Source of the DNA: an uncultured Candidatus Binatia bacterium
GTDB lineage: Bacteria > Desulfobacterota > Binatia > Bin18
Assembly: GCA_965200965.1 (NCBI GenBank)
Contig: OZ241744.1
Location: forward strand, 2,432,001 to 2,496,000
DNA length: 64,000 bases
Direction: 5' to 3'
In this document: in pieces, positions 1 through 64,000 of the stretch
Position numbering within the stretch: the stretch's first letter is position 1
Layout: each line of letters opens with the position of its first letter
Position numbers and translations under genes: made by a program
The notes under the pieces: model-generated
The model's input: the letters and a program-made list of their open reading frames with translations, nothing else
What the model was told of the DNA's origin: nothing
Databases searched by the model: none

Positions 1-886
1 GACTTTTTGCGTGATCTTCTATCGCTCTCTTCAACCCTTCGACCCGCTTGCCGTGCAGATGCTTTGCACCCAGCAATTTGACATCGGCAGTAAGTATGGA
101 GTAATGGTCCTCGCCCCCCTCATCAGCTAGTCTGAACGAGCATACATCCAATGTACTTGCTCCAATATCCACCAGGAGATGGAGACCTTCATCTCGGAGC
201 GGGGATCGGGCATAGCCGACTACCTCAGCGATAACTTCCGGGATTAGATTGAAATTGAAATCGCATTCATCTTCCTTCTCATTTTTGATGTCTTTGACAG
301 CCTCTTCAGCACTGGCAAGCGTGGCTGATTGTCGTTGAGAGGCGAGCCAAGCAGCTTTGCCAACCAAAGCGAAAATTTCCCCAAGTCTGGGGTCGTTCTT
401 GATTGCAGCGGGCAGCCCCAAGTTGAAAGATCAGTCAAGCCGTAAATCTACAAAGGCTTTTCTCTGAGTTTGCAAGAACCAGCGGCGGACGTAGCGTAAC
501 ACCAACGCCAGATAAGCCGTTGCGACTGTAGCCGCTGACGCATCGCAAGGTGGACCGGAGACGGGGGCAATAATCTTATCCGGCTCTCCCATCAAACCGA
601 TCTTAATATCGGTCAAAAGCGAAGCATCTGGAGCAGATTCTAGTGAACAGCAGCCATTCCGTTTCACAAACAGCTTTGTCGGCAGCAGGTATTTTGAATT
701 CTCGTGAGCGAAGTTGCCAAACGGAACCGCAAACGCAGGCTCTCCAGGAAAATTGAAAACATGTACGACAGCCTTTGTTGATGATGTTCCAAAATCGAGC
801 CCTAGAACAATTTCGATTTTCCCAGAGCCGTCCGTCCCGTCAAACTGTAAAGCGTCCTCTGGAGTACCATCAGTTTCGTTTTCCAT
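1..886 (-). pseudogene. Actin-like/Hsp70-fold ATPase interrupted by one in-frame TGA at 431-433; runs off the window start
   Basis: ORF 886-431 has the phosphate-1 motif LGLDFGTSSTK. The same frame continues past TGA without a stop (SFNLGLPAA...IPEVIAEVVGY...LLVDIGASTLDV, the phosphate-2 motif) to base 1. Confidence 0.8.
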
Positions 887-898
887 AAGCTCCTCTAT

Positions 899-3800
899 TT
901 ATTCGATCAACACCAGCGCAACGAAAATGGCTTCACACCGATGTTTTACTTTCCGATGCTTATTGATTTCCGATTTCTGGAGTTCATACCTCTCTTCGAG
1001 TGCTCGCAAGCGTCCTTCGTTTGCGGGTATCAGTTGCGTTCGTCCGGTCTCTCGTAGTCTGTTTATCGTCCGCTGGATAACCCCACGTTGTTTTGAGACA
1101 TGTCTATCAAGATTTCTTTCTTGAATATCTGCCCGATCCGCGTTTTGGGCCTCCTCCTCTTTGACAAACCTCTCGAAACGTTTATCAAGTTCGCCGAGGG
1201 TATCGTTGGCAATATCGTGGGCACGGTTCAAATCGCATTGGGATCTCGCCTCCAGCCATCGATTTCCTTTGAAGGCGCAAAGACTGGCCATACGTTCCGC
1301 CTGGAGTTCTCCGAGGAGTTTATCGGGCCGCTCCAAATGAACAGCCTCATAGACAAGCTTCTCAATATCACGAAGACCTTGAACAGACCAGAGAGAAGCC
1401 ACTAGTACATAAATACCAGTCTCAAAGTCTCCCGCCGCCATCCTCACAGCTACCGCCGGTCGTGTCTGCTCAGCAGTTTCGGAGATCTTCTCGCTGATGA
1501 AGCGAACCAAGGGGTGGAATTGAGAGATGATTTCTTTCCTTGTACGAGTTTCGGGACGTACGAGATTTTCAAATCGGCATACCACAGGGCTGGAGGTGCT
1601 TTGCGTTAGCCGTGTTTGACCTGTTAGATGTTTTTGTCTCGCAAATTCTGACAAATCGTGCTTGGCCTGGGTGGTCAGCGAAAGTTGATATTCGTGGTTC
1701 TCATTTTCCCCGTCCGTTTTCAACAAACGGCAGCCAGGATAGTGAATGTTCAGAAAGTCAGTAACATAGGAGAACAGATCATCTCCGTCGATCCAACGAT
1801 TTGTCTCCTTCGCAGCCTGAACCTGCCGAAGAATATAGTCTCCGTATGCCACCAGATGGGCAGCTTCCGATTCGAGGCGCTCCTCTTCCTGTTTTTTTGT
1901 CTCTAGCGCCAGAGCCGTTTGGGCGATTCGGTCTTCCTGTTGAGCAGGCGTTAGATGGTCAGTGAAGAGATCGTGGACAAGTCTTTTTACTTCCTTGCCA
2001 AGAATTTCCTCAAAATCTCCCAGCGCGCTACGGCACAAATCCAACTTGTCGTATAGACACTCATATATTCTGGCGTCCACGGTTTCAGCATAAAAGAGGT
2101 TCCAGATCAGAACCTTGTCCGCTTTCTGGCCGATACGATCTATGCGTCCTATTCGTTGTTCGACTTGCATCGGATTCCACGGGAGATCGTAGTTAATCAC
2201 GACCCGGGAGAACTGGAGATCAACGCCTTCGCTACCCACCTCGGATGACAAAAGTACAGGAGGACCGTTAGACGATCTGAACTCCCGAATAATGTCATCC
2301 TTCGTTCTGTTCCCTCCACCCTGAAGGATGATGCTCTGAATCCCGTCCTCGCTAAGCCGCTCCTGAAGATGGGCAAGGGTTGCTCGAAACGTGGAGAAGA
2401 CAATAATCTTGTCCTTTGGATGAGCAGTGAAAAATTCTTGTAGGACCTCGTGCAGCCGCTTATATTTACTGTCATTCTCGACAAGCGCATCAAAGCCGGC
2501 AATATCATCTGAATGAGCCACATGAGCCACCAGTTTCTCCGTCAATGGGCCGAGTTGCTGGCGGTGCTTATCCTCATCCGTCGATGAAAACTCATCTTGG
2601 CTGATTTCTACTCGCCGTTTCTCCCATGTCTTCAGAGCGGCCGGCATACAGCTCGCCATCTGGCGCTGAGGTGTTACGAGAAGGAATGCTTCGTTGACAC
2701 CACGTTCCAGACAGTAGTCGATCACGATGTCCGTTACGGCCTTGTAGAATTTCCGTTCCACCTCCGTCATGAAGATGAATTCGGGTTTCGGGTCACGAAC
2801 GATCCGCCATTCCTGAACATCCCGCTTCCGGGTGCGGGTTACAGCATGTCCCAGGAGATTAATGGTCTCAAGACGATAGGCGATCTGGCTCCGCTCCGAG
2901 AGGGAGTCCAGTTTCCTGTCATCAATTCCCTCCAACAGAGTTTCGAGTTGTCGATTGCCCTCCAAGATACGGTTGCGCTTGGCCTCCCGGAGAAGGGATA
3001 TTAACTCTTGTGGCCCAGCTTCTCCTCCGAGCACTAAGTCTCGCGCGCGCACTAATGGCTCGTTGGCTTTCAGAATCTCAACAAAGTCCTCCTGTCGTTC
3101 AAATGTGTCGGGGTCGAGGAGCTGGAGTAGAGAAAAGATGTCACGGCTATGGTTGTGAATTGGTGTAGCTGTCAGCAGGACGAGGTATTCGGAAACGTTG
3201 CGCATCAATTGCCCAAGGCGGTTGGTTTGGGTTTCTGGGTTGCGCATATGATGGGCTTCGTCAATCACAAGCAGGTCCACTAGCCGTTCCTCGTTTTCCA
3301 TAGACCTGAGAAACCGGGCCAATTCAGCGGTGTTCGATTTTGTTTCATTGGGGTCGTCCTGGTGTCGAGGCGGACGCAACCCCTGTGTGCTTGCGATGAT
3401 CGTAAATCCCCTGGTTTGATCCTCGCTGCTCCTGAGCGTTCTCAGAGTTTCCTCTGGATCGCAAATGATTGGAGAAAGACCCATTTTGCCGGAGAGTTCG
3501 TCCCGCCACTTCTCTCGCAACGCAGCCGGACACAGCACGACAAGCCTGTTCAAATCAAAGCGACTTTTTAACTCGGTCCATATCAAGCCGGCCTCAATAG
3601 TCTTGCCAAGCCCGACTTCGTCCGCTATCAGAAGGCCGTTGGTCGGAGTCTGAAGGAGCTTCAGAACAGGCTTAAACTGATAGGCGTAGAAATCGGTGTT
3701 TGTCGCTTCCATGCTGTATATGATGTCCGCCAATCGCCCCGTAAGCCGGACATGGGTCAAGGTTCTCCGCAGGTTATCAGGCGTCCCCAACTTCCCCTTC

Positions 3801-4012
3801 TCAAGCAAATCAAGCGGGTCCATCTGCTCTTCAGGTTGGAGTTCGAGTTGGTCTTCATAGACTAGCGCAGTTTTGTCGGGAAAGCGGACCTGGAACAGAC
3901 GCCGGCCCTTTCTCATTTTGGGTTTCGCGTTCGTCAGCACACCGGTCCGCAACGGATCGTTGACTAGCCGAACCCGCGTTCCAGGCCGCAAATTTTCCTC
4001 AGTCGGTCGCAT
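899..4012 (-). CDS. SNF2-family (RapA/HepA/DrmD-like) helicase/ATPase
   Basis: 1037 aa with motifs LIADEVGLGKT, DEAHH, LTATP, SEVGSEGVDLQ and YDLPWNPMQVEQRIGRIDRIGQ; coiled-coil-like C-terminus; lower GC than the flank. Confidence 0.92.
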   Translation of the reverse strand: MRPTEENLRPGTRVRLVNDPLRTGVLTNAKPKMRKGRRLFQVRFPDKTALVYEDQLELQPEEQMDPLDLLEKGKLGTPDNLRRTLTHVRLTGRLADIIYSMEATNTDFYAYQFKPVLKLLQTPTNGLLIADEVGLGKTIEAGLIWTELKSRFDLNRLVVLCPAALREKWRDELSGKMGLSPIICDPEETLRTLRSSEDQTRGFTIIASTQGLRPPRHQDDPNETKSNTAELARFLRSMENEERLVDLLVIDEAHHMRNPETQTNRLGQLMRNVSEYLVLLTATPIHNHSRDIFSLLQLLDPDTFERQEDFVEILKANEPLVRARDLVLGGEAGPQELISLLREAKRNRILEGNRQLETLLEGIDDRKLDSLSERSQIAYRLETINLLGHAVTRTRKRDVQEWRIVRDPKPEFIFMTEVERKFYKAVTDIVIDYCLERGVNEAFLLVTPQRQMASCMPAALKTWEKRRVEISQDEFSSTDEDKHRQQLGPLTEKLVAHVAHSDDIAGFDALVENDSKYKRLHEVLQEFFTAHPKDKIIVFSTFRATLAHLQERLSEDGIQSIILQGGGNRTKDDIIREFRSSNGPPVLLSSEVGSEGVDLQFSRVVINYDLPWNPMQVEQRIGRIDRIGQKADKVLIWNLFYAETVDARIYECLYDKLDLCRSALGDFEEILGKEVKRLVHDLFTDHLTPAQQEDRIAQTALALETKKQEEERLESEAAHLVAYGDYILRQVQAAKETNRWIDGDDLFSYVTDFLNIHYPGCRLLKTDGENENHEYQLSLTTQAKHDLSEFARQKHLTGQTRLTQSTSSPVVCRFENLVRPETRTRKEIISQFHPLVRFISEKISETAEQTRPAVAVRMAAGDFETGIYVLVASLWSVQGLRDIEKLVYEAVHLERPDKLLGELQAERMASLCAFKGNRWLEARSQCDLNRAHDIANDTLGELDKRFERFVKEEEAQNADRADIQERNLDRHVSKQRGVIQRTINRLRETGRTQLIPANEGRLRALEERYELQKSEINKHRKVKHRCEAIFVALVLIE

Positions 4013-4086
4013 GAATATCTCTCAATTTAGGTGATCGTCTATTAGGATTTATCGGGGCTTCGCACTGTCATGGACACTTCCCCCTC

Positions 4087-4878
4087 TCATCTTGCCCTGG
4101 CCGCCTCAAGCAGCCGGCCCGGAAAGTCGGACATGAGCCCGTCTACGCCGAGTTCCAACAAGCGTTCCATATCGGCTCGGTCATTGATCGTCCACACATG
4201 GACTTCCGCCCCAAGCTCGTGGATAGCCGCCACCGTCTGGGGCGTGACCAGGGCGACGCCCCCGTATTCGGGCGGGATTTGAAACGCCCGGGCGGGCGGG
4301 CGGTAGTCGCCGAGCTGCCGGCGCAAGACCCGCTGCATGAACGCGACCACCTCTCCGGACGAGCAGTTGGTGGCGATATCCGGGGCCAGGCTTCTGACCC
4401 GGGTCACAACCGCGTCATGCTCTGAGGCCAGAATAAGCGCGTCGGCCATGTTGCATTCCCGCACCACGGCAATCACCTGCTCTTCTATTGGCGGCTCTGT
4501 CTGTTTGATTTCAACCGTGAACCGGACCTGCGGGAAGCGGCGCAGCACATCGGCGAGGAGAGAGATGATCACGCCTTGGCCCCGAAACGGAAACGTGTTG
4601 CCGGCGTCGGGGGTAAAGTGATAGCCGGCGTCAAGCCTTTGCAGCTCGGCCAGGCCGTGTTCCCTGACCAGCCCGTGGCCGTTGGTCGTGCGCTCCAGGG
4701 TCTCGTCGTGGATGACCACCACATGGCCGTCCTGGCTCAGATGCACATCCAACTCCATGTAGACAGCCCCCAGAGCCGCGGCCCGCTCGAACGCCGGCAG
4801 GGTATTTTCCGGGGCCTCGCCACTCGCCCCCCGGTGGGCGAACAGCCGGGGGACAGGGCCGGTGAAAAAATCGCTCAT
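4087..4878 (-). CDS. Glycerophosphodiester phosphodiesterase
   Basis: AHRGASGEAPENT, ELDVHLSQDG..VVIHDETLERTT, VHVWTIND, GVDGLMSDFP. Confidence 0.92.
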   Translation of the reverse strand: MSDFFTGPVPRLFAHRGASGEAPENTLPAFERAAALGAVYMELDVHLSQDGHVVVIHDETLERTTNGHGLVREHGLAELQRLDAGYHFTPDAGNTFPFRGQGVIISLLADVLRRFPQVRFTVEIKQTEPPIEEQVIAVVRECNMADALILASEHDAVVTRVRSLAPDIATNCSSGEVVAFMQRVLRRQLGDYRPPARAFQIPPEYGGVALVTPQTVAAIHELGAEVHVWTINDRADMERLLELGVDGLMSDFPGRLLEAARAR

Positions 4879-4890
4879 CCAGCGCGCTCC

Positions 4891-6231
4891 TCAACTCGAT
4901 ACCGTCAGGCCCTCGAGCAGTACCGCGGGGATGAACAGCCGGCTCAGGTTGGGCTGATAGACATTGCCGCGCACACGGATGGCTTTGAGCGCGTCGAAAA
5001 AATTGCCGGCAATCGTAACGCTGTCAACAGCCTGTTTACGCTGGCCGTTTTCGACCCAGAAGCCCTGGACGCCAATGGAAATATCGCCGCTCAGCGGGTT
5101 ACAGCCGGCCGCGCCTTCAAGCTCAGTCACCAGCAGGCATTGTTCTGGCAGGCCGACGAGGGCGTCCAGGCTGTGCGAGCCGGTCGGCATGACGATATTA
5201 TGCCCTGATGTCACAATACCGCTGCTGTAGCTCCGCCCGGCGTGGCCGTTGGACTCGCGTCCGTCCCGACGCGCCGACTCAGTATGATACATGAACTCAG
5301 CAAACCGCCCTTGGGCAATCAGCGCAACGGGGCGGGTGGGGGTGCCTTCGGCGTCCATATAGCGCGAGCTGCCGGCCCCGACCCGGTGGGGCTCGGCGGT
5401 CAGACTGAGTAACTCGTCGGCGATCATCTCGCCCAGCCGGCCCTGGAGGCGGGACTGCCCCTTTTGGGCCGCCTCGGCCGAGAAGCAGCCCAGGTAGAGG
5501 CCGAGCAGTTGTGGAGCGCAGTACTCGTCAAGCACGACCGGCACCTGTCCGCCGGGCACAGAGCCAGCCGTCAGCAGGTCGGCGGCTTTGCGGACCGCGG
5601 TGTTGCCAATGATCGCGCTCTGGCCCGGGTCCCACCCCCGTTCGGCCCACATATGCCCGCCGCTCTTGCGGCGCTCGCCGTCTTCAAGCAGAGCCTGGCA
5701 ATAGGCCCCAACGCTGTTCTGGCGCTGCTGGTAATCAACCCCGTGGGTTGACACAATGCGGTACTCAGAGCTGGACCGCGACACACCCAGGTAGGGAATT
5801 GCGGTCACCCGGGCGTCAGCCTGACGGGCGGTCGCCTCAATGTCCAGACCAAAAGCGCCCAACTCGTCTACCGTCAGTCGCTCAATGGCAGGATTCAACA
5901 GCCCGAGTTGCCGGGGGTCGGGAAGGCTGGCGGCGGCTTGGGGCAGCATCACTTCGGTCGGATCGTTGAGCAGGGCGTTTTCCCTGGCCGATCGGAAGGT
6001 TTTTTCCAGGACCGCGGGTTCCAGACGCTCGGTTGAGGCGAGGCCGGTCCGGCCCTGATGGACCACCCGGATGCCGAGGCCCAGCGCGGTCGCCTGGTCA
6101 ACCTTCTCAACCTGGCCGTTCAGCACACGCAGCGACAACTGCTCGCTCCGCTCGATAATCAGGTCAACATCAGGCTCGCCGTTGTCGCGGGCCAGGGACA
6201 GCACATAGTCCACCGCGGCCTGCTGCTCCAT
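4891..6231 (-). CDS. pmbA: TldE/PmbA family protein
   Basis: Likely start MEQQAAV abutting the tldD stop; GLGIRV, DAEG, GFWVENG..VDSVTIAGN; lacks HExxGH. Confidence 0.85.
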   Translation of the reverse strand: MEQQAAVDYVLSLARDNGEPDVDLIIERSEQLSLRVLNGQVEKVDQATALGLGIRVVHQGRTGLASTERLEPAVLEKTFRSARENALLNDPTEVMLPQAAASLPDPRQLGLLNPAIERLTVDELGAFGLDIEATARQADARVTAIPYLGVSRSSSEYRIVSTHGVDYQQRQNSVGAYCQALLEDGERRKSGGHMWAERGWDPGQSAIIGNTAVRKAADLLTAGSVPGGQVPVVLDEYCAPQLLGLYLGCFSAEAAQKGQSRLQGRLGEMIADELLSLTAEPHRVGAGSSRYMDAEGTPTRPVALIAQGRFAEFMYHTESARRDGRESNGHAGRSYSSGIVTSGHNIVMPTGSHSLDALVGLPEQCLLVTELEGAAGCNPLSGDISIGVQGFWVENGQRKQAVDSVTIAGNFFDALKAIRVRGNVYQPNLSRLFIPAVLLEGLTVSS

Positions 6232-7604
6232 CAGCGGCCTCCGACCAGGATGGCGTCGACTTTCAGCGTCGGCTGGCCAACCGTGGTCGGCACCCAGCCG
6301 CTTGACGCGCCACACATGCCGGCGGCAAACTCCAGGTCGTTGCCGACCATTGAGATGCGCGGCAGGATTTCGTAGCCCTTGCCGATCAGGGTGGCCCCCC
6401 GCACCGGCTCGGCAATTATGCCGTTCCGGACGATGTAGCCCTCCTGCACAGCAAAGTTGAACTCGCCGGTCGAAGGGTCAACCGAGCCGCCGCCCATCTT
6501 TTTGGCGTACAGCCCAGAGTCAACCGAGGCGATCATCTCTTCGGGCGTATGCGGCCCGTTGTCAATATAGGTGTTACGCATCCGCGACACCGGCGCGAAC
6601 TTGTACGACTCACGGCGGCCCGAGCCGGTCTGGGGTACGCCGACTTGGCGGGCACCGATACGGTCGGCCAGATAGGCTTTGAGCACACCGTTTTCAATCA
6701 ACACCGTCCGTTTGGCCGGCGTGCCCTCATCATCAACGTTCAAAGACCCCCAGTGATGGCGAAGCGTACCATCGTCAATTGCCGTCAGCACGGATTGGGC
6801 GACGGTCTGGCCGACCTTGCCGACAAACGGAGAGGCGTTCTTGCGGATGGCTTCGGTCTCCAGCGGATGGCCGCAGGCTTCGTGGAAGATCACCCCGCCA
6901 AAGCCGTTGCCAATAATCACTGGCATCATACCGCCCTCAATATAGCCGGCCTTGGCCATACGGATGGCCCGCTGTCCGGCATCGTGGGCCAGGGCGGCTA
7001 AATCAAGGTCCTGAAAAAACTCGTAGCCGCCCAACACTCCGGGGCTTTCCATCGCCGTCTGCGGGCCGTCGCCATCCTCGGCAATCGCGCTGAGCCGCAG
7101 CCGGGAGTAGTGCGAGGAATCCTCAACCCACAGACCCTCACTATTGGCAATCAGGACCGAGCGTTGTTTCTCGGCCACCGAGGCCCCGACCTGACGAATG
7201 GCCGAGCCGGCCTGGCGGGTCAGGTCGTCGAGTTGACGCAGCAACTCAACCCGCTCGTGTTTGGACACGCTGGCTGGATCGATCATCACCGGATGTCGGT
7301 CGGCTACCTGTTCCTTGTGAAAGGCGGCCGGCAACCCGCCCGCCTTGGCCTCACGCACCAGATTCGAGGTCAGCCGCAGCAGCACATCTTCTGACACGTC
7401 ACTGCTGTAGCCATAGGCAGACTCATCGCCGAACAACAGACGAATGCCGACGCCAAAGGCGTTGCCGGAGTTAATCCGGTCGAGCTGCTGTTCCAGAAAG
7501 CCAATGGACGAGGTTTGGGATTCTTCGACAAAGACCTCGACAAAATCCGCGCCGCGGCTCAGGCCAAGGTCCAGAATCTTTCGGACGGTTGTTTCAGCCA
7601 GCAT
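6231..7604 (-). CDS. tldD: TldD metalloprotease
   Basis: FHEACGHPLE zinc motif, DDEG, RMRNTYI, C-terminal GMCG..SG..P..VGQPT. Confidence 0.93.
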   Translation of the reverse strand: MLAETTVRKILDLGLSRGADFVEVFVEESQTSSIGFLEQQLDRINSGNAFGVGIRLLFGDESAYGYSSDVSEDVLLRLTSNLVREAKAGGLPAAFHKEQVADRHPVMIDPASVSKHERVELLRQLDDLTRQAGSAIRQVGASVAEKQRSVLIANSEGLWVEDSSHYSRLRLSAIAEDGDGPQTAMESPGVLGGYEFFQDLDLAALAHDAGQRAIRMAKAGYIEGGMMPVIIGNGFGGVIFHEACGHPLETEAIRKNASPFVGKVGQTVAQSVLTAIDDGTLRHHWGSLNVDDEGTPAKRTVLIENGVLKAYLADRIGARQVGVPQTGSGRRESYKFAPVSRMRNTYIDNGPHTPEEMIASVDSGLYAKKMGGGSVDPSTGEFNFAVQEGYIVRNGIIAEPVRGATLIGKGYEILPRISMVGNDLEFAAGMCGASSGWVPTTVGQPTLKVDAILVGGR

Positions 7605-7618
7605 AGCGATTCCTCCTG

Positions 7619-7670
7619 AAAGATGCCTCGTCTTGTCTTCCTCTCGAGTCGGTTAAGACGACGCCTCTTT
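7619..7670 (+). repeat. Palindromic MITE/RPE-like element, subfamily A (degenerate), in the 5' region of tldD
   Basis: Arms aaagatgcctcgtctt / aagacgacgcctcttt (14/16 complementary); core cgtcttgtcttcctctcgagtcggttaagacg matches the copies at 45245 and 58762. Confidence 0.85.
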
Positions 7671-7732
7671 GGGTACGACCCTATGCTTTAGCATAGCGGG
7701 CCGGGGAGGCGAAAGGCCGGGCCGATGGACAG

Positions 7733-8494
7733 TCAAACACTCCGCGCCTGCTTGATAGTCTCGTAGGCGAGTGAAAACTCCTTACATCGCTCTTCGGCAA
7801 AACGCTTCATCTCCTCTGGCAGACCCTTTGATTCCAGCTTATCCGGGTGGAAGTCCTTCATCCGGCTGCGGTACGCCTTCTGTATTTCGGCCTCAGAGGC
7901 ATCTCGCCTGACACCGAGCACTTCATAGGCCTCTTCAAGACTCGCATCGCCTGTGTCTTCGTGGCTCTCGGCACGAATCTCTGCTTCGAGCTTGTCAATT
8001 TGCGATTGGTCAAGTCCGATTCTGGACGCAATGTCGCCTAAGACGCTCCGTTCTCCAGTATCCATCAGATCATCGGCATACGCGACGCGCAGCAGTATCC
8101 AGAGAAAAAGGTTCAGCATGTCAGGGTCGTCGCTGCATTCACGGCGAAACTGCTGTAGAACATCGTCAAGCGGGAACCTGGGTGCCTTTCCCTCTCGGAA
8201 GAGATTTTTCGCAAACTCGCGTTCCTCCGAATTGAGTCCAAGTTCGCCCATCAGGGACGTTACAAAACGGATTTCTTCTTCAGAAATACGCCCATCCGCC
8301 TTGGCGACATAGCCCATTGTTGCGAATACGGTGCTGAAAAACACCGTTTGGATGCGTTCTTGTCCGTTTTCAGACTCAGCGTCGTCTTCAGACCGACCAA
8401 GCCCATAGCCGACTGCTGCCCCGACAATTCCCCCTATCGGACCGCCGATCGCCATGCCCAGGCCGGCACCCGTCAGTGTGCTGAACCATCCCAT
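7733..8494 (-). CDS. djlA: DjlA-like co-chaperone (N-terminal TM, TerB-like domain, J domain)
   Basis: MGWFSTLTGAGLG..GGPIGG, VAKADGRISEEE, C-terminal YEVLGV...FHPDK; AGGAG RBS before ATG 8494. Confidence 0.88.
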   Translation of the reverse strand: MGWFSTLTGAGLGMAIGGPIGGIVGAAVGYGLGRSEDDAESENGQERIQTVFFSTVFATMGYVAKADGRISEEEIRFVTSLMGELGLNSEEREFAKNLFREGKAPRFPLDDVLQQFRRECSDDPDMLNLFLWILLRVAYADDLMDTGERSVLGDIASRIGLDQSQIDKLEAEIRAESHEDTGDASLEEAYEVLGVRRDASEAEIQKAYRSRMKDFHPDKLESKGLPEEMKRFAEERCKEFSLAYETIKQARSV

Positions 8495-8636
8495 CTCCTG
8501 CTCTCCTCGGTGTACAGTCGCTAGGCTGAACTTTTGACAAACCTGATCGGCAATTTCAACGGCAACGTGACCGAAAACTTGATCCGGGGCCGCGCCAGTG
8601 CTAGGCTCGCCTCGCTTTTCCTGGGGGTACACGACT

Positions 8637-9296
8637 ATGAACGGTCCACACGATATGGGCGGCATGACGTGTTACGGCCCGGTCGAACGAGAGGACAACG
8701 AGCCGTTCTTCCACGCCGACTGGGAGCGGCGGGTGTTTGCCCTGACCATGCTGTCGCTCGGAGGCGTGGCCAATCTTGACGAGTTTCGGCACGCCATTGA
8801 GCGCATGGACCCGGTTCACTATCTGGCGTCGAGCTACTACGAGCACTGGCTGGCCGCCCTGGAAACGCTGGCTGTGGAAAAAGGGGTGCTCGCTCCGCAA
8901 GAGCTGGCATCAGGAAGGCTCCAGGGCCGAGCGGCTGAGACGCCCGGGCCGCTGCCGGCCGGGGTCGTGGCCGAAGTCGTCCGTCGGGGGGTCTCAGCCG
9001 GACGCGACAGTGGCCGCCTCACCCCACGCTTTGCCCCTGGCGACCGGGTGGTGGCCCGCAATATCAACCCCAGTGGTCATACCCGGCTGCCGCGCTATGC
9101 GCGTGGCAAGCCGGGCCGTATCGAGCGCGCCCACGGCACGTTTGTGTACCCGGACAGCAACGCCCACGGCAGCGGCGAACAGGCCCAGCCCTTGTATTCG
9201 GTCTGTTTCGAGGCCCAGACCCTGTGGGGTCCTGACACGCCGAGCCGCGACAGGGTGTACATTGACTTATGGGAAGATCATTTGGAATCCGCATGA
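8637..9296 (+). CDS. nthB: Nitrile hydratase beta subunit
   Basis: [42 protein letters not shown]. Confidence 0.95.
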
Positions 9297-9306
9297 GGAC
9301 AAGCCT

Positions 9307-9966
9307 ATGAGCAACGATCGCCATCAGGCTCCCCCCGACCCCAGGCTCGAAAAGCGCCACACGCCCGAGCAAACCCAGGCCCTGGAAGAACGGGTCAAGG
9401 CGCTCGAGTCGATGTTGACCCAAAAGGGTCTGGTCGCTACCGACTCGCTCGACAAGATCGTCGAGCTGTACGAAAACGACCTCGGGCCGCTCAAGGGGGC
9501 CAAGGTTGTTGCCCGAGCCTGGGTTGACCCGGCCTATAAACGGCGCTTGCTGAGCAAGGCCACTGCGGCCATTGAAGAGTTGGGCTTGGGGGGGTTGCAG
9601 GGCGAACATATGGTTGTGGCCGAGAACACGCCAACGACCCATAATGTTGTCGTGTGTACGCTGTGCTCGTGTTACCCCTGGCCGGTCCTGGGCCTTCCGC
9701 CGACCTGGTTCAAGAGCGCCCCGTACCGCTCGCGGGTGGTCATTGACCCGCGTAGTGTGCTCCGCGAATTCGGCCTGGATCTGGACGAATCGGTCGCCGT
9801 CCGGGTGTGGGACAGCAGCGCCGAGATTCGGTATATGGTGCTGCCCGAACGGCCGAGCGGGACAGAAAACCTGACCGAGGAAGAGTTGGCCCAGCTTGTT
9901 GACCGGGACTCCATGATTGGCGTGACCAAGGTCGGCTTTGAGCCCATCCACGAAGGTGAACGATGA
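9307..9966 (+). CDS. nthA: Cobalt-type nitrile hydratase alpha subunit
   Basis: Metal site [11 protein letters not shown] (Thr/Tyr pattern of the Co-type), [23 protein letters not shown]. Confidence 0.95.
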
Positions 9967-10003
9967 TGACCGATGGATATGAGAAGAACTCATCATTCAC
10001 CTT
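9953..10003 (+). repeat. Palindromic MITE/RPE-like element, subfamily B, overlapping the nthA stop
   Basis: Arms aaggtgaacgatga / tcatcattcacctt (13/14 complementary), 51 bp; same termini as 44224-44303. Confidence 0.85.
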
Positions 10004-10331
10004 TGCACGCATGACAAGAACCGCTCAGCCGGCAATTGCCGAAATGCCCGGCCAGGCTTCGCTGCCCCGTCGCAGCGGCGAGCTGGTATTCCACGAGCAG
10101 TGGGAACGCCGGGTGTTTGCCCTGGCCGTGTCGCTGTGTGAGCGGGGCTATTACTCGTGGAACGAGTTTCGTCAGCATTTGATCGCCGAGATCGCCGCCG
10201 CCGCCGACCAAGCCGCACCCTCTCAGCCGACAGGCCGGCCGCGGCCCTACTACGAAAGCTGGCTGCTCGCGTTGGAAAAACTCCTGGAGGAGAAAAACCT
10301 CTCCGGGCTGCCCGAACGCAATCAAGAATAA
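9963..10331 (+). CDS. Nitrile hydratase accessory/activator protein (P14K-like); true start may be ATG 10011
   Basis: [47 protein letters not shown], resembling the NHase beta N-terminus; follows nthA. Confidence 0.88.
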
Positions 10332-10344
10332 TGAGGAGCGCGCC

Positions 10345-11508
10345 ATGCAGAAAGAAGCCTTTACGATTGATGCGTCGCAAGATGTCCTGACCGACCTGCA
10401 CCAGCGGCTCGACAAAGCCCGGCTGGCCCGGGACTTTGCCAATACCGGCTGGGAGTACGGGACCAACGGGGCCTACCTGCAAGAACTCGTCGCCTACTGG
10501 CGGGATGAGTACGACTGGCGCAAACACGAGCGGGAGATGAACGCCTTTGCCAACTACAAGACACGAATTGACGGCATTCCGATTCATTTCATTCATGAGC
10601 CTGGCAAAGGCCCTGACCCGACCCCGCTGATTTTGAGCCACGGCTGGCCGTGGACCTTCTGGGATTTTCATAAGGTCATTCGGCCGCTCAGCGACCCGGC
10701 CGCGTTTGGCGGAGACCCCGCGGATGCCTTTGATGTGGTCGTGCCGTCGCTGCCCGGCTATGGTTTTTCCACGCCGCTGACCACCCCCGGTATCAACTTC
10801 TGGCGCACCGCCGACCTGTGGGTCAGCCTCATGCAGGATGTGCTGGGCTACGACAAGTTTGCCGCCCAGGGCGGCGACTGGGGGGCGATTATTACCGCCC
10901 AACTCGGCCACAAACACGCCGACAAGCTGATCGGCACGCACGTCAACCTCATGGTCCCGCTGTCCGTTTTTATTGATGGCCTGCCCGACGAATCGCAGTA
11001 CGGACCGGGCGAAGAAGGCTGGTACGAAAAAAACGCCCATTTTTTCACCGCGGAGAGCGGCTATTCGGCCTTGCAGACGACCAAACCCCAGACCCTGGCC
11101 TTTGCCCTGAACGATTCTCCGGTCGGGCTGTGCTCCTGGATTCTGGAAAAACGTCGGGCCTGGAGCGACTGCAACGGCGAGGTGGAAACACGTTTCAGCA
11201 AAGATGAGCTGCTGACCACCATCATGATCTACTGGATCACCCAGAGTTTCGGCACCTCGGCCCGCTACTACTACGAGGCAACCCATAACCCCTGGCAGCC
11301 CTCCCACAACCGCCGGCCGGTGGTTGAAAGCCCGATGGGCGTAGCCGTATTCCAGAAAGAAGTCATTCTCATGCCGCGCAAGTGGGCTGAAAAGTATTAC
11401 AACCTCAAACGCTGGACGCTCATGCCCTCGGGCGGCCACTTTGCCGCAATGGAAGAGCCACAACTGTTCGTTGATGACGTGCGCACGTTTTTCCGCTCCC
11501 GGCGCTAG
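10345..11508 (+). CDS. Epoxide hydrolase (microsomal-EH-like alpha/beta hydrolase)
   Basis: YWRDEYDWRKHE, HGWP, VPSLPGYGFS, QGGDWG, GGHFAAMEEP. Confidence 0.92.
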   Translation: MQKEAFTIDASQDVLTDLHQRLDKARLARDFANTGWEYGTNGAYLQELVAYWRDEYDWRKHEREMNAFANYKTRIDGIPIHFIHEPGKGPDPTPLILSHGWPWTFWDFHKVIRPLSDPAAFGGDPADAFDVVVPSLPGYGFSTPLTTPGINFWRTADLWVSLMQDVLGYDKFAAQGGDWGAIITAQLGHKHADKLIGTHVNLMVPLSVFIDGLPDESQYGPGEEGWYEKNAHFFTAESGYSALQTTKPQTLAFALNDSPVGLCSWILEKRRAWSDCNGEVETRFSKDELLTTIMIYWITQSFGTSARYYYEATHNPWQPSHNRRPVVESPMGVAVFQKEVILMPRKWAEKYYNLKRWTLMPSGGHFAAMEEPQLFVDDVRTFFRSRR

Positions 11509-11523
11509 CCGGCAGGAGCAGCC

Positions 11524-12780
11524 ATGTCTACAGAAGCCCCTCGGGCCCTCCGCCGGCTGGGTGCCATATTCGCCCTCCTTGCCTTTCCCCTTCCCTGCTG
11601 GGCCCAAGCCTCCCTGGAAAATCCTCAGCCCGGTTCTTTTCAGAGTGGCATCGGGCTGATTTCCGGCTGGGTGTGTAAGGCCGGTTCCATTGAGATCATC
11701 TTTGATGATGATTGGTCCAATCCGTTGCTGGCCGCCTATGGGACTCCCCGGGGCGATACCAGAGACGTATGTCAGAATGACGGCACCAACGGCTTTGGGC
11801 TGTTGATGAATTGGAATCTGTTGGGCAACGGCGAGCATAGCGTACAAGCCCTGGCTGACGGGGTGGAGTTCGCCGATGTGTCGATCACCGTGACTACCTT
11901 GGGGGGCGAGTTCTTACGCGACGCCAGCGGAGAGTTTGTCCTGGAGGATTTCCCCGAACTGGGGACGGATGTTGTGCTGCGATGGCAGGAGGCGCAGCAG
12001 AATTTTGTCATCAGCCAAGTCATTGACCTTGCCGCCCCGGTCACCGGCCCGACCACTCCAGCCGGGCAGACTGCCCGGGTCAGCGAGGTCCTTGACGGGG
12101 ATACGGTCCGCCTCAGCACTGGGCAGACCGTGCGCTATTTTGGGCTGAATACCCCGGAAGACGGTCAGCCATTCGCCGAGCAGGCAAAACGCTACAACGA
12201 ACAGCTGGTACTCGGCAAACAGGTCCGGGTGGTGGCCGCCAGACCCGAGCCCGACGGCTATCAACGCCGACTGGCCTATGTGTATGTCGGCGACAGTCTG
12301 GTTAACACCCGCCTCATCCGTGCCGGCTGGGCGCATGTCTTTATTCTTGACCCGCTTGACCAGGCCGAAGACTGGCTGCGCTTGCAGCGTGACGCCCAGG
12401 CCGCCGGCCGGGGCATATGGCAGGCCGTGGAGGGACCGCTGAAAATCACCCTGGTGCGCGCCGACGCCCCGGGCGACGACCGTGTCAACCCAAACGGCGA
12501 GTATGTCCGCATCTGCAATGTCAGCCCCCAGCCGGTTGAGTTGACCGGCTTTGCCGTACAGGATGACCAGAATCATCGCTATGTGTTTCCCAGCGGCCGC
12601 CTGCGGCCCGGGTATACCGCCCTGCTGTCCAGCGGCCCCGGTCGGAACAGCGTCCAAGACGGCCTGCATCGCTTTCACTGGGGCAGAGGGCCGGTGTGGA
12701 ATAACTCCGGGGATACCGCCTTTCTGTTTGACCCGCGCGGCAGGCTGATCGACTCCTGGACCATCCGGCCACGCGCTTGA
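11524..12780 (+). CDS. Secreted protein: signal peptide, unassigned N-terminal domain, thermonuclease (SNase) domain, lamin-tail domain
   Basis: Signal peptide ending CWAQA; SNase motifs VLDGDT, RYFGLNTPE, DGYQRRLAYVY; LTD motifs NGEYVRICN..VELTG and VWNNSGDTAFL. Confidence 0.85.
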   Translation: MSTEAPRALRRLGAIFALLAFPLPCWAQASLENPQPGSFQSGIGLISGWVCKAGSIEIIFDDDWSNPLLAAYGTPRGDTRDVCQNDGTNGFGLLMNWNLLGNGEHSVQALADGVEFADVSITVTTLGGEFLRDASGEFVLEDFPELGTDVVLRWQEAQQNFVISQVIDLAAPVTGPTTPAGQTARVSEVLDGDTVRLSTGQTVRYFGLNTPEDGQPFAEQAKRYNEQLVLGKQVRVVAARPEPDGYQRRLAYVYVGDSLVNTRLIRAGWAHVFILDPLDQAEDWLRLQRDAQAAGRGIWQAVEGPLKITLVRADAPGDDRVNPNGEYVRICNVSPQPVELTGFAVQDDQNHRYVFPSGRLRPGYTALLSSGPGRNSVQDGLHRFHWGRGPVWNNSGDTAFLFDPRGRLIDSWTIRPRA

Positions 12781-12832
12781 CGCCCCCGCGCCAAGCGCGA
12801 TAGTTTCCCTCCCGCAAAGGAGCGTGGGTTCC

Positions 12833-14668
12833 ATGAAGACCATTGTCTTGATTAAACAGGTTCCTGTGGTTTCGGAAATGAAACTTGACCCCGAGACCAA
12901 GACGCTGCAACGCGAAGGCCTTCGTTCCGAAGTCAGCGCATTTGATATTCGCGCCCTGCTCAAGGCCACCGAACTGCGCGAGGCCAACGGCGGAGAGGTC
13001 GTAGCCATGACCCTCGGCCCCCCCCAGGCGAGCGACGCCCTCCGCCACTGCCTGGCGCTCGGCGCAGACCGTGGGGTGCATATCACCGACCGCGCCTTTG
13101 CCGGTTCGGATACACTGGCCACGGCCCGCGCCCTGGCCCTGGCCCTCAAACGCGCGGGCTATGACCTCATCCTGTGCGGGCGTCACAGCACCGACGCCGA
13201 GACCGGCCAGGTTGGCCCCGAGGTCGCAGAGTTGCTTGATATTCCGCAGATCACCGCCGCTCGTAGCCTCAGCATCAACGGACGCACGCTCAGCGCAGAA
13301 CGCGAGACCGATAGCGGCTTTGAGACGCTTGAGTGTTCCTTGCCGGCGCTGGTATCGGCCACCGAAGACCTGGCACCCGAACGCTTCCCCAAAAGGGCCG
13401 AGCGGGAGGCGGCCAAGGCAAAGCCGATTCAAGACATCAGCGCCGCCGAACTGTCCTCAGACCTGTCTCTCTTTGGCACCTCGGGCTCACCGACCTGGGT
13501 TGAGTCGGTCGAAACGGTTGAAGATATCCGCGACAAGAGGGTGCTGGAGGGCGAGCTGTCGGACCAGGTCAACACGCTCGTCGAATTTTTGCTGGAACGT
13601 GGCCTGTTTGGCACATGGGCGGATGACGCCGAGGCGGAGAACAGCGGGCCGCGAGAACGCCGGCCAGGCGGCGGCAAAGCTGTCTGGGTTGTTGCCGAAA
13701 CCTTTGGCGATGTGCTGCGTCCGGTGACGCTTGAACTGCTGGGCAAGGCGAACGCACTGGCCGAACACTACAGCGGTGAGGTCGGCGTCCTGCTGGCCGG
13801 CAGCGGGGTGGCTCAACACACCGCCACCCTGGCCGTTCATGGAGCGGACGTGGTGTATGTGGCCGACCACAAACGCCTGGCTGCGTACACAACCGACGAG
13901 TACAGCGCCCTGCTAAGCGCTGCCATTCAGGCCCACACACCCGGCGTTGTGCTGCTCGGCTCAACCGCCATTGGCCGTGACCTTGCCCCACGGGTGGCCG
14001 CCCGCCTGGGGCTCGGCCTGACCGGCGACTGCGTTGACCTGAACGTCAACGACCGCGGCCAGCTGCTCCAGTACAAGCCGGCCTTTGGCGGGAACATTGT
14101 CGCCCCGATTCTGTCCAAAACCACTCCCGAGATGGCGACCGTCCGGCCCGGCATGTTGAAACAGGCCAGGGCCAACCCCGCCCGTCGGGCCCGCATCGAA
14201 CTGCTCCAACCGGGCGAAGCAATCCCCGACCGAGTGCGACTGGTGTCACAGACGGGCAGAGAAGCGGGCAAGGCCGCGGCTCTGGATTCGGCCGAGATCG
14301 CAATCGGCATTGGCAAAGGCATCCAAGGGCCGGAAAACCTGCCGGTGATTGAAGAGCTGGCCGCAGCCCTCGGTGGGGTGCCGCTGGCCGCAACCCGCGA
14401 CATTGCCGATATGGGCTGGCTGCCCAGGCAACACCAGGTCGGCCTGACCGGACGGGCGATTTCTCCCAAGCTGTACTTCGCGATCGGCATCCGCGGTGCC
14501 TTTGAACATACGGTGGGCATTCGCCGAGCCGGCACGGTGGTCGCCATTAACAAGAATCAGAAGGCACCACTGTTTCAGAACGCCGATATCGGGATTGTCG
14601 GGGATTATGCCGAGGTCGTGCCGCTGCTGACCAACGCGCTCAAAGAAGCCAGGGCGGAGCAAGGCTGA
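12833..14668 (+). CDS. Electron transfer flavoprotein beta-alpha fusion
   Basis: N-terminal half EtfB (VLIKQVP, AGSDTLATA, DAETGQVGP); C-terminal half EtfA (GRDLAPRVAARL, QVGLTG, AIGIRGAFEH). Confidence 0.9.
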   Translation: MKTIVLIKQVPVVSEMKLDPETKTLQREGLRSEVSAFDIRALLKATELREANGGEVVAMTLGPPQASDALRHCLALGADRGVHITDRAFAGSDTLATARALALALKRAGYDLILCGRHSTDAETGQVGPEVAELLDIPQITAARSLSINGRTLSAERETDSGFETLECSLPALVSATEDLAPERFPKRAEREAAKAKPIQDISAAELSSDLSLFGTSGSPTWVESVETVEDIRDKRVLEGELSDQVNTLVEFLLERGLFGTWADDAEAENSGPRERRPGGGKAVWVVAETFGDVLRPVTLELLGKANALAEHYSGEVGVLLAGSGVAQHTATLAVHGADVVYVADHKRLAAYTTDEYSALLSAAIQAHTPGVVLLGSTAIGRDLAPRVAARLGLGLTGDCVDLNVNDRGQLLQYKPAFGGNIVAPILSKTTPEMATVRPGMLKQARANPARRARIELLQPGEAIPDRVRLVSQTGREAGKAAALDSAEIAIGIGKGIQGPENLPVIEELAAALGGVPLAATRDIADMGWLPRQHQVGLTGRAISPKLYFAIGIRGAFEHTVGIRRAGTVVAINKNQKAPLFQNADIGIVGDYAEVVPLLTNALKEARAEQG

Positions 14669-14704
14669 GCGTATCGAAAACCGGAAAACAAGCTTTCTGT
14701 TCAC

Positions 14705-16051
14705 ATGCAGAGGAGCACCGCTCAGCCCAACCTGTTCAGCCTCCCCGCCGGGGGCGCAAAGGCTCTTTTCAGCGATCCGGCCTTTGCCGGCAACAAACGC
14801 CTGCCGGTTCATCGCTGGATACCCTGGATAGCCGGCTTCTCCCGGGAGTTTGTCCAGGACGCGATTGATCGCCATCTCGATACACAAGGCACGGTTCTTG
14901 ACCCCTTCGCCGGTGTGGGAACGACCCTGGTTGAAGCCCTGTTAGCGGGACACAATGCCGTCGGCTTTGAGATCAATCCCTACGCCGCGCTTGCCTGCCG
15001 CACCAAGCTGAGCGCCTGCGAGCTGAAAGACCGGGTAGTGCAAAGAGGGATTCACGCCTTTGAGGAGTTTTCCACGCAAACCCTCCGGAATGGCTATACG
15101 CCACAGTCCAGTCCGCCGGCCGGCTTCAAGACCCGGACGGATTTTTACAGCCCCAAAGTGCTGTCCAAGGTCCTGGCCGTTCAGGATTTCATCTCCAGCC
15201 GGGCGCACAGCCCTTTATACGAGCTCTACCGGCTCGCTTTTGCCTCAACAATGGTTGCCTACTCGAACTATTCCTATGAGCCGAGCCTAGGCCGGCGGGC
15301 GGCTGCCGGCAGAGAAGAGATTGAGGATTTTCCGGTGGCCGAGACGATCCTCAGCAAACTTCGAGAAATGGCCGATGATATTGCGTGGATGAGGAGCCGG
15401 CTGAGCGGGAGCCGGCCGAGCGGCCGAGTGCTGAACGAGTCTTTTTTCAGCGGTGCAGAAAAACTCTCGGCCGGCTCAATTGATGTCCTCATTACCTCGC
15501 CGCCCTACCTCAACAACTACCACTATAACCGCAATACCCGGCCACATCTGTACTGGCTAGGCTTTGCTCAGGCCCCCTCCGACCTCAAGCGACTCGAGGA
15601 GGAAAACTACGGCAAGTTCTGGCAGACCGTGCGCGAGTTGGACCGTATAGACCTCGATTTTCCCTGTGAGGACAGGGCACTCACAGACTCCCTCCGCTTG
15701 CTGCGGGCACAAACCCCCGAGAAGGGGATATACGGGGGCAAGGGCTGGGCGAATTATGCGGCGTCGTATTTCAACGACTGCTATCGCTTTGCCAGGGCGG
15801 CCAGATATGTCTTGCGCCAACGGGGGACCGCCCTGATTGTCATCGGCAACAGCATCTTGCAGGGGGTGATGATTCCGACCGACAGGTTTCTGGCCAGTAT
15901 TGCAGAATCGGTGGGTCTGGAGCTGGTCAACATCCACCTGCCGCGCTCAACACGGGTCGGCAACAGCATCATACAGTCAGGCGTCCGCGTTGCTAAAGCC
16001 AGGAAATCCGACAGACTCTACGAAGCCGTCGTGGAGCTACGCAAGCGCTGA
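14705..16051 (+). CDS. Amino-DNA methyltransferase (SPPY motif, probably N4-cytosine)
   Basis: Motif I VLDPFAGVGTT near the N-terminus; motif IV ITSPPY. Confidence 0.88.
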   Translation: MQRSTAQPNLFSLPAGGAKALFSDPAFAGNKRLPVHRWIPWIAGFSREFVQDAIDRHLDTQGTVLDPFAGVGTTLVEALLAGHNAVGFEINPYAALACRTKLSACELKDRVVQRGIHAFEEFSTQTLRNGYTPQSSPPAGFKTRTDFYSPKVLSKVLAVQDFISSRAHSPLYELYRLAFASTMVAYSNYSYEPSLGRRAAAGREEIEDFPVAETILSKLREMADDIAWMRSRLSGSRPSGRVLNESFFSGAEKLSAGSIDVLITSPPYLNNYHYNRNTRPHLYWLGFAQAPSDLKRLEEENYGKFWQTVRELDRIDLDFPCEDRALTDSLRLLRAQTPEKGIYGGKGWANYAASYFNDCYRFARAARYVLRQRGTALIVIGNSILQGVMIPTDRFLASIAESVGLELVNIHLPRSTRVGNSIIQSGVRVAKARKSDRLYEAVVELRKR

Positions 16052-16246
16052 CTTATGGCGCGCTATTTTCTCGACGATACTCTGAAGCCCTGGAGGTGGA
16101 CCCGTGAGCCGATCTGCCCACTCACGACCGGGATGGAGGACATCCCACTCTGAGCGCGCTTGGTTATAGCGTCCCTTGCCAGGGTCATGGTTGCCAAATC
16201 CATCAACAAATGAGTTCCAAATAGGAACAGATTGCCGGTCGGGCAC
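16037..16246 (-). pseudogene. C-terminal remnant of an Eco29kI-family (GIY-YIG) restriction endonuclease
   Basis: PIWNSFVDGFGNHDPGKGRYNQARSEWDVLHPGREWA is the typical Eco29kI-family C-terminus; in-frame TGA just upstream and no N-terminal catalytic part; convergent with the MTase. Confidence 0.8.
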
Positions 16247-16306
16247 GAATGGAACAGGTTGGCCGTCTCTCCCTCAGCGCAAGCGGTCCGAGAAGCTGTT
16301 TTGCCA

Positions 16307-17089
16307 GTGAGCGAACTTCCCATCTCCTGTATTGCGCCCCTGGCTTTTGTGTGTGGCGCGTGCGTTGGCAGCTTTCTGAATGTGTGCATCTACCGCGTTC
16401 CGCTTGGGCGGTCGGTGGTTGCCCCCCGGTCACAGTGTTTGCACTGCTCAGGCCAACTGGCCTGGTACGACACTCTTCCGCTCGTGAGCTATATGGTACT
16501 GGGGGGGCGGTGTCGGTCGTGTGGGGCGCGGTTTCCCTTCCGCTACGTCTTTGTGGAGGCCCTGACCGGGCTGTTGAGCGCCCTGATTGTGTATCGCTTT
16601 GGGCTGAGCCTGACCGGCCTGGGCTTTTTTGTGTTGAGCGCAGCTCTCGTGGTCGTCAGCTTCATTGACCTGGACCATCAGATCATTCCAGACGCGATCA
16701 GCCTGCCCGGCGTGCCGCTGGGCGTCATCTTTGCTGGAGTCAACCCCGCTGTCGGCTGGCAAAGCGCGCTGATTGGAGCGGCCCTCGGCGGCAGTATTTT
16801 ATTCGCCGTCGCCCTCGGCTATCAGACCTTGACCGGCAGACAGGGCATGGGCGGCGGCGATGTGAAGCTGTTGGCCATGATCGGTGCCTTCCTGGGCTGG
16901 CGAGCGGTTCCGTTTACCCTGCTGCTGGCGTCATGCCTCGGTTCGGTGGTCGGGCTTGGCATGATGATTCGTCAGCGCAGCGACACCAGGCTGACGCTGC
17001 CCTTTGGGCCGTTCCTGGCTTGTGGCGCGCTCAGTTATGTCTTTTTTGGAGAGGCGCTCGTTGCGTGGTATTTTGAGGTCCTGGGTTAG
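16307..17089 (+). CDS. pilD: Prepilin peptidase / N-methyltransferase (start approximate)
   Basis: GSFLNVCIYRVP, two CxxC pairs, FIDLDHQIIPD, GMGGGDVKL, PFGPFL. Confidence 0.93.
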   Translation: MSELPISCIAPLAFVCGACVGSFLNVCIYRVPLGRSVVAPRSQCLHCSGQLAWYDTLPLVSYMVLGGRCRSCGARFPFRYVFVEALTGLLSALIVYRFGLSLTGLGFFVLSAALVVVSFIDLDHQIIPDAISLPGVPLGVIFAGVNPAVGWQSALIGAALGGSILFAVALGYQTLTGRQGMGGGDVKLLAMIGAFLGWRAVPFTLLLASCLGSVVGLGMMIRQRSDTRLTLPFGPFLACGALSYVFFGEALVAWYFEVLG

Positions 17090-17140
17090 ACGGCCGGGCG
17101 GCATTCAGCTGTCATTCAATCTGTTCGCTGAGAGCTGGTC

Positions 17141-18958
17141 TTGAAAAACACTCCCTTCCCGCCCGCTTCTGCTCAGGTCCACACCGAGTATACCCGCCGC
17201 CGCCGCGCCCGGCAGACAGTCGTCAAACGTTTGACCATGTATGACCGGCGGACGGGTACGGCGCGGCTTGGGGTGTTTGTTGCGGGTGCTGGCATGGCGT
17301 GGTTCGTGTGTCACCCGGGCCTGCTGGCGTGGTGGTGGCTGATTGGGCCGGCCCTGCTGTTTGTCGGGCTGGTCGTGGTGCATGAACAGATGAGACGCCG
17401 TCTGCGTTTGGCCGAGCGGAGCGTCGCCTTCTATGACAGGGGCCTGGCCCGCCTGGAGGACCGCTGGGCGGGCAGCGGGGAAGCCGGTCTGGATTTTCTT
17501 GAGGAGGGCCATCCGTATGCGACAGACCTTGACCTGTTTGGAGCCGGGTCGGTGTTTGAGTTGTTGTGTACCGCCCGGACACGCGGCGGGGAGCGCACGC
17601 TGGCGGCCTGGTTGCAGACACCGGCAGAACCACAGGAAGTTCAGGCCCGTCAAGCCACGGTTGAGGAACTCCGGCCTCAACTCGATTTACGCGAAGAGCT
17701 GGTCCTGCACGGGGCAGAGGTGCGGGCCGGCATTGACCCGGATGTGTTGGTCAACATTGCCGGGCAGAGGGGCATTCGCCTGGCCTGCCTGTTTCAGGCG
17801 CGTGTGCTGGCCGCAACGCTGGCGGCCAGCTCAGTCGTGTGTCTGCTGGGCTGGCAGTTAGCGTATTGGGGCGGCCTGCCCTTTCTCATTGCGGCCAGCC
17901 TGGCTGGGGTATATGCGCTTGGCCTTCGGCCTCAGATCAAGCGGGCCACGGCCGGCATTGAACGTTTGCTCCACGACCTGTCGGTGCTGTCCGATATTCT
18001 CGTCTGTCTTGAAAACCAGCAATTCAGCAGCCCACGCCTGAGAACACTGCAAAACCGGCTGGCGAGCAGCACGCGTCCCCCATCCCGCCAGATTCTTCAG
18101 CTTCGCCGGCGTGTTGCTCTCCTCGAATCGCGCAAAAATCAGTTTTTTGTCCCGCTCGCGGCACTCTTGCTGTGGACCACCCAGGTGGGGCTGGCGATTG
18201 AAGCCTGGCGCAGAACTTCCGGCCAGACTATTGCGGCATGGCTGAGGGTAGTTGGCGAGTTTGAGGCCCTGTCTGCCCTGGCCAGCTATGCCTACGAGCA
18301 CCCCGCCGACCCGTTTCCAGAGATTGTTCCAACAGGGCCGTATTTTGAAGGTTTGCGGCTGGGGCATCCGCTCCTGCCCGAGACGAGCTGTGTCAGGAAC
18401 GATGTACGGCTGGGCGATCCGCTCCGGGTCCTGGTCGTGAGCGGATCGAACATGTCGGGCAAGAGCACCCTGCTCAGAACGGTCGGGACCAATACCGTGT
18501 TAGCACTGGCCGGTGCGCCTGTCCGCGCCCAGTCGCTGCGGCTGTCGCCGCTGATGCCAGGCGCAAGCCTGCGCATTCAGGACTCATTACAGGCCGGCAG
18601 CTCGCGTTTCTATGCCGAAATCACGCGGCTGAGTCAGATCATGGCTCTCACCCGGGCCGACGTTCCGGTCCTGTTTCTGCTGGACGAGCTGTTACACGGC
18701 ACCAACTCCCACGACCGCCGCCGCGGGGCCGAAGCCCTGGTCCGCGGCCTGCTCGAACGCAACGCGGTCGGCCTGGTGACCACCCACGATCTGGCCCTGA
18801 CCAATGTAGCCACAGCCCTGGCTCCCCGGGCCGCCACAGTCTGTTTTGAAGATTTTTTTGAGGATGGCCGGCTGCATTTTGACTATCGGATGCGCCCGGG
18901 TGTTGTTGCTAAGAGCAACGCGCTGGCGCTGATGCGTTCGGTCGGTCTGGAGGTCTGA
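17141..18958 (+). CDS. MutS domain V family ATPase with TM segments
   Basis: HPYATDLDLFG, SGSNMSGKST, SRFYAEI, LLDELLHGTNS, TTHDL. Confidence 0.88.
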   Translation: MKNTPFPPASAQVHTEYTRRRRARQTVVKRLTMYDRRTGTARLGVFVAGAGMAWFVCHPGLLAWWWLIGPALLFVGLVVVHEQMRRRLRLAERSVAFYDRGLARLEDRWAGSGEAGLDFLEEGHPYATDLDLFGAGSVFELLCTARTRGGERTLAAWLQTPAEPQEVQARQATVEELRPQLDLREELVLHGAEVRAGIDPDVLVNIAGQRGIRLACLFQARVLAATLAASSVVCLLGWQLAYWGGLPFLIAASLAGVYALGLRPQIKRATAGIERLLHDLSVLSDILVCLENQQFSSPRLRTLQNRLASSTRPPSRQILQLRRRVALLESRKNQFFVPLAALLLWTTQVGLAIEAWRRTSGQTIAAWLRVVGEFEALSALASYAYEHPADPFPEIVPTGPYFEGLRLGHPLLPETSCVRNDVRLGDPLRVLVVSGSNMSGKSTLLRTVGTNTVLALAGAPVRAQSLRLSPLMPGASLRIQDSLQAGSSRFYAEITRLSQIMALTRADVPVLFLLDELLHGTNSHDRRRGAEALVRGLLERNAVGLVTTHDLALTNVATALAPRAATVCFEDFFEDGRLHFDYRMRPGVVAKSNALALMRSVGLEV

Positions 18959-19024
18959 GCGCCGCTGGCGAGCAGGTCCGATTTTCGCTATGCTCCACCA
19001 TGCGGATACGCAGTGAGGAGGGCG

Positions 19025-19681
19025 ATGGCTGGATTTTTTCTCACCTTTGAGGGCGGTGAGGGCGGTGGCAAGACAACCCAGGCCTCTCTCTTGGCCGAGG
19101 CGCTGCGGGAGCGGGGCCACACGGTCCTTGTCACCCATGAGCCCGGTGGCTCTGCGGTCGGAAAAGTCCTGCGCCGGCTGGTATTAGAACCCGACGGGCT
19201 GCGGCTGGCCGCGGAGGCGGAAGTGCTGCTGCTGCTGGCCGATCGGGCACAGCACATCCATGAAGTCATCCTGCCCGGACTGTGTACCAACACGGTCGTC
19301 ATCTCCGATCGGTTTGTGGATTCCACCCTCGCCTACCAGGGTTATGGACGAGGCATTCCGCTCGATTTGCTGAGCCGCTTGAACAGCTTTGTGTGTCGCG
19401 CCTGTATGCCGGCCCTGACTTTTCTTCTCGATGTATCGGTGACAGTCGGTCTTCAGCGGGCAAGCCAATACCGGGAAACGGCCCAGGCAGACATCTTTGA
19501 AGCCCAGACGCCAGATTTCCACCACCGTGTCCGGGCCGGCTTTCTGGCCGTGGCCCGGGAACATCCCCAGCGGGTGTGTGTGATCGACGCCGACCGGTCG
19601 GTGGACTGTATTCATCACCAGATTGTGCCGATTGTGCTGGAGCGGATGGGGCAAGCGGCACACATCACCCGGCAGACTTGA
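19025..19681 (+). CDS. tmk: Thymidylate kinase
   Basis: FLTFEGGEGGGKTTQ, ISDRFVDSTLAYQGYGRG. Confidence 0.95.
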   Translation: MAGFFLTFEGGEGGGKTTQASLLAEALRERGHTVLVTHEPGGSAVGKVLRRLVLEPDGLRLAAEAEVLLLLADRAQHIHEVILPGLCTNTVVISDRFVDSTLAYQGYGRGIPLDLLSRLNSFVCRACMPALTFLLDVSVTVGLQRASQYRETAQADIFEAQTPDFHHRVRAGFLAVAREHPQRVCVIDADRSVDCIHHQIVPIVLERMGQAAHITRQT

Positions 19682-19732
19682 CAGCCGGAGATTCCCCTTT
19701 ACGTTTGACCTTGCAGTCCTTACCCTGCCTGC

Positions 19733-20770
19733 ATGTCCTTTGCCGCGATTCAAGGCCAGTCCGCCGCGTTGAGCACGCTCCGCAACGCCCTGGCCACCGA
19801 CCGCCTGGCCCATGCCTATCTCTTTGTGGGGCCGTCCGGGGTGGGCAAAAAGCGGACGGCCCTGGCGCTGGCCCAGAGCCTGCTGTGTACCGAGCAGGCC
19901 GGGGCTGGCTGTGAACGCTGCGCGGCGTGCAGGACGGTCGCCAAGGGCGCTCATCCCGACCTCAGCCTGGTCAGGCCACAGGCCGGCAAAACAACGCTGG
20001 TCATCGATCAGGTCCGCGACCTCCAGCGCTTTCTGGGGTTTCAGTCAGCGCGTGGCAATCGCAAAATCGGGCTAGTCGAAGAGGCCCAGGCACTGACGCC
20101 CCAGGCTCAGAGCGGCCTGCTCAAAATCGTCGAAGAACCGCCCGGCAACGCGCTGCTGATCCTGCTGTCGGTCGGTGCCGCCAGCCTGTCACGACCGCTG
20201 CTGTCCCGCTGCCAGCAGGTGCGGTTTGCCGCCCTGCCGCTCACCACGGTCGAGGCAATCCTGGTCCAGGAGCACGACACACCGCCGGCCGAAGCGCGTG
20301 CGATGGCCCTCTACAGTCGGGGCAGTATCGGCCGGGCCGTATCGCTCAACGCCAAGGTCTTCACCGAAGAGCGTCAATACCTGATTGAAGAGTTGACCCG
20401 GCTCGAGCGCGCCCCGTTTGGCCAAGTGTCGGCCCTGGCCGAATGGCTGGTGGCCAATCGCAGCAAGAAATCCCGGACCAAGACAGACCGGGCGGATCGG
20501 GAGGCCGGTGGGGATCGTCTGGAGTTAGCCCTGAGTTGGTACGAAGAACTCCTGCGCTATGTGTTGCTGGGTCAAGACGGGGTGGTACGCTATGCAGACT
20601 GTCTGCCCACACTCACCCAAACGGCTCAAGGCTTGAGCGTGGAAGAGGCCCTGCGACAACTCAGCCTGGTCTATGATACGATAGGAGCACTGGACCGCAA
20701 CGCCAACGCACGGCTTGCGGTTGAAGACATGCTGCTCCAGCTTGCCGCCCGGGAGAATGGCCAAGGCTGA
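19733..20770 (+). CDS. holB: DNA polymerase III delta' subunit
   Basis: [13 protein letters not shown], Zn-binding cysteines, [16 protein letters not shown]; follows tmk. Confidence 0.92.
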
Positions 20771-20819
20771 TGCCCAAGCGAATACGAAGAGATCACCACT
20801 CGCCTGTGAGGAGAAAGAC

Positions 20820-22583
20820 ATGAGCCAGTCGCGGAACATCCTCGTTGGCGTTGCCTGGCCGTATGCCAACGGCGAGCAACACATCGGTCATATTGCCGGC
20901 GCGTATCTGCCGCCGGATATCTTTTCGCGCTACCAGCGCATGATCGGCAATGCGGTCTTGATGGTGAGTGGTTCAGATACGCACGGAACGCCGGTCAGCG
21001 TGCGGGCCGAGGCGGAGGGCAACAGCCCGGCCACGGTGGTTGAGCGCTTTCATGCCGGTTTTGTAGAGAGCTATCAGAAGCTGGGGCTGACCTTTGATCT
21101 GTTTACCCATACCGACACCCAGAACCACTGGGATGTGACGCAGCAGATGTTTCGCCAGCACCGGGACAAGCACTATATCTACACCGATACCCAGCAGCAG
21201 TTGTACGACCCCGAGGCCAGGCGTTTTTTACCCGACCGGTATGTTGAGGGCCGGTGTCCGTTTTGCGACAGCTCTGAGGCTCGGGGGGACCAGTGCGACG
21301 CCTGTGGCCGGACCTACGAGGCCGTTGAGCTGAAACAGCCGCGCTCGCGGCTCACCGGCAATACCCGTCTTGAGGTTCGCCAGACCGAACACTTTTTCCT
21401 GGACCTTGGCAAGCTCCAGCCCGCGCTCCGCAACTGGTTGCAGCAGGGCAAAGAGCACTGGCGGCCAAACGTCATCCGGTTTTCCCGCACCCAGGTTGAA
21501 CAAGAGGTGTTGCGCGGCCGTCCCATCACGCGTGATCTGGAGTGGGGGATTACGATTCCGCTCAAGGGCTATGGGGATAAGCGCATCTATGTCTGGTATG
21601 ACGCGGTGATTGGCTATTTCAGCGCCGCTATTGAGTGGGCCACGCTGAATCACACCCCCGACAAATGGCGCGAGTGGTGGGACCCGACGGTGAACACCGA
21701 CGCCCGGGCTTACTATTTTATCGGCAAAGACAATATTCCCTTCCACGCCATGATGTGGCCGGCGATGCTTATTGGCTACGGCGGGCTGCACCTGCCCTAC
21801 GATGTGCCGGCCAACGAATACCTCAACATGTACGGCCGCAAGTTCAGCAAGAGCCGCGGCCATGTCATCAGCATCCACCGCGCCCTGGAACGCTACCAGG
21901 CCGATGCCTGGCGCTACGCTTTGACCGCCATAGCACCGGAGGGCAGCGACGTTGACTTTACCTGGGATGACTTTGTGGAACGGGTCAACAATGAGCTGGT
22001 CGCCAACTGGGGCAATCTGGTCAACCGGGTGCTGGGCTTTGCCCACTCGCGCTTCCAGGGGCTTGTGCCTGAGCCTGGCCGGCTGGACGACGCCGACCGG
22101 GCCATTCTGGCTGAAATCACGGCCGGGTTTCAGAGCGTTGGCGATTTGTACGCGGCGGTCAAGCTCAAAATGGCGCTGGGCGAAGTACGCCGGCTCAGCC
22201 AGCAGGCCAACCTGTATTTTCACGACAAAGCCCCGTGGAAAACCATCAAGACCGACCCCCGGCGAACGGCCACAACGGTCTATGTGGCCCTCCAGCTCAT
22301 TGACTGCTTGAAGCTGCTGTGGGCACCTATTCTCCCCCATACCAGTCAACAGCTCCATGCCCTGCTCGGCTATGAAGGGCAGTTGTTTGGCCGCCAGTAT
22401 ACCGAAACGGTCAAGGACGGGCGGGGCTCGCACCTGGTCCTGCGCTACGACCACCGCGGCGCGACCGGCGTGTGGCAGCCGACGACCCTGCCGCCGCAGC
22501 AAGCCCTGCGGAAACCCTCCCCGCTGTTCATCAAGCTTGACGAGGATGTGCCGGAGAAGGAACTCCAGGGCCAGGCCGAGTGA
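20820..22583 (+). CDS. metG: Methionyl-tRNA synthetase (no C-terminal EMAP domain)
   Basis: [35 protein letters not shown]. Confidence 0.96.
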
Positions 22584-23365
22584 CCGCTATGCTGATCGAC
22601 TCGCACTGCCATCTGACCGACGAACAGTTCGATCCCGACCGGCCGGCGCTGCTTGACCGGGCCCGGGCGGCCGGGGTGTCGGGTTTTGTTGTGATCGGCG
22701 CAAGCAGGGCCTTTGTGCATAACGAAAAAGCCCTGGCTCTGGCCCGGCAACAGGTCGATGTCTTTGCCGTGCTCGGCGTCCATCCCCACGAGGCCACCAC
22801 CATCACCCCAGAGACCTATCGCCGTTTGCGCACCCTGGCCCGGCAGCCGGAAGTCGTTGGGCTGGGCGAGACCGGGCTGGATTTTTACTACCAGCACTCC
22901 CCCCGCGCGGACCAGCGCCGGCACTTTCGGGCGTTTATCCGTTTAGCCCAGGAGCTTGACCTGCCCCTGTCCATGCACATCCGTGACGCCTACGACGAAG
23001 CCGCCCGGCTGCTGCGGGAAGAGGGCGACGGGCGGCTGCGCGGGGTGATGCACTGCTTTACCGGCACTGCCCAAGAAGCCCGCAGCCTGCTTGAGCTGGG
23101 GCTGTATCTTTCGTTCAGCGGTATTGTCACGTTTAAGAGCGCCGGGGCGCTGCGCGAGGTTGTCCGCCAAGTGCCGCTCAATCGAATGCTGGTGGAAACA
23201 GACTGCCCGTTTTTAGCTCCCGTTCCGTTCCGTGGCAAACGGAATGAGCCGGCCCGTGTCGTCCGGGTGGCGCAAACGCTGGCCCGGGTGAAAGACAGGC
23301 CACTCAACGCGATCGCCGAGGCAACGGCCAGGAATACCCGGAGCCTGTTCCGGCTCCCGGTCTAG
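22580..23365 (+). CDS. TatD family hydrolase
   Basis: [35 protein letters not shown]. Confidence 0.93.
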
Positions 23366-23826
23366 GCCGGCAGGTGGCGCTCCCGCGTGGTCTGGCGGCC
23401 TTCACGACACTCCTGACAGATGCCGTAGATCTCCATCTTGTGGCTGGTGGCCACAAAACCGAAGCGATGCGCCATCTGCTCCTGGAGGGCCTCAATGTCC
23501 GGGTCCATGAACTCAATAATACGACCGCAGCGCTCGCAGATCAGATGATCGTGGTGGCGCTCTGCCTCAACTTTCTCGAAGCGCGCCTGCCCGTCGGCAA
23601 AATGACGCTCCGCGGCAAGGCCACACTCCTTGAGCAGTTTAAGGGTCCGGTAGACGGTGGCGTAGCCCACCCGGGGGTTGATATGGCGGACTTCGTTACA
23701 CAACTCTTCCACGCTGATATGGCGGTTGGACTCAAAGAAGACCTGGGCAATATCGTCGCGCTGGGCGGTCGTCTTCAGGCCCTGCTCCTTGATCCACAGG
23801 TGAAAGGTTTCAAGTCGATCGCTCAC
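23362..23826 (-). CDS. Fur-family transcriptional regulator
   Basis: GLKTTAQR, ATVYRTLKLL, HHDHLICERCG, YGICQEC; GTG start overlaps the upstream stop. Confidence 0.92.
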   Translation of the reverse strand: MSDRLETFHLWIKEQGLKTTAQRDDIAQVFFESNRHISVEELCNEVRHINPRVGYATVYRTLKLLKECGLAAERHFADGQARFEKVEAERHHDHLICERCGRIIEFMDPDIEALQEQMAHRFGFVATSHKMEIYGICQECREGRQTTRERHLPA

Positions 23827-24110
23827 AGCCCGACTCCTCCGGGAAGGATGCGGCGCAGGAGCGGGGAGAGGCTGTCGGTTTTGATGCCCCGCCCGCACAG
23901 TTCATCAAGCAGCAACTCAAGCCTCTCGGCCGGCGGCATATTTCTGTCGAGGAACACCGTATCTTTCCCGTACACCCGACAGCCGCCACTTCGCACTCGA
24001 TAGCCGGCCCCACAGAGCAGCTTTTCCTCGCGGACCCGAATCCCCTGCTGTTCGGCCAGCGTCTTGAGTTCTTGCAGCAGGACGGCAGCCTGTGCCCGTT
24101 TGCGCACCAT
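23823..24110 (-). CDS. Hypothetical protein coupled to fur
   Basis: 95-aa ORF with ATG start and a 4-nt overlap with fur; globular-looking sequence (GIRVREEKL..SGGCRV). Confidence 0.7.
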   Translation of the reverse strand: MVRKRAQAAVLLQELKTLAEQQGIRVREEKLLCGAGYRVRSGGCRVYGKDTVFLDRNMPPAERLELLLDELCGRGIKTDSLSPLLRRILPGGVGL

Positions 24111-24175
24111 GCCGCCATTGTGACCAAGCTATCCGGTCTTGTAAAGCGTGGCCCATAGGCTGGAGGCCGCTTCTC

Positions 24176-24204
24176 TTGCCAGATTGGGCCAGCGCCGATA
24201 GTAT
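24176..24204 (+). promoter_or_regulatory. Sigma70-like promoter for the hpnH operon
   Basis: TTGCCA-N17-TAGTAT about 30 bp before the hpnH start. Confidence 0.5.
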
Positions 24205-24234
24205 GGGCCGATATTATGATCGGGGGAGGAGAGG

Positions 24235-25233
24235 ATGCGGCTTCCACTGCACATCGCCACAGACATGATCAAATGGCAGTTCAAAAACAAGCTGCGGGGC
24301 AGACAGCGCTACCCGGTCGTCCTGATGCTGGAACCACTCTACGCCTGCAACCTGGCCTGCGTCGGCTGTAGCCCGGAACGCCACCTGGGTGATCTGAAAG
24401 ATCGGCTGAGCCTGGAACAGAGTCTGCAAGCGGTTGACGAGGCCGGCGCTCCGGTCATCTCGATCTGTGGTGGCGAGCCGACCATCTATCCTGAGTTGCC
24501 GGAACTGGTGACCGGCAGTATCAGACGCAAACGGCACGTCTACCTGTGTACCAACGGCCTGTTGCTGGACCGCTTCTACGCCAAGAGCGTCCCCCACAAA
24601 CGGCTGACCATCAATGTCCACCTTGACGGACTGCGCGAAACGCACGACTCCGTGTGCGCCCGGCAGGGCGTTTTTGACCAGGCCATCGCCATGATCAAGC
24701 GCGGCAAGCAACTCGGCTACTCGGTGTATACCAACACAACCATCTTCCGCAAAACCAGCATGGACGAGATTGAGCAGATGTGCGAGCTAGTGACCGGGCT
24801 GGGCGTTGACGGCCTGATGATCTCGCCCGGCTACCACTATGAGAAGGTCGCCCAAGACTATTTTCTGTACCGCGATGATATCCACCGCAAATTCGAGACT
24901 GTCCTGGAGTTGTCCAAACGCTATCCCATTTCCCTCACCCCGCTGTTCCTGGAGTTTGCGGCCGGCAAACGTGACTATCCGTGTACGCCGTGGGGCAACG
25001 TCACCCGCACGCCGTTTGGCTGGAAAGACCCGTGTTATCTGATTGGCAAACGCTACTTCCAGACCTGGGACGAGTTCTGGAACGGGGTGGACTGGGACTA
25101 TTGGGAGAAGCGCGAGGACGCCCTGTGCCAGAACTGCTTTATGCACTCCGGCTTTGAAGCCTCGGTGGTCCGCAAGCTGCCCGAAAGCCCCAGAGATATG
25201 CTGACTATTGCCAAGTGGATGGTGTCGGCATGA
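24235..25233 (+). CDS. hpnH: Adenosyl-hopene transferase (hopanoid radical SAM enzyme)
   Basis: YPVVLMLEPLYACNLACVGC, CGGEP, CTPWGNVT, CQNCFMHSGFE. Confidence 0.88.
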   Translation: MRLPLHIATDMIKWQFKNKLRGRQRYPVVLMLEPLYACNLACVGCSPERHLGDLKDRLSLEQSLQAVDEAGAPVISICGGEPTIYPELPELVTGSIRRKRHVYLCTNGLLLDRFYAKSVPHKRLTINVHLDGLRETHDSVCARQGVFDQAIAMIKRGKQLGYSVYTNTTIFRKTSMDEIEQMCELVTGLGVDGLMISPGYHYEKVAQDYFLYRDDIHRKFETVLELSKRYPISLTPLFLEFAAGKRDYPCTPWGNVTRTPFGWKDPCYLIGKRYFQTWDEFWNGVDWDYWEKREDALCQNCFMHSGFEASVVRKLPESPRDMLTIAKWMVSA

Positions 25234-26261
25234 AAGTCGCCCGACTGTATACGTCGTCTGATATCCGCTTTGAGGAGGAGCCTGTCCCCAGCCTTGGGCC
25301 GGGCCAGGCCCTGGTCAAAACCCGGGCCTGCGGCATCTGCTCGGGCGACGTGATGGCGTGGTATATTGAAAAAAAAGCCCCGGTGGTGTTTGGCCACGAG
25401 CCAGCCGGAGAAATTGTCGAGGTCGGGCCGGATGTGTCAGATTTTCAGCCCGGCGACCGGGTCTTTATTCATCACCACGCCCCCTGCTTTGGCTGTCGGG
25501 CCTGCCGGCGGGGCGACTTTGTGCAGTGCCCGACCTGGCGCGCCTCGCGTATTATTCCCGGCGGTATGGCCGAGTATTTCCTGGTTCCCAGAGAGAACCT
25601 GTCGGGTGACTGCCTGCGCCTTCCTGCCGACATGTCGTTTGCCGACGGCTCCCTGATTGAACCGACGGCGTGTGCGGTAAAAGCCCTGCGTCGCGCCCGG
25701 CTCCAGGCCGGAGACCGTGTGTGTGTGATCGGCCTTGGCATCATGGGTCAACTCAATGTCGCCCTGGCCCGGCACGCGGGCGCGGGCGCGATCATGGGCA
25801 CCGACTTTGTTGCCTACCGTCGGCACAAAGCCCTTGAACTTGGGGCGGACGCGGCGTTTGACCCTGCCGACGGCCCGGTCGAAGAGGCGATTCGAGACCA
25901 TACCAAAGGCGGGATGGCTGAACTCGTCATCGTTGGACCAGGGACAATCGAGGCCATGCAGCTCGGTATCCGCTGCGCGGCCAGGGGTGGGACCGTACTG
26001 CTCTTCACCACCAGCCGTCCCGATGCCAGGCTACCGATTGCGCCGCACGAGTTGTATTTCAACGAAATCAGTCTCATCCCCAGCTATTCGTGTGGACCGA
26101 ACGATACCCGCCAAGCCTTGGAGCATGTCCGCACCGGCGTTATTCCGTCTGATCGCCTCATCACCCACCGATTCCCCTTTGCCGCGATCCATAACGCCTA
26201 TCACAACGCGGCCGCGGCCCGGGATTCGCTGAAAACGATTATCGAGTTCCCACCTGGCTGA
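25230..26261 (+). CDS. Zn-dependent alcohol/polyol dehydrogenase (MDR family)
   Basis: CGICSGD, GHEPAG, C..C..C...C structural Zn site, GLGIMG. Confidence 0.9.
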   Translation: MKVARLYTSSDIRFEEEPVPSLGPGQALVKTRACGICSGDVMAWYIEKKAPVVFGHEPAGEIVEVGPDVSDFQPGDRVFIHHHAPCFGCRACRRGDFVQCPTWRASRIIPGGMAEYFLVPRENLSGDCLRLPADMSFADGSLIEPTACAVKALRRARLQAGDRVCVIGLGIMGQLNVALARHAGAGAIMGTDFVAYRRHKALELGADAAFDPADGPVEEAIRDHTKGGMAELVIVGPGTIEAMQLGIRCAARGGTVLLFTTSRPDARLPIAPHELYFNEISLIPSYSCGPNDTRQALEHVRTGVIPSDRLITHRFPFAAIHNAYHNAAAARDSLKTIIEFPPG

Positions 26262-26277
26262 AAAGAGTGGGGGAGGC

Positions 26278-29202
26278 ATGGAAAATCCACTGCTGAAGGT
26301 CCATCAACTCGGCCAGAGCATTTGGTACGACAATATCCGGCGCGGCCTGATTACCTCGGGCGAACTGCGCGCCCTCGTCAAACGCGACGGCGTGTGCGGA
26401 ATCACCTCCAACCCGGCGATCTTCGAGAAGGCCCTGTCCAACACCGCGGATTACGACCAAGCCATGCGGGCTCTGGTTGAGCAGGGGGTTGGAACGAACA
26501 AAGACATATATGAACGGCTGGCCATCCAGGATATTCAGATGGCCGCCGACCTCTTAGCCCCAATCTACCACGACACGAACCGGCGGGACGGCTATGTGAG
26601 CTTTGAGGTCTCGCCCCATCTGGCCCATGATACGCGCGGGACAGTCAAAGAGGCGCGGCGGCTGCGGTCGGCGGTTGACCGTGAAAATGTCATGATCAAA
26701 GTCCCGGCCACCCAGGCCGGTATCCCGGCCATCACCCAACTTGTCAGCGAAGGCACAAACATCAACGTTACCCTGCTGTTCGCAGTAGATGTCTATGAGG
26801 CTGCCGCCACCGCCTATATGGCCGGTTTGGAACGGCTGTGCGCCAGCGGTGGGGAGTTGGCCAAGGTCAGCAGTGTGGCCAGCTTTTTTGTCAGTCGGCT
26901 CGACTCCCTGATTGACGAGCGGCTGAACACGGCCCTTGACGTGGCTGACCCGGCCCAGCGGGACCACATCAGGGGGCTGCTCGGCACCGCGGCCATTGCC
27001 AACGCAAAGGCCGCGTATGCCGCCTACCAGAACATTATCGCCAGCCAGCGCTGGCAAAGCCTGGCCGCCCGTGGAGCCAAGCCCCAACGCCTGCTGTGGG
27101 CCAGCACGAGCACCAAGAATCCGGCCTATCCGAAGACCAGGTATATTGATGCGCTGATCGGGCCGGATACGGTCAGCACCCTGCCGGATGAGACGCTGCG
27201 CGCGTTTCGCCAGCTCGGTCGGCCTCAGCAGCCCCGTCTGACCGAAAACTGGCCTGAAGGGCTTGAGCAAGCCCAGGCCAGGCTTCGCAGCCTGGGTCAG
27301 CTTGGCATTTCTCTGCGAGAGGCGACCGATCATCTGCTGACCGACGGGGTCAAAAAGTTTGGCGATTCGTTCGACGCCCTGCTGAGCGCCATAGAACACA
27401 AACGCCAAGCCCTGCTCGGACCGGACTTGGCCCGGCAAGACTCCAATCTCGGAGAAGCCAGCCCCGCGGTTGAGGCGGCGCTCAAAGAGTGGCGCGCCTC
27501 GGGCAAAGTCCGCCGTCTGTGGCAGGGCGATACCTCCCTGTGGTCGCGGACAGACGAGGACAGGTGGCTCGGCTGGTTGTCGGTCGTTGAGCGGCAGCGG
27601 GAACACCTTGCCGAGCTGCGCCAGATTGCCGACGAGCTCCGCGCCAGTGGCATCCGCCACCTTGTGCTGCTGGGGATGGGTGGCTCAAGTCTGTGCCCCG
27701 ATGTCCTCCGGGCCAGCTTTGGCAAGAAAGCGAACGATAAGAGCCACTATTCAGGAAGAGGGCAGCGTTCGCTCTCTCAGGGCGGCTTTCCTGAACTGCA
27801 TGTGCTTGACTCGACCGTCCCCGCCCAAGTTCAGGCCACGGTCAAACGCATAGACCCGGCCCGGACCGTGTGCATTGTCTCCTCAAAATCGGGCGAGACG
27901 ATTGAACCGCAGGTCCTCAAGGACTACTTCGCGGACGCGATACAAAGCGCCATCGGTCCAGAACCAGTCGGGAGCCGTTTCATTGCCATTACCGACCCTG
28001 AGACCGCCCTCCACCGGCTGGCCCGGGCAGAGGGTTTTCGCCACATTGTCCACGGCAGCCCCGACATAGGCGGGCGGTTTTCCGCCCTGTCGCCGTTTGG
28101 TCTGCTGCCAGCCGCCCTGATGGGAGTCGATGTCGAGCGTTTTCTTGACAGCGCAATGCGGATGGTCCAATCCTGCGCCGCCAGTGTTCCGCCCGATGCC
28201 AACCCCGGCGTCAGCCTGGGGATCATCCTGGCCACGTTCGGCCAGCAGGGGCGGGACAAGCTCACGTTCATCACCTCACCGCCAATCGGGAGCCTGGAGA
28301 CCTGGCTCGAACAACTCATTGCCGAGTCAACCGGCAAAAACGGGCGGGGCCTGATTCCGGTTGCTGGCGAACCGCTCGGACCGCCCGAGGTGTACGGCCA
28401 CGACCGGCTGTTTGTCTACATCCGCCTCAACACAGCGCCCTCAACCGAACAGGACGCCGCGGTCGCTGCCCTGGAACGCGCCGGCCAGCCGTCGGTCCGG
28501 ATTACGCTTGAGCAGACAATTGATCTGGGCCAGGAGTTCTTCCGCTGGGAAATCGCCACCGCGGTGGCCGGTTCGCTCTTGGGCGTCAATCCCTTCAACC
28601 AACCCGATGTCGAAGCCAGCAAGCGGGCAACGCGGACCTTGATGGATCGCTACCAGCAAGAAGGTGGCACTCGGCCAGGCGCGTCTGCCATGCTGGAGGA
28701 GGCCGGGCTTCGGCTGTGTACCGACGCGCGAAACGCCGACTCCCTGCTGTCCGCGGCTCCGGCCTGGACCCTGGAAGCAGCCCTGGCCGCCCATCTCAGC
28801 CAACTGCGGGCCGGCGACTATCTGGCCATCAACGCCTATCTCGACATGAGCCCGGCCAACGGCCGGATACTGCAACAGCTCCGCCAGGCCATTCGTGACA
28901 AAAAACGGGTTGCCACTACCCTCGGCTATGGACCGCGCTTCTTACACTCAACAGGTCAGTCGCACAAAGGCGGGCCTGACACCGGGGTCTTTCTCCAGCT
29001 CACGGCCGACGACAGCCCGGATATCGCCATCCCCGGCCGACCCTACAGTTTTGGCGTCCTGAAAAATGCCCAGGCCCAGGGTGACGCCGAGGTCCTGGCC
29101 GAACGCGGCAGACGGTGTGTCCGCATCCATCTTGGTGCAGATATCCACGCCGGCCTGGCCCATCTCCACACCGTGGTCCAGCGTGCTCTGGGGGAAAAGT
29201 GA
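26278..29202 (+). CDS. Bifunctional transaldolase / phosphoglucose isomerase
   Basis: GQSIWYD, TSNPAIF, MIKVPAT, NINVTLLF; PGI half GMGGSSL, SSKSG, GGRFS, EQLIAESTGK, NPFNQPDVE. Confidence 0.94.
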   Translation: MENPLLKVHQLGQSIWYDNIRRGLITSGELRALVKRDGVCGITSNPAIFEKALSNTADYDQAMRALVEQGVGTNKDIYERLAIQDIQMAADLLAPIYHDTNRRDGYVSFEVSPHLAHDTRGTVKEARRLRSAVDRENVMIKVPATQAGIPAITQLVSEGTNINVTLLFAVDVYEAAATAYMAGLERLCASGGELAKVSSVASFFVSRLDSLIDERLNTALDVADPAQRDHIRGLLGTAAIANAKAAYAAYQNIIASQRWQSLAARGAKPQRLLWASTSTKNPAYPKTRYIDALIGPDTVSTLPDETLRAFRQLGRPQQPRLTENWPEGLEQAQARLRSLGQLGISLREATDHLLTDGVKKFGDSFDALLSAIEHKRQALLGPDLARQDSNLGEASPAVEAALKEWRASGKVRRLWQGDTSLWSRTDEDRWLGWLSVVERQREHLAELRQIADELRASGIRHLVLLGMGGSSLCPDVLRASFGKKANDKSHYSGRGQRSLSQGGFPELHVLDSTVPAQVQATVKRIDPARTVCIVSSKSGETIEPQVLKDYFADAIQSAIGPEPVGSRFIAITDPETALHRLARAEGFRHIVHGSPDIGGRFSALSPFGLLPAALMGVDVERFLDSAMRMVQSCAASVPPDANPGVSLGIILATFGQQGRDKLTFITSPPIGSLETWLEQLIAESTGKNGRGLIPVAGEPLGPPEVYGHDRLFVYIRLNTAPSTEQDAAVAALERAGQPSVRITLEQTIDLGQEFFRWEIATAVAGSLLGVNPFNQPDVEASKRATRTLMDRYQQEGGTRPGASAMLEEAGLRLCTDARNADSLLSAAPAWTLEAALAAHLSQLRAGDYLAINAYLDMSPANGRILQQLRQAIRDKKRVATTLGYGPRFLHSTGQSHKGGPDTGVFLQLTADDSPDIAIPGRPYSFGVLKNAQAQGDAEVLAERGRRCVRIHLGADIHAGLAHLHTVVQRALGEK
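27725..27777 (+). repeat. Palindromic element (subfamily B, degenerate) inserted in frame in tal-pgi
   Basis: Arms agaaagcgaacg / cgttcgctctct (11/12 complementary); tcaggaaga...cgttcgc shared with 44280-44301; encodes KANDKSHYSGRGQRSLS. Confidence 0.7.
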
Positions 29203-29255
29203 ACAATGCCCTCTCCCTGACCGAGCTGGGTATCAGCGTTCATTTTGAGACAGGT

Positions 29256-29939
29256 ATGGCCCAAGACATTACCGAACACGCGCTCAGCCTTATTGACAAC
29301 GGCACCATCGTCGGGCTGGGCTCGGGGCGGGCGGCGCGGGATTTTGTGCGTGCCCTAGGCACCCGCGTCCAGGCCGGCCTCCAGGTCCAAGGCGTGCCAA
29401 CCTCCCGAACAACCGCCGGCCTGGCCCGGAGCCAGGGGATTCCTCTCTTTGGACCGGACGAGGTTGACCGGATTGATATTGCGGTTGACGGCGCAGACGA
29501 GGTCGATCCATCGCTCCAGCTGATCAAGGGCTATGGCGGGGCGCTGGTCCGGGAAAAAATTGTGGCCGCCTCGGCCAAACGCTTTGTCGTTCTTGTCGGC
29601 CAAGAGAAACTCGTACCGGTCCTTGGCTCGCGCGGCAAACTCCCCCTCGAAGTCCTCCCCTTTGGTGCCGCCCTGTGTTTGCGGCTGCTGGATGAACTCG
29701 GCTGGCAGCCACTGCTGCGCCAGGAAACCGGCACGCCATGTACCACCGACAACGGCAACTATCTGGTGGACTGCCACATCCCCCTCCTGCCTTCTCCCGC
29801 GGTCTGGGAGCGACGCTTGTCAGCCATGCCCGGCATCGTGGGCACCGGCCTCTTCATTGACATGGCCCACACGGTCCTGATCCAGACTGGCGACACCGTA
29901 CAGGTCCGCCAGCGAACCCCCACCATACTGCCCCCATGA
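29256..29939 (+). CDS. rpiA: Ribose-5-phosphate isomerase A
   Basis: VGLGSG, DGADEVD, IKGYGGALVREKIVA, TDNGN. Confidence 0.94.
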   Translation: MAQDITEHALSLIDNGTIVGLGSGRAARDFVRALGTRVQAGLQVQGVPTSRTTAGLARSQGIPLFGPDEVDRIDIAVDGADEVDPSLQLIKGYGGALVREKIVAASAKRFVVLVGQEKLVPVLGSRGKLPLEVLPFGAALCLRLLDELGWQPLLRQETGTPCTTDNGNYLVDCHIPLLPSPAVWERRLSAMPGIVGTGLFIDMAHTVLIQTGDTVQVRQRTPTILPP

Positions 29940-30000
29940 AAGACGCCACGCCCAGGTGCTTCTTTACTCCCCCGCCTGGACAAGCGCGCAAGGATGAACA

Positions 30001-31095
30001 ATGCCCAACATACACCCCTCCACTATGGCTCCCCTGACGACCTGGGCGCGCCTCTTATGGGAAAACCGCGGTGTGGCCCCGCCCTACTGGGGAAAACTGG
30101 CCGGCATTCTGCTGCTCAGCAGCCTGGCCAGCCCCCTGCGTCTCGCCGAGCGGCTCCGCTACGGTCGGCACGTCACCCACACGCCAATCGCCCCCCAGCC
30201 GCTCTTCATCCTGGGATTTGCCCGCAGCGGCACGACGCATTTGCACAACCTGTTGCAGCATGATCCCCAGTACGGCACGGTCTCAACCTTTCAGGCAGCC
30301 GTGCCGACCTTCTTCCTGATCGGACGCGGCTGGCTCAAACGCCAGATGGCAAAATCCCTCCCAGCCACCAGACCCGGGGACAATGTGCGTGTGTCCCTTG
30401 ACGCGCCACTCGAAGAAGAAGTCGCACTCAGCAATACCTGTGCGCTCTCCCCTGTCCATCACCTGTCGTTTCCCCAGCAGACCCGCGCCTATCTGGACAA
30501 ATATCTCACCATGCAGGGATGCACGAACAAAGAGCTGGCCCGCTGGGAGCAGGTCTATCTGGATATCCTGCGCAAGGCGACCCTTGCCCACAACGGACGC
30601 CCCCTCGTCCTGAAGAGCCCGAACAACACCAGCCGGATTCCCCATCTCCTGCGCCTCTTCCCCGAGGCAAAATTCATCCACATCGTCCGCAACCCCTACC
30701 GCGTGTATGGCTCAATGCTGCACCTGTATCAGACCATCCTGCCTCTCTTTCAACTCCAGGACATCGCCGGCGACGACATAGTTGACTACGTCCTGCACGG
30801 ATACACGCTCACTATGCGGGCCTATCTGCACGACCGGGCCTTGATTCCCAAGAGGAATCTCGCCGAAGTCCGTTTTGAAGACCTCGAACGGCAGCCACTC
30901 GCCGAACTCGAACGCCTCTACACCGAGTTGGCCCTGCCGGGCTGGCAGCAGGCCCAAGGCCCGATACGCGAGTATCTCCACACCCTGTCCGGCTATCAGA
31001 AAAACCGCCTCTCGCTGGACCATTCCGCCATCAAGCGCATCGAGCAGGAGTGGCAATTCGTTTTGGATGTCTGGCCCTACCCACTCCCCAACTAA
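30001..31095 (+). CDS. Sulfotransferase family protein
   Basis: 5'-PSB loop PLFILGFARSGTTHLHNLL, VLKSP, FIHIVRNPY, VRFEDL. Confidence 0.9.
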   Translation: MPNIHPSTMAPLTTWARLLWENRGVAPPYWGKLAGILLLSSLASPLRLAERLRYGRHVTHTPIAPQPLFILGFARSGTTHLHNLLQHDPQYGTVSTFQAAVPTFFLIGRGWLKRQMAKSLPATRPGDNVRVSLDAPLEEEVALSNTCALSPVHHLSFPQQTRAYLDKYLTMQGCTNKELARWEQVYLDILRKATLAHNGRPLVLKSPNNTSRIPHLLRLFPEAKFIHIVRNPYRVYGSMLHLYQTILPLFQLQDIAGDDIVDYVLHGYTLTMRAYLHDRALIPKRNLAEVRFEDLERQPLAELERLYTELALPGWQQAQGPIREYLHTLSGYQKNRLSLDHSAIKRIEQEWQFVLDVWPYPLPN

Positions 31096-31119
31096 TCATT
31101 CAGCCGAGGAGTCGAGCCC

Positions 31120-33102
31120 ATGCTACGCTTTGCCGAAGAGATTCTTCTTCTGTTGTTCAACGAAGGATCCGGGGCAATCCACCCCTCCTTTCCCCCGCGC
31201 TCATTAGATATCGTTCTCGCCGGTGCCGTGCTGATGGACCTGGCTCTGGAAGGCCGCATTGATACCGATCTCGAACACCTGACCGTGCTTGATGCAAGGC
31301 CACTCGCAGACGATATCCTCGATCCCACCCTGGCCGATATCGTCAGCGATCAGCCCCACGCGCGCGACATCGGTTTCTGGCTCACCCGGACAGCCAAACG
31401 CGGCGGCGAAATCCGTGACCACGGCGTGGCACGCTTGATCGCACACGGCATTCTCGAAGGCGAGGACGACAGCCCGCTCTCCCTGTCGTCCGTGGTGGTC
31501 CGCTCCCGACGCTATCCGCTCAGCGACGGAGAAAGAGTCGAGGAAGTGCGGCTGCGGCTCATGCGCGTGCTGTTCACCGAAGAGATTCCCGACCAGCGCG
31601 ATATCGTGCTCATCTGCCTAGCGGATGCCTGCGGCATTTTCGAGGCCATCCTGTCCAAGTCGGAACGGGCCGAGGTGCAGGAGCGCATCGAGATAGTGCG
31701 GAAACTGGACCTGATCGGGCAGGCACTGACGCAGGCGGTGCAGCACCTCGAGTCGGCCCCCCGCCCAGCCCCACACCGGCGCAAGGACATACCGCAGGCC
31801 CCCGGGCTGCCGCTCATCGGCAATGCCTTCAGCCTGCGATACAACCTCCCCAGCTTTCTCGCACAGCAGTACCACGCCCTAGGGCCGGTTTTCCGCACCC
31901 GCGCCTTCAACTATCGCTTCATCGCCCTCGTCGGCCCGGAGGCCAATCGTTTCCTGGCACGGGACACGCGCCATTTTCGGAGTTATGAAACATGGGTTCC
32001 TTTCGTCGCCAGTGTGGGGGGGGCCTCACAGGTGATGGCTGGGATGGACGGTCCCGAACACATCCGTATGCGCCGGGCACATGCGGATCACTATTCGCGC
32101 AAGCTGCTGGAAAACCGCATGAACAAGGCGGTCGGCATCATGCAAGATCAGATTGCGGAATGGCCGCTGGACACCCCGGTTCCCGTTCAATACGCTTTCC
32201 AGCGTATCGTCACCACGCAATTGTGCCGCTTGATCATGAACACGGATCCGAGGGAATACCTGGACGATTTCATGTACCTCTTCCGGACGCTCCTTATGGT
32301 ACACTTGACTCAGCAACTGCCCCGGGGGGTGATGTTCCTGCCTCGTTTTCGGCGGGCCTCCAGGCGGATGGAGGAGTTGGCCCGGAACATTCTGGCCGAT
32401 CACGCACCGGAGCATCGCCATACCCGCCCCCCTGATTTCATTGACGACATCCTCGAACTCAATCGGACCGACCCCCATTTCATGCCCGAGACCAATCTGC
32501 TGCTGACCATCTTGGAATCGTTCATGGTCGGGCTCGACACCGTGTCAACGATCTGCTCCTTCATGACCTACCAGTTATTGAAGCACCCGGAGCTGCTCGC
32601 GCGCGTGACCGCGGAAGCAGACGCCCTGTTTGAGCAGGGGATCACCGCCCCGAACGATGTACGTCACCTGGATGTCCTCCACCGCGTAGCGATGGAGACG
32701 CTGCGCCTGTATCCCCTCGCACCGGCGTTGCAGCGGATCGTCGCCAACTCGTTCGAGTTTGAGGACTACCACATTGCTGCCGGCGAGCGCGTCCTGATCG
32801 GATTTACAGTGCCCCACCTGATGGCGAAATACTTTCCCGACCCGCATCGCTTCGATATTGACCGCTACACCCCAGAGCGGGCGGAGCACAAACAAGTCGG
32901 GGCCTATGCGCCCTTCGGTGCCGGGACGCATCGGTGTCTGGGCAATAGTCTGGCCGAGGTGTTGATCGCGCTCAATATCGCCACCCTCGTCCATACCACC
33001 GAACTCACCCTGGCCCCCCCCGATTACACCTTGAAGATCAAACAGATGCCCACCCCCCGCCCCACCTCCTCATTCAAGGTCCGACGGGCACCCCGCAGGT
33101 AG
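31120..33102 (+). CDS. GPP34/GOLPH3(Vps74)-like domain fused to cytochrome P450
   Basis: N-terminal MLRFAEEILLLL..LAGAVLMDLALEGRI (GPP34-like, ~205 aa); P450 part with PGLPLIG, VGLDTV, ETLR and PFGAGTHRCLG, all in one ORF. Confidence 0.85.
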   Translation: MLRFAEEILLLLFNEGSGAIHPSFPPRSLDIVLAGAVLMDLALEGRIDTDLEHLTVLDARPLADDILDPTLADIVSDQPHARDIGFWLTRTAKRGGEIRDHGVARLIAHGILEGEDDSPLSLSSVVVRSRRYPLSDGERVEEVRLRLMRVLFTEEIPDQRDIVLICLADACGIFEAILSKSERAEVQERIEIVRKLDLIGQALTQAVQHLESAPRPAPHRRKDIPQAPGLPLIGNAFSLRYNLPSFLAQQYHALGPVFRTRAFNYRFIALVGPEANRFLARDTRHFRSYETWVPFVASVGGASQVMAGMDGPEHIRMRRAHADHYSRKLLENRMNKAVGIMQDQIAEWPLDTPVPVQYAFQRIVTTQLCRLIMNTDPREYLDDFMYLFRTLLMVHLTQQLPRGVMFLPRFRRASRRMEELARNILADHAPEHRHTRPPDFIDDILELNRTDPHFMPETNLLLTILESFMVGLDTVSTICSFMTYQLLKHPELLARVTAEADALFEQGITAPNDVRHLDVLHRVAMETLRLYPLAPALQRIVANSFEFEDYHIAAGERVLIGFTVPHLMAKYFPDPHRFDIDRYTPERAEHKQVGAYAPFGAGTHRCLGNSLAEVLIALNIATLVHTTELTLAPPDYTLKIKQMPTPRPTSSFKVRRAPRR

Positions 33103-33139
33103 CGTCCAGGGCGATGCTCTGCAGCTCCAAGGATTCGCG

Positions 33140-34323
33140 ATGATTTTTCGTCAAGCAGCCTTCCTCCACAGCATATGGGCAATACTGGCCCTCATCGCTC
33201 TTTTCCCGCTCCCCCTCCAGGCAAGTGCTGCTGCCGGAAATTGTCGCGGCCCTCGCAAGTCTGAACCGCATTTCGGGAACAGCCGGGATTCGTTCTGATC
33301 TGATGCGTTTGCCCGCGTGTCTGTTCCCGACGATAGCCGGTGTCGGGCTGCAACGGGTCCTGGAGCAGGTCGAGGTTGAGATAGACAACAGTGACATCCA
33401 AGCGCTGATCGCGTCTTTGCAGATCGTCCAGGCGGCGTTTGAGTTCGCCCCGGCCTATGATCTCGATGCCGATCTACGGCTGGTGACGACGCAAACATCG
33501 CAAGCCATTCTGGATGCTGAGCCCAGGCTGCTGCGTCTTCGCTCCCGCGCCCCGCTCACGACCGCCCGGAACTTGCTTGATCACGCGCTGCAAAACGCCG
33601 GCACGGCCCTTGATTCTCTTTTGACCGAGACAGACGACCAGTCTGATGATCTCGTCGTGATTCTTCCTCAGGGCGTCTCGGATACGCGCTTAATACGGGA
33701 TACCGTGAAATCAGTCCGCCAGTCTTTGACGAGGAGCGTCAGCCTGCCAACCGAACTCCTGGCCGAGCCAGAACGGCTCAATCTCAGCTTGCTGTTCTCC
33801 GGGAGGTTCGGAACACTGCGGCCGTTTGTTCCGGTTTTCGATAGCCATGGATGCAGGACACTGAGCAGCCCGGCAACATTAGCTGGCACCCTCACACACA
33901 GACCACACTTCCCTTTTCCGTGGCGGCAAGACTCTTGGAGCGTTCCTTCCTTTGGGCCGCTTTCCTGATCCAACCTTCGGCGGGACAATTCCAGACCTGA
34001 CCCAGCCAGATATCACCAATCAGTTTCTCAAATGGGAAACCTGCTATGCGGACTGTTATGCCTTCGCTGGCACGGCCGGACAGACCCTCTTTCTCCGAGT
34101 CCAAAGTGCAACGTTCGATACGGTCCTGACCCTGAGTGGACCTGATGGCCGTGTTGTGGAGGACAACGACGACTGTTTGAGCGATTCTCCCAATTCTTGT
34201 CTCCCTGACGATACCCCAGGGGGAGGCAGGCTTATTCTCCCCAACTCAGGCTCCTACACGGTTGAAGTCAGCTCCTGCTATGCAGAAAAAGGTGGTGACT
34301 ACACACTGACCATTGGCAGGTGA
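33140..34323 (+). pseudogene. Fragmented secreted protein with a C-terminal PPC-like domain
   Basis: Signal peptide MIFRQAAFLHSIWAILALIALFPLPLQASA at 33140, middle piece 33225-~33860, and C-terminal piece from 33952 (FDTVLTLSGPDG..EDNDD..SGSYTVEVSS) lie in three different frames. Confidence 0.65.
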
Positions 34324-34347
34324 TAAAGCCGATTTGGGACAAGTGCA

Positions 34348-34974
34348 GTGTGGTGGCGTCTTTCCGTGAAGACAAGCGGGCGTGGACTTGCCTTGATCGG
34401 CATGGTCGGGGGATGCGTTGGCTTGATAGCAGCCCTTCGCACCAACAGACCAGAAGAAGTTTCTCTTCCGCTCAACTCCGGGATGGGTCTCCAAGGCTTT
34501 CACACTGCTGTGTACGATGGGGGTCGCTTGCAAATGCGGGTTTCTGCCGACTCGCTGACCCTCTCCAAAGCACGGCTATGGGGACCCTTTCGTTCAGGTT
34601 TTGCTCATGCCTTGGTTGTTCGTAATTTTACAGTAGAGATTTTTCCCGACTCTGCTGCCGCTCGCTCCGCCCGCTCACAACCGCTCGCCCTCAAGCAAAT
34701 CTGGACATCGCTCACACCCTCTGTCACTCAGCTATTGCAACCATTCTCGCTTCAAAGCGGTGGTGGCGTCATTGTGTCAGCGCGGCTGAGTCCTCTTCAG
34801 GTTATTGAGCAGAGACCGAACCGGACAACGGTGCTGCTCAAATCCGCTTCGTGCAGGACGACGCGAGGCTTGACGGGTCTGGTCTGTACAGATGGCTTCG
34901 TTCGGGTGGGCGGGCAGGAGAGGCCGTTCCAGGAATGGCGGTCGGGATCAGAGACAGGCAGAGAAGGGACATAA
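34348..34974 (+). CDS. Hypothetical protein with an N-terminal membrane anchor
   Basis: 208-aa ORF filling the gap; hydrophobic stretch near the N-terminus. Confidence 0.55.
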   Translation: MWWRLSVKTSGRGLALIGMVGGCVGLIAALRTNRPEEVSLPLNSGMGLQGFHTAVYDGGRLQMRVSADSLTLSKARLWGPFRSGFAHALVVRNFTVEIFPDSAAARSARSQPLALKQIWTSLTPSVTQLLQPFSLQSGGGVIVSARLSPLQVIEQRPNRTTVLLKSASCRTTRGLTGLVCTDGFVRVGGQERPFQEWRSGSETGREGT

Positions 34975-35006
34975 GGGCAGCGCGGGGCTGCCCTGGGGTT
35001 GGCTGT

Positions 35007-35327
35007 TTACTTGCGCATCATCCGGTCAAACATCGCTTCCACGCGGGTGGCGGCATCTTCGGCCCGCTGCGCGGCCTCTTCTGCGCGTGAAGCCGCGGCT
35101 TCGCTGCGGCCGGCCGCGGTCTCGCTACGACCGGCCGCGGCGTCGGCTTGACCGGCGGCGGTTTCCGCTCTCCCGGCGGCAGTTCCGGCCCGGCTGGCCG
35201 CTTGACTAGCGCTGTTGGCCGCTGATGTCCAGGTATCCTCCGGCTGGAGCGCTGAGCATCCGAGATTGATCGTGGTGAGCAGGGCAAAAACAGAAAGCCC
35301 AGGCAGAAGCCGTCCAAGTGATTGCAT
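35007..35327 (-). CDS. Lpp/OprI-like alanine-zipper lipoprotein
   Basis: Lipobox INLGC, heptad repeats (AAGRAET/AAGQADA/AAGRSET/AAGRSEA), C-terminus RMMRK. Confidence 0.8.
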   Translation of the reverse strand: MQSLGRLLPGLSVFALLTTINLGCSALQPEDTWTSAANSASQAASRAGTAAGRAETAAGQADAAAGRSETAAGRSEAAASRAEEAAQRAEDAATRVEAMFDRMMRK

Positions 35328-35386
35328 GATTCCCCCTTCCTCTTCCAACGGCAGATGCTGCATTATGCCATGCCATCGTTGTGAGA

Positions 35387-37024
35387 TCAATAATCGTCGT
35401 CAAGGTCGCCGTAGTCGTCGTGCTCGTGCCCCTCGTCCGGCGTCGGTTTTTCGGGCAAATCGGCAATTGAGGCCTCGGTGGTAATCATCAGGCCGGCTAC
35501 GCTTGCGGCGTTCTGTAGGGCGACCCGAACGACCTTGGTCGAATCAACCACACCCGCTTTGAACAGATTCTCGTATTGTTCGTTGGCGGCGTTAAAGCCC
35601 CTGTCACCCCTGCTGTCCCGGACTTTGTTGACCACAATCGCAGCCTCCATCCCGGCATTGGCCGCAATCTGGCGCAGCGGTTCTTCCACCGCCCGACGGA
35701 TAATGTTGACGCCCTGAGCTTGGTCGTCGTCGAAGTTCAGCTCGGCCAATTTCTCCTGGGCGCGCAGCAGGGCGACACCACCGCCGGCGACAATGCCTTC
35801 TTCGGAGGCCGCCCGGGTGGCGTGCAGGGCGTCGTCCACCCGCGCTTTGCGCTCTTTCATTTCGACCTCGGTAGCCGCGCCGACCTTGATGACGGCAACC
35901 CCGCCGGACAGTTTTGCCAGGCGCTCTTGGAGTTTTTCCCGATCGTAGTCGGAAGTGGTGTCGTCAATCTGGGAGCGGATCTGGTCCATGCGGGCGTTGA
36001 TGGCGGCTTTTTTCCCCGCACCGTCGACGATCGTTGAGTTCTCTTTGTCCATGAGAAACCGTTGACAACGCCCCAAATCCAACAGATCAACCGTCTCGAG
36101 GTTCATACCGAGTTCTTCGGAAATCACCCGCCCGCCCGTCAGAGTGGCCATGTCCTCGAGCATAGCTTTGCGCCGGTCGCCAAAGCCCGGCGCTTTGACC
36201 GCGGCACAGTTGAGCGTCCCGCGCAAACGGTTGACCACCAGGGTACTCAGCGCTTCGCCGTCAACGTCCTCGGCCACAATCACGAGCGGGTGGCCGCTCT
36301 GGGCGCTCTTTTCGAGCAGGGGCAGCAGCTCACGCATGTTGGACACTTTCTTTTCGTGGAAGAGAATATACGGGTCCTCAAGCTCGACCGTCATCCGTTC
36401 GGTGTTGGTCACAAAATAGGGTGACAGAAAGCCCCGATCAAACTGCATGCCCTCGACAACATCCAGGACCGTCTCCAGGCCCTTGCCCTCTTCAATGGTG
36501 ATGACTCCTTCCTGGCCGACCCGTTCCATGGCTTCGGCCAGGATGCGGCCCACCTCGGCCTCGCCATTGGCAGCAATCATCCCGACTTGGGCGACCTGGT
36601 CGTGGCCTCTGACCGAGCGGCTCTGCTGTGTGACGCCTTCGACGACTTTTTCCACAGCGGCATCAATCCCGCGTTTCAGCCCCATTGGATCAAATCCTGC
36701 CGCTTGGAGGCGCAGGCCCTCGAGCAAGATGGCGCGGGATAAGACTGTGGCGGTGGTGGTGCCGTCGCCGGCCAAGTCTGAGGTTTTCTGGGCCACTTCG
36801 CGCAACATTCTGGCACCCATATTCTCGAACTTGTCGTCAAGCTCGATCTCTCTCACCACCGTCACCCCGTCTTTGGTGACAACCGGAGCGCCAAAACTTT
36901 TCTCGAGCAGCACGTTGCGCCCTTTTGGGCCAAGGGTGACCTGAGCCGTATCGGCGATCAAATTGACGCCTGCCAAGATCCCGGTCCGGGCTTGTTCGTG
37001 CAAGTTCACCTGTTTTTTCGCCAT
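35387..37024 (-). CDS. groEL: Chaperonin GroEL (no adjacent groES)
   Basis: [41 protein letters not shown]. Confidence 0.97.
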
Positions 37025-37067
37025 TGCTTCTTCTCTCCTTCCAGATCTCCCATGTGTAGAATCCAGT

Positions 37068-37095
37068 AAGATAAACACTCTTTGCCGGATTGCAA
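37068..37095 (-). promoter_or_regulatory. Putative sigma70 promoter of groEL
   Basis: TTGCAA-N16-TATCTT on the minus strand. Confidence 0.4.
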
Positions 37096-37133
37096 GAGCC
37101 GGCCCTGACGAGGAGGCCGCACCTGAGCCGCGC

Positions 37134-38339
37134 TCAGCGCCCGCCTCGCCTCCAGCGCGCCTCGGGGATGTGGCTCGGACTGAGAGCGGGAATCACGGCA
37201 AGCACCCGTTGGGGATTCCGAACAATGACGCGGCCCAGGACTTGACGGTCAGCGACCGGCGCTGTCACGACCGGCGGCAACTCAAGCGCAATCTGGAGAT
37301 CGTTGATATCCCTCTTGCGGACAAAGAACGCCGAGTCTGCGCCGGCAATCGGCTGGAAGCTGGAAATGCTGCCGTCTTCAACCTGCACCTCGGTCCACAG
37401 GGGCTGGCCGGCGCGGATCAAACGCAGCCGGGTAAACTGGGCAAAGCCCCATTCCAGAAGGCTGGTCGCGGTCCGAAATCGAATCTGACTGCTGCGGCCG
37501 CCCAGGACCACGGCGATGAGCCGCAAACCGTCGCGCTTGGCGGTGGTGGCCAGGTTAAAGCGCGCCTTTGCGGTGTAGCCGGTTTTGAGGCCGTCTACAC
37601 CGGCGAGGCGACCGACTAAAAAATTGGTGTTCTTGAAGCGTTGTCTGCCGGCACGGAAAGAAATCCGTCGGCGGGAGGTCCAGTCCAGGAGCTGCGGATA
37701 GGCCAGCAAGGCCCGCGCCAGGATCGCCATGTCCGAGGCTGAGGCCCGGTCGGGGGTAGTACGTCCGGGCGGCGGGAGACCGTTTACTGTCCGAAAGCGG
37801 GTCTGGCCCATGCCCAAGGCCGCGGCCTGCGTATTCATCGCCCGGATGTGCGCCTTGACCGAGCCGCTCAGGTGTTCCGCCACGGCGATGGCCGCCCCGT
37901 TGGCCGAGGTCACCATCATGGCTTGCAGCAGTTCACCGAAGGGCAGGACCTCTCCTGTTCGAAGGTTCACGCTGCGCCCCCCGGGCCGGCTGGCCTGGCG
38001 ACTGATGGTGACGGGTGTGTGGAGGGACACTTGGCCGTCCCGGAGGGCTTCAAGGGCGAGCAGACCGACCATCATTTTGGTCAGGGAGGCGAGCGGCCAG
38101 ACCCGTTTCTCATGCCGGGCGAACAGCACTTGGCCGCTGTCTGCCTCCTGGAGTAAGACGGCCACAACATCGCGCGGCGGCGGCAGGGACGGTGTGGCAA
38201 CCGATCGCAGCGAAACAGGCAGAAGATCGGCCAGGACGGGGGAAGGGCCGAGGCTGGGCTGGAAACCTCCCAGACACAAGCCACCGCTCAGAGCCCATAT
38301 GAGAGTCCTGGATACACATGTCGTCCACATCCACACCAT
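37134..38339 (-). CDS. D-alanyl-D-alanine carboxypeptidase (peptidase S11); start uncertain
   Basis: ASLTK (SxxK), SAN, KTG motifs; C-terminal PBP5-like domain. Confidence 0.9.
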
Positions 38340-38471
38340 CCCCTCCGCAGCTTTTTTCAGCGATCCACCACCCAGGACGGATGCATGTTCCATCCAGAAG
38401 GGAGGATGCTAGCACACACGGGAAAGAGGGGTCAAGACGGAAGCGCTGCAAGCACGCCGACCCCACACGCT

Positions 38472-38876
38472 TCAGCCGGGCTTGCGTTCAAGCGTGGTGT
38501 ACAGGGCCCGAAGTTCCTGACGGATGGCGCGTAAGAGTCGGCGCTGTTCAGACGAAGGTACACTGGGCGGTTCCTGGGCCGCGTGTTCAGCGGGCTGTGA
38601 GGGGGTGGCATCAGCATGAGGGGCGGGATTTTCAAGGTCTTTGAGTTGTTTTCTGGCTCCGGCAATCGTAAACCGTTCTTCGTACAGGAGGTGCTTGATT
38701 GCGAGCAGCAGCTCAACATCACGGCGGCGGTACAGACGGTGATGGGATGGGGTTTTGCCGGGTTTGATACTTGGAAACTCGGTCTCCCAGTAACGGAGGA
38801 CATACGGCTTGACACCAACAATTTTCGCTACTTCCCCAATCCGGAAATAGAGCTTGTTGTATAACTGTTGTTCCAC
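38472..38876 (-). CDS. MerR-family HTH regulator
   Basis: [28 protein letters not shown]; conserved position after ihfA. Confidence 0.92.
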
Positions 38877-38883
38877 AACACAT

Positions 38884-39168
38884 TCAGGAAGGGTTGAGCG
38901 CCTTTTTCAGCACCGGGCTCGCCTTGAATGAGAGGACCCGACGACCGGGGATCATAATCGTTTCTTCGGGCTTCTTCCCGGGAATGCGCCCTTTGCGGGG
39001 CCGTTTCTCATTGGTAGCAAAATTCCCAAAGCCCGAAATTTTGACTTTCTCACCCGCTTCAAGACGGGTCTTCATAATCTCGAAAATCGACTCAACGACC
39101 TCGGCCGCCTCTTTTTTTGAAAAGCCCACTTTTTCGTATGTCTGTTCAACAATATCTGCTTTTGTCAT
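38884..39168 (-). CDS. ihfA: Integration host factor alpha
   Basis: [26 protein letters not shown]. Confidence 0.9.
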
Positions 39169-39219
39169 GCCAACCTCCCGCTCAGGCTCAGCAATGCCGC
39201 CGGGGTAGCGGAATACATC

Positions 39220-39579
39220 CTAGGCGGCCAAACGCTCTTTGGCGACCTTGACAACCGCGGCAAAGGCATCCGGGTCATGGACAGCGAGCGCGGCCAGAAT
39301 TTTTCTGTCAATGGCGACCTCAGCCTGGGTCAAGCCGTGGATCAAGCGGCTGTATGACAAGCCGTTCAGACGGGCGGCGGCATTAATGCGGATATTCCAT
39401 AAACGCCGAAAGGTCCGCTTTTTTGTCCGGCGATCACGGTAGGCGTAGACGAGGCCGCGTTCAACTGTTTCCCGTGCCTGACGGTATAAACGGCGGCGGC
39501 CCCCCACGAAGCCTTTGGCAAGTTTGAGAATCTTTTTTCGACGGCGGCGAGCCTTGAAGCCGCGTTTTACTCGGGGCAT
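39220..39579 (-). CDS. rplT: 50S ribosomal protein L20
   Basis: MPRVKRG, YAYRDRR..KR.FRRLW..RINAA. Confidence 0.97.
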
Positions 39580-39589
39580 GTGTTCTCCT

Positions 39590-39787
39590 TTACAGAAACG
39601 GAATCAGGTATCGAACCGCGCGTTCATCGGCCGTTGAGACGAGACCCGACTGCCTCAGGTGCCGTTTCTGTTTTGTTGTCTTGCCAGACAGAATATGACG
39701 CCGGTAGGCGCGGGAGCGTCGCACCTTTCCAGACCCCGTGACCTTGAAACGTTTGGCCGCCCCACGACACGTTTTCAGCTTTGGCAT
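39590..39787 (-). CDS. rpmI: 50S ribosomal protein L35
   Basis: [19 protein letters not shown]. Confidence 0.97.
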
Positions 39788-39790
39788 GGC

Positions 39791-40303
39791 TTACCTCGGA
39801 ACAACGAGCATAGACATGTTACGGCCCTCTAAACGGGCCTGGTTTTCTATGGTCCCGATATCCTCAATTTTTTGAAACACCTCATCCAGCAGATCTTTAC
39901 CAATCTCGGGATGGGTAATCTCCCGGCCACGGAAGAAGATCGACACCTTGACCCGCTGCTTCTTCTCCAGGAAACGACGGATATTATTGACCTTGAAATC
40001 AATATCGTGGTCGTTTGTTCGGGAGCCGAGTTTGACCTCTTTTACCAACACCTGGGTTTGATTTTTCCGCGACTCCTGCGCTTTCTTCTTCTGCAGGTAG
40101 CGGTACTTGCCGTAGTCCATGATCCGGCAGACCGGGGGCGAAGCGGTCGGTGATATTTCGACCAGATCGAGTTCTCGATCCTCGGTCAGACGTAGGGCCT
40201 CGGCTAAGTGCATGATGCCGACCTGGGTTCCGCCTTCATCAACGACACGGACTTCGCGTGCGCGGATCTGTTGATTGATCCGAACCCCTGCTTCTCGAGC
40301 TAT
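39791..40303 (-). CDS. infC: Translation initiation factor IF-3, ATA start
   Basis: GGAGGT RBS then ATA GCT CGA...RINQQIRAREVRVV in frame with LDLVEISP..PPVCRIMDYGK. Confidence 0.93.
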   Translation of the reverse strand: MAREAGVRINQQIRAREVRVVDEGGTQVGIMHLAEALRLTEDRELDLVEISPTASPPVCRIMDYGKYRYLQKKKAQESRKNQTQVLVKEVKLGSRTNDHDIDFKVNNIRRFLEKKQRVKVSIFFRGREITHPEIGKDLLDEVFQKIEDIGTIENQARLEGRNMSMLVVPR

Positions 40304-40429
40304 GGCACACCTCCCGGCACATGGGCAGCGGCCAAGCGGTCGAGGCCGGCGGCGGGCGGTCCGACGGGGAGACCTTCTCCTGTGTGGCGTCCGGGAACTG
40401 CTGTCACACTGCTCATGCGTGTATCACCA

Positions 40430-40501
40430 TAGGCGCGGGCGGTATCGAACCGCCGACCTCTTCCGCGTCAAGGAAGCGCTCTCCCACTGAGCTACGCGCC
40501 T
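40430..40501 (-). tRNA. tRNA-Val(GAC)
   Basis: Cloverleaf aggcgcg/cgcgcct, anticodon arm cttcc-ttGACgc-ggaag, T arm GGTTCGATACC; CCA not encoded. Confidence 0.95.
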
Positions 40502-40561
40502 GTGAAATCGTCTCTTCTGCTTTCCTGAGGGTGCGCTATCCGGCGAGGAGAGGAACTGGGA

Positions 40562-41014
40562 TCAGGACTCAGCAGTGACCTCAACCTTGATATTTGCCCG
40601 CATTGCTCCGCCTAGATTGACCGGCACATCATACGATCCCACCTGCTTGATCGGCTCGTCAAGGAGAATTTTTCGTCGGTCAAGGCTGATCCCTTTCTCT
40701 TTGAGAGCCGCCTCAAGGTCAATATTCGTGACCGACCCGAACAACCTTCCTTCTTCTCCGGCCTTGGCCGGGATGCTGAGACTCAAGGCGGACAGGTGTT
40801 CAAGCAGCGCCTGGGCTTGGCGCTCGGCTCGTTCTTTTTTGCCTGCCACCAAGCGCTTGTGATGCTCAAGGACGCGGACATTGCGCCGATTTGCTTCAAC
40901 CGCCAGCCCTCGAGGCAGCAAATAGTTCCGCGCGTAGCCGTCTCGGACCTTGACAATATCGCCGATCTGCCCCAGATCGGCGACATCTTCCTGTAGAATA
41001 ATCTCCATAGCCAT
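40562..41014 (-). CDS. rplI: 50S ribosomal protein L9
   Basis: LGQIGDIVKVRDGYARNYLLPRG, RLFGSVT. Confidence 0.96.
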   Translation of the reverse strand: MAMEIILQEDVADLGQIGDIVKVRDGYARNYLLPRGLAVEANRRNVRVLEHHKRLVAGKKERAERQAQALLEHLSALSLSIPAKAGEEGRLFGSVTNIDLEAALKEKGISLDRRKILLDEPIKQVGSYDVPVNLGGAMRANIKVEVTAES

Positions 41015-41066
41015 TCCTGTTTACGGCAGTGTGCGCCAAAACACAAGGCGCGGCACCACCTGACGC

Positions 41067-41363
41067 TTACACCTGGGTTCTCACATACGGCAGCAGAGCA
41101 ATCGCCCGCGCCCGCTTGACGGCAGTTGTGAGCTTCCGCTGACACCAGGCACACGTTCCGGTAATGCGGCGGGGGATAATTTTGCCTCGCTCGGTGATGA
41201 GGTCCGCGAGGATATGGGTTTCCTTATAGTCAATCGGGAGGCTTTTGTCGGCACAGAACCGACACACTTTTCGTCGCAAGCGATGGCGGGCCGGGAACTT
41301 ATCGTCCCCGCGCTGGGCGCGGCGGAAACGCCCTCCGCCTCCTCTTGCTGGTGATCTTGCCAT
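41067..41363 (-). CDS. rpsR: 30S ribosomal protein S18 (Zn-binding type)
   Basis: [34 protein letters not shown]. Confidence 0.96.
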
Positions 41364-41386
41364 GCGCTGTTCTCCTCAGTGTCTTT

Positions 41387-41860
41387 TCAGTTTGTGGTCG
41401 GCGAGGGTGGCCCATCGCGCTGAGCCTGCTCATTCTGCCCAGTATCGGCCGGTGTGACCGCAGGCTCCTGGGCCGTCTGTTGGAGGACTGACCGGCCTGG
41501 CTCAGCGGCAGACTCAACACGAACTTCGGGCGGTGTCTCGGAGCGAGGCTGCGCGCTCGGTCGTCTGTCTGAAGCGGCTTTGCGCACGATGGACAGAAAC
41601 CGTATCACATCTTCGCTCAGCCGAAAGTTGCGTTCCAACTCGTGGAGCGCTACAGGTGTGGCCTCATATTCGAGGCGTACATAATAGCCCCTGCGTTGTT
41701 TCTGGATACGATAGGCCAGATCCCGCATGCCCCACTCTTCAACCTGGAACACCCTTCCCTGGCCATTCTCAACGAGCTGCTCCATCCAGGTCAGGACTTC
41801 CTTCACCCGAGCTTCAGCCAAGTCGGGATGCAGGATAGTGAGTGTTTCATAAATCGGCAT
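41387..41860 (-). CDS. rpsF: 30S ribosomal protein S6 with a long C-terminal tail
   Basis: YETLTILHPDL, WGMRDLAYRI, SEDVIRFL; GGAGG RBS. Confidence 0.94.
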   Translation of the reverse strand: MPIYETLTILHPDLAEARVKEVLTWMEQLVENGQGRVFQVEEWGMRDLAYRIQKQRRGYYVRLEYEATPVALHELERNFRLSEDVIRFLSIVRKAASDRRPSAQPRSETPPEVRVESAAEPGRSVLQQTAQEPAVTPADTGQNEQAQRDGPPSPTTN

Positions 41861-41951
41861 GCATTCCTCCGCTCCGTGCAGGGTGTATTTTTGCATAGCA
41901 TAGGGCAACAGGGGCAACAAGAGAGCAGGTTGAGGCCCAAGTCGGTCGGAC

Positions 41952-42530
41952 TTAGTCCCCAGAGCCGGCCCGATTAAACCCACTCATTGCCCGCTCCAGC
42001 CCTTGTGCGACGATCGCCTCAACCGCATCCGCGGCATGCTGCGCCACACAGAGCATAAACGCCCTCTCTTGCGCAGTAAAGCGACGCAAAATAAAATCTG
42101 TGACGGGTGCGGCGTCCTGAGCTCGTCCAATACCGATCTTCACCCGGGGAAAATCCTTACTGCCAAGTCCGTCAATGATCGAAGCCACCCCCCGGTTACC
42201 GCCAGCACCGCCCCCACCCCGCTTGATGCGAATCCGGCCCAGGGGCAGGTCAAGGTCATCGTGTACGACCAGGAAATCGGGGGCAGACAAACGATAACAC
42301 TCCCGAATCCGGCGCGTGGCTTGCCCACTGTTGTTCATATAGGTCTGGGGCTGGGCTAGCAGGACGGTCTGCTTATTGCGGCATCCCCGGCCGATCCGGG
42401 CCAGCAGCGGGCTGCCGACAAGCGGAATATGCCACCGTTCGGCCAGGATGTCGATAACCCAGAAGCCCAGATTGTGGCGGGTGTTGTGGTAGATCGGGCC
42501 TGGATTGCCCAAACCGATCAGCACGCGCAC
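41952..42530 (-). CDS. pth: Peptidyl-tRNA hydrolase
   Basis: GLGNPG..TRHNLGF, PQTYMNNSG, HDDLDL. Confidence 0.95.
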   Translation of the reverse strand: MRVLIGLGNPGPIYHNTRHNLGFWVIDILAERWHIPLVGSPLLARIGRGCRNKQTVLLAQPQTYMNNSGQATRRIRECYRLSAPDFLVVHDDLDLPLGRIRIKRGGGGAGGNRGVASIIDGLGSKDFPRVKIGIGRAQDAAPVTDFILRRFTAQERAFMLCVAQHAADAVEAIVAQGLERAMSGFNRAGSGD

Positions 42531-42547
42531 GATGTTCCTCTGGGCCG

Positions 42548-43183
42548 CTATTCGCTCACTCCAGCCGGCACATCGTCGGCTGGTGCCTCTTCGGTCGTTT
42601 CTTCTGCTGTCACCTGTGGCTGGCGGCGTATTTGGACAGCGACCACGGCGGTATGCGGATCGGTGAGGACCGTGACCTGCTCGGGCAGAGCCAAGTCTCC
42701 AACCCGAATCACATCGTTGACATCAAGTTCGGTCACATCAATCTCAACCGGGGAAGGGAGGTCACGCGGCAGACACTCAATGGCAATATCACGGACCATG
42801 GCCTGGAGCGTCCCACCAGTCGTGACGCCTTTAGCCCTGCCAGAGATATGGACAGGGATGGCGGTCTGGAGCGGCTTGCTCTCATCTACTTCAAAGAAGT
42901 CGGCGTGTAAGAACGCGCTGGTCACCGGATGGCGTTGAACTTCTTTGATCAAAACGAGCTTATCGTTCAATTCAGGGGCCGGGGACGCCAGTTTCAGCAG
43001 AGGCGCGCCCTGGATTTTCGACAGTTGGAGGCGAAACTCCTTGGCATCAACGCTGAGCGAGGTCGCCGCTCTGCCGGTGCCATAAAAGACGCCCGGCACT
43101 TTTCCCGCCCGCCGCATCTGAGCAGCGTGCTCTTTTCCTCTTGTTTGGCGCGTGTCAACCCTCAGTTGTACATTTTCCATCAT
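42548..43183 (-). CDS. rplY: 50S ribosomal protein L25/Ctc
   Basis: GKVPGVFYG, QRHPV..LHADF, GV..GG.L. Confidence 0.94.
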   Translation of the reverse strand: MMENVQLRVDTRQTRGKEHAAQMRRAGKVPGVFYGTGRAATSLSVDAKEFRLQLSKIQGAPLLKLASPAPELNDKLVLIKEVQRHPVTSAFLHADFFEVDESKPLQTAIPVHISGRAKGVTTGGTLQAMVRDIAIECLPRDLPSPVEIDVTELDVNDVIRVGDLALPEQVTVLTDPHTAVVAVQIRRQPQVTAEETTEEAPADDVPAGVSE

Positions 43184-43218
43184 GTCCTCGTTTTCTTGGT
43201 CTGTCGCATAGTACCCGC

Positions 43219-44190
43219 TTAAAACAGCGAGCTAATTGACTCCTCATTGTGGATGCGTCGAATGGCCTCTCCCATCAGCGGAGCGATTGACAGGACGCGA
43301 AGTTTGTCCAGATCGTGGGCCTCGAGCCGGAGCGGAATTGAGTTGGTGACCACGAGTTCCTCCAGGCTGGACTCCTCTATCCGTCTAATCGCCGGACCAG
43401 ACAACACAGCGTGCGTACAACAGGCAAAGACCGTCTCGGCTCCGGCCTCGTGCAGCGCAGAAGACGCAGCGGTCAGCGTCCCGGCGGTGTCCACCATGTC
43501 ATCGACAAGGACGGCAACCCGGCTGCTCACATCGCCGATGATGTGCATCTCGGCAACGTCACGGTTGGCGTTGGCCGACGGGCTCTCTTCACCCTCCTGA
43601 CCGCGCCGCTTGTCTATAATCGCCAAAGAGGCTCCGAGGCGCTTAGCAAACGCCCGAGCCCGTTCCACTCCACCGGCGTCTGGAGACACCACACAGATCT
43701 TCTCACGCCCGACCCGAGAACTCAGATATGGCACGAGCACGGGGGCCGAAAACAGGTTGTCAACCGGGATATTAAAGAAGCCCTGAATCTGCCCTGCGTG
43801 CAATTCTGCCGTCAGCACCCGCGAGGCCCCGGCGGTGGTGAGCAGGTCGGCCACCAATTTTGCGCTAATCGGCACGCGGGGGGCAACCTTTCGATCTTGA
43901 CGGGCGTAGCCGTAGTAGGGAATCACGGCGGTGATCCGGTTTGCCGAGGCGCGCTTGAACGCGTCAAGCATCAGCAGCAACTCCATGAGATGATCGTTGA
44001 CGGGAGTACACAAAGACTGCACCACAAAGACGTCGCCTCCCCGGACATTCTCGGTAATTTCAACCGAACTTTCACCATCGCTGAAGGTCCGAATATCAGC
44101 CGCCCCCAGACGCTCCGGCAGGCTGGCGCAGATTTCCTCAGCCAACGGCCGATTCGATCTCCCGGCGAAGATCTTGAGTACATCCCGCAT
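43219..44190 (-). CDS. prs: Ribose-phosphate pyrophosphokinase
   Basis: [37 protein letters not shown]. Confidence 0.97.
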
Positions 44191-44223
44191 CGGATACCCC
44201 CTGTGAGAAAAGCCGTGCCGAAA

Positions 44224-44303
44224 AAGGTGAACGATTCTGAATCTCTTGTGTTATCGCAATTGCCTGTGGGGCCACCGCCTCAGGAAGATCTCATCGTTCG
44301 CCT
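44224..44303 (+). repeat. Palindromic MITE-like element, subfamily B (long form), just 3' of tRNA-Gln
   Basis: Termini aaggtgaacgat / atcgttcgcct; 80 bp; 3 bp from the tRNA 3' end. Confidence 0.8.
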
Positions 44304-44306
44304 GCA

Positions 44307-44380
44307 CTGGGGAGGCAGGACTCGAACCTGCGAATACCGGGGCCAAAACCCGGTGCCTTACCTGGCTTGGCTACTCCCCA
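44307..44380 (-). tRNA. tRNA-Gln(TTG)
   Basis: tggggag/ctcccca acceptor stem, ccggg-ttTTGgc-cccgg anticodon arm, GGTTCGAGTCC; typical ispE-tRNA-Gln-prs position. Confidence 0.95.
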
Positions 44381-44468
44381 CCAGTAATGATCTTCCACTC
44401 TCATTCTGAGCCGTTCAGCTAAAGGCCAGACACGGAAAAAGTCAAGGGGGAAGACCGTCCTGACAAGC

Positions 44469-45428
44469 TCAAACCGAGCGACCATCCTGTGGGTCACTGC
44501 GCGGCTCCTCAGCCAGGCATTCAACCACGAACACCTGGCCCTGGTGAGCCACGGTTCTGGCAAGGCTGTCCGCCGCGCGGTGGGCGGCCGCCCGGTGGCC
44601 GAACAGCCCGAAGACGGTCGACCCACTCCCGGACATCAGCGCCACCTCGGCCCGGGCAGCCAGGAGCCTGTTTTTGAGGTCTTGAAGGAGGGGATGGGCT
44701 GGAAGGACGGCCCGCTCAAGATCGTTGACACAAGCGGCCGGCGACGGCCAGCCATCTGCCAAGACAGCGATCGTTGGAGACGGGCCGTCAGCGGTCGCCC
44801 CGAGCATCTGGTCAAAACGCCGATAGGCCCACGCTGTGGAGACGCCAAAAGCCGGAACGATCAGGACCAGCCAGCGCTTCCCGGCCAACCTGACCGGCCT
44901 CAACTCCTCGCCGATCCCCGTCACCCGGGCCGGCCGACACGGAATGAAAAACGGCACATCCGCACCCAAACGCAGCCCCAGTTCGCACAGTCGCTGCTCG
45001 GTCCAGCCAAGCCGCAGCAGGATGTTGAGCCCTTTCAGGACCGCCGCGGCATCGCTGCTTCCACCGCCCAAGCCAGCCCCGACCGGAATGCGTTTTCTCA
45101 GACGGAGCGAGAGACGGGCGGCGAGCCCGGCTTCCTGACACAGCAGCAAGGCGGCGCGATAGGCCAGATTGGTCTCGTCGCTCGGAAGACATGGAGTATC
45201 GCAACTCAGGCGAATCTGTGCCGGGCGGGCGGCTGAGACCATAAAAGGTGTATCGTCTTGCCTTCCTCTCGACCGGATAAGACGCTTCACCTTATCGTCC
45301 AGCCGTATCCGAATCTCGTCGCACAGGCTGACCGGCAGCATGAGAGAATTGAGCCGGTGATACCCGTCTTCCCGCCGGCCCACAATATGCAAAAACAGGT
45401 TGACTTTGGCTGGAGCAAGAACCCGCAT
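44469..45428 (-). CDS. ispE: 4-diphosphocytidyl-2-C-methyl-D-erythritol kinase
   Basis: APAKVNLFLHI, KRIPVGAGLGGGSSDAA, LGADVPFF, MSGSGSTVF. Confidence 0.95.
   Translation of the reverse strand: MRVLAPAKVNLFLHIVGRREDGYHRLNSLMLPVSLCDEIRIRLDDKVKRLIRSRGRQDDTPFMVSAARPAQIRLSCDTPCLPSDETNLAYRAALLLCQEAGLAARLSLRLRKRIPVGAGLGGGSSDAAAVLKGLNILLRLGWTEQRLCELGLRLGADVPFFIPCRPARVTGIGEELRPVRLAGKRWLVLIVPAFGVSTAWAYRRFDQMLGATADGPSPTIAVLADGWPSPAACVNDLERAVLPAHPLLQDLKNRLLAARAEVALMSGSGSTVFGLFGHRAAAHRAADSLARTVAHQGQVFVVECLAEEPRSDPQDGRSV
45245..45293 (+). repeat. Palindromic element, subfamily A, inserted in frame in ispE
   Basis: aaggtgtatcgtcttgccttcctctcgaccggataagacgcttcacctt; 43/49 identical to the reverse complement of 58762-58810. 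Confidence 0.9.
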
Positions 45429-45476
45429 AGGCCCTGTTGTTGCAGGCTCCGGCCACCTATGCAACAAGGTGACAGT

Positions 45477-46325
45477 ATGCACACCAACTCCTGGCACAAC
45501 GATCTCGACCACTACCTCGGCATTGCTCAAGAAGTCGCACGGCAGGCGGGATCCCTGCTCAAAGACAACTGGCTTAGGACCAAAACGGTTGAAATCAAAA
45601 CGGATATAGTTGACTTGGTCACCAATGTTGACAGAGCAGCCGATGCGCTGATTACCGAAGCGCTCCACACCCGTCTTCCAGACCATCAAGTCTTGGCCGA
45701 AGAATCAGCCCTGTCAGGACCCGCCAGCCCGTATCGGTGGTATATTGACCCGCTGGACGGCACCACAAACTTTGCCCACACTTTTCCGCATTTTGCCGTT
45801 TCCCTCGGACTGACCTACGAGTCACACCCGATCGTCGGGGTGGTCTATGACCCGCTTCGGGACGAACTCTTCTGCGCCCGCCGGGGCACAGGGGCAAGCC
45901 TCAACGGCCGCCCCATACAGGTCTCTTCCATTCCATCCCTTGACCGCAGCATGCTGCTGACCGGCTTCCCGTATGATCGACGTCAGCGCAGCCAATTCTA
46001 TCTCAGCTTCTACCAGGCCTTTATGCTGCACACCCAAGGCATACGACGCAGCGGCTCGGCCGCTCTTGATCTGTGTTATACGGCCTGTGGTCGCGCCGAC
46101 GGCTTTTGGGAGTGGCGTTTATACCCCTGGGATAGTGCAGCCGGTGCCCTGATTGTTGAAGAAGCCGGTGGGCGGATGAGCGACTTCGGGGGGGAGACCT
46201 TCGAGCTAGCCGGGGAGCAACTCCTGGCGTCCAACGGAAAAATTCATCGGGCGCTCATTGAGGTCCTCCAGCATGTCCTGTCCACCTCATATGAGCGACC
46301 CGAGGCGGCGGGGCAGGACGGCTGA
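45477..46325 (+). CDS. suhB: Inositol monophosphatase family protein
   Basis: DLVTNVD, AEE, IDPLDGTTNFAH, GSAALDLC, PWDSAAG. Confidence 0.92.
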   Translation: MHTNSWHNDLDHYLGIAQEVARQAGSLLKDNWLRTKTVEIKTDIVDLVTNVDRAADALITEALHTRLPDHQVLAEESALSGPASPYRWYIDPLDGTTNFAHTFPHFAVSLGLTYESHPIVGVVYDPLRDELFCARRGTGASLNGRPIQVSSIPSLDRSMLLTGFPYDRRQRSQFYLSFYQAFMLHTQGIRRSGSAALDLCYTACGRADGFWEWRLYPWDSAAGALIVEEAGGRMSDFGGETFELAGEQLLASNGKIHRALIEVLQHVLSTSYERPEAAGQDG

Positions 46326-46337
46326 GGCTCCCCGCTT

Positions 46338-47350
46338 CTACAGGCCGAAAAACTGCTGAGCGTTCTGGCCAAGAATCTTACCCACCGTCAATGCAGGCAG
46401 GCCCGAGAGGAGCTCACGGGCCTTGCGGATTGGCCGGGTGAACCCCTCCGCGTGGGGATAGTCCGAGCCGACAAAGAAGCGGCTATCGCCGGCGAAGCGG
46501 ACCATCAGCGGAAACATCTTTTCTTCCGGGTCGCCATTGACCCGGATATTCCGTGCAAAATACCCGTTGGCCGAACGCTTCATCTGCGAGGTGTGGCCGG
46601 TATCATAGACCATCGTCGTCAGCGCCATACGCGGGTCCTGGATAACATTCATGGTGACAAACATGAAGCCGGGGTCTTGGCCTCGATACCACTCGCTGCC
46701 GGTATAGTGCGGATGCCCGACCAGATGAATGCCGACACTCAGGTCAAGGTCCTGTACAGCCGCCCAGATGGGGTCAAAGTCTGGATGGCCAAAGCTGCGC
46801 CCGCCTGCCGGTGCGGCCGCCGCAAAGATCGTTCGCCACCCGAGCTTGGCCGCCCGTTCCAGCTCAGCAACGGCCAGCCCGGGGTCTCGCAAAGAGATAT
46901 GGGCGGCCGGAAAGAGGCGGTCTTTGTGCGCGGCGCATAGCTCGAACGCCCAGGTATTGCAGGCCCGACACAGGGCGTCGGCCAAAGGCGGGTCCTCAAC
47001 CCCGCCTTCCCACAACAGGCCGAGGGTGGGATACACGACCTGGCAGTCAATACCCTCGCTATACAGAAACCGGACTCGGGCGTCCATATCCTGCCATTGA
47101 CTGTTGCTTACCAAATACCGGCCAAGGTACTGAGGTCCCGGCCGGCTTCCTGTTGTCCATAGCCGACAACCGCGGCCAGCAGGGTATTCACATCAACGAG
47201 TTGCAGGGGCCGACCATCGGTCAGCAGCCGCGGCCGACCCCCGGCGTCTTTCTCGACCCGCGTCTCGTGGCCGCGGAAGGCCGGGTCAATATACTCTTCA
47301 AACAGATTCAGTGGTTCAACGAAATGACTGTCACCATCAATGACCGGCCT
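46338..47350 (-). pseudogene. Amidohydrolase_2-family pseudogene
   Basis: N-terminal piece IDGDSHFVEP (no start codon after the GAGGAGG RBS), frameshift near 47110, then EGIDCQVVYPT...GSDYPHAEG; apparent internal deletion after MVYD. Confidence 0.75.
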
Positions 47351-47368
47351 ACCTCGCCTCCTCGTTTG

Positions 47369-48643
47369 CTAACTGGTCTGGAGAGCCAACCGGGGAGCCG
47401 CAGCTGGCGCTTCGCGTTTGGGCGACGGCAGGGTAAGGGCCAAAATCGCAGCAATCATGCCGGTTATCGTACTGGTCAGGAACGGAGCCGCATAACTGCC
47501 AAACGAGGTGTGCATCATCCCACCCATGAGCCCCCCGGAGCCCATACCAACCGAGGCCACCATGAAAAAGACACCCAAAATTGTGCCGATTGAGCGGATG
47601 CCAAAATACTCGCGAAACAACATCGCATAGACCGGCATCGGTCCGCCATAGCCCAGGCCGAACAGCACCGCCCAGGTATAAAACGTCGGGGCGGTCCGGG
47701 CTTCAATAAACAGCGGAATCATGATCGCCTGGAGCCCTAAAAATCCGGCCATCGCCCACTTGGCCCCAATCCGGTCGGCCAGCAAACCATTAGCAATCTT
47801 CCCAGCCATGCCAAAGATGGCCATGATCGCAACCACCCGGGCGGCGGCCGAGGCGGCCAGTCCGGTATCGGTCATGTGGCTCACGCCGTGCAGCAGAATG
47901 CACGAGTGACACACGCAGCAGCCGAGGACCATGAAATTCAGCGTCCAAAAGGCGCGCGTCCGCCTCGCCTCGCCGAGGCTCAGGCCCGGCAGCCGGGTCG
48001 GGGTCGACGACGCCTGCTGACCTGCTCCAGGCTCTTGACCGGCCCGATAATCCCGCATGAGCAGGGCCAGCGGAATGATGAGCAGGGCGATCAGGCCCAT
48101 CCCGACATAGGCCCCCCGCCAGCCATAGGCGGTCAACAGGACAACCGACAGCGGGGCAAAGACCGCCGAGCCTACATTCTGAGACTGGGCAATCGCCAAG
48201 GCCAAACCCTGATTGCGCACAAACCACTTTGTAACCAGGGCGGTGAGCGGAACGCCGGCGGCCGAGCGACCGGCCGCGATGAGCACGCCAAAAAAGAAAT
48301 ATAGCTGCCACAAGGCTTCGATCTGACTCATCAGAAAGGTGCCGACAATAAAAACAATCCCACCGCCAATCATCACCCAGCGTGAGCCAAAGCGGTCGCT
48401 GAGCACGCCACACAGCAGACCGGCCAAGCCAAAACTCAGCCAGTTGATCATTGAGGCGATCGAGACCGTCCCCCGGTCCCACTGAAACTCGGCCACAATC
48501 GGCTTAAACATCACGCCGAAGGCTTCAATCACTCCGTACATAATCAGGCTCAACACCAAGCCGGCAAAAACAATCACCCAGCCGTAGAAAAATCCTCCCG
48601 CCCGGTCTTGGTCCGTTTGCTGCCTGGCTGCGATCTTCTCCAT
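47369..48643 (-). CDS. MFS transporter
   Basis: ~12 hydrophobic segments; GVLSDRFGSR and GLLADRIG motifs. Confidence 0.92.
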   Translation of the reverse strand: MEKIAARQQTDQDRAGGFFYGWVIVFAGLVLSLIMYGVIEAFGVMFKPIVAEFQWDRGTVSIASMINWLSFGLAGLLCGVLSDRFGSRWVMIGGGIVFIVGTFLMSQIEALWQLYFFFGVLIAAGRSAAGVPLTALVTKWFVRNQGLALAIAQSQNVGSAVFAPLSVVLLTAYGWRGAYVGMGLIALLIIPLALLMRDYRAGQEPGAGQQASSTPTRLPGLSLGEARRTRAFWTLNFMVLGCCVCHSCILLHGVSHMTDTGLAASAAARVVAIMAIFGMAGKIANGLLADRIGAKWAMAGFLGLQAIMIPLFIEARTAPTFYTWAVLFGLGYGGPMPVYAMLFREYFGIRSIGTILGVFFMVASVGMGSGGLMGGMMHTSFGSYAAPFLTSTITGMIAAILALTLPSPKREAPAAAPRLALQTS

Positions 48644-48714
48644 TAGCCCTCCCTGTGGTCCGGCAACGCCGGTATGCTCCCGTCTCGCTCGCCCTCCCGC
48701 ATAGCAGTCGGTCC

Positions 48715-48809
48715 TGCGAAAAGGCCGTGCCCTTCATCCATTCCAGAACCGCCTCCTGCCCGTCCAGCAGATGGGGATAAATCGTCTCCCACACCTCACC
48801 CGGAATCAT
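48715..48809 (-). pseudogene. Fragment resembling trans-aconitate methyltransferase
   Basis: VWETIYPHLLDGQEAVLEWMKGTA resembles the Tam C-terminal region; the rest is absent. Confidence 0.5.
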
Positions 48810-48898
48810 TGCTCCAATCGCCGGGCGATGCAATGCTCCGTCTTTTCTTGTCTTTTTGTGGCGCGGCTGAGCACTGAGAGCCGTGTGAGGAAGCAAAC

Positions 48899-49304
48899 AT
48901 GGGCCGCGATCTGGATGATATCCGTATTCTCGACCTGACACACTTCCATAACGGTCCCTACTCAACCCTGGTTCTGAGCTTCCTGGACGCAGAAGTGATC
49001 AAACTCGAACCGCCGGGCAAAGGCGAGCGGGCGCGGATGATCTTTCCTATACGGGGCGGTCAAAGAGGTGGAGGAGTTTCTGACCGATCCGCATATCCGT
49101 GAGCGTGGCCTGTTGCAAGACCTTCAGCATCCACAGGCCGGCCGGATGGCTGTTCTCGGCTCTCCCTGGCGGCTGAACAATGAGCACCCGTCGCTTGATT
49201 CCCCGAGTCCGGGTCCCTGCCAGCGCAATGCGCTGATCTACGGCCGGCTGCCGGGTCTGGCCGAAGACGAGATGCAGACCCTTCGGGAGCAGGGCGTGAG
49301 CTGA
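48899..49304 (+). pseudogene. CaiB/BaiF CoA-transferase with most of its interior deleted
   Basis: N-terminus LDDIRILDLT..GPY..AEVIKLEPP joined out of frame to the C-terminus DPHIRERG..HPQAG..GSPWRL..LREQGV; only ~400 bp. Confidence 0.85.
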
Positions 49305-49344
49305 GCAGCTTGCCTCGCCCGGCCCGGTTTCCTGTCCTGAACCC

Positions 49345-50018
49345 ATGACAGCCACGAACGCACTTCCCGTCGGCCCTCAGTCGCCCGCAGCGGTTCAACT
49401 CCTGCGCCGGGTCTTTCGTCCGATTCCGTTCCTGCACGACTGTGCCCGGTGTTACGGCACCTGTTTTACGATGCGTTTAACTCCAGAATCCGCCGTTTGT
49501 GCTGTTCAGCGCGCCCGAGGCGGTTAAGGAGATATTCACCGGCGACCCCGAACAACTCCCGGCCGGCAAAACGCGTGAGATCATGCGGCCCCTGGTCGGT
49601 CAGCATTCCCTGTATCCCTCAGCTTGACTATCTGGACGCCACGATCAGAGAAACCCAGCGCCTCCGCCCCATTGTGCCCCTCGTTGGACGGGTGTTGCCC
49701 GAACCGCTCCGCCTCGGCGGCCAGAACCGGCCGGCCGGCGTGGTGGTCGCCCCGTGCATCTATCTCACCCACCATCACCCGGATATCTGGCCCGAACCAC
49801 ACACCTTTGACCCGGACCGCTTCCTGGCCAAGCGGGTCAGTCCCTACGAATTCTTCCCGTTCGGCGGCGGGATTCGTCGCTGCATTGGTGCCGCCTTTGC
49901 GCTGTACGAGATGAAAATTGTCCTAGCTCAGGTGCTGACCGGGGGCGGGCCAGCGTGTGCGTCTGCGCCGACGCGGGATTACCTTTGCGCCGTTTCAGGG
50001 GAGGCCGGTCATTTGTGA
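49345..50018 (+). pseudogene. Cytochrome P450 pseudogene (frameshifts plus internal deletion)
   Basis: N-terminus LPVGP..RPIPFL..YG..F, then a jump to YLDATIRETQRLRP and FFPFGGGIRRCIG. Confidence 0.85.
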
Positions 50019-50030
50019 CGCGCTGGCGGC

Positions 50031-50966
50031 CTAAGCCTTTTCGGCGCGGCTGAAGGCCAGGGCCGCATAGCAGTAGGCCAGAGCCAGGCCGCGGTAGGGT
50101 CGCCAGCGTTCGGCAAAGGTCCGCATCTCGGCCTCTGTTGCTTTCTGCGTTTTGCCCAGCAGGCCCTGAGCCACATATTTGACCACACCCAGGTCCCCGC
50201 CGGGAAATGCGTCCGGTCGGGCCAAGCCGCGCATCAGGGCGGTCTCCGCGGACCAGCGGCCAATGCCTTTGATGGCGGTCAGCCGCCCTATGACCTCTTC
50301 ATCGGCCAGCCCGGCCCAGTCTGCCGGTCCGGCCGGCAAGGGCGCTTGGGCGGTAAAGGCTTGGCCGAGGCGGACCAGGGTGGCGGCCTTGGCCGCGCTC
50401 AGCCGGAAGCGACGCAGACTGTCCACACTCTGGCTGGCAAACCGGCGCGGCTCGGGAAAGGCGTAGGAGGTATGCCTCCCACGCCGCCACTTGCGGCCGA
50501 AGGTTTTGACCAGATCTTTTTTGATGGAGCAGGCAAAGCTGAGGTTCACCTGCTGGGAGAGCACCGCCATGATCAAGGCTTCAAACAGGCTGGGACTAGA
50601 GGGGATGCGCAACCCTCGGAAGCGGCGGACCAGCGGGGCCAGCAGTTCGTCCTGGCGTGCCAGGCGGTAGAACGGTCTGAGGTCCAGGTCGGTAGACAGC
50701 ATATGGCGGAGTTGGGCCATAAACTCGGCCACCTTGAGCGGGGCCGTGGACGGGCTGCGCAGTTCCACGCTAAGCCGCGGCCTAGCCACCGTGCCGATAT
50801 CCGTCGCGGTGGCCAGGGCGAGTTGGCGGCCGGCGGCCAGCAAGCGTTGGTATTGGTGGCCTTCGACGAGATCAACATTCTCGCTGGCAAAACGCATGAA
50901 GCGAGCGACGGTCAGGGTAAACGAATAGGGGGCTTGGGGGATCAGCTCGAGCGTGGCTTCAGTCAT
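50031..50966 (-). CDS. DNA-3-methyladenine glycosylase (AlkA family)
   Basis: FEALIMAVLSQQV, HhH LTAIKGIGRWSAE, FPGGDLG, WRPYR. Confidence 0.9.
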   Translation of the reverse strand: MTEATLELIPQAPYSFTLTVARFMRFASENVDLVEGHQYQRLLAAGRQLALATATDIGTVARPRLSVELRSPSTAPLKVAEFMAQLRHMLSTDLDLRPFYRLARQDELLAPLVRRFRGLRIPSSPSLFEALIMAVLSQQVNLSFACSIKKDLVKTFGRKWRRGRHTSYAFPEPRRFASQSVDSLRRFRLSAAKAATLVRLGQAFTAQAPLPAGPADWAGLADEEVIGRLTAIKGIGRWSAETALMRGLARPDAFPGGDLGVVKYVAQGLLGKTQKATEAEMRTFAERWRPYRGLALAYCYAALAFSRAEKA

Positions 50967-51047
50967 GGTCGGCCGAGTTCTTCTTGAACGAGCGACGGGC
51001 GCTTTGCCAGCAGGGCAAGCAGCACACGCGCCGGCCCTGCTCAGATG

Positions 51048-52265
51048 CTAGATGACTTCGCCATCGCGCAGCTTGGCGACTTCTTCCCACGAGTAGTCCA
51101 GCAGTTCGGTCAGAATCGTCTCGGTGTGCTGGCCGAACTCGGGTGCCGGCGCTTTGGGGTTGCCGGGCGTCTTGCTGAGCCGAAACGGCACGCCGACAAT
51201 TGTGGTCTGGCCCCAAGTCGGATGCTCGTAGTCAAGCACATAATCGTTGGCGAGCATCTGCGGGTCGCTCGGCAGGTCAGCAATGCTGTTGATGACAGTG
51301 TAGATGAAGTCCCCGCCCTCCTTGAGGACTTTCATCCAGTGGTCGCGCGGTTTGGAGGCAAACACCTTGTCGATAATCGGGACGAGCTCGGCGGCGTTCT
51401 CGGCCCGCCGAGCCATTGTGTCGAAGCGCGGGTCGGTGGCGATCCCGGAGATGCCCAAGGCGGCGCAGAAGTCCGTCCAGTAGCGGTCTTGCTGGGCCAT
51501 GGCCAGGCAGAGCCACTTGCCGTCTGCACATCGGTAGTGATTCCACAGAGCGCTGGGGGCGGCCGCCCGGGGCATGCGTTTGAACTCCGCGTTCAAAATC
51601 GTCTGGCAGGCGACGTTCAGACCCTGGAGGGCCGTCATGCTGCCCAGGTGGGAGGTATCGACCTCTTGGCCGATGCCGTATCTGTCCCGCGCCATCAGGG
51701 CGGCCAGCACCGCGTAGGCAAGCATGATCGCCCCCATCTGGTCTGCAATCCCGCCGGTGATGTTGAGCGGCGGCATATCGGGCTCGCCGGCCGCATTCAT
51801 AATCCCCGAGCGGGCCAGGCCCATGTAGTCAAACGACGGCTCGGCAGAGTCCGGCCCGAACGGCCCATAGCCAGTGGCGCTGGCATAGATGAGCTTGGGG
51901 TTGTACTCGGACAGGGTTGCGTAATCCAGGCCCAGCCGGGCGGCCACGCCCTGACGGAAGTTCTGGACAAAGACATCGGACTTCGCGACCAGTTTGTAGA
52001 CAATTTCTCTGGCCTCGGGTTTTTTGAGATCGAGTGTGAGGCTCTGCTTGTGGCGGTTGTTGGCCTCAAAATAGAAGTTGTGGCCCTCGCTCGTGCCGAT
52101 CATGGCCCCGGCGATACTCATCACCCCCCGGCCCGGGTCGCCGCCGACTCGCTCTTCAATCTTAATGACCTCCGCCCCGAGGTCGCCGAGCATCATCGTC
52201 GCTACCGGCCCCTGCTGGAAAATCGTCCAGTCGATAATGCGAACACCGTCTAATGGCATAGCCAT
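51048..52265 (-). CDS. CaiB/BaiF family CoA-transferase
   Basis: LDGVRIID..GP..LGDLGAEVIKIE, NRHKQSLTLDLK, DVFVQNFR, PAPEFGQHT. Confidence 0.93.
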   Translation of the reverse strand: MAMPLDGVRIIDWTIFQQGPVATMMLGDLGAEVIKIEERVGGDPGRGVMSIAGAMIGTSEGHNFYFEANNRHKQSLTLDLKKPEAREIVYKLVAKSDVFVQNFRQGVAARLGLDYATLSEYNPKLIYASATGYGPFGPDSAEPSFDYMGLARSGIMNAAGEPDMPPLNITGGIADQMGAIMLAYAVLAALMARDRYGIGQEVDTSHLGSMTALQGLNVACQTILNAEFKRMPRAAAPSALWNHYRCADGKWLCLAMAQQDRYWTDFCAALGISGIATDPRFDTMARRAENAAELVPIIDKVFASKPRDHWMKVLKEGGDFIYTVINSIADLPSDPQMLANDYVLDYEHPTWGQTTIVGVPFRLSKTPGNPKAPAPEFGQHTETILTELLDYSWEEVAKLRDGEVI

Positions 52266-52449
52266 GTCTGTCCTCCTTTGGAAACCAGGCCGGTCGGCCG
52301 ACCGCCTGCTCTGTTGTCCTCCTGTCCTGTGGGCGGACTCTAGCACAGGCTGACCCCAGAGCAAAGCAAAAAAGCTGCCCTGCCCCTGAACACCTTGCTC
52401 CTCCGGCGTGAAGCCGTTATACAGGGGCGGGCATCAACAAGGAGGCGGG

Positions 52450-53130
52450 ATGCGCATTGATTTCCATACCCATACGACCCGGGGCAGTGCCGATAGCAAT
52501 CTGGACCCCTTCGCCATGATCGACCAGGCCCAGACCATCGGGCTTGAAGGCATCTGCATTACCGAGCACGACAACGCCTGGAGCGACCCGGAAATCCGCG
52601 AGTACGCCGAGGAGCGGGGCGTGACGCTGTTTGTGGGCATTGAGGTCTCAACCGAGTGGGGCCATGTCGGGGCCTTTGGTCTCGACCGCTATGTCAGTGG
52701 CATCTATAAGGTCAAAGAACTGCGCCGGGTGATTGACGATGTGGACGGGTTTCTGATTGCCAACCATCCGTTTCGGTACAAGCTTGACCCCCGTTTTCAG
52801 TTCATTCATAAAACCCCGGCGATTGATGTTGATGATCCTGTGTCGGGCGTCGAGGCGCTGGAAGTCTTGCACTATGTGGACGCGATTGAGGTCGTCAACG
52901 GCGCGTGTTCGGAGCAGGAGAATCTCTACGCTCACACCGTTGCCGAGCACCTGGGCATGAAAGGGGTGGGGGGCAGTGACAGCCATTCCCGCTCGTCGCT
53001 CGGCTGTGCCGTGACGGTCCTGGAAAAGCCGGTCGCCACCACGCGTGGGCTGATCGCCGAACTCAAGGCCGGTCGTTTCTCGGCCGGCCAGGGGCTTAAT
53101 ATCGGCCAGTTCGGGGCCTTTCCTGCATAA
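52450..53130 (+). CDS. PHP domain protein
   Basis: DFHTHT, ITEHD, GIEVST, ANHPF, GGSDSH. Confidence 0.9.
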
Positions 53131-53133
53131 ACC

Positions 53134-53937
53134 ATGGCGGTTGCCAAAGCGCTGACCATCGCCGGCTCTGACAGCGGCGGTGGGGCCGGTATCCAGGCCG
53201 ATCTCAAGACCTTTTTTGCCCTCGGCGTCTACGCGACGAACATTGTGACGGCCGTCACCGCCCAGAACACTCGGGGCGTACAGGCGGTGCGTGAACTGCC
53301 GGCCGACTTTGTGGCCCAACAGTTCGATAGTGTCCTGTCCGATATTGGTACCCGGGCGGCCAAGACGGGCATGTTGTCGTCCATTGCCCTGGTCACGACC
53401 GTCAGCAAAAAAATTGCCGAGTATCGGCTCCGCCAGCTCGTGGTCGATCCTGTCATGGTTGCCAAAGGCGGCCATCCGCTGTTGCGAGCAGAGGCCAGGC
53501 AGGCGCTCGTTGACCACCTCCTGCCCCTGGCCCTGATCGTGACCCCCAATCTACACGAAGCCGGACTGCTGGCCGGTCTTGAGGTTGCCGACCGCGCCGG
53601 TATGGAAGAAGCCGCCCGCCGCATCAAGGCGTTCGGCCCGGCCTATGTCGTTGTCAAAGGCGGGCATATGGAGGGCGAGGCGTGCGATGTGCTGTTCGAC
53701 GGCCGCAGCTTTCGTGCTTATACCTCACCCAAGCTGGATACGGTCTGCACCCACGGGGCCGGGTGTACCTTCTCTGCCGCCATCACCGCCGGCTTAGCCA
53801 AAGGCCGGTCGGTTCCAGATGCGGTCGCCGCGGCCAAAACCTTTGTCATCCAATCCATGACCGCCGGGTTCCGCATTGGCCGTGGCCATGCTCCCCTGAA
53901 TCACCGGGCCGGCTGGGTCAAAGATGACCCGTCATAG
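53134..53937 (+). CDS. thiD: Hydroxymethylpyrimidine/phosphomethylpyrimidine kinase
   Basis: [47 protein letters not shown]. Confidence 0.95.
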
Positions 53938-54033
53938 CCGGCCGCGGCCTCTCCGCCTCCGCTTCCTGTGTCCCAGCTTCCCTTGTCGCTCGGTCTGGTC
54001 TGGGCTATGATGCTTGGCTGATAGCGACTTCTC

Positions 54034-56478
54034 ATGGCTGGAACTTCCGAAAAGACGGCCCCCAAGCCCCCAAGCTCAAAGACTCAGACTCGCGCGCGTT
54101 CTGCCGCCCAGCCGAGCCACGGGCGCGACCTCCGCTTGATTGAGGATATTGGGGCCCTGAGCACCCGCTCGCGCGACCTCAAGCAAACGCTCGAAGAGGT
54201 GACCCGGACCATCGCCCGGCGCATGGCGACCGATGTGTGCTCGCTCTACCTGCTGGGTACAAGAAACCGCTGGTTGACCCTGTGGGCGACGACCGGTCTT
54301 GACCGGAGCGCGGTCGGTAAGATCCGTATGCGCAAAACCGAGGGACTGGCCGGACTGGTGATCGAAACGCTGGAGCCGGTCATAGCCCCCGATGCCATGA
54401 CCCATCCGCGCAATAAGTACTTTCCCGAGACCGGCGAAGAGCGCTTTCACTCGTTTCTCGGTCTACCGTTGCTTGAGCACGACAAGCCGATCGGGGTCCT
54501 GGTTGTACAGAGCCGCAGCCGGCGGCGCTTTGCGCGGGGCGAAATCCGCCTGCTCAAGACCATCTCGTCGCATGTCAGCGCGATTATTATCCAGGCCCGG
54601 CTGTTAGAGACGCTGGAGACAAAAGAGCGCGAATATCGGGCCTATCGGACGCAGATGCGTAAGGCCATGCAACGCCTGAGCGCTCCCCGGCCAACGAGCG
54701 AAAAAGCGGCCGGGGCCGAGGGACAGACCCGCCGGCGGCACCTGACCGGGGTCGGCGCGTCGCCCGGCTTTGGCGTCGGTCAAGCCTACCTGGTCCATCC
54801 CGCAATCCATTTTGACGCCCTGACCGAGCGCCGGACCGACGATTCGGAAGCCGAGTTGCAGCTGCTTCACCACGCGCTGCAGCGTTCGATTGAAGAGATT
54901 GAGGTGCTCAAAGAACAGGTGCGCGAACGCCTGCCGGAGATCGACCAGGCGATCTTTGACGCCCACCGCCTGATGTTGGAGGACCCGGGCCTGATCGATA
55001 AGGTCGAGGCTCTGATCCGGCAGGGCACAACCGCGGAAACCGCGCTCAAAAAAGTTATCGAAGAGTATATCGAGACGCTCAGCCGTGTTGGTGACGCCCA
55101 TCTCCAGGATCGGACGACCGATTTGCGCGACATTGGCCAGCGCGTGTTGCGCCACCTGCTGGGTCTGGAAGAGCGCGCGGGGCCACACGGTGAGCGCTGT
55201 ATCCTGGTGGCCGATGAGGTGACGCTCTCGGACCTGTGCCGAGTTGACCACACGCGGCTCAAAGGCGTTGTGCTGGCCAGCGGGGGCGCTACCTCGCACG
55301 CGGCCATCCTGGCCAAGTCGTTCGATATTCCAACCGTTGTCGGCGTGTCTCACACCGAGTTGATCGAGCCGGCCGACACGCTGATCGTCGATGGCAACTC
55401 CGGGGTGGTCTATCTCAACCCCAGTGCCGAAGTCACGCGTGAATACGGCCGGCTCGACCGGGAGTACCGGGCGTTTACGCGTGACCTGGAAGACCTGCAC
55501 GACTTGGCGGCCGAAACGCGGGACGGGGTGCAACTCAGCCTGGCTGCGAACATCGGGCTGCTGAGCGATACCGTGTTTGCCAAACGCCACGGTGCCGAGG
55601 GGGTCGGCCTGTACCGGACCGAGGTCCCGTTTCTGACCTATCACCATTTTCCGAGCGAAGAGGAACAGTTTTCCCTCTACTGTCGCGTACTCAAGGGCGT
55701 AGACGGCTGGCCGGTGACCATTCGGACGCTTGACTTGGGGCCCGACAAATACCCCGCGTATCTGCACCTGCCGCACGAGGATAATCCGTTTTTGGGCTGG
55801 CGTTCAATCCGCATCTCGCTCGAGATACACGAGCTGTTCAAGGTCCAACTCCGGGCCATTCTGCGGGCCGGGGCGCACGGTCCGGTGCGGGTCTTGTTTC
55901 CCATGATCTCCAGCCTCGAAGAGTTGCACCAAGTCAAAGAACTCTTCGCCCAGGCCAAAGCGGAGTTGCACAAAGAAGGTCAGGCGTTTGACGCCAGGAT
56001 GCCGATTGGCATGATGGTTGAGGTTCCATCGGCAGTGTTGATGGCGGAACAACTGGCCCGGGCCGTTGACTTTTTCAGTATCGGGACAAACGACCTGATC
56101 CAGTATGTGTTAGCCGTTGATCGCAACAACCCCAAAGTTGCCCCGCTCTACGAACCGCTGCACCCGGCCGTGCTCAGAGCCGTGTCTACCACCGTCGAGG
56201 CAGCCAAGCAGGCCGGCAAGCGGGTCAGCTTGTGTGGCGAGATGGCGGCCGACCCGCTGTGTACGCTGCTGCTGCTCGGCATGGGACTCGACGAACTCAG
56301 CATGAAGCCGTTTTTTGTGCCGGTCATCAAACGGGTGCTGCGTTCCCTGTCAGCCAAGTCGGCGCGGCGTTTGACCCACGAGGCGGTCCGCATGGAAACG
56401 GTCCAGCAGGTCAAAGGCCGGTTGTTCAAGGAACTCAAACAGCGCGGCCTGATTGACCTCGTTGAGATGTACCATTAG
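54034..56478 (+). CDS. ptsP: GAF-domain PEP-protein phosphotransferase (EI-Ntr)
   Basis: N-terminal GAF (VCSLYL, EGLAG, KYFPETGEE); TSHAAILA, GVGLYRTE, DFFSIGTNDL, CGEMA. Confidence 0.93.
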   Translation: MAGTSEKTAPKPPSSKTQTRARSAAQPSHGRDLRLIEDIGALSTRSRDLKQTLEEVTRTIARRMATDVCSLYLLGTRNRWLTLWATTGLDRSAVGKIRMRKTEGLAGLVIETLEPVIAPDAMTHPRNKYFPETGEERFHSFLGLPLLEHDKPIGVLVVQSRSRRRFARGEIRLLKTISSHVSAIIIQARLLETLETKEREYRAYRTQMRKAMQRLSAPRPTSEKAAGAEGQTRRRHLTGVGASPGFGVGQAYLVHPAIHFDALTERRTDDSEAELQLLHHALQRSIEEIEVLKEQVRERLPEIDQAIFDAHRLMLEDPGLIDKVEALIRQGTTAETALKKVIEEYIETLSRVGDAHLQDRTTDLRDIGQRVLRHLLGLEERAGPHGERCILVADEVTLSDLCRVDHTRLKGVVLASGGATSHAAILAKSFDIPTVVGVSHTELIEPADTLIVDGNSGVVYLNPSAEVTREYGRLDREYRAFTRDLEDLHDLAAETRDGVQLSLAANIGLLSDTVFAKRHGAEGVGLYRTEVPFLTYHHFPSEEEQFSLYCRVLKGVDGWPVTIRTLDLGPDKYPAYLHLPHEDNPFLGWRSIRISLEIHELFKVQLRAILRAGAHGPVRVLFPMISSLEELHQVKELFAQAKAELHKEGQAFDARMPIGMMVEVPSAVLMAEQLARAVDFFSIGTNDLIQYVLAVDRNNPKVAPLYEPLHPAVLRAVSTTVEAAKQAGKRVSLCGEMAADPLCTLLLLGMGLDELSMKPFFVPVIKRVLRSLSAKSARRLTHEAVRMETVQQVKGRLFKELKQRGLIDLVEMYH

Positions 56479-56665
56479 CCGGGTCGGTCTGTCCGGTATT
56501 TTCTTCTGAATTTTTTCTTGTTTCCCCCGTATTTTCTTGACTTTTTTGGACACGCTGGCTAAAAAGCAGCGTATCCATGGGGGCCGGCCACCCGGGCGCA
56601 CTATCCTGGGCGCGACTGCCGTCACCGCAAGAGCCTGCCTTGCCGCAGGAGAAGAGAGGAGTGTT

Positions 56666-57043
56666 ATGGCAGAGTCAAAGCCGCAGCCGAAGTCTATGAC
56701 AAAGACAGAGATGGTCAAGAAGCTGGCCGATAATTGGGGCGGGATATCCAACCGCCAGGCAGATGACAACCTGACGGCGCTCGTGACCTTTATCACCAAA
56801 ACCGTCAAAAAAGAGAAAGTGCTCAAGATTCCCAACCTCGGAGTCTTCCGTATCAAGGACCTGAAAGCACGCACCGGCATCAACCCCAAGACCAAAGAGC
56901 GCATCCGCATCAGAGCGCGGAAAAAAGTGGCCTTTACTCCCTCCAAGGCGTTCAAAGAGGGCATTCTGAGTGCGCCCAGATCGGCCGCCAAAAAAGCGAC
57001 CACCACCAGAGCAACGGCCAGACGATCGGCCGCCAAAGCCTAG
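56666..57043 (+). CDS. HU-family DNA-binding protein with a basic C-terminal tail
   Basis: MTKTEMV, LGVF, ARTGINPKTKERI; tail AAKKATTTRATARRSAAKA. Confidence 0.9.
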   Translation: MAESKPQPKSMTKTEMVKKLADNWGGISNRQADDNLTALVTFITKTVKKEKVLKIPNLGVFRIKDLKARTGINPKTKERIRIRARKKVAFTPSKAFKEGILSAPRSAAKKATTTRATARRSAAKA

Positions 57044-57049
57044 CTTCGC

Positions 57050-57068
57050 CTTGGTGCGGTCCACCAAG
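57050..57068 (+). terminator. Small hairpin after the HU stop
   Basis: cttggtg-cggtc-caccaag; no U-tract. Confidence 0.25.
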
Positions 57069-57085
57069 TGAAGTGGAGACCGGGC

Positions 57086-57703
57086 ATGGCTTCGCCGCTG
57101 GCGTGTTTCTGTTCACAGTTCAAGCGGCCCGCTTCATACGCAGGTTTACTGGCAGCAGCCCTGTTGCTCATGCCCGCCGGCCTCCCCCTCACGCCAGACT
57201 TCCGCCGTGTCGGAACCGCGGCGGCCCAGACCGCTGTCCCGGGCCGGTTTTCTGAGACCTATGGCGACTGGATAGCGCACTGCGCACTCCGCGATACCGA
57301 GGACGGCCAACAACTCCGGCAGTGTGCTATGGAGCAGCGTCTCAGTTGGCACGACGAGAACTCGGGACAGACCCGACAGCTTCTGACCGTGGCCCTGACC
57401 CCGCGGCAGGCGAGCGGGGCCGAGCTCACCATTCTGACCCCGTTCGGTCTCCTGCTCGACAGAGGCATTGTGCTTCAGGTTGATGAAGGGAAGAGTTACA
57501 GCCTGCCGTTTCAGACCTGTCTCCCGGCCGGCTGCCTAGCCCGGGGACTGCTTGACGAGGCGATCCTGGGACAACTCAGAACAGGTCAGGTCCTTGCCAC
57601 CAGGATGGTCCAATCCGGCGGAGAACAGGTCGTTCGGGTGGAGGTTTCGCTCAAGGGATTTACGGACAGCTATGCGCGCTTACAGCAGGCAGTCTCCCAA
57701 TAG
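57086..57703 (+). CDS. Invasion-associated locus B (IalB) family protein; start uncertain
   Basis: ETYGDW..C, PFGLLL..G, TCLPAGC, VSLKGF. Confidence 0.85.
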   Translation: MASPLACFCSQFKRPASYAGLLAAALLLMPAGLPLTPDFRRVGTAAAQTAVPGRFSETYGDWIAHCALRDTEDGQQLRQCAMEQRLSWHDENSGQTRQLLTVALTPRQASGAELTILTPFGLLLDRGIVLQVDEGKSYSLPFQTCLPAGCLARGLLDEAILGQLRTGQVLATRMVQSGGEQVVRVEVSLKGFTDSYARLQQAVSQ

Positions 57704-57724
57704 ACCTGTGGCTGCCGGGCCGCC

Positions 57725-58750
57725 TCATCCAGCCTGCATCAGCAGTTGCCTGGCCCGGCTGAACAACGTTGAGACCGAGGGAGCAATCAGCTCCCATTCC
57801 GGGTCGTGGCGTTTGCCGCGGCGGTGGAGCATGACGTTAAAGCCGCTGATCACGCCAAAGCGATAGCCGGCCAGCGCTTGATACCAGTCACTATCCGGTA
57901 CCGTGCAGCGCATCCCGTCTTCGTAGCGGGCAATCAGTTCGTGGCCGGCCGGCGCGGCCTCAATCGGTTGATGGCTGGCCTCCCAGCTATCAGGATCGGT
58001 AAACACCAGCAGCCAGCCGAGGTCGAGCAAATGGCCGCTGACGCCCGAGATTTCCCAGTCCAGCAGGGCCACCAGCCGGTCTCCGTCAAACAGAAAATTC
58101 GTCGCCTGAAAGTCCCCGTGAAACAGACCGATGGGGGGCGCAGGGGGCTGACTGAGCAGCAGCAGATCCCGGACTTCCTGGCCCTGGCTGACCCACTGCG
58201 GCTCCGCGGCCTTGGCCAGGATCGTGTCCCAAAAGCGGATTTCGGTCTCCAAGGAGCGCGGCTGCTCCCAACCCGCCAAGTCGCTTTGCCAGTCCAGGCT
58301 ATGGACCTGAACGAGGGCATCGACCGCCTGATAATACAATTCGGCTACTGCTGACGGGCTGGTGTCAAATGAGCCGTCCGGCTCCCAGACATTAAAGGTC
58401 CGGCCCGGCAGCCGTTCAAGCATGATGTACGGCACTTCAAACCAGCGCAGGTCATCCCCCGCCCAACGGACCGTTGGCACAGGTACGCCCCGATGCTTGA
58501 GCGCACGCAGCAGCGGGACTTGACGCAGCACATCCGTGTTGCCGCTCTGCCGCACGCCTTTGGGTGGCAGGCGCATGACCAGCGATTCGGCACCGGACCG
58601 GCCGTCTTGATTGAAATCAACCCGAAAACCAAAGCTGAGGCCGGCGTGACCGGGCATGACCTCTACCTGACTGACCTGGGCATCCTTGCCGTAGTGCGCT
58701 CCGGCGAAATTGCGGAGCTGATGGGTGAGGACCGCTGGATCGACTGCCAT
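57725..58750 (-). CDS. Phosphotransferase (APH/ACAD10-like) family protein
   Basis: VMRLPP, PVP.V, HGDFQATN, LLDWE. Confidence 0.9.
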   Translation of the reverse strand: MAVDPAVLTHQLRNFAGAHYGKDAQVSQVEVMPGHAGLSFGFRVDFNQDGRSGAESLVMRLPPKGVRQSGNTDVLRQVPLLRALKHRGVPVPTVRWAGDDLRWFEVPYIMLERLPGRTFNVWEPDGSFDTSPSAVAELYYQAVDALVQVHSLDWQSDLAGWEQPRSLETEIRFWDTILAKAAEPQWVSQGQEVRDLLLLSQPPAPPIGLFHGDFQATNFLFDGDRLVALLDWEISGVSGHLLDLGWLLVFTDPDSWEASHQPIEAAPAGHELIARYEDGMRCTVPDSDWYQALAGYRFGVISGFNVMLHRRGKRHDPEWELIAPSVSTLFSRARQLLMQAG

Positions 58751-58761
58751 TGCTGCCTCAG

Positions 58762-58810
58762 AAGGTGCATCATCTTATCCGGTTGAGAGGAAGGCAAGAC
58801 GATTCGCCTT
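58762..58810 (-). repeat. Palindromic element, subfamily A, in the 5' UTR of the phosphotransferase gene
   Basis: aaggtgcatcatcttatccggttgagaggaaggcaagacgattcgcctt; its reverse complement matches the ispE copy. Confidence 0.9.
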
Positions 58811-58832
58811 GGTGAAACGTGTGTATGCCCAC

Positions 58833-58861
58833 ACCCTAGCCAGGCAGGTTGAGATGGTCAA
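58833..58861 (-). promoter_or_regulatory. Putative sigma70 promoter for the phosphotransferase gene
   Basis: TTGACC-N17-TAGGGT. Confidence 0.4.
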
Positions 58862-58954
58862 GGGAATATGTTCAGCGAGCCGGTCTTTTTCCCGGTTGGT
58901 CCTGCGAGACGAGGACATATTCGGCCAGAGCCGGGAGAGCGGGGTGTCAGGCGG

Positions 58955-61099
58955 CTAGAACCGATAAGTATAACGGACCTTGATCCGCCCCTCCCGCGAG
59001 GTCGGGGAGATAGCGCCGTCACGAACCAGCCACTTGTGGTGATAGACCACAAACAGCTCGTTGCCCGGCTCAATAATCCAGCGCAGCCGGGTGTGCAGCC
59101 CCAGGCTGTCCGATACGGTGTCGTACTGGCCAAAGGCGAACCAGGAGAGATCGGGGTTGAGGGCCAGGTTAAGCCGGGCGCGGACGAGGCGCACCGCAAA
59201 GTTGCCCCACGGCAGGCGGACATCGTTGTGTTGATACTCGCCGCTGAAAAAGACAGCCGGCCCAGGCCGGAAGGTCAGCCGCCCGATCCAGTCATCCCGC
59301 CGGCCGCTGAAAAAATGTCCCCATTCGTAACGCGCCAGGATTCCCAGCTTGCGTTTGTCGGCGCTCTCAAACTCAATCCGCTGGCGTCGGAAGACATACG
59401 CCCCGGGCGGGATCGTCACCCCGTCGCTGATGGCAAATGCGCTGCGCAGGCGCTCAAAGGTCTGGATGGTGCGAAAGCGCAGCACATCCCCGCTCTCGAA
59501 CCGCCAGGCACACGGCATGTTAACATTCCGGGTCAGCAGCTGCCGGGTAGCCGGGTCGGCAAAATAATTGCCGTCAAAGGCACAGCTCACCTGGCGGGTC
59601 TGCCACAGCTCGGGACGCGGGGCGTACTGGAGAAACCAGCCAAAGCGACGGATGCCGTTACGCGGCACAAAGCCCATCGTAGCCTCAAAATCGTCCTGGA
59701 CCTCACGGTAGGTGCCAAAGATGCGCCAAGTATCGTTGGGCAGGCTGATCTGACTGCCCCAGGCCAGATTCCTGGCCGTCCCAGGCACAAAACTTCTCAG
59801 TACAAAGGACGAGAACTCCAGGTTCTTATTGCCGGCCAACTCCGAGGTGCTGTAACGAAAGTCTCCGCCGGCCAACCCGGTCGCCGGCCCCCGTTCGGGC
59901 GTACGGCGGGTGGCAATAAACCCGACCGAAGATTTGGTCAGGATGTTGCGTTTGACCCGGACGATGCTGAAGTTCTCGCCCGGCAGGTGGCCGCGGTTCT
60001 GGGTCTGGACGCTCATCAGGCCGATCCGATACGGTCCGGTCCGGCCGCTGAGCTTGCCGCCGCCGACCACATCAACCGTTTTCCCGTCGTCGGACAGACC
60101 GATGCGCCGGCTGAAAAACGGAATAATGACCAGCGGGCCGGAGGTCGGGGTCAGCCCATCGACCGCAAAATTGCCGGCGTCTTCCAGGAAGAACTGGCGT
60201 TTTTCGGGGAAAAAGAGCGAAAAACGGGTCAGATTGACCTGGGCGTTGTCCACCTCGGTTTCGCCGAAGTCGGTATTCAGGCTCAGGCTGAGGGTCAGGC
60301 TTGGTGTGAGCTTGTAGAAGATGTCCACCGCCGGCTGAACGTTGGTGGCCTTGCGTCTGGGGATCAGCGACCAGGACGGCACGATGTCAACCCCCAGCCC
60401 TTGCGACAGGCCGCTGAGGCCGGTCAGACTGCCGGCTTCCGACACCCGGAAAAAGTCGAGGTTCTGCCGATAGCCGGCCCACACGGCCTCCTCGTTGCGC
60501 CGCTTGATGATCCGCTGGACGTTGAAACCCCAGGTTGACTGGGCGGGGTTGAAGCTCAGGGTGTGGAACGGAATTGACACTTCAGCGGTCCAGCCGTGCG
60601 CGGTGATGCGGGTCCGGGCCTGCCAGATGCCGTTCCAGTCCGGGTTGCGGTCCTGGCCCTCGTCCGAGATGATCTGGTCAAAACGCGCCCCGGCCGCGTT
60701 GACCTGAAAGACAAAGGCACCCCGCCGGTCGTGAAAGGTATCGAGCAGCAGGCTCACCCGGTCATCAGCGCCGAGCTCGGCGTCCCGGTCAAACCGGGTG
60801 GCGACAATGGCCTGCGGCTCAGCGTCCGTGCAGTTCACACCGATGTACAGATGGGTCGGAGAATACACGACCCGCACCTCGGTCGGCTCGGACGCCGGCC
60901 GGCCTTCGTCCGGTTCGCGCTGGCGCAGCGTGTCTATGGCCGGGGCGTGCTGCCAGACCGCTTCGTCAAGGATGCCGTCAACCCGTATCGGCTCGGTCGT
61001 GGGCAGTGCGGCCAGGGAGGGGCGGGCCGCGGCCGCCGGCGCGGCACACAGGCCGCTCAGCGCCAGCCAGCAGCCCAGCAGCCTAAAAGCGACAGGTAT
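58955..61099 (-). CDS. CBM9-like/DUF5916-type outer-membrane-associated protein, copy 2 (start uncertain, possibly ATA)
   Basis: IRVDGILDEAVW, LDTFHDRR, NTDFGETEVD..VNLTRFSLFFPEKRQFFLE, FFSRRIG; ends YTYRF. Confidence 0.8.
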   Translation of the reverse strand: MPVAFRLLGCWLALSGLCAAPAAAARPSLAALPTTEPIRVDGILDEAVWQHAPAIDTLRQREPDEGRPASEPTEVRVVYSPTHLYIGVNCTDAEPQAIVATRFDRDAELGADDRVSLLLDTFHDRRGAFVFQVNAAGARFDQIISDEGQDRNPDWNGIWQARTRITAHGWTAEVSIPFHTLSFNPAQSTWGFNVQRIIKRRNEEAVWAGYRQNLDFFRVSEAGSLTGLSGLSQGLGVDIVPSWSLIPRRKATNVQPAVDIFYKLTPSLTLSLSLNTDFGETEVDNAQVNLTRFSLFFPEKRQFFLEDAGNFAVDGLTPTSGPLVIIPFFSRRIGLSDDGKTVDVVGGGKLSGRTGPYRIGLMSVQTQNRGHLPGENFSIVRVKRNILTKSSVGFIATRRTPERGPATGLAGGDFRYSTSELAGNKNLEFSSFVLRSFVPGTARNLAWGSQISLPNDTWRIFGTYREVQDDFEATMGFVPRNGIRRFGWFLQYAPRPELWQTRQVSCAFDGNYFADPATRQLLTRNVNMPCAWRFESGDVLRFRTIQTFERLRSAFAISDGVTIPPGAYVFRRQRIEFESADKRKLGILARYEWGHFFSGRRDDWIGRLTFRPGPAVFFSGEYQHNDVRLPWGNFAVRLVRARLNLALNPDLSWFAFGQYDTVSDSLGLHTRLRWIIEPGNELFVVYHHKWLVRDGAISPTSREGRIKVRYTYRF

Positions 61100-63233
61100 A
61101 GCGGACCTTGATCCGGCCCTCGCGCTGGGCGGCCCGGAATCTGCCGGGCGGGGTGTGCCAGTGGTGATTGTAGACGATGAAGAAGTCATTGCCAGGCTCG
61201 ATGATCCAGCGCAGTTGGCTGTTGAGGTTGAGCATATCTGAGACGGTGTCGTACTGCACCAGGCCGAACCACGACAGCTCAGGGCCGGCCGCCAGGCTGA
61301 GCCGGCCGCGGACCAGCCGGACGACAAAGTTCCCCTCGGCCAGGCGGACATCATTTTGCTGGTACTCGGCGCTGAAGAAGACAGCCGGGCCGGGCCGCAG
61401 CTCCAGCCGTCCGGTCCAGTCGTCCCGTTTGCCACTGTAGAACTTGCCCCATTCATAGCGCAGGTACAGTCCTACCGGACGCTTATCGGCGCTCTGCAAC
61501 TCGGTCCGATAGCGGCGGTAGCGGTAGCTGCCGGGCGCGATCGTCACCCCGTCGCTGATCTCGAAACCTTCGGTCAGGCGTTGAAACGCCTCAAAGGTGA
61601 AGGCCCTGAGCTCGTCTCCGCTGTTGAAGCGCCACCAGCAGGGGAAGCCGATAAAGCGGGTCAGCAGGCGGTTGGTCGGCGGGTCGGCGTAATAGCTGCC
61701 GCCCGAGGCGCATGAGACCTGGCGGGTGGCCCAGCGGCCCGGGCGCGGTGCGCCGCGCACAAACCAACGAAAACGGCGGATGCCGTTGCGCGGCACAAAG
61801 CCCAGCGTGGCGTCAAAATCTTCCTGCACCTCGTGGTATGAGGTTGCGACCTCCCAGGTGTCGTTGGGCATGTTGAGGGCCGTGCCCCAGGCCATATCCC
61901 TGGTCGCTCCAGGAATAAAACTCTTCAGAAAAAACGCCGACCACGACAGGTTCTTCTTCCCCCTCAACTCAGATGTACTATACCGGAAGTTGCCCCCGGC
62001 CAAGCCGCTGGCCGGCCCGCGTTCGGGCGTGCGGCGGGTGGCGATGAAGCCGACTGAGGACTTGGTGAACAGGTCGCGTTTGACGCGGATGACGCTGAAA
62101 TTCTCGCCCGGCACAGGCTCTCGCTGTTGGGCTTGCACGCTCATGAGGCCCAGCCGATAGGGGCCGGTCCGACCGCTCAGCTTGACGCCGCCGAGCAGGT
62201 CTACCGGCTTGTCGTCGGCGTCAAGGCCGATCCGCCGGCTGAAAAAGGGGACGAGGGCCAGGGGCCGGGACGTGCCGGTCAGGTCGTCCACCGCAAAATT
62301 GCCGGCGTCCTCCAGGAAGAACTGGCGCTTCTCGGGAAAAAACAGCGAGAAGCGGGTCAGATTGATCTGCGAGTCGTCAACCACGGTTTCGCCAAAGTCG
62401 GTGTTCAGGGTGACGCTCAGGGTCAGCCCTGGGGTGAGTTTGTAGAAGGCGTTCAGCCCCGGCTGGAAGTTGGTCGCCCGGCGTCTGGGAACGGCCGACA
62501 CAAACGTCGACACGTCCAGACCCAGCCCTTGGTTGATGCCGATCAGGCCGGTCAACAGGCCGGCCTCCGACACCCGGAAGAAGGTGAGGTTCTGCCGATA
62601 GCCGGCCCACACCGCTTCTTCGTTATTGCGCTTGATCACCCGCTGGACGTTAAACCCCCAGACGCTCTGCCCGGAGGCAAAGCTGAGTGTCTGAAAGGGA
62701 ATCAACACCTCCGCATTCCAGCCCTGGGCGGTCAACCGGGTCCTGGCATACCAGATGCCATTCCAGTCCGGGTTCAGGTCCTGGCCTTCATCAGAGATAA
62801 TCTGGTCAAAGCGGGCACCGACCGCGTTGACCTGAAAGACAAAGGCGTTGCGCCGGTCGTGAAAGGTATCGAGCAACAGGCTCACCCGGTCGTCAGCGTC
62901 GAGCTTGGCGTCACGGTCAAAGCGCGAGGCCACAATCGCCTCCGGGTTTGTGTCAAAGCAGGTAATGCCGATGTACAGCCGACGGGGCGAGTACAGGACG
63001 CGCACCTCGGTCCGCTCAGACGCCGGCGCACCCTCGTCCGGCTCGCGCTGGCGCAGCGTGTCTACGGTCTGGGCCGACTGCCAGGCCGCCTCGCTCAAGA
63101 CGCCGTCAACCGTGATGATCGCGGTTGTTGGAACCGCGGCCAGCTCGGGCGTCCCTGCCTGCACCGGAGAGCCGCACAGGCACGCCATCAACACCAGACT
63201 GAGGAAAAAATGGGATGTGACGGCACACTGCAT
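61083..63233 (-). CDS. CBM9-like/DUF5916-type protein, copy 1 (start may be 63281)
   Basis: Signal peptide; same motifs as copy 2; ends YTCRF. Confidence 0.85.
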   Translation of the reverse strand: MQCAVTSHFFLSLVLMACLCGSPVQAGTPELAAVPTTAIITVDGVLSEAAWQSAQTVDTLRQREPDEGAPASERTEVRVLYSPRRLYIGITCFDTNPEAIVASRFDRDAKLDADDRVSLLLDTFHDRRNAFVFQVNAVGARFDQIISDEGQDLNPDWNGIWYARTRLTAQGWNAEVLIPFQTLSFASGQSVWGFNVQRVIKRNNEEAVWAGYRQNLTFFRVSEAGLLTGLIGINQGLGLDVSTFVSAVPRRRATNFQPGLNAFYKLTPGLTLSVTLNTDFGETVVDDSQINLTRFSLFFPEKRQFFLEDAGNFAVDDLTGTSRPLALVPFFSRRIGLDADDKPVDLLGGVKLSGRTGPYRLGLMSVQAQQREPVPGENFSVIRVKRDLFTKSSVGFIATRRTPERGPASGLAGGNFRYSTSELRGKKNLSWSAFFLKSFIPGATRDMAWGTALNMPNDTWEVATSYHEVQEDFDATLGFVPRNGIRRFRWFVRGAPRPGRWATRQVSCASGGSYYADPPTNRLLTRFIGFPCWWRFNSGDELRAFTFEAFQRLTEGFEISDGVTIAPGSYRYRRYRTELQSADKRPVGLYLRYEWGKFYSGKRDDWTGRLELRPGPAVFFSAEYQQNDVRLAEGNFVVRLVRGRLSLAAGPELSWFGLVQYDTVSDMLNLNSQLRWIIEPGNDFFIVYNHHWHTPPGRFRAAQREGRIKVRYTCRF

Positions 63234-63323
63234 GAGGAAAGTATCGCGCCCCACTTTTGCGGACCGGGGTTCGTTCCTCACTCAGCCCGCCGGCCGGATG
63301 CTGCAAGCGAGCGAAGGGGAAGA

Positions 63324-64000
63324 CTAGTCGTCTTTGAACCGCGCGTCCCGCCAGTCAAGCGCGGCTCGCAGGCCCTTGTCCTTGCGGATCTGATTGAACG
63401 TCTCTTGCTCTTCGGTCCGGGTGGTATCGAACAGAGTCACGAGGTCAAGATTTTGCTCAATGCTGTTCAGGAAGCCCATGTTTTCAAAGGCGCGGTTGAT
63501 CGCAATTTTATTGTACTTGACCCCGACCTGGGCAATGTTGATCAGGGTGCGGGCCATCTTCTCGCATTCGGGGATGAGTTGCTCGTGGGCGACGACCTTG
63601 TTAATCATACCCAGCCGCTCGGCCTCCTGGGCGGACAGGGTCTCCCCTGTCAGCAGCAACTCCTTGGCCTTGGCCAGACCAACGCTGAAGGGCGTGATCA
63701 GGACCGGCGGGCCGGTGCCAAAGCGAATCTCCGGCTCGCCCAGCGTGGCCTGTTCCGAGGCGATTTTGATATCGCACAACTGGGCCAGCTCACACGCCCC
63801 GGCCAGCGCATAGCCGTTGATAGCGGCGATATACGCCTTGGCCGAGTGCCAGATTTTCAGAAAGATGGTGATGTTCTTCTTGAGGGACGAGCGCCAGGCA
63901 TCGGCCGCCTGGTCGTACAACTCCGGTGCCCCCTCCGGCGCGCCAATGTCAAAGCCGGCAGAGAAGGCGCGGCCGGCCCCGGTCAGAATCACGACCTTGA
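63324..64000 (-). CDS. Enoyl-CoA hydratase/isomerase family protein (5' end outside the window)
   Basis: ILTGAGRAFSAGFD, IAAINGYALAG, GEPEIRFG, AERLGMINKVV. Confidence 0.92.
   Translation of the reverse strand, partial: KVVILTGAGRAFSAGFDIGAPEGAPELYDQAADAWRSSLKKNITIFLKIWHSAKAYIAAINGYALAGACELAQLCDIKIASEQATLGEPEIRFGTGPPVLITPFSVGLAKAKELLLTGETLSAQEAERLGMINKVVAHEQLIPECEKMARTLINIAQVGVKYNKIAINRAFENMGFLNSIEQNLDLVTLFDTTRTEEQETFNQIRKDKGLRAALDWRDARFKDD

What the first reader, a model, noticed from the sequence alone, without database searches (positions are those of the whole stretch)
7619..58810. Dispersed family of ~50-80 bp palindromic elements (MITE/RPE-like) with AAGGYGAA...TTCRCCTT-type ends
Seen: subfamily A at 7619-7670 (+), 45245-45293 (+) and 58762-58810 (-); the last two are 43/49 identical. 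Subfamily B, with AGGYGAACGAT...ATCRTTCRCCT ends, at 9953-10003, 27725-27777 and 44224-44303. That is at least 6 copies in 64 kb, in both orientations, in UTRs, next to a tRNA, across a stop codon and inside ORFs. No transposase is in the window. Known: Rickettsia palindromic elements and MITEs behave this way. Inference: a lineage-specific non-autonomous mobile element family, possibly hundreds of copies per genome, mobilised in trans.
Basis: partly seen in the sequence, partly recalled or inferred. Interest (0 to 1): 0.78.

Follow-up and report, generated by a model that had tools for sequence, protein, structure and literature searches.

The report
Jumping hairpin with topoisomerase I signature
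A 51-base hairpin has copied itself to about 160 places in this bacterium's chromosome, often in frame inside working genes and without duplicating the target; it lands four bases after a cytosine and ends the same way, so it is likely moved by the cell's own DNA topoisomerase I, an untested idea, rather than by a transposase.

Summary
In detail: six listed copies plus a seventh (29195-29247). The genome holds 158 copies; shuffled controls give none. They are mobile: 55 empty orthologous sites against a sister species, modal indel exactly 51 nt (17 codons), in frame in ispE and tal-pgi. The scan saw this element before on other DNA of this genome (e1-7191693).

It is not a classical MITE: there is no target duplication, arms covary around a conserved loop, and the searches for RAYT, IS110, DDE and resolvase families found nothing in this genome.

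New here: in subfamily A, 66 of 70 insertions have a C four bases upstream on one strand (48 of 65 in another genus), and 181 of 190 element 3' ends are CNNN, mostly TCNTY. That is the published cleavage rule of bacterial topoisomerase I. Copies also resemble near neighbours and crowd the origin-proximal region.

Best reading (0.45): strand exchange by host TopA. Against it: the older subfamily B fits poorly, a +5/+6 target bias is unexplained, and no biochemistry was done. A lost or unknown dedicated enzyme remains (0.3).

The parts
7619..7670 (-). Subfamily A copy (52 nt), just upstream of the start of a TldD/PmbA gene; shared with G007, absent in four other species
9952..10004 (+). Subfamily B copy across the nitrile hydratase alpha stop and the start of the next (NHase beta-like) gene; supplies the overlapping stop/start; shared with G007, absent in four other species
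27727..27777 (+). Subfamily B copy, 51-nt in-frame insertion (+17 aa) in the transaldolase-phosphoglucose isomerase fusion; four relatives are 51 nt shorter, G007 54 nt shorter
29195..29247 (-). Seventh copy (subfamily B, E 3.6e-8), across the tal-pgi stop; in G007 an A copy has inserted into its arm
44223..44304 (+). Long subfamily B copy (82 nt) between tRNA-Gln and prs; three other species keep only its right part; G007 has an extra A copy at its left end
45244..45294 (-). Subfamily A copy, 51-nt in-frame insertion (+17 aa) in ispE; empty in four relatives; C at -4 on the + strand
58761..58811 (+). Subfamily A copy just upstream of the start of an APH-family phosphotransferase gene; absent in G007; C at -4 on the + strand
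44469..45434 (-). Host gene ispE (GHMP kinase), open through the insertion
26278..29202 (+). Host gene tal-pgi fusion, open through the insertion

Best explanation
This is a 51-nt non-coding hairpin element that spreads by blunt, duplication-free insertion four bases after a cytosine, and it is likely moved by the host's own type IA topoisomerase I (TopA) rather than by a transposase of its own. Shown: size, mobility, no duplication, the one-sided C(-4) target rule, C(-4) at the element's own 3' ends, local spread, DNA-level arm covariation. Inferred: in underwound or single-stranded DNA the palindrome extrudes. TopA would cut one strand at flank-CNNN^ and at the element's own TCNTY^ end, release that strand (linear and enzyme-bound, or as a small circle) and rejoin it at a nearby CNNN^ site, a peel-and-paste exchange like IS608 but with a housekeeping enzyme. 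Replication would then fix the gain. Both strands end in CNNN, so either could move, which would explain why loop orientation is independent of target polarity. Lengths of 51 or 54 nt persist probably because they keep reading frames.
For: Target rule: C at -4 on at least one strand in 66 of 70 canonical A copies (p 1e-14; the nine other offsets give 17-48 of 70). The 70 are those with intact ends among 95 in-register copies of the 113. The rule holds inside genes (31 of 33, phase-matched expectation 16.8) and outside (35 of 37), and on the empty allele in 8 of 8 in-register clean pairs. It is one-sided (Fisher p 0.002). Independent genus, G032: 48 of 65, p 5e-5; 6 of the 17 misses share the flanks of one other repeat. 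Element ends: C at -4 in 181 of 190 A strand ends, TCNTY in 109; all 130 G032 ends are CTCTTY, though that set was filtered for such ends. Oriented G000 targets are also enriched for T at -5 (19 of 46, p 5e-4) and -1 (16 of 46, p 6e-3). Literature: topoisomerase I and reverse gyrase cleave 4 nt 3' of a C through R169/R173/Y177 (PMC3467081, PMC7587558, passages read); the E. coli motif is TCNTT(A/T) (PMC9352719, passages read). G000 has one type IA topoisomerase with those residues (numbering matched by eye to the recalled E. coli motif). The two genomes with the young burst, G000 and G007, gave no hit for Y1, DUF559, IS110, IS630, rve, IS4/5, resolvase or IS1595. Local spread: pairs under 10 kb apart differ at 13.4 positions against 16.7 in permutations (0 of 5000), and the closest sequence lies within 20 kb for 21 of 95 against 3.6 expected.
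Against: No biochemical test. A single conserved base could belong to another enzyme. Targets also prefer A/C at +5 and +6 (G000 37 and 33 of 46; G032 35 and 36 of 43), mirrored by G/T at -5/-6. This looks like two-fold symmetric recognition and is not in the TopA passages read. The T(-5) and T(-1) enrichment is not seen in G032 (13 and 6 of 43), and A/T at +1 is not enriched in either genome. Subfamily B shows no target rule in my first register (16 of 29) and only 21 of 29 (p 0.02, post hoc) one base further out, where about 13 copies would end with T at -4. TopA is in 55 of 56 genomes searched but the element in 28, so TopA alone does not explain the distribution. The C(-4) bases sit in the stem, whereas TopA needs single strand. 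Terminal bases 1 and 51 are usually mismatched (A..C 30, G..T 26, A..T 20 of 95), which simple strand transfer does not explain. The proteome was not scanned exhaustively.
Confidence: 0.45

Rival explanations
1. A dedicated but unrecognised, or since lost, transposase or nuclease makes blunt insertions at a pseudo-palindromic site (K-K-C-N3 ^ N3-x-M-M) and binds the 16-bp arms.
For: Symmetric preferences at positions 5 and 6 on both sides. In other species the arms are highly conserved and the loop varies, like terminal repeats. Patchy distribution in two genera. A strain differing at about 1-2% of bases showed no 51-nt skip at the copies its contigs covered, so a driver may be gone.
Against: The strongest position is one-sided. 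No arm pair flanks a mobile-looking gene among copies under 1.6 kb apart, and no multi-copy IS was apparent in the self-comparison. None of the families searched is shared by the element-rich genomes tested. The element's own ends match the TopA motif.
Confidence: 0.3
2. A REPIN/PATE-like element moved by an HUH (RAYT or IS200/IS605) transposase through single-stranded intermediates.
For: No duplication, hairpin form, and both cuts 3' of a shared short signal, as described for IS608 (PMC6006769, passages read).
Against: No PF01797 match in G000, G007, G003, G005, G032, G038 and other element-rich genomes, while genera without the element have many. No GTAG-type foot in the aligned ends or flanks. 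No conserved target tetranucleotide, only one C. No leading/lagging bias. About half of the copies are inside genes.
Confidence: 0.08
3. A type II topoisomerase (gyrase or Topo IV) or another host enzyme with a symmetric site inserts it by subunit exchange.
For: Symmetric G/T preference at -5/-6 on both strands; ragged or mismatched terminal bases; more copies near the origin.
Against: These enzymes cut with a 4-base stagger (recalled), which should leave a duplication or a 4-base junction window. Clean pairs are blunt, and no 4-nt repeat occurs in 66 copies. The one-sided C is unexplained.
Confidence: 0.05
4. A classical MITE moved in trans by a DDE transposase.
For: Inverted ends, small size, in-frame fusions (PMC2229807, passages read).
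Against: No duplication; arms covary in subfamily A; no DDE family found in G000 or G007.
Confidence: 0.05
5. Enzyme-free copying by replication template switching at the hairpin.
For: Local spread and arm homogenisation.
Against: No microhomology at junctions, constant ends and a sharp target rule. Template switching probably does explain arm covariation, but not insertion.
Confidence: 0.05
6. A fixed regulatory RNA or DNA motif.
For: Some copies sit at gene starts, stops and a tRNA end.
Against: 55 empty orthologous sites. G-T and A-C stem mismatches are equal, 65 to 72, so no strand is favoured as an RNA would be. No Rfam match.
Confidence: 0.01

Closest known systems
Rickettsia palindromic elements (RPE)
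   Same: Lineage-specific palindromes found between genes and fused in frame in conserved proteins; no known enzyme; duplication status listed as unknown (PMC2229807, passages read).
   Different: Sequence relation to RPEs was not tested.
Bacterial MITEs (Correia, ERIC, RUP)
   Same: Small, non-coding, inverted ends, many copies.
   Different: Those have TA ends and target duplications (PMC2229807 table); this has neither, and its arms covary.
REPINs / RAYT and IS200/IS605 (IS608) peel-and-paste
   Same: Hairpin, no duplication (recalled for IS608), both cuts 3' of a short signal, single-strand logic.
   Different: No Y1 HUH gene tracks it; no tetranucleotide guide or target; no lagging-strand bias; many copies are intragenic, whereas REPs are largely extragenic (PMC6006769, PMC3116915, passages read).
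Bacterial topoisomerase I (TopA) cleavage sites
   Same: C four bases 5' of the junction, one strand only, TCNTT context (PMC3467081, PMC9352719).
   Different: TopA is described as a cut-and-rejoin enzyme; my searches listed no mobile element that it moves. The +5/+6 preference and the lack of an A/T-rich context differ from the E. coli motif.

Membership tests
Non-autonomous mobile repeat (RPE-like) | Many dispersed copies beyond chance | tested here: met
   158 copies against 0 in shuffled genome
Non-autonomous mobile repeat (RPE-like) | Empty orthologous sites in relatives | tested here: met
   37 of 71 G000 copies empty in G007; 18 of 51 G007 copies empty in G000; 800 kb of G007 examined
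Non-autonomous mobile repeat (RPE-like) | In-frame insertion in conserved proteins | tested here: met
   ispE and tal-pgi +17 codons; 33 of 70 canonical A copies inside predicted genes
Rickettsia RPE families proper | Sequence homology to an RPE family | not tested
   No RPE sequence was fetched; size differs (PMC2229807)
Classical MITE (DDE-derived) | Target-site duplication | tested here: not met
   0 of 66 with 4 nt or more; 6 and 4 of 66 with 2 and 3 nt; blunt pairs
Classical MITE (DDE-derived) | Conserved terminal inverted repeats | tested here: inconclusive
   Arms covary in subfamily A (102 doubly changed cells against 36 shuffled) but are conserved in the 54-nt variant of other species
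Classical MITE (DDE-derived) | Cognate IS or transposase with the same ends | tested here: not met
   No IS630, rve, IS4/5 or IS1595 hit in G000 or G007; other DDE families not searched
REPIN / RAYT | Y1 HUH gene in the genome, flanked by the repeat | tested here: not met
REPIN / RAYT | GTAG-type tetranucleotide at the hairpin foot | tested here: not met
   Column and flank counts show none
IS200/IS605-type (PATE) | Conserved target tetra- or pentanucleotide and lagging-strand bias | tested here: not met
   Only one conserved base; 24 to 22 lagging/leading
Structured RNA motif | Strand-specific G-U tolerance; Rfam match | tested here: not met
   65 G-T to 72 A-C; no Rfam hit
TopA substrate (works like) | C at -4 of target and of element 3' ends | tested here: met
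   Subfamily A and the 54-nt variant:
TopA substrate (works like) | Same rule in the older subfamily B | tested here: inconclusive
   16 of 29, or 21 of 29 in a shifted register
TopA substrate (works like) | Cleavage and strand transfer by TopA | not testable with these tools
   Needs biochemistry

The most novel reading that the evidence does not exclude
A selfish DNA element with no enzyme of its own anywhere: a 51-54-nt hairpin whose two 3' ends have evolved into optimal topoisomerase I cleavage sites and which is cut out and pasted by the essential host TopA. This would be a class of transposition distinct from DDE, HUH, serine, tyrosine and IS110 systems, and a testable candidate mechanism for orphan palindromic elements such as RPEs.
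Probability: 0.4. Interest if true: 0.92.

Novelty: new variant of a known kind. Interest (0 to 1): 0.72.

Why it matters
How small palindromic repeats with no known enzyme (RPEs and similar) move is an open question; a 2007 review noted that transposase mobilisation lacked experimental support (PMC2229807, passage read). Here 70 plus 65 natural insertions give a base-resolved signature that matches a known housekeeping enzyme. A published mutant (R169A, which switches the preference from C to A at -4) makes the test sharp. If true, topoisomerase I is a source of programmable, scar-free short insertions and of 17-18-residue protein insertions. If false, the target rule is still the fingerprint of an unknown integrase.

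Tried and rejected
RAYT/Y1: none in G000, and it does not track the element across 56 genomes. GIY-YIG: one hit in a 659-aa frame, the size of UvrC (identity inferred). DUF559, IS110, resolvase, IS1595: none in G000 or G007. IS630, rve, IS4/5: none in G000 or G007 among five genomes. Reverse transcriptase: one, interrupted by a stop, and absent from element-rich G001 and G005. Tyrosine recombinases: two, of XerC/D size (identity inferred). Genes between close copies are ordinary host genes.

Replichore bias: none. Strand-specific RNA pairing: none. Codon-phase artefact for the C rule: excluded.

Phylum-wide exact pattern: 0 of 401 genomes, but it also missed G000, so it is a weak negative. The strict A pattern missed species that carry the 54-nt variant (against 43). 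Sequencing runs: no RNA holder listed. Contigs of related strains showed no skip of a copy in two stretches; several copies lay at contig breaks. A 51-nt gap at 58877-58927 in one strain lies between short direct repeats and is not an element. Origin enrichment weakens when clusters are merged (p 1e-4 at 5 kb, 4e-3 at 10 kb, none at 20 kb). The excess of hairpins with 55-57-nt loops maps mostly to one 20-kb bin at 1.68 Mb; it is probably a CRISPR array and was not checked.
Full report
Observation. Iterated profiles give 113 A and 45 B copies at E<=0.01 and none in the shuffled genome.

Anatomy. Subfamily A is 16-nt arm, 19-nt loop, 16-nt arm; 95 of 113 copies fit this register. The loop is asymmetric with a conserved GGAAG near one arm. 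Arms differ between copies but stay complementary: 90.6% of cells paired, 102 doubly changed cells against 36 in shuffles, far above slid controls (34 sequences from G000 and G007). G-T and A-C mismatches are equal, 65 to 72, so the pairing is kept at DNA level and not for one RNA strand. Five of eight strands folded as DNA had z below -2.8; the three others did not beat shuffles. Other species carry a 52-56-nt variant, mode 54, with conserved arms and a variable loop. An A-based covariance model finds the family in 6 of 7 other genomes of the genus and 21 of 28 of one other genus, and in none of the other 20 genomes of the order searched.

Mobility. Against 800 kb of the sister species G007 (about 90% identical), 37 of 71 G000 copies with orthologous flanks are empty, 35 of them A. 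In the other direction 18 of 51 are empty. The commonest gap is 51 nt, 22 of 55. B copies are mostly shared, hence older. In the window, ispE and tal-pgi carry +17-codon insertions and remain open. The B copy at 9952 supplies the stop and start junction of the nitrile hydratase genes. There is no duplication: 0 of 66 copies have flanking repeats of 4 nt or more, and clean pairs are blunt for both the 51-nt and 54-nt forms. A strain differing at about 1-2% of bases showed no skipped copy in two 16-20-kb stretches, with some copies at contig breaks, so the burst is older than that split.

Spread. Copies under 10 kb apart are more alike than chance (13.4 against 16.7 differences, 0 of 5000 permutations), in random relative orientation. 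So daughters land near parents. 61 of 158 copies lie within 300 kb of the DnaA-box cluster beside dnaA at 2.70 Mb. Part of this is the clustering itself, and the peak is left of the origin. There is no leading/lagging bias.

Target rule. Of 70 A copies with intact ends, 66 have C four bases upstream of the junction on one strand or the other (p 1e-14); 24 left only, 22 right only, 20 both, 4 neither. It is one-sided, holds in genes and outside against matched expectations, and holds on the empty allele in 8 of 8 in-register pairs; 14 further 51-nt gaps were placed out of register by the aligner and not counted. In G032, another genus, 48 of 65 obey it, and 6 of the 17 misses share the flanks of another repeat in which the element is nested. 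Six of the seven window copies have C at -4 on the + strand. The element's own 3' ends carry the same signal: C at -4 in 181 of 190 A strand ends, T at -5 in 136, T at -2 in 168. Loop orientation is independent of target polarity, 27 to 27.

Enzyme. A C four bases 5' of the cut is the documented selectivity of bacterial topoisomerase I and reverse gyrase, read by R169, R173 and Y177 (PMC3467081, abstract and passages; PMC7587558, passages). The E. coli in-vivo motif is TCNTT(A/T) (PMC9352719, passages; the logo figure was not seen). G000 has a single type IA enzyme, a TopA with Toprim and zinc ribbons and these residues; G032 has a different TopA with Phe at the third position. G000 targets are enriched for T at -5 and -1 as well. 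No dedicated candidate was found: see Tried and rejected. These were family-by-family searches, not a full annotation.

Model (inferred). TopA forms a 5'-phosphotyrosine link and holds the upstream 3' end through C(-4) (PMC7587558). A strand running flank-CNNN, element, CNNN would be cut at both borders. Exchange of 3' ends would seal the donor precisely and deliver the 51-mer to another CNNN site in the same underwound domain. That gives blunt junctions, local hops and no need for a gene. The palindrome gives both strands a CNNN end. Template switching within the hairpin would keep the arms complementary.

Against. A/C at +5 and +6 is enriched in both genomes and mirrors G/T at -5 and -6, which suggests symmetric recognition. 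T(-5), T(-1) enrichment is absent in G032, and A/T at +1 is not enriched in either. Subfamily B gives 16 of 29, or 21 of 29 in a register chosen afterwards, in which about 13 copies end with T at -4. The terminal pair is mismatched more often than not. TopA is universal, the element is not. Nothing was tested at the bench. I put TopA at 0.45 and an unknown or lost enzyme at 0.3.

Comparison and novelty. It behaves like an RPE (in-frame palindromic insertion) and fails the defining tests for MITEs, REPINs and IS200/IS605 derivatives. Searches of the held library for a topoisomerase-moved element and for this family listed nothing that describes either; I saw listings only for most of those papers, and subscription journals are largely missing. 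Papers read in passages: PMC3467081, PMC9352719, PMC7587558, PMC2229807, PMC3116915, PMC6006769, PMC9960139 (the last gave nothing on intermolecular transfer). The element is a new variant of a known kind; the proposed mechanism would be categorically new if confirmed.

Noticed in passing
G032, loci L194, L205, L206, L212, L219, L220: The 54-nt variant sits at one fixed position inside another REP-like palindromic repeat in six places, so the composite seems to have been amplified by the outer repeat.
   Followed up: partly
G000:C1:2840686-2842131; 2625591-2626840: Three copies lie in and beside a cas3-like helicase region and three in a CCA-adding-enzyme-like gene region; gene labels are by eye from the translated frames.
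   Followed up: no
L245, L246 (G032, G048): Genus g8 has a TopA of a different subtype from the rest of the family, with a longer C-terminus and Phe at the Tyr177 position, suggesting replacement by horizontal transfer.
   Followed up: no
L242, L243, L247 (G004, G006, G003): TopA carries a 22-residue insertion in the core, plus a 13-residue near-duplication in G004; no element was detected there.
   Followed up: partly
G000:C1:2404793-2406298 (L241): A single reverse transcriptase gene, interrupted by one TAG, with an orthologous hit in G007; looks like a defence-type RT.
   Followed up: partly
G000:C1 near 1.68 Mb: 128 hairpin hits with 54-59-nt loops in one 20-kb bin, probably a long CRISPR array far from the cas3-like gene at 2.84 Mb.
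   Followed up: no
window 46598-46602, 49050-49613: A related strain (runs X11, X12) has about 105 extra bases at 46598, and X11 has two blocks of about 700-780 extra bases near 49050 and 49612; content not shown.
   Followed up: no
window 58955-63281 (-): Two tandem paralogous genes, about 73% identical and 2128 bp apart, for large outer-membrane-type proteins.
   Followed up: no
G000:C1:2.40-2.70 Mb: The cumulative GC-skew minimum (2.48 Mb) lies 220 kb from dnaA and its DnaA-box cluster (2.70 Mb), and the element is densest in that interval; a recent inversion is possible.
   Followed up: no

Follow-up and report, generated by a model that had tools for sequence, protein, structure and literature searches.

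Within the window, a 64,000-nucleotide stretch of contig OZ241744.1 from an uncultured Candidatus Binatia bacterium, a sulfotransferase gene (P0002) is followed on the same strand, after a spacing of 24 bp, by a gene encoding a GPP34-cytochrome P450 fusion (P0001). The features of both genes are collected in Table 1. An earlier note on this DNA had described the same layout, and it is borne out: the spacing is confirmed from the open reading frames, and the 660-aa frame contains a GPP34 domain (124 bits against a Pfam cut-off of 29.1, profile span 2-200 of 201) and a complete P450 (176 bits) with ExxR and the heme Cys. The AlphaFold model of the fusion (mean pLDDT 85.5) has two domains joined by a linker that is of low confidence at residues 214-218. 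No match to a sigma-70-like promoter or an intergenic terminator was found at the gene pair.

Table 1. Features of the gene pair, in positions of the window
Feature	Position	Strand	Evidence or remark
Sulfotransferase gene P0002	30001..31095	+	364 aa; Pfam PF13469 (Sulfotransfer_3) E 2e-34
Sulfotransferase loop G72-T79 (GFARSGTT)	30214..30237	+	G72, R75, S76, G77, T78, T79 kept in at least 93% of 159 aligned homologues
GAGGAG, ribosome-binding-site-like, within the 24-bp gap	31106..31111	+	sequence
GPP34-cytochrome P450 fusion P0001 (GPP34_L protein)	31120..33102	+	660 aa
GPP34 (GOLPH3/Vps74-like) domain, residues 5-209	31132..31746	+	Pfam E 1e-35; starts at helix 1, no leader ahead
Ala34 at GOLPH3 Arg90 position (PI4P pocket)	31219..31221	+	alignment; Arg in 0/176 fusions, 0/37 short GPP34
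Arg99 at GOLPH3 Arg174 position, sole pocket residue retained	31414..31416	+	Arg in 144/176 fusions
Segment 112-133, aligned with GOLPH3 hydrophobic beta-hairpin, then basic RxRRY	31453..31518	+	alignment; putative membrane-docking surface
Pro/Arg-rich linker, residues 210-225	31747..31794	+	between the Pfam domains; pLDDT <50 at 214-218
Complete P450 domain, residues 226-638	31795..33033	+	Pfam p450 (PF00067) 176 bits; closest solved structures sterol 14-demethylases
I-helix acid-alcohol pair D473-T474	32536..32541	+	sequence
ExxR motif E526-R529	32695..32706	+	sequence
Heme-ligand Cys606	32935..32937	+	sequence

The fusion is genuine, as the earlier note had supposed. Single contigs of three studies bridge both the sulfotransferase/fusion junction and the GPP34/P450 linker without gaps (X7, 30306-33907; X8, 30685-34500; X11, 30306-32807), and GPP34 and p450 Pfam domains are both present in 120 of 120 homologues among the matches listed, which together exclude an assembly artefact or read-through as its source. 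A further contig, X2, is identical to this DNA and may be where it comes from. X7 and X8 come from sponge-metagenome runs and match as 3.6-3.8 kb pieces with 10-15 letters differing, marking the bacterium as a sponge symbiont.

The P450 domain has the full fold and all of the catalytic features: heme Cys, ExxR and the I-helix acid-alcohol pair. E526, R529 and C606 are invariant in 121/121 aligned homologues, and the I-helix DT or ET is kept in all 13 sulfotransferase-linked fusions, while 26 of 46 further locus-derived fusions have different residues there. The best solved relatives by both sequence (E 1e-34) and fold (Z 35.1 and 35.0, rmsd 3.3-3.5, 431-435 residues aligned over fusion residues 221-660) are CYP51 sterol 14-alpha-demethylases. 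However, identity to solved CYP51 structures is only 18-26% (22-26% to Methylococcus CYP51), the I-helix VGLDT of the fusion aligns with AGHHT of CYP51, and non-sterol P450s follow only 1-4 Z units behind in the fold search. About 40% identity is the rule for membership of a P450 family. Judged by its sequence, the fusion P450 is of a family distinct from CYP51, falling below that identity and lacking the CYP51 I-helix motif. A ferredoxin search of the genome returned seven Fer2 matches away from the locus and no Fer4_13, with none adjoining the fusion.

For the GPP34 domain, the profile matches GOLPH3 (PMC2806290) at E 2.9e-15 and Vps74 at E 1.7e-13, indicating a homologous helical core and a probable hairpin region. 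In GOLPH3, W81A/R90A abolishes PI4P binding, as does R171A/R174A (PMC2806290, section 9). Unlike GOLPH3/Vps74, the fusion misses three of the four pocket residues, has no counterpart of GOLPH3 residues 1-59 and is joined to an enzyme. By alignment, GOLPH3 W81, R90 and R171 correspond to P25, A34 and G96, and the three columns hold W, R and R/K, respectively, in 0/176 aligned fusions; the equivalent residues are likewise missing in 37/37 short forms. The alignment at W81 may be off by one or two residues; fusion residues 19-33 are without Trp, and 27/176 fusions have a Trp somewhere in the segment. GOLPH3-like PI4P binding, which the earlier note had implied, is thus contradicted on alignment grounds by the absent pocket residues. 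The hydrophobic segment aligned with the beta-hairpin, whose role in GOLPH3 we take from PMC2806290, is FLWVF in short forms; it is longer in fusions and less hydrophobic in P0001. The domain is net acidic (23 K+R vs 38 D+E), and no leader or Tat motif was found on it. In both fold searches the hits were taken up by the P450 domain, so that their results concern this domain and not the GPP34 fold.

The sulfotransferase carries a conserved loop, G72-T79, which we take to be the PAPS phosphosulfate-binding loop. It shares 113 of 340 residues (33%, ungapped, E 2e-69) with a gene behind cysQ-SLC13-cysC-cysD-cysN in Bacteroides finegoldii, a gene order also present in Parabacteroides. The B. finegoldii gene lies at the position of BT_0416, which sulfates cholesterol (PMC9417993); its equivalence to BT_0416 rests on the gene order given in that source. 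BT_0416 sits with PAPS genes, whereas the sulfotransferase here is paired with a P450 fusion, and an identity of 33% does not fix the substrate. A polyketide-cluster homologue in Gloeothece, at 35% identity, is as close as the Bacteroides gene, the ESM Atlas returned generic sulfotransferase clusters only, and the family is broad, with many gene contexts. A search of 301 Bacteroidia genomes gave 35 homologues, with the BT_0416 gene order at 0 of the 36 loci read, a tally that includes the unpublished genome G481, from which we draw no conclusion; the order was found afterwards in plasmid-collection records.

Among 301 Binatia-class genomes, all 13 with a sulfotransferase orthologue of at least 49% identity have a GPP34-P450 directly downstream. 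The fusion starts 9-691 bp after the orthologue (12 intact, 1 split), across two families and several gene contexts. Genomes with merely a 29-46% homologue have GPP34 in 0/23 cases. The earlier note had suggested that the linkage is not random, which is supported, yet only a minority of fusions show the link, which is not family-wide: a close sulfotransferase is absent at 30 of 42 Binatia fusions examined. At 20 fusions in JGI metagenome loci, one has a close sulfotransferase, 15 have none and four have too little upstream DNA, so that 15 of the 16 assessable lack it. The 13 linked loci are not independent, as 11 of them group in a single clade; the link does recur on two deep branches, with a fusion identity of 46%. 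In two decayed copies (G043 C3, G231 C3) both genes are lost together; G231 retains the P450 part, with sulfotransferase and GPP34 degraded. Identities across the 13 linked pairs correlate (Spearman 0.88), which reflects shared descent and is not evidence of coupling. The linkage is established within the Binatia class; outside it there is no more than a hint, from four pairs of proteins whose longest contigs agree exactly in length (5007, 4627, 6265692 and 7244034; also 110342), and a fifth such agreement (3440) looks fortuitous.

The relatives of the fusion provide a sterol context. Across 48 genomes, each of the six oxidosqualene-cyclase-like genes found has a paralogous fusion at a distance of 94 bp to 10.1 kb, and other paralogues adjoin sterol methyltransferase, SdmA/SdmB-like, Rieske-KshA and sterol-sensing MMPL genes; elsewhere the partners are a kinase, an acyltransferase, a Rieske protein or a methyltransferase. 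These sterol-cluster fusions belong to paralogous clades (identity about 35-45%) in which the I-helix is mostly rebuilt, and the neighbours of the sulfotransferase-linked clade are housekeeping or generic. Steroid-gene clusters and bacterial sterol methyltransferases of sponge symbionts have been reported in Binatia among other classes (PMC9531527, PMC10070321). In our set, such clusters contain or adjoin paralogous GPP34-P450 genes (6/6), whereas the linked pair lies outside any; no mention of GPP34 or a sulfotransferase was found in what those two sources say of steroid clusters. This genome has a squalene-hopene cyclase (shc) as its cyclase and no oxidosqualene cyclase, so it is predicted to make hopanoids, not sterols. 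It also has cysD and cysNC for PAPS synthesis, and no close homologues of the paralogues' Rieske, methyltransferase or kinase partners were found in it.

Both genes, with intact catalytic motifs and conserved adjacency, the PAPS synthesis genes and the absence of a sterol cyclase are the established basis for interpretation. Our best explanation, held with moderate confidence, is that the pair works in the cytoplasm as a membrane-docked unit, oxidising and sulfating sterols that the cell imports; the sterol reading is suggested by the conserved sulfotransferase partner and the gene neighbours of relatives. We hypothesize that the two genes are co-transcribed and that the hydrophobic hairpin and RxRRY patch of the GPP34 domain, not a PI4P pocket, dock the P450 on the membrane. 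The P450, supplied with electrons by a separate ferredoxin, would oxidise a sterol acquired from the sponge or from fellow symbionts, and the sulfotransferase would use PAPS as its sulfate donor. Hydroxylation may precede sulfation, or the two may run in parallel, with sulfation at C-3. An oxidised sterol sulfate would result, with a role in solubilisation, detoxification or chemical defence. Of the hydroxylate-then-sulfate lipid route in the earlier note, the oxidise-and-sulfate idea is upheld, with a sterol as the most likely substrate.

The same unit could act on a non-sterol lipophile, such as menaquinone or another isoprenoid, a hopanoid, or a sponge terpenoid or xenobiotic that is detoxified, a possibility that we take seriously but consider unlikely. 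The many contexts of the sulfotransferase family are compatible with it, as is the closest pathway precedent, mycobacterial Cyp128-Stf3, to whose Stf3 the sulfotransferase P0002 is presumably kin. There, Cyp128 and then Stf3 hydroxylate and sulfate menaquinone to give sulfomenaquinone (review PMC7404182). The P450 and sulfotransferase genes are adjacent there as they are here, at 24 bp and conserved in 13/13 genomes, but Cyp128-Stf3 is without a GPP34 domain. Against a non-sterol substrate stand the paralogous fusions in sterol clusters. Hopanoids, which the earlier note had included, are suggested by shc and by hpnH, which lies 4.8 kb upstream of the pair; however, the hpnH-rpiA context recurs in same-genus loci only, and no triterpene cyclase was found at E 1e-5 in 19 of 20 family-f15 genomes, including the pair-carrying G073 and G129. 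Hopanoids are therefore unlikely as the general substrate, and a hopanoid link through hpnH was rejected because its synteny is confined to the genus. It is also conceivable, though improbable, that the two genes move and are expressed as a pair yet serve different substrates, the sulfotransferase being one interchangeable cassette neighbour. This would suit the many fusions that have a kinase, acyltransferase, Rieske or methyltransferase partner instead, the origin of most linked cases from one event, and the survival of the P450 part in G231; it sits poorly with the finding of close sulfotransferase orthologues beside a fusion in every case (13/13), with the fixed order and strand, and with recurrence of the link on two deep branches.

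The fusion architecture itself, which the earlier note thought might be undescribed, is already known: Ferreira et al. (Microbiome 2025;13:4, PMC11706023) described it in sponge symbionts under the name GPP34_L, with 656 of 663 long GPP34 forms being GPP34 plus P450, and with these forming a monophyletic clade. Our fusion shares with GPP34_L the two domains and the occurrence in sponges, and its genome likewise encodes a separate short GPP34. That paper proposes that the protein is secreted as an effector, binds host PI4P through its GPP34 domain and prevents the phagosome from maturing, and reports restriction to sponge symbionts and expression in sponges. The true GOLPH3/Vps74 homology and the retained R174 equivalent fit this proposal. 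We nevertheless regard it as very improbable for this protein, since W81, R90 and R171, three of the four pocket residues whose double mutants abolish PI4P binding in GOLPH3, are lost in every fusion and short form aligned, and searches of this genome, which is 99.3% complete, found none of the YscJ/FliF, VipB and VirB4 injection-system families while detecting control families. The acidic domain without leader or Tat motif also counts against an effector, as does the dependence of a P450 and a PAPS enzyme on cytoplasmic cofactors. The analysis points instead to lipid chemistry.

GPP34_L proteins number in the hundreds across sponge-symbiont phyla, and the only published explanation for them is PI4P-mediated escape from phagocytosis (PMC11706023); the evidence here favours lipid chemistry, for which the gene pair offers a compact two-gene system. 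The main text of PMC11706023 has no matches for sulfotransferase, sterol, steroid or signal peptide. We found in that paper neither the conserved sulfotransferase partner nor the sterol-cluster neighbours of paralogues nor the loss of the PI4P pocket, although its flanking-gene figure S11 may show the neighbour. In the literature searched, with subscription journals outside its scope, we found no report of a GPP34-P450 plus sulfotransferase unit. More broadly, we tentatively speculate, with considerable doubt, that GPP34-P450 proteins are membrane-docked sterol oxidases of sponge symbionts with swappable tailoring partners, not host effectors, that the sulfotransferase branch leads to the polyhydroxylated sterol sulfates of sponges, and that bacterial GPP34 is a PI4P-independent membrane or sterol-presenting module, possibly near the ancestral role of GOLPH3. 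If the pair makes oxidised sterol sulfates, bacterial GPP34 domains would gain their first function, and symbiont enzymes would be linked to bioactive steroids of sponges, a class for which an isolation paper (PMC6723502) treats the biosynthesis as hypothetical.

Two candidates for a triple fusion with a sulfotransferase were rejected: a 1024-aa frame (L044) merely overlaps the sulfotransferase in another frame, and the 1036-aa P0253 has lost the heme Cys and runs on into an acyltransferase gene. None was found among proteins of 1156-3300 aa, which is weak evidence. The distinctly C-rich block remarked on in the earlier note applies to the sulfotransferase gene, whose GC skew of -0.22 is the lowest 1-kb value genome-wide (fraction 0.0003), while the fusion gene is milder at -0.11 (genome sd 0.064). 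GC is 0.61 in both genes, matching their neighbours, and the C excess falls at codon positions 1 and 3, so it is no mark of foreign DNA and a foreign C-rich island is ruled out.

The fusion of a GPP34 domain to a cytochrome P450 (P0001) is real. As the earlier note had proposed, the N-terminus is GPP34 (Pfam, residues 5-209, E 1e-35), followed by p450 (residues 226-638, E 1e-51) with heme Cys606, ExxR and I-helix D473-T474 in its sequence, and the AlphaFold model (pLDDT 85.5) has two folded domains and a loose linker. Among the matches listed, 120/120 homologues (52-95% identical) have both domains, and single contigs of three studies, two from runs labelled sponge metagenome, span both junctions unbroken. 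The fusion ORF begins 24 bp after the sulfotransferase ORF (P0002), both on the plus strand of the window. The C-rich block noted earlier is present but mainly limited to the sulfotransferase gene, where GC is ordinary, and therefore gives no island signal. The suggestion of an undescribed architecture fails because the identical architecture has been printed as GPP34_L, with 656 proteins from sponge symbionts only and a proposed role as a secreted PI4P-binding effector (Ferreira et al. 2025, PMC11706023). Term searches of that paper's main text returned no mention of sulfotransferase, sterol, steroid or signal peptide, and four terms looked for in its one searchable supplement gave no match. 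The fusion is thus known; its sulfotransferase pairing and a metabolic reading were not found in print in our literature searches.

Linkage was surveyed in 301 Binatia-class genomes, 60 with GPP34 matches and 37 with sulfotransferase matches (E 1e-25). Thirteen encode a full-length sulfotransferase orthologue with at least 49% identity, and 13/13 of these have a GPP34-P450 gene (12 intact, 1 split) on the same strand whose start lies 9-691 bp downstream; one further genome has both genes only as decayed copies. The remaining 23 have homologues at 29-46% identity and no GPP34 match, and the 18 loci read in them hold neither GPP34 nor a close P450. Conversely, the partner stands beside only 12/42 Binatia fusions read, and among 20 metagenome fusions it is present in 1, missing in 15 and not judgeable in 4 (these counts include near-duplicate records and leave out three long GPP34 frames). 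The tree groups 11 linked loci in a single clade and puts 2 more on deep separate branches. Together, these counts and the tree make the link conserved yet lineage-limited, with non-independent cases, so that the claimed linkage holds for the close sulfotransferase orthologues and not for fusions at large.

We give roughly even odds to a cytoplasmic, membrane-docked unit in which GPP34 would dock the P450 at the membrane, the P450 would oxidise a sterol imported by the cell, and the sulfotransferase would add sulfate to that sterol. Such a unit would work like Cyp128-Stf3, as an analogue rather than an established member of that pathway. The sulfotransferase aligns ungapped with a Bacteroides finegoldii gene (33% over 340 aa) that follows cysQ, an SLC13 permease, cysC, cysD and cysN. 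Parabacteroides distasonis has the identical order, and PMC9417993 gives this order for the cholesterol sulfotransferase BT_0416; the aligned B. finegoldii gene stands at the corresponding position. A polyketide-cluster sulfotransferase is equally close, and the family is broad. The best solved matches of the P450, by sequence and by fold, are CYP51s, an identity we rejected because they share just 18-26% and non-sterol P450s score close behind. Action on a non-sterol lipid is possible, if doubtful. That the two genes travel together without a common substrate we consider improbable. The acid-alcohol pair is kept in 13/13 linked fusions, and Glu occupies position 466 in 10/13 of them versus 1/46 other locus-derived fusions, together hinting at a distinct active site.

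The GPP34 domain is homologous to GOLPH3 and Vps74. GOLPH3 is reported to bind PI4P through W81, R90, R171 and R174, either double mutant abolishing binding (PMC2806290). These residues align to P25, A34, G96 and R99 of the fusion; the first three columns hold W, R or R/K in 0/176 fusions and 0/37 short forms, whereas the fourth residue is kept in 144/176 fusions. The fusion thus differs from GOLPH3 at three pocket columns; it keeps the R174 equivalent and a hydrophobic stretch that lines up with the hairpin of GOLPH3 and is followed by RxRRY. The net charge of the domain is acidic, and its sequence begins directly at helix 1 without a leader. Searches of the source genome (99.3% complete) for marker families of type III/flagellar, type VI and type IV systems gave no match. 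A PI4P effector seems very improbable to us; we infer that GPP34 would dock on the membrane independently of PI4P.

Regarding the sterol reading, the source genome (a single 3.62-Mb contig) carries the PAPS genes cysD and cysNC, a squalene-hopene cyclase and hpnH, and a genome search found no oxidosqualene cyclase. Triterpene cyclases had no match in 19/20 family-f15 genomes, two with the sulfotransferase pair included; therefore the substrate need not be cell-made, and the hopanoids suggested earlier are unlikely in general. Genes within 4 kb of fusions at 61 loci included Rieske-KshA oxygenase (18/61), flavin oxidoreductase (13), EcKL-type kinase (12), MFS (11), sterol-sensing MMPL (10), sterol methyltransferases (10), thiolase (8) and SdmB-like enzymes with an SdmA-like Rieske alongside (5; SdmA-/SdmB-like matches fall under their curated cut-offs). 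Sterol gene clusters and methyltransferases are reported for sponge symbionts, Binatia included, in PMC9531527 and PMC10070321. An oxidosqualene-cyclase-like gene (713-738 bits, cut-off 851; hopene cyclases 201-231) occurs in 6/48 GPP34-bearing genomes searched, and in 6/6 of these a fusion lies 94 bp to 10.1 kb away from it; these cyclase-adjacent fusions are paralogues outside the linked clade. All three such genes read have DCTAE, which we take to be an OSC-type motif.

Three cyclase-like domains are part of open frames 1114-1273 aa long, in which they seem to be joined to a flavoprotein upstream, presumably squalene-epoxidase-like; in G081 a GPP34-P450 gene follows within 100 bp of such a frame. 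In one paralogous clade (L050, L053-L059, L061-L074, L223; 23/46 unlinked fusions) the I-helix is rebuilt and lacks the acid-alcohol pair; this clade has Rieske, methyltransferase, SdmA/SdmB-like and cyclase neighbours, and may perform non-standard P450 chemistry on sterols. In another, an EcKL/APH (ecdysteroid-kinase-like) gene and MFS transporter follow the fusion (L043, L052, L082, L083, L085, L087, L089-L091, L103, L130, L131), suggesting that phosphorylation replaces sulfation. The P0092 cluster (P0248, P0251, P0253) is one lineage with an Acyl_transf_3 gene after the fusion, P0253 being a frameshifted read-through of both. Stand-alone P450s at L077-L081 and L095, where GPP34 was not detected, match the P450 profile of the fusion with scores equal to those of fused members and probably reflect domain loss. 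The pair in L185 represents an independent P450-sulfotransferase pairing, preceded by what is presumably a fatty-acyl-AMP-ligase-like gene.

Features of the window, the source genome (G000) and surveyed loci
Feature	Position	Strand	Detail
Sulfotransferase ORF, 364 aa	window 30001-31095	+	Pfam Sulfotransfer_3
GPP34-P450 fusion ORF, 660 aa	window 31120-33102	+	Pfam GPP34 + p450
hpnH, zinc dehydrogenase, fused transaldolase/glucose-6-phosphate isomerase, rpiA	window 24235-29939	as sulfotransferase	
Nitrile hydratase beta + accessory genes	window 8598-10328		
tRNA-Val	window 40430-40501		
tRNA-Gln	window 44307-44380		
Decayed remnant of 683-aa secreted-type protein	window 33128-34032		5' half gone, frame broken
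Intact 683-aa protein	L003:8047-10098		same genus
Related repeat	window 11545-12018		on SNase + lamin-tail protein
P450 pseudogene	window about 49200-50015		several frameshifted pieces
Short GPP34 gene	G000:C1:2987834-2988870 (L001:1459-2502)	-	directly behind STAS anti-sigma-antagonist + CoA-transferase-like genes
Cyclase-like frames	L223:6470-11869; L224:5785-9591; L225:1-7910		
Two different tandem sulfotransferases	L065:686-2951		upstream of fusion
Distant sulfotransferase	L111:3539-4783		immediately downstream of fusion
P450 + homologous sulfotransferase	L185:4940-7399		tail to tail; Bacteroidia genome
Four tandem short ORFs	L194:4408-6405 (G000 about 2176400-2178400)		137-184 aa

The hpnH-to-rpiA run ends 61 bp ahead of the sulfotransferase, a context that recurs in same-genus genomes only. 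The short GPP34 gene that follows the STAS gene in the source genome encodes 217 aa with 40% identity to the fusion's domain, and a short form is present in 6/6 genomes of the genus, fusion-free ones included. The repeat on the SNase and lamin-tail protein is N-terminal and related to the 683-aa protein. The C-terminal piece of the P450 pseudogene keeps ExxR and the heme Cys, and the genome's cumulative GC-skew minimum lies near window 49-50 kb. The four tandem ORFs are near-identical and have a common N-terminus.

Follow-up and report, generated by a model that had tools for sequence, protein, structure and literature searches.

The window analyzed here, 64,000 nucleotides of an uncultured Candidatus Binatia bacterium (contig OZ241744.1, positions 2,432,001 to 2,496,000; the genome is designated G000), contains an ispE gene with a hairpin-forming insert, two intergenic copies of the same repeat family and a neighboring tRNA gene:

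44469–45428, minus strand: ispE, the single-copy gene for a 319-aa CDP-ME kinase; its reading frame stays open across the insertion.
45244–45294, unstranded: 51-bp hairpin insert in ispE, with 16-bp arms and a 19-nt asymmetric head; residues 46–62; site empty in G001 and G003–G007.
45244–45259, plus strand: left arm in the family orientation, 13 of 16 positions pairing with the right arm.
45279–45294, plus strand: right arm.
58761–58811, unstranded: second family copy, in opposite orientation, intergenic; missing from the matching G007 site.
7619–7670, unstranded: third family copy, 52 bp, intergenic; common to G007, an older insertion.
44307–44380, minus strand: tRNA gene between ispE and prs (RF00005, 64 bits); context, not part of the element.

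Close to the second copy, positions 58955–63281 hold two tandem paralogous minus-strand genes, 2128 bp apart and with 71–80% DNA identity.

The ispE product scored above the TIGR00154 equivalog cut-off (202.5 vs. 138.7 bits), has the GHMP fold and retains all of the IspE motif residues, K8, N10, H24, N87, the GAGLGGGSSD loop and D157, which we take to be the catalytic residues. Across 13 aligned orthologs these were invariant, with the exception of the nearly invariant G117. A search of the genome with IspE returned only the query itself, and the protein is the sole GHMP kinase in G000. A first-pass annotation, made from the letters of the window, had noted a palindromic repeat translated in frame within this gene, and the reading held: 49 nt at 45245–45293 fold into a hairpin (z −2.9 on the plus and −3.8 on the minus strand) and the frame stays open across it. 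The added length, given there as 17 to 20 residues, proved to be at the lower bound, as the inserted unit is exactly 51 bp or 17 codons long (45244–45294 in the family register, with 45243–45293 an equivalent placement owing to a repeated base) and encodes KVKRLIRSRGRQDDTPF on the minus strand, while the MVSAARPAQ immediately after it is native loop common to the relatives.

The same annotation expected orthologs to show a gap, and they did. We found IspE in 28 of the 31 genomes searched and aligned 21 loci; the 17 residues after LDD correspond to an exact gap in G001, G003, G004, G005, G006 and G007 (77–87% identity), none of which keeps the loop length and sequence of G000. In G007 the gap at the DNA level is 51 bp, without duplication. 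At this site more distant orthologs have loops of varying length, and in G002 the loop carries an unrelated extension; the site was therefore already permissive. Both junctions of the insert were present in contigs of runs X1 (possibly the source sample), X2, X5, X11 and X12, representing four studies, and no contig skipped the element, so that an assembly artefact does not account for it. Run X5, labelled as a sponge metagenome, contains long near-identical pieces.

An AlphaFold2 model of the protein from 13 sequences reached a mean pLDDT of 87.3 and a pTM of 0.87, and its top structural matches were all IspE (Foldseek E 1.6e-24; for 4emd, Z 36.7 and rmsd 2.0 A over 288 aligned residues). The core is predicted to be intact with the insert, which is modeled with a pLDDT of about 60 as a loop with a short helix, situated between strands 24–43 and 71–76. 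The surface loop proposed in the annotation agrees with this topology, from which exposure of the insert would follow.

The hairpin is not a lone palindrome but a member of a repeat family. Using iterated nhmmer searches (E up to 0.05), we found 113 non-overlapping copies in G000, 111 of them under 0.001 and three within the window, and none in a reversed-genome control. The hairpin fit called 88 of the 113 copies 51 bp long, the modal length, and the shared architecture consists of two 16-bp arms, whose ends read RARG...CYTY, and a head of 19 nt in which one strand is rich in pyrimidines. Stem positions 6–8, 10 and 14 are variable yet paired, with mutual information of 0.63–0.95 bits; a control with slid partners gave mostly lower values, up to 0.76 bits. 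Among the 1440 stem cells of 96 copies, G.T and A.C mismatches were about equally common (74 vs. 65), which fits a structure at the DNA level. Partial internal deletions were common. Every copy in G000 differs from all others, and the activity of the family may thus have stopped. The insertion in ispE had been called recent, which holds in the sense that it postdates the split from G007 (dS about 0.2); the ispE copy differs from the nearest other copy at 5 of 51 bases.

Matches to the core pattern numbered 77 in G000, 22 in G007 and zero in the other 29 genomes searched, and G007 was the sole match in a scan of GTDB. Scans of viral contigs, metagenome contigs and plasmids gave no family match with exact patterns, which miss diverged relatives. 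A sister type with arms AAAGGGAATCGTGAT is found in G001, G003, G005 and G006 (33–43 arm matches each, compared with a single arm match in G004); 25 of the 38 distinct copies seen are 51 bp. Sister copies received no significant score from the G000 HMM, and the probable kinship of the two types is argued from their length, ends, arm motif, head polarity and intermediate copies.

The copies appear to insert cleanly. Many empty sites in G007 are exact 51-bp gaps, none of 88 copies showed a 4- or 5-bp target duplication, and flank matches of 1 to 3 bp were near chance (2 bp in 9/88 and 3 bp in 5/88). Around the insertion point, C at −4 or G at +4 occurred in 102 of 172 flanks (86 intact copies), compared with 53.7 ± 5.9 in codon-phase-matched controls, none of 2000 reaching the observed count; for C at −1 or G at +1 the count was 73 of 172, reached by 3 of 2000 controls. 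The bias at ±4 was weaker in G007 (29/64), and sister copies had C^G in 22 of 27 on each side, several of these copies being orthologous. The preferred target is thus a loose palindrome, C-NNN^NNN-G, and its symmetry about the insertion point together with the lack of duplication suggests a blunt cut by a symmetric enzyme. Counted with distal positions as anchors, substitutions were somewhat raised beside the junctions (10/32 at −2 and 8/32 at −1).

Spread was local. Copies less than 20 kb apart differed at 12.9 bases, compared with 16.7 (0/5000 permutations), and 35 of 95 spacings were under 5 kb where 11.5 were expected. In G007, three copies are nested at the same head position, with the inner copy in both orientations. 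The ispE gene itself was hit three times, in G000 after residue 45, in G007 by 75 bp near residue 213 and in G006 by a 51-bp sister copy near residue 296. Lying at other sites of the gene, the G007 and G006 insertions are, as judged from the alignments, independent of that in G000; the G007 insert is a nested copy carrying a 27-bp deletion, and in the model the two sites fall into other loops, at 211–216 (low confidence) and after helix 279–292. Six element matches, three of them nested, cluster around the G007 gene (L045:1828-7450; G007:C1 about 880–887 kb), including a 102-bp nested copy immediately upstream of it.

Our own gene caller assigned 54 of the 113 copies to ORF interiors and 41 to intergenic sequence, with another 18 spanning the end of an ORF. 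For the comparison with G007, we fetched about 2.0 of its 3.6 Mb; the first 20 loci were syntenic at roughly 90% identity. In tblastn searches, the 54 ORF copies corresponded to 28 empty, 6 shared, 2 partial and 8 one-sided sites and 10 sites without a match, of which one empty and two shared rows were discarded as paralog matches (26–32% identity). In an independent count made from the G007 side, at 52 clean sites with a near-zero gap, 36 insertions lie in G007 genes, 27 reading through and 9 bearing a stop, and 16 are intergenic, about twice the 16% expected from coding density. Of the nine stop-bearing insertions, six are in the last 10 codons and one is at codon 4; for another the strand calls conflict, and the ninth is apparently internal. 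The frame was open in 27 of 28 internal insertions, whereas 32 intergenic copies listed by hand had 125 open frames out of 192 (p about 1e-4, or 5e-4 if 27/29, values that are optimistic as the copies are related); with so many intergenic frames closed, the internal pattern is unlikely to arise by chance. The reciprocal set of 27 G007 rows contained 12 read-through insertions (two of them one 105-bp double insertion), 11 intergenic ones and 4 in the last 8 codons. From frame selection and the structure model, we infer that the inserts are probably translated.

By their G007 orthologs, the host genes include MurJ, ThrS, DnaX (named by its N-terminal model), MurF, ProS, DacB and, below curated cut-offs, a CCA-adding enzyme and an AddA-like helicase; thrS, murF, proS and the CCA enzyme gene are single-copy. 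Copies in coding sequence were seen in either orientation and in each of the three phases, and the peptides that they encode are unrelated, as are the proteins that carry them. ProS was hit twice, by an older 54-bp copy common to G000 and G007 and missing from the six other genomes of the genus, and by 18 codons elsewhere in G001. With dN/dS values of 0.10 for thrS, 0.21 for murJ, 0.22 for murF and 0.23 for dnaX, the general claim of tolerated insertions is better carried by thrS, murF and murJ than by ispE. A type I-E Cas3 (G000:C1:2840128-2842941, L173) holds three in-frame copies, and restriction-modification genes also bear copies. As for the defense systems themselves, G000 has five long CRISPR arrays (about 21–224 repeats) and eight Cas1 matches; at G000:C1:679254-683974 (L170), a broken divergent cas1 adjoins a 351-aa ORF with a Cas12f1-like TNB match, possibly a decayed type V locus, with an 817-aa ORF without Pfam match on the opposite strand.

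We searched for an enzyme that could mobilize the family. Neither G000 nor G007 had a match to PF01797 (Y1/RAYT), PF02371 (IS110), PF01609 (DDE_Tnp_1), PF13359 (DDE_Tnp_4), PF04754 (Rpn/Transposase_31) or PF12784 (PDDEXK_2), the six families searched; self-BLAST of G000 revealed no multi-copy IS among the matches listed. Dozens of IS copies are present in G005 and G006. The only two tyrosine recombinase genes (PF00589) are conserved across five genomes, and with a RYYYAAC or GTTRRRY core in 0 of 96 copies, integron attC sites were rejected as an identity of the repeat. Several other candidates were also set aside. The single reverse transcriptase gene of G000 (G000:C1:2405102-2406298, L171) is interrupted by an internal TAG, its G007 match being an open frame of 428 aa, and the CRISPR repeats are unlike the element by eye. 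Lone arms 0.4–2.4 kb apart in G001, G003, G005 and G006, considered as the ends of an autonomous element, were neighboring or decayed short copies, and no long element with family ends was found among those followed up in the sister clade; no recurring type of neighbor gene was seen beside intergenic copies. A RAYT of G006 (L139:1430-2100, with a homolog in G001, L141) is flanked by GTAG-type REPs unrelated to the 51-bp family and had no tblastn match in G000 better than E 0.4. G006 also carries an IS5-type element (L200:1015-1890) of 876 bp in about 44 copies, for which the duplicated target is the TA of CTAG; between its inverted repeat and the inner arm of one G000 subfamily 11 nt are shared, possibly by chance, and no homolog of the element was found in G000 or the fetched part of G007.

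In-frame palindromes have precedent. The Rickettsia palindromic elements (RPEs) are 105–146 bp long and fused in frame, with target duplication listed as "?", and a guanylate kinase bearing one is translated and active (PMC2229807); a 2024 review describes their level of coding insertion as unusually high (PMC10969869). In-frame repeats have been published for Neisseria, enterobacteria and an archaeon (PMC2229807), and protein-coding palindromes outside Rickettsia include the Wolbachia palindromic elements and the Methanocaldococcus repeat (Ogata 2005; Suyama 2005, as cited in PMC2229807 and PMC3733652). The suggestion that ispE exemplifies RPE-style creation of protein sequence outside Rickettsiales therefore stands as to behavior but not as to novelty. 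The family resembles RPEs in its dispersed hairpins, in frame in conserved, unrelated genes and encoding no transposase, and differs from them in its modal length of 51 bp, its host, a Binatia genus, and the insertion anatomy, with empty sites defining a blunt insertion with palindromic target bias. Searches of NCBIfam and Rfam gave no match to RPE families, and the Wolbachia and Methanocaldococcus elements, from other lineages, are likened by description.

Intragenic REPs are known from Opitutus terrae, Thauera and Xanthomonas (PMC3733652), and REPINs cluster and insert into or beside existing copies (PMC3116915). Our family shares with them the small palindromes, some inside ORFs, and the clustering and insertion into existing copies, but terminal GTAG or CGTC occurred in 1 of 96 copies, PF01797 had no match in G000 or G007, the copies are single units rather than doublets and about half of them lie in ORFs. 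Some bacterial MITEs are fused in frame (PMC2229807), and their sizes range from 70 to 300 bp (PMC3733652). Like Correia/NEMIS, ERIC, RUP and YPAL, the family is non-coding and multi-copy with terminal inverted repeats; unlike these, it lacks a target duplication (TA on both flanks in 0/96), is shorter and has arms that covary rather than match a fixed IS end, with no matching IS found among the six families searched. Elhai et al. in 2008 reportedly described the cyanobacterial small dispersed repeats SDR1, 4 and 5 as elements of 21–27 nt, SDR5 being tied to HIP1, that are said to keep their structure despite sequence change, to be nested, to be present or absent within homologous coding regions and to have an unknown mobilizer. 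By that description, these would share with our family a very small size, conserved structure, nesting and presence/absence in coding regions, and the 51-bp length and the loose C-NNN^NNN-G target would set the family apart. We found no published description of the 51-bp family in the largely open-access literature searched. The family is RPE-like in behavior and differs in insertion anatomy.

Taken together, the annotation's proposal of a lineage-specific, in-frame insertion of a dispersed palindromic element into a loop was supported. We estimate a probability of about 0.8 that one copy of a dispersed hairpin was cleanly inserted into ispE after the split from the sister species and is likely translated as a loop addition of 17 residues predicted to be tolerated. 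The element would be non-autonomous and moved by an enzyme supplied in trans, which would recognize the folded hairpin or cruciform by its shape plus a few fixed bases, cut the target bluntly and symmetrically and paste the element near its donor; this enzyme may since have been lost or may belong to a family outside those searched. Copies in genes would survive where they land in permissive loops, helped by a length of 17 codons and by about two thirds of the frames being open, while selection would purge others, and persistence would require no benefit to the host. Much more tentatively, the pattern may represent an undescribed form of DNA movement, in which the shape of a 51-bp hairpin is recognized by an enzyme outside all families searched, which then cuts a palindromic target bluntly and pastes the copy nearby without a scar, the codon-multiple length being an adaptation to genes.

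Movement by a dedicated enzyme has a competitor in host processes, for example the capture of an excised single-stranded hairpin at a fork or double-strand break, and although the lack of matches to six transposase families in G000 and G007, a local spread that suits fork-linked events and the common partial internal deletions would all fit, we consider such an origin, with arm-to-arm copying maintaining the stem pairing, unlikely: the precise ends and the modal 51 bp in two divergent subfamilies (88/113 and 25/38), junctions with neither microhomology nor duplication, the symmetric target bias and the bases that are fixed within the otherwise covarying stem all point to a specific enzyme. It is very improbable that the peptide or hairpin was retained for a host benefit, through regulation or a new binding surface, given the copies in both orientations and all phases with unrelated peptides, their excess between genes and a strain variant that changes a residue inside the ispE insert; the retention of the older proS copy in two species is what such a benefit would predict. 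We regard as the least probable reading one in which the hairpin is excised from the transcript or passed over during translation, leaving a protein without the insert. The translational bypass elements (byps) of Magnusiomyces mitochondria behave in this way; they have matching take-off and landing codons, and their frame and stops are irrelevant. The stability and size of our hairpin would suit such skipping, under which frame and stops would not matter, but nearly all internal copies lack stops and have net lengths divisible by three, other net lengths in G007 fall between genes or at gene ends, and the junctions have no duplicated codon (a 3-bp duplication in only 5/88), so that the family does not fit a bypass element of this kind.

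Distinctly unlikely, too, is that ispE is becoming dispensable in this lineage and the insertion persists through weak selection rather than in a permissive loop, even if the selection data lend this reading some weight. Between G000 and G007 the dN/dS of ispE was 0.44 (median 0.20 and 95th percentile 0.40 of 251 genes), compared with 0.14 for ispD and 0.16 for ispF, which like dxr were located via short motifs only; each species has 13 derived amino-acid changes, among strain variants distinct amino-acid changes outnumber silent ones by 10 to about 5, and three separate insertions have hit the gene across three species. Furthermore, dxs (PF13292) was not found in G000, a 99% complete genome in which six other MEP genes were located, and an HMG-CoA-reductase-like gene is present (G000:C1:830333-831601, L169; 5/5 genomes of the genus searched). 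On the other hand, 44 replacement against 35 silent differences still amount to purifying selection, dN/dS to G004, G003 and G006 was 0.19–0.22, like the 0.20 between two outgroups, and no stops or frameshifts were found in ispE of the strain contigs. No mevalonate kinase was found in G000, IspE being the only GHMP kinase, ispG and ispH are present, and the same element sits in thrS under much stronger constraint (dN/dS 0.10). The gene looks functional under loosened constraint; the annotation's "normally essential enzyme" is consistent with the sole GHMP kinase, whereas the raised dN/dS, the missing dxs and the HMG-CoA-reductase-like gene leave essentiality here unproven. In the same pathway, the IspH match (G000:C1:1856866-1857897) has 344 codons for 262 model positions, about 80 extra residues.

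How protein-coding palindromes move has been an open question since the RPEs were described, and the reviews consulted give no mechanism (PMC2229807). The genus studied here provides pairs of closely related genomes in which dozens of sites can be compared in the filled and the empty state, and it places three constraints on a mechanism, namely the lack of a duplication, the symmetry of the target and the local spread. The blunt palindromic target, the local spread, the repeated hits on ispE and the missing mobilizer make the old question testable. The copies also amount to a natural collection of 17-residue insertions that core enzymes tolerate, in which the drug target IspE is represented by three different loops. 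Protein engineering could benefit from an inserter that leaves no scar and keeps the frame, were its enzyme found. Should the tentative proposal of an undescribed movement be true, the family would be a natural scarless 17-residue insertion scanner, mapping permissive loops in tRNA synthetases, DnaX, MurF, MurJ and, in three independent events, IspE, and the codon-multiple length kept in two diverged subfamilies would be the element's own adaptation to life inside genes.
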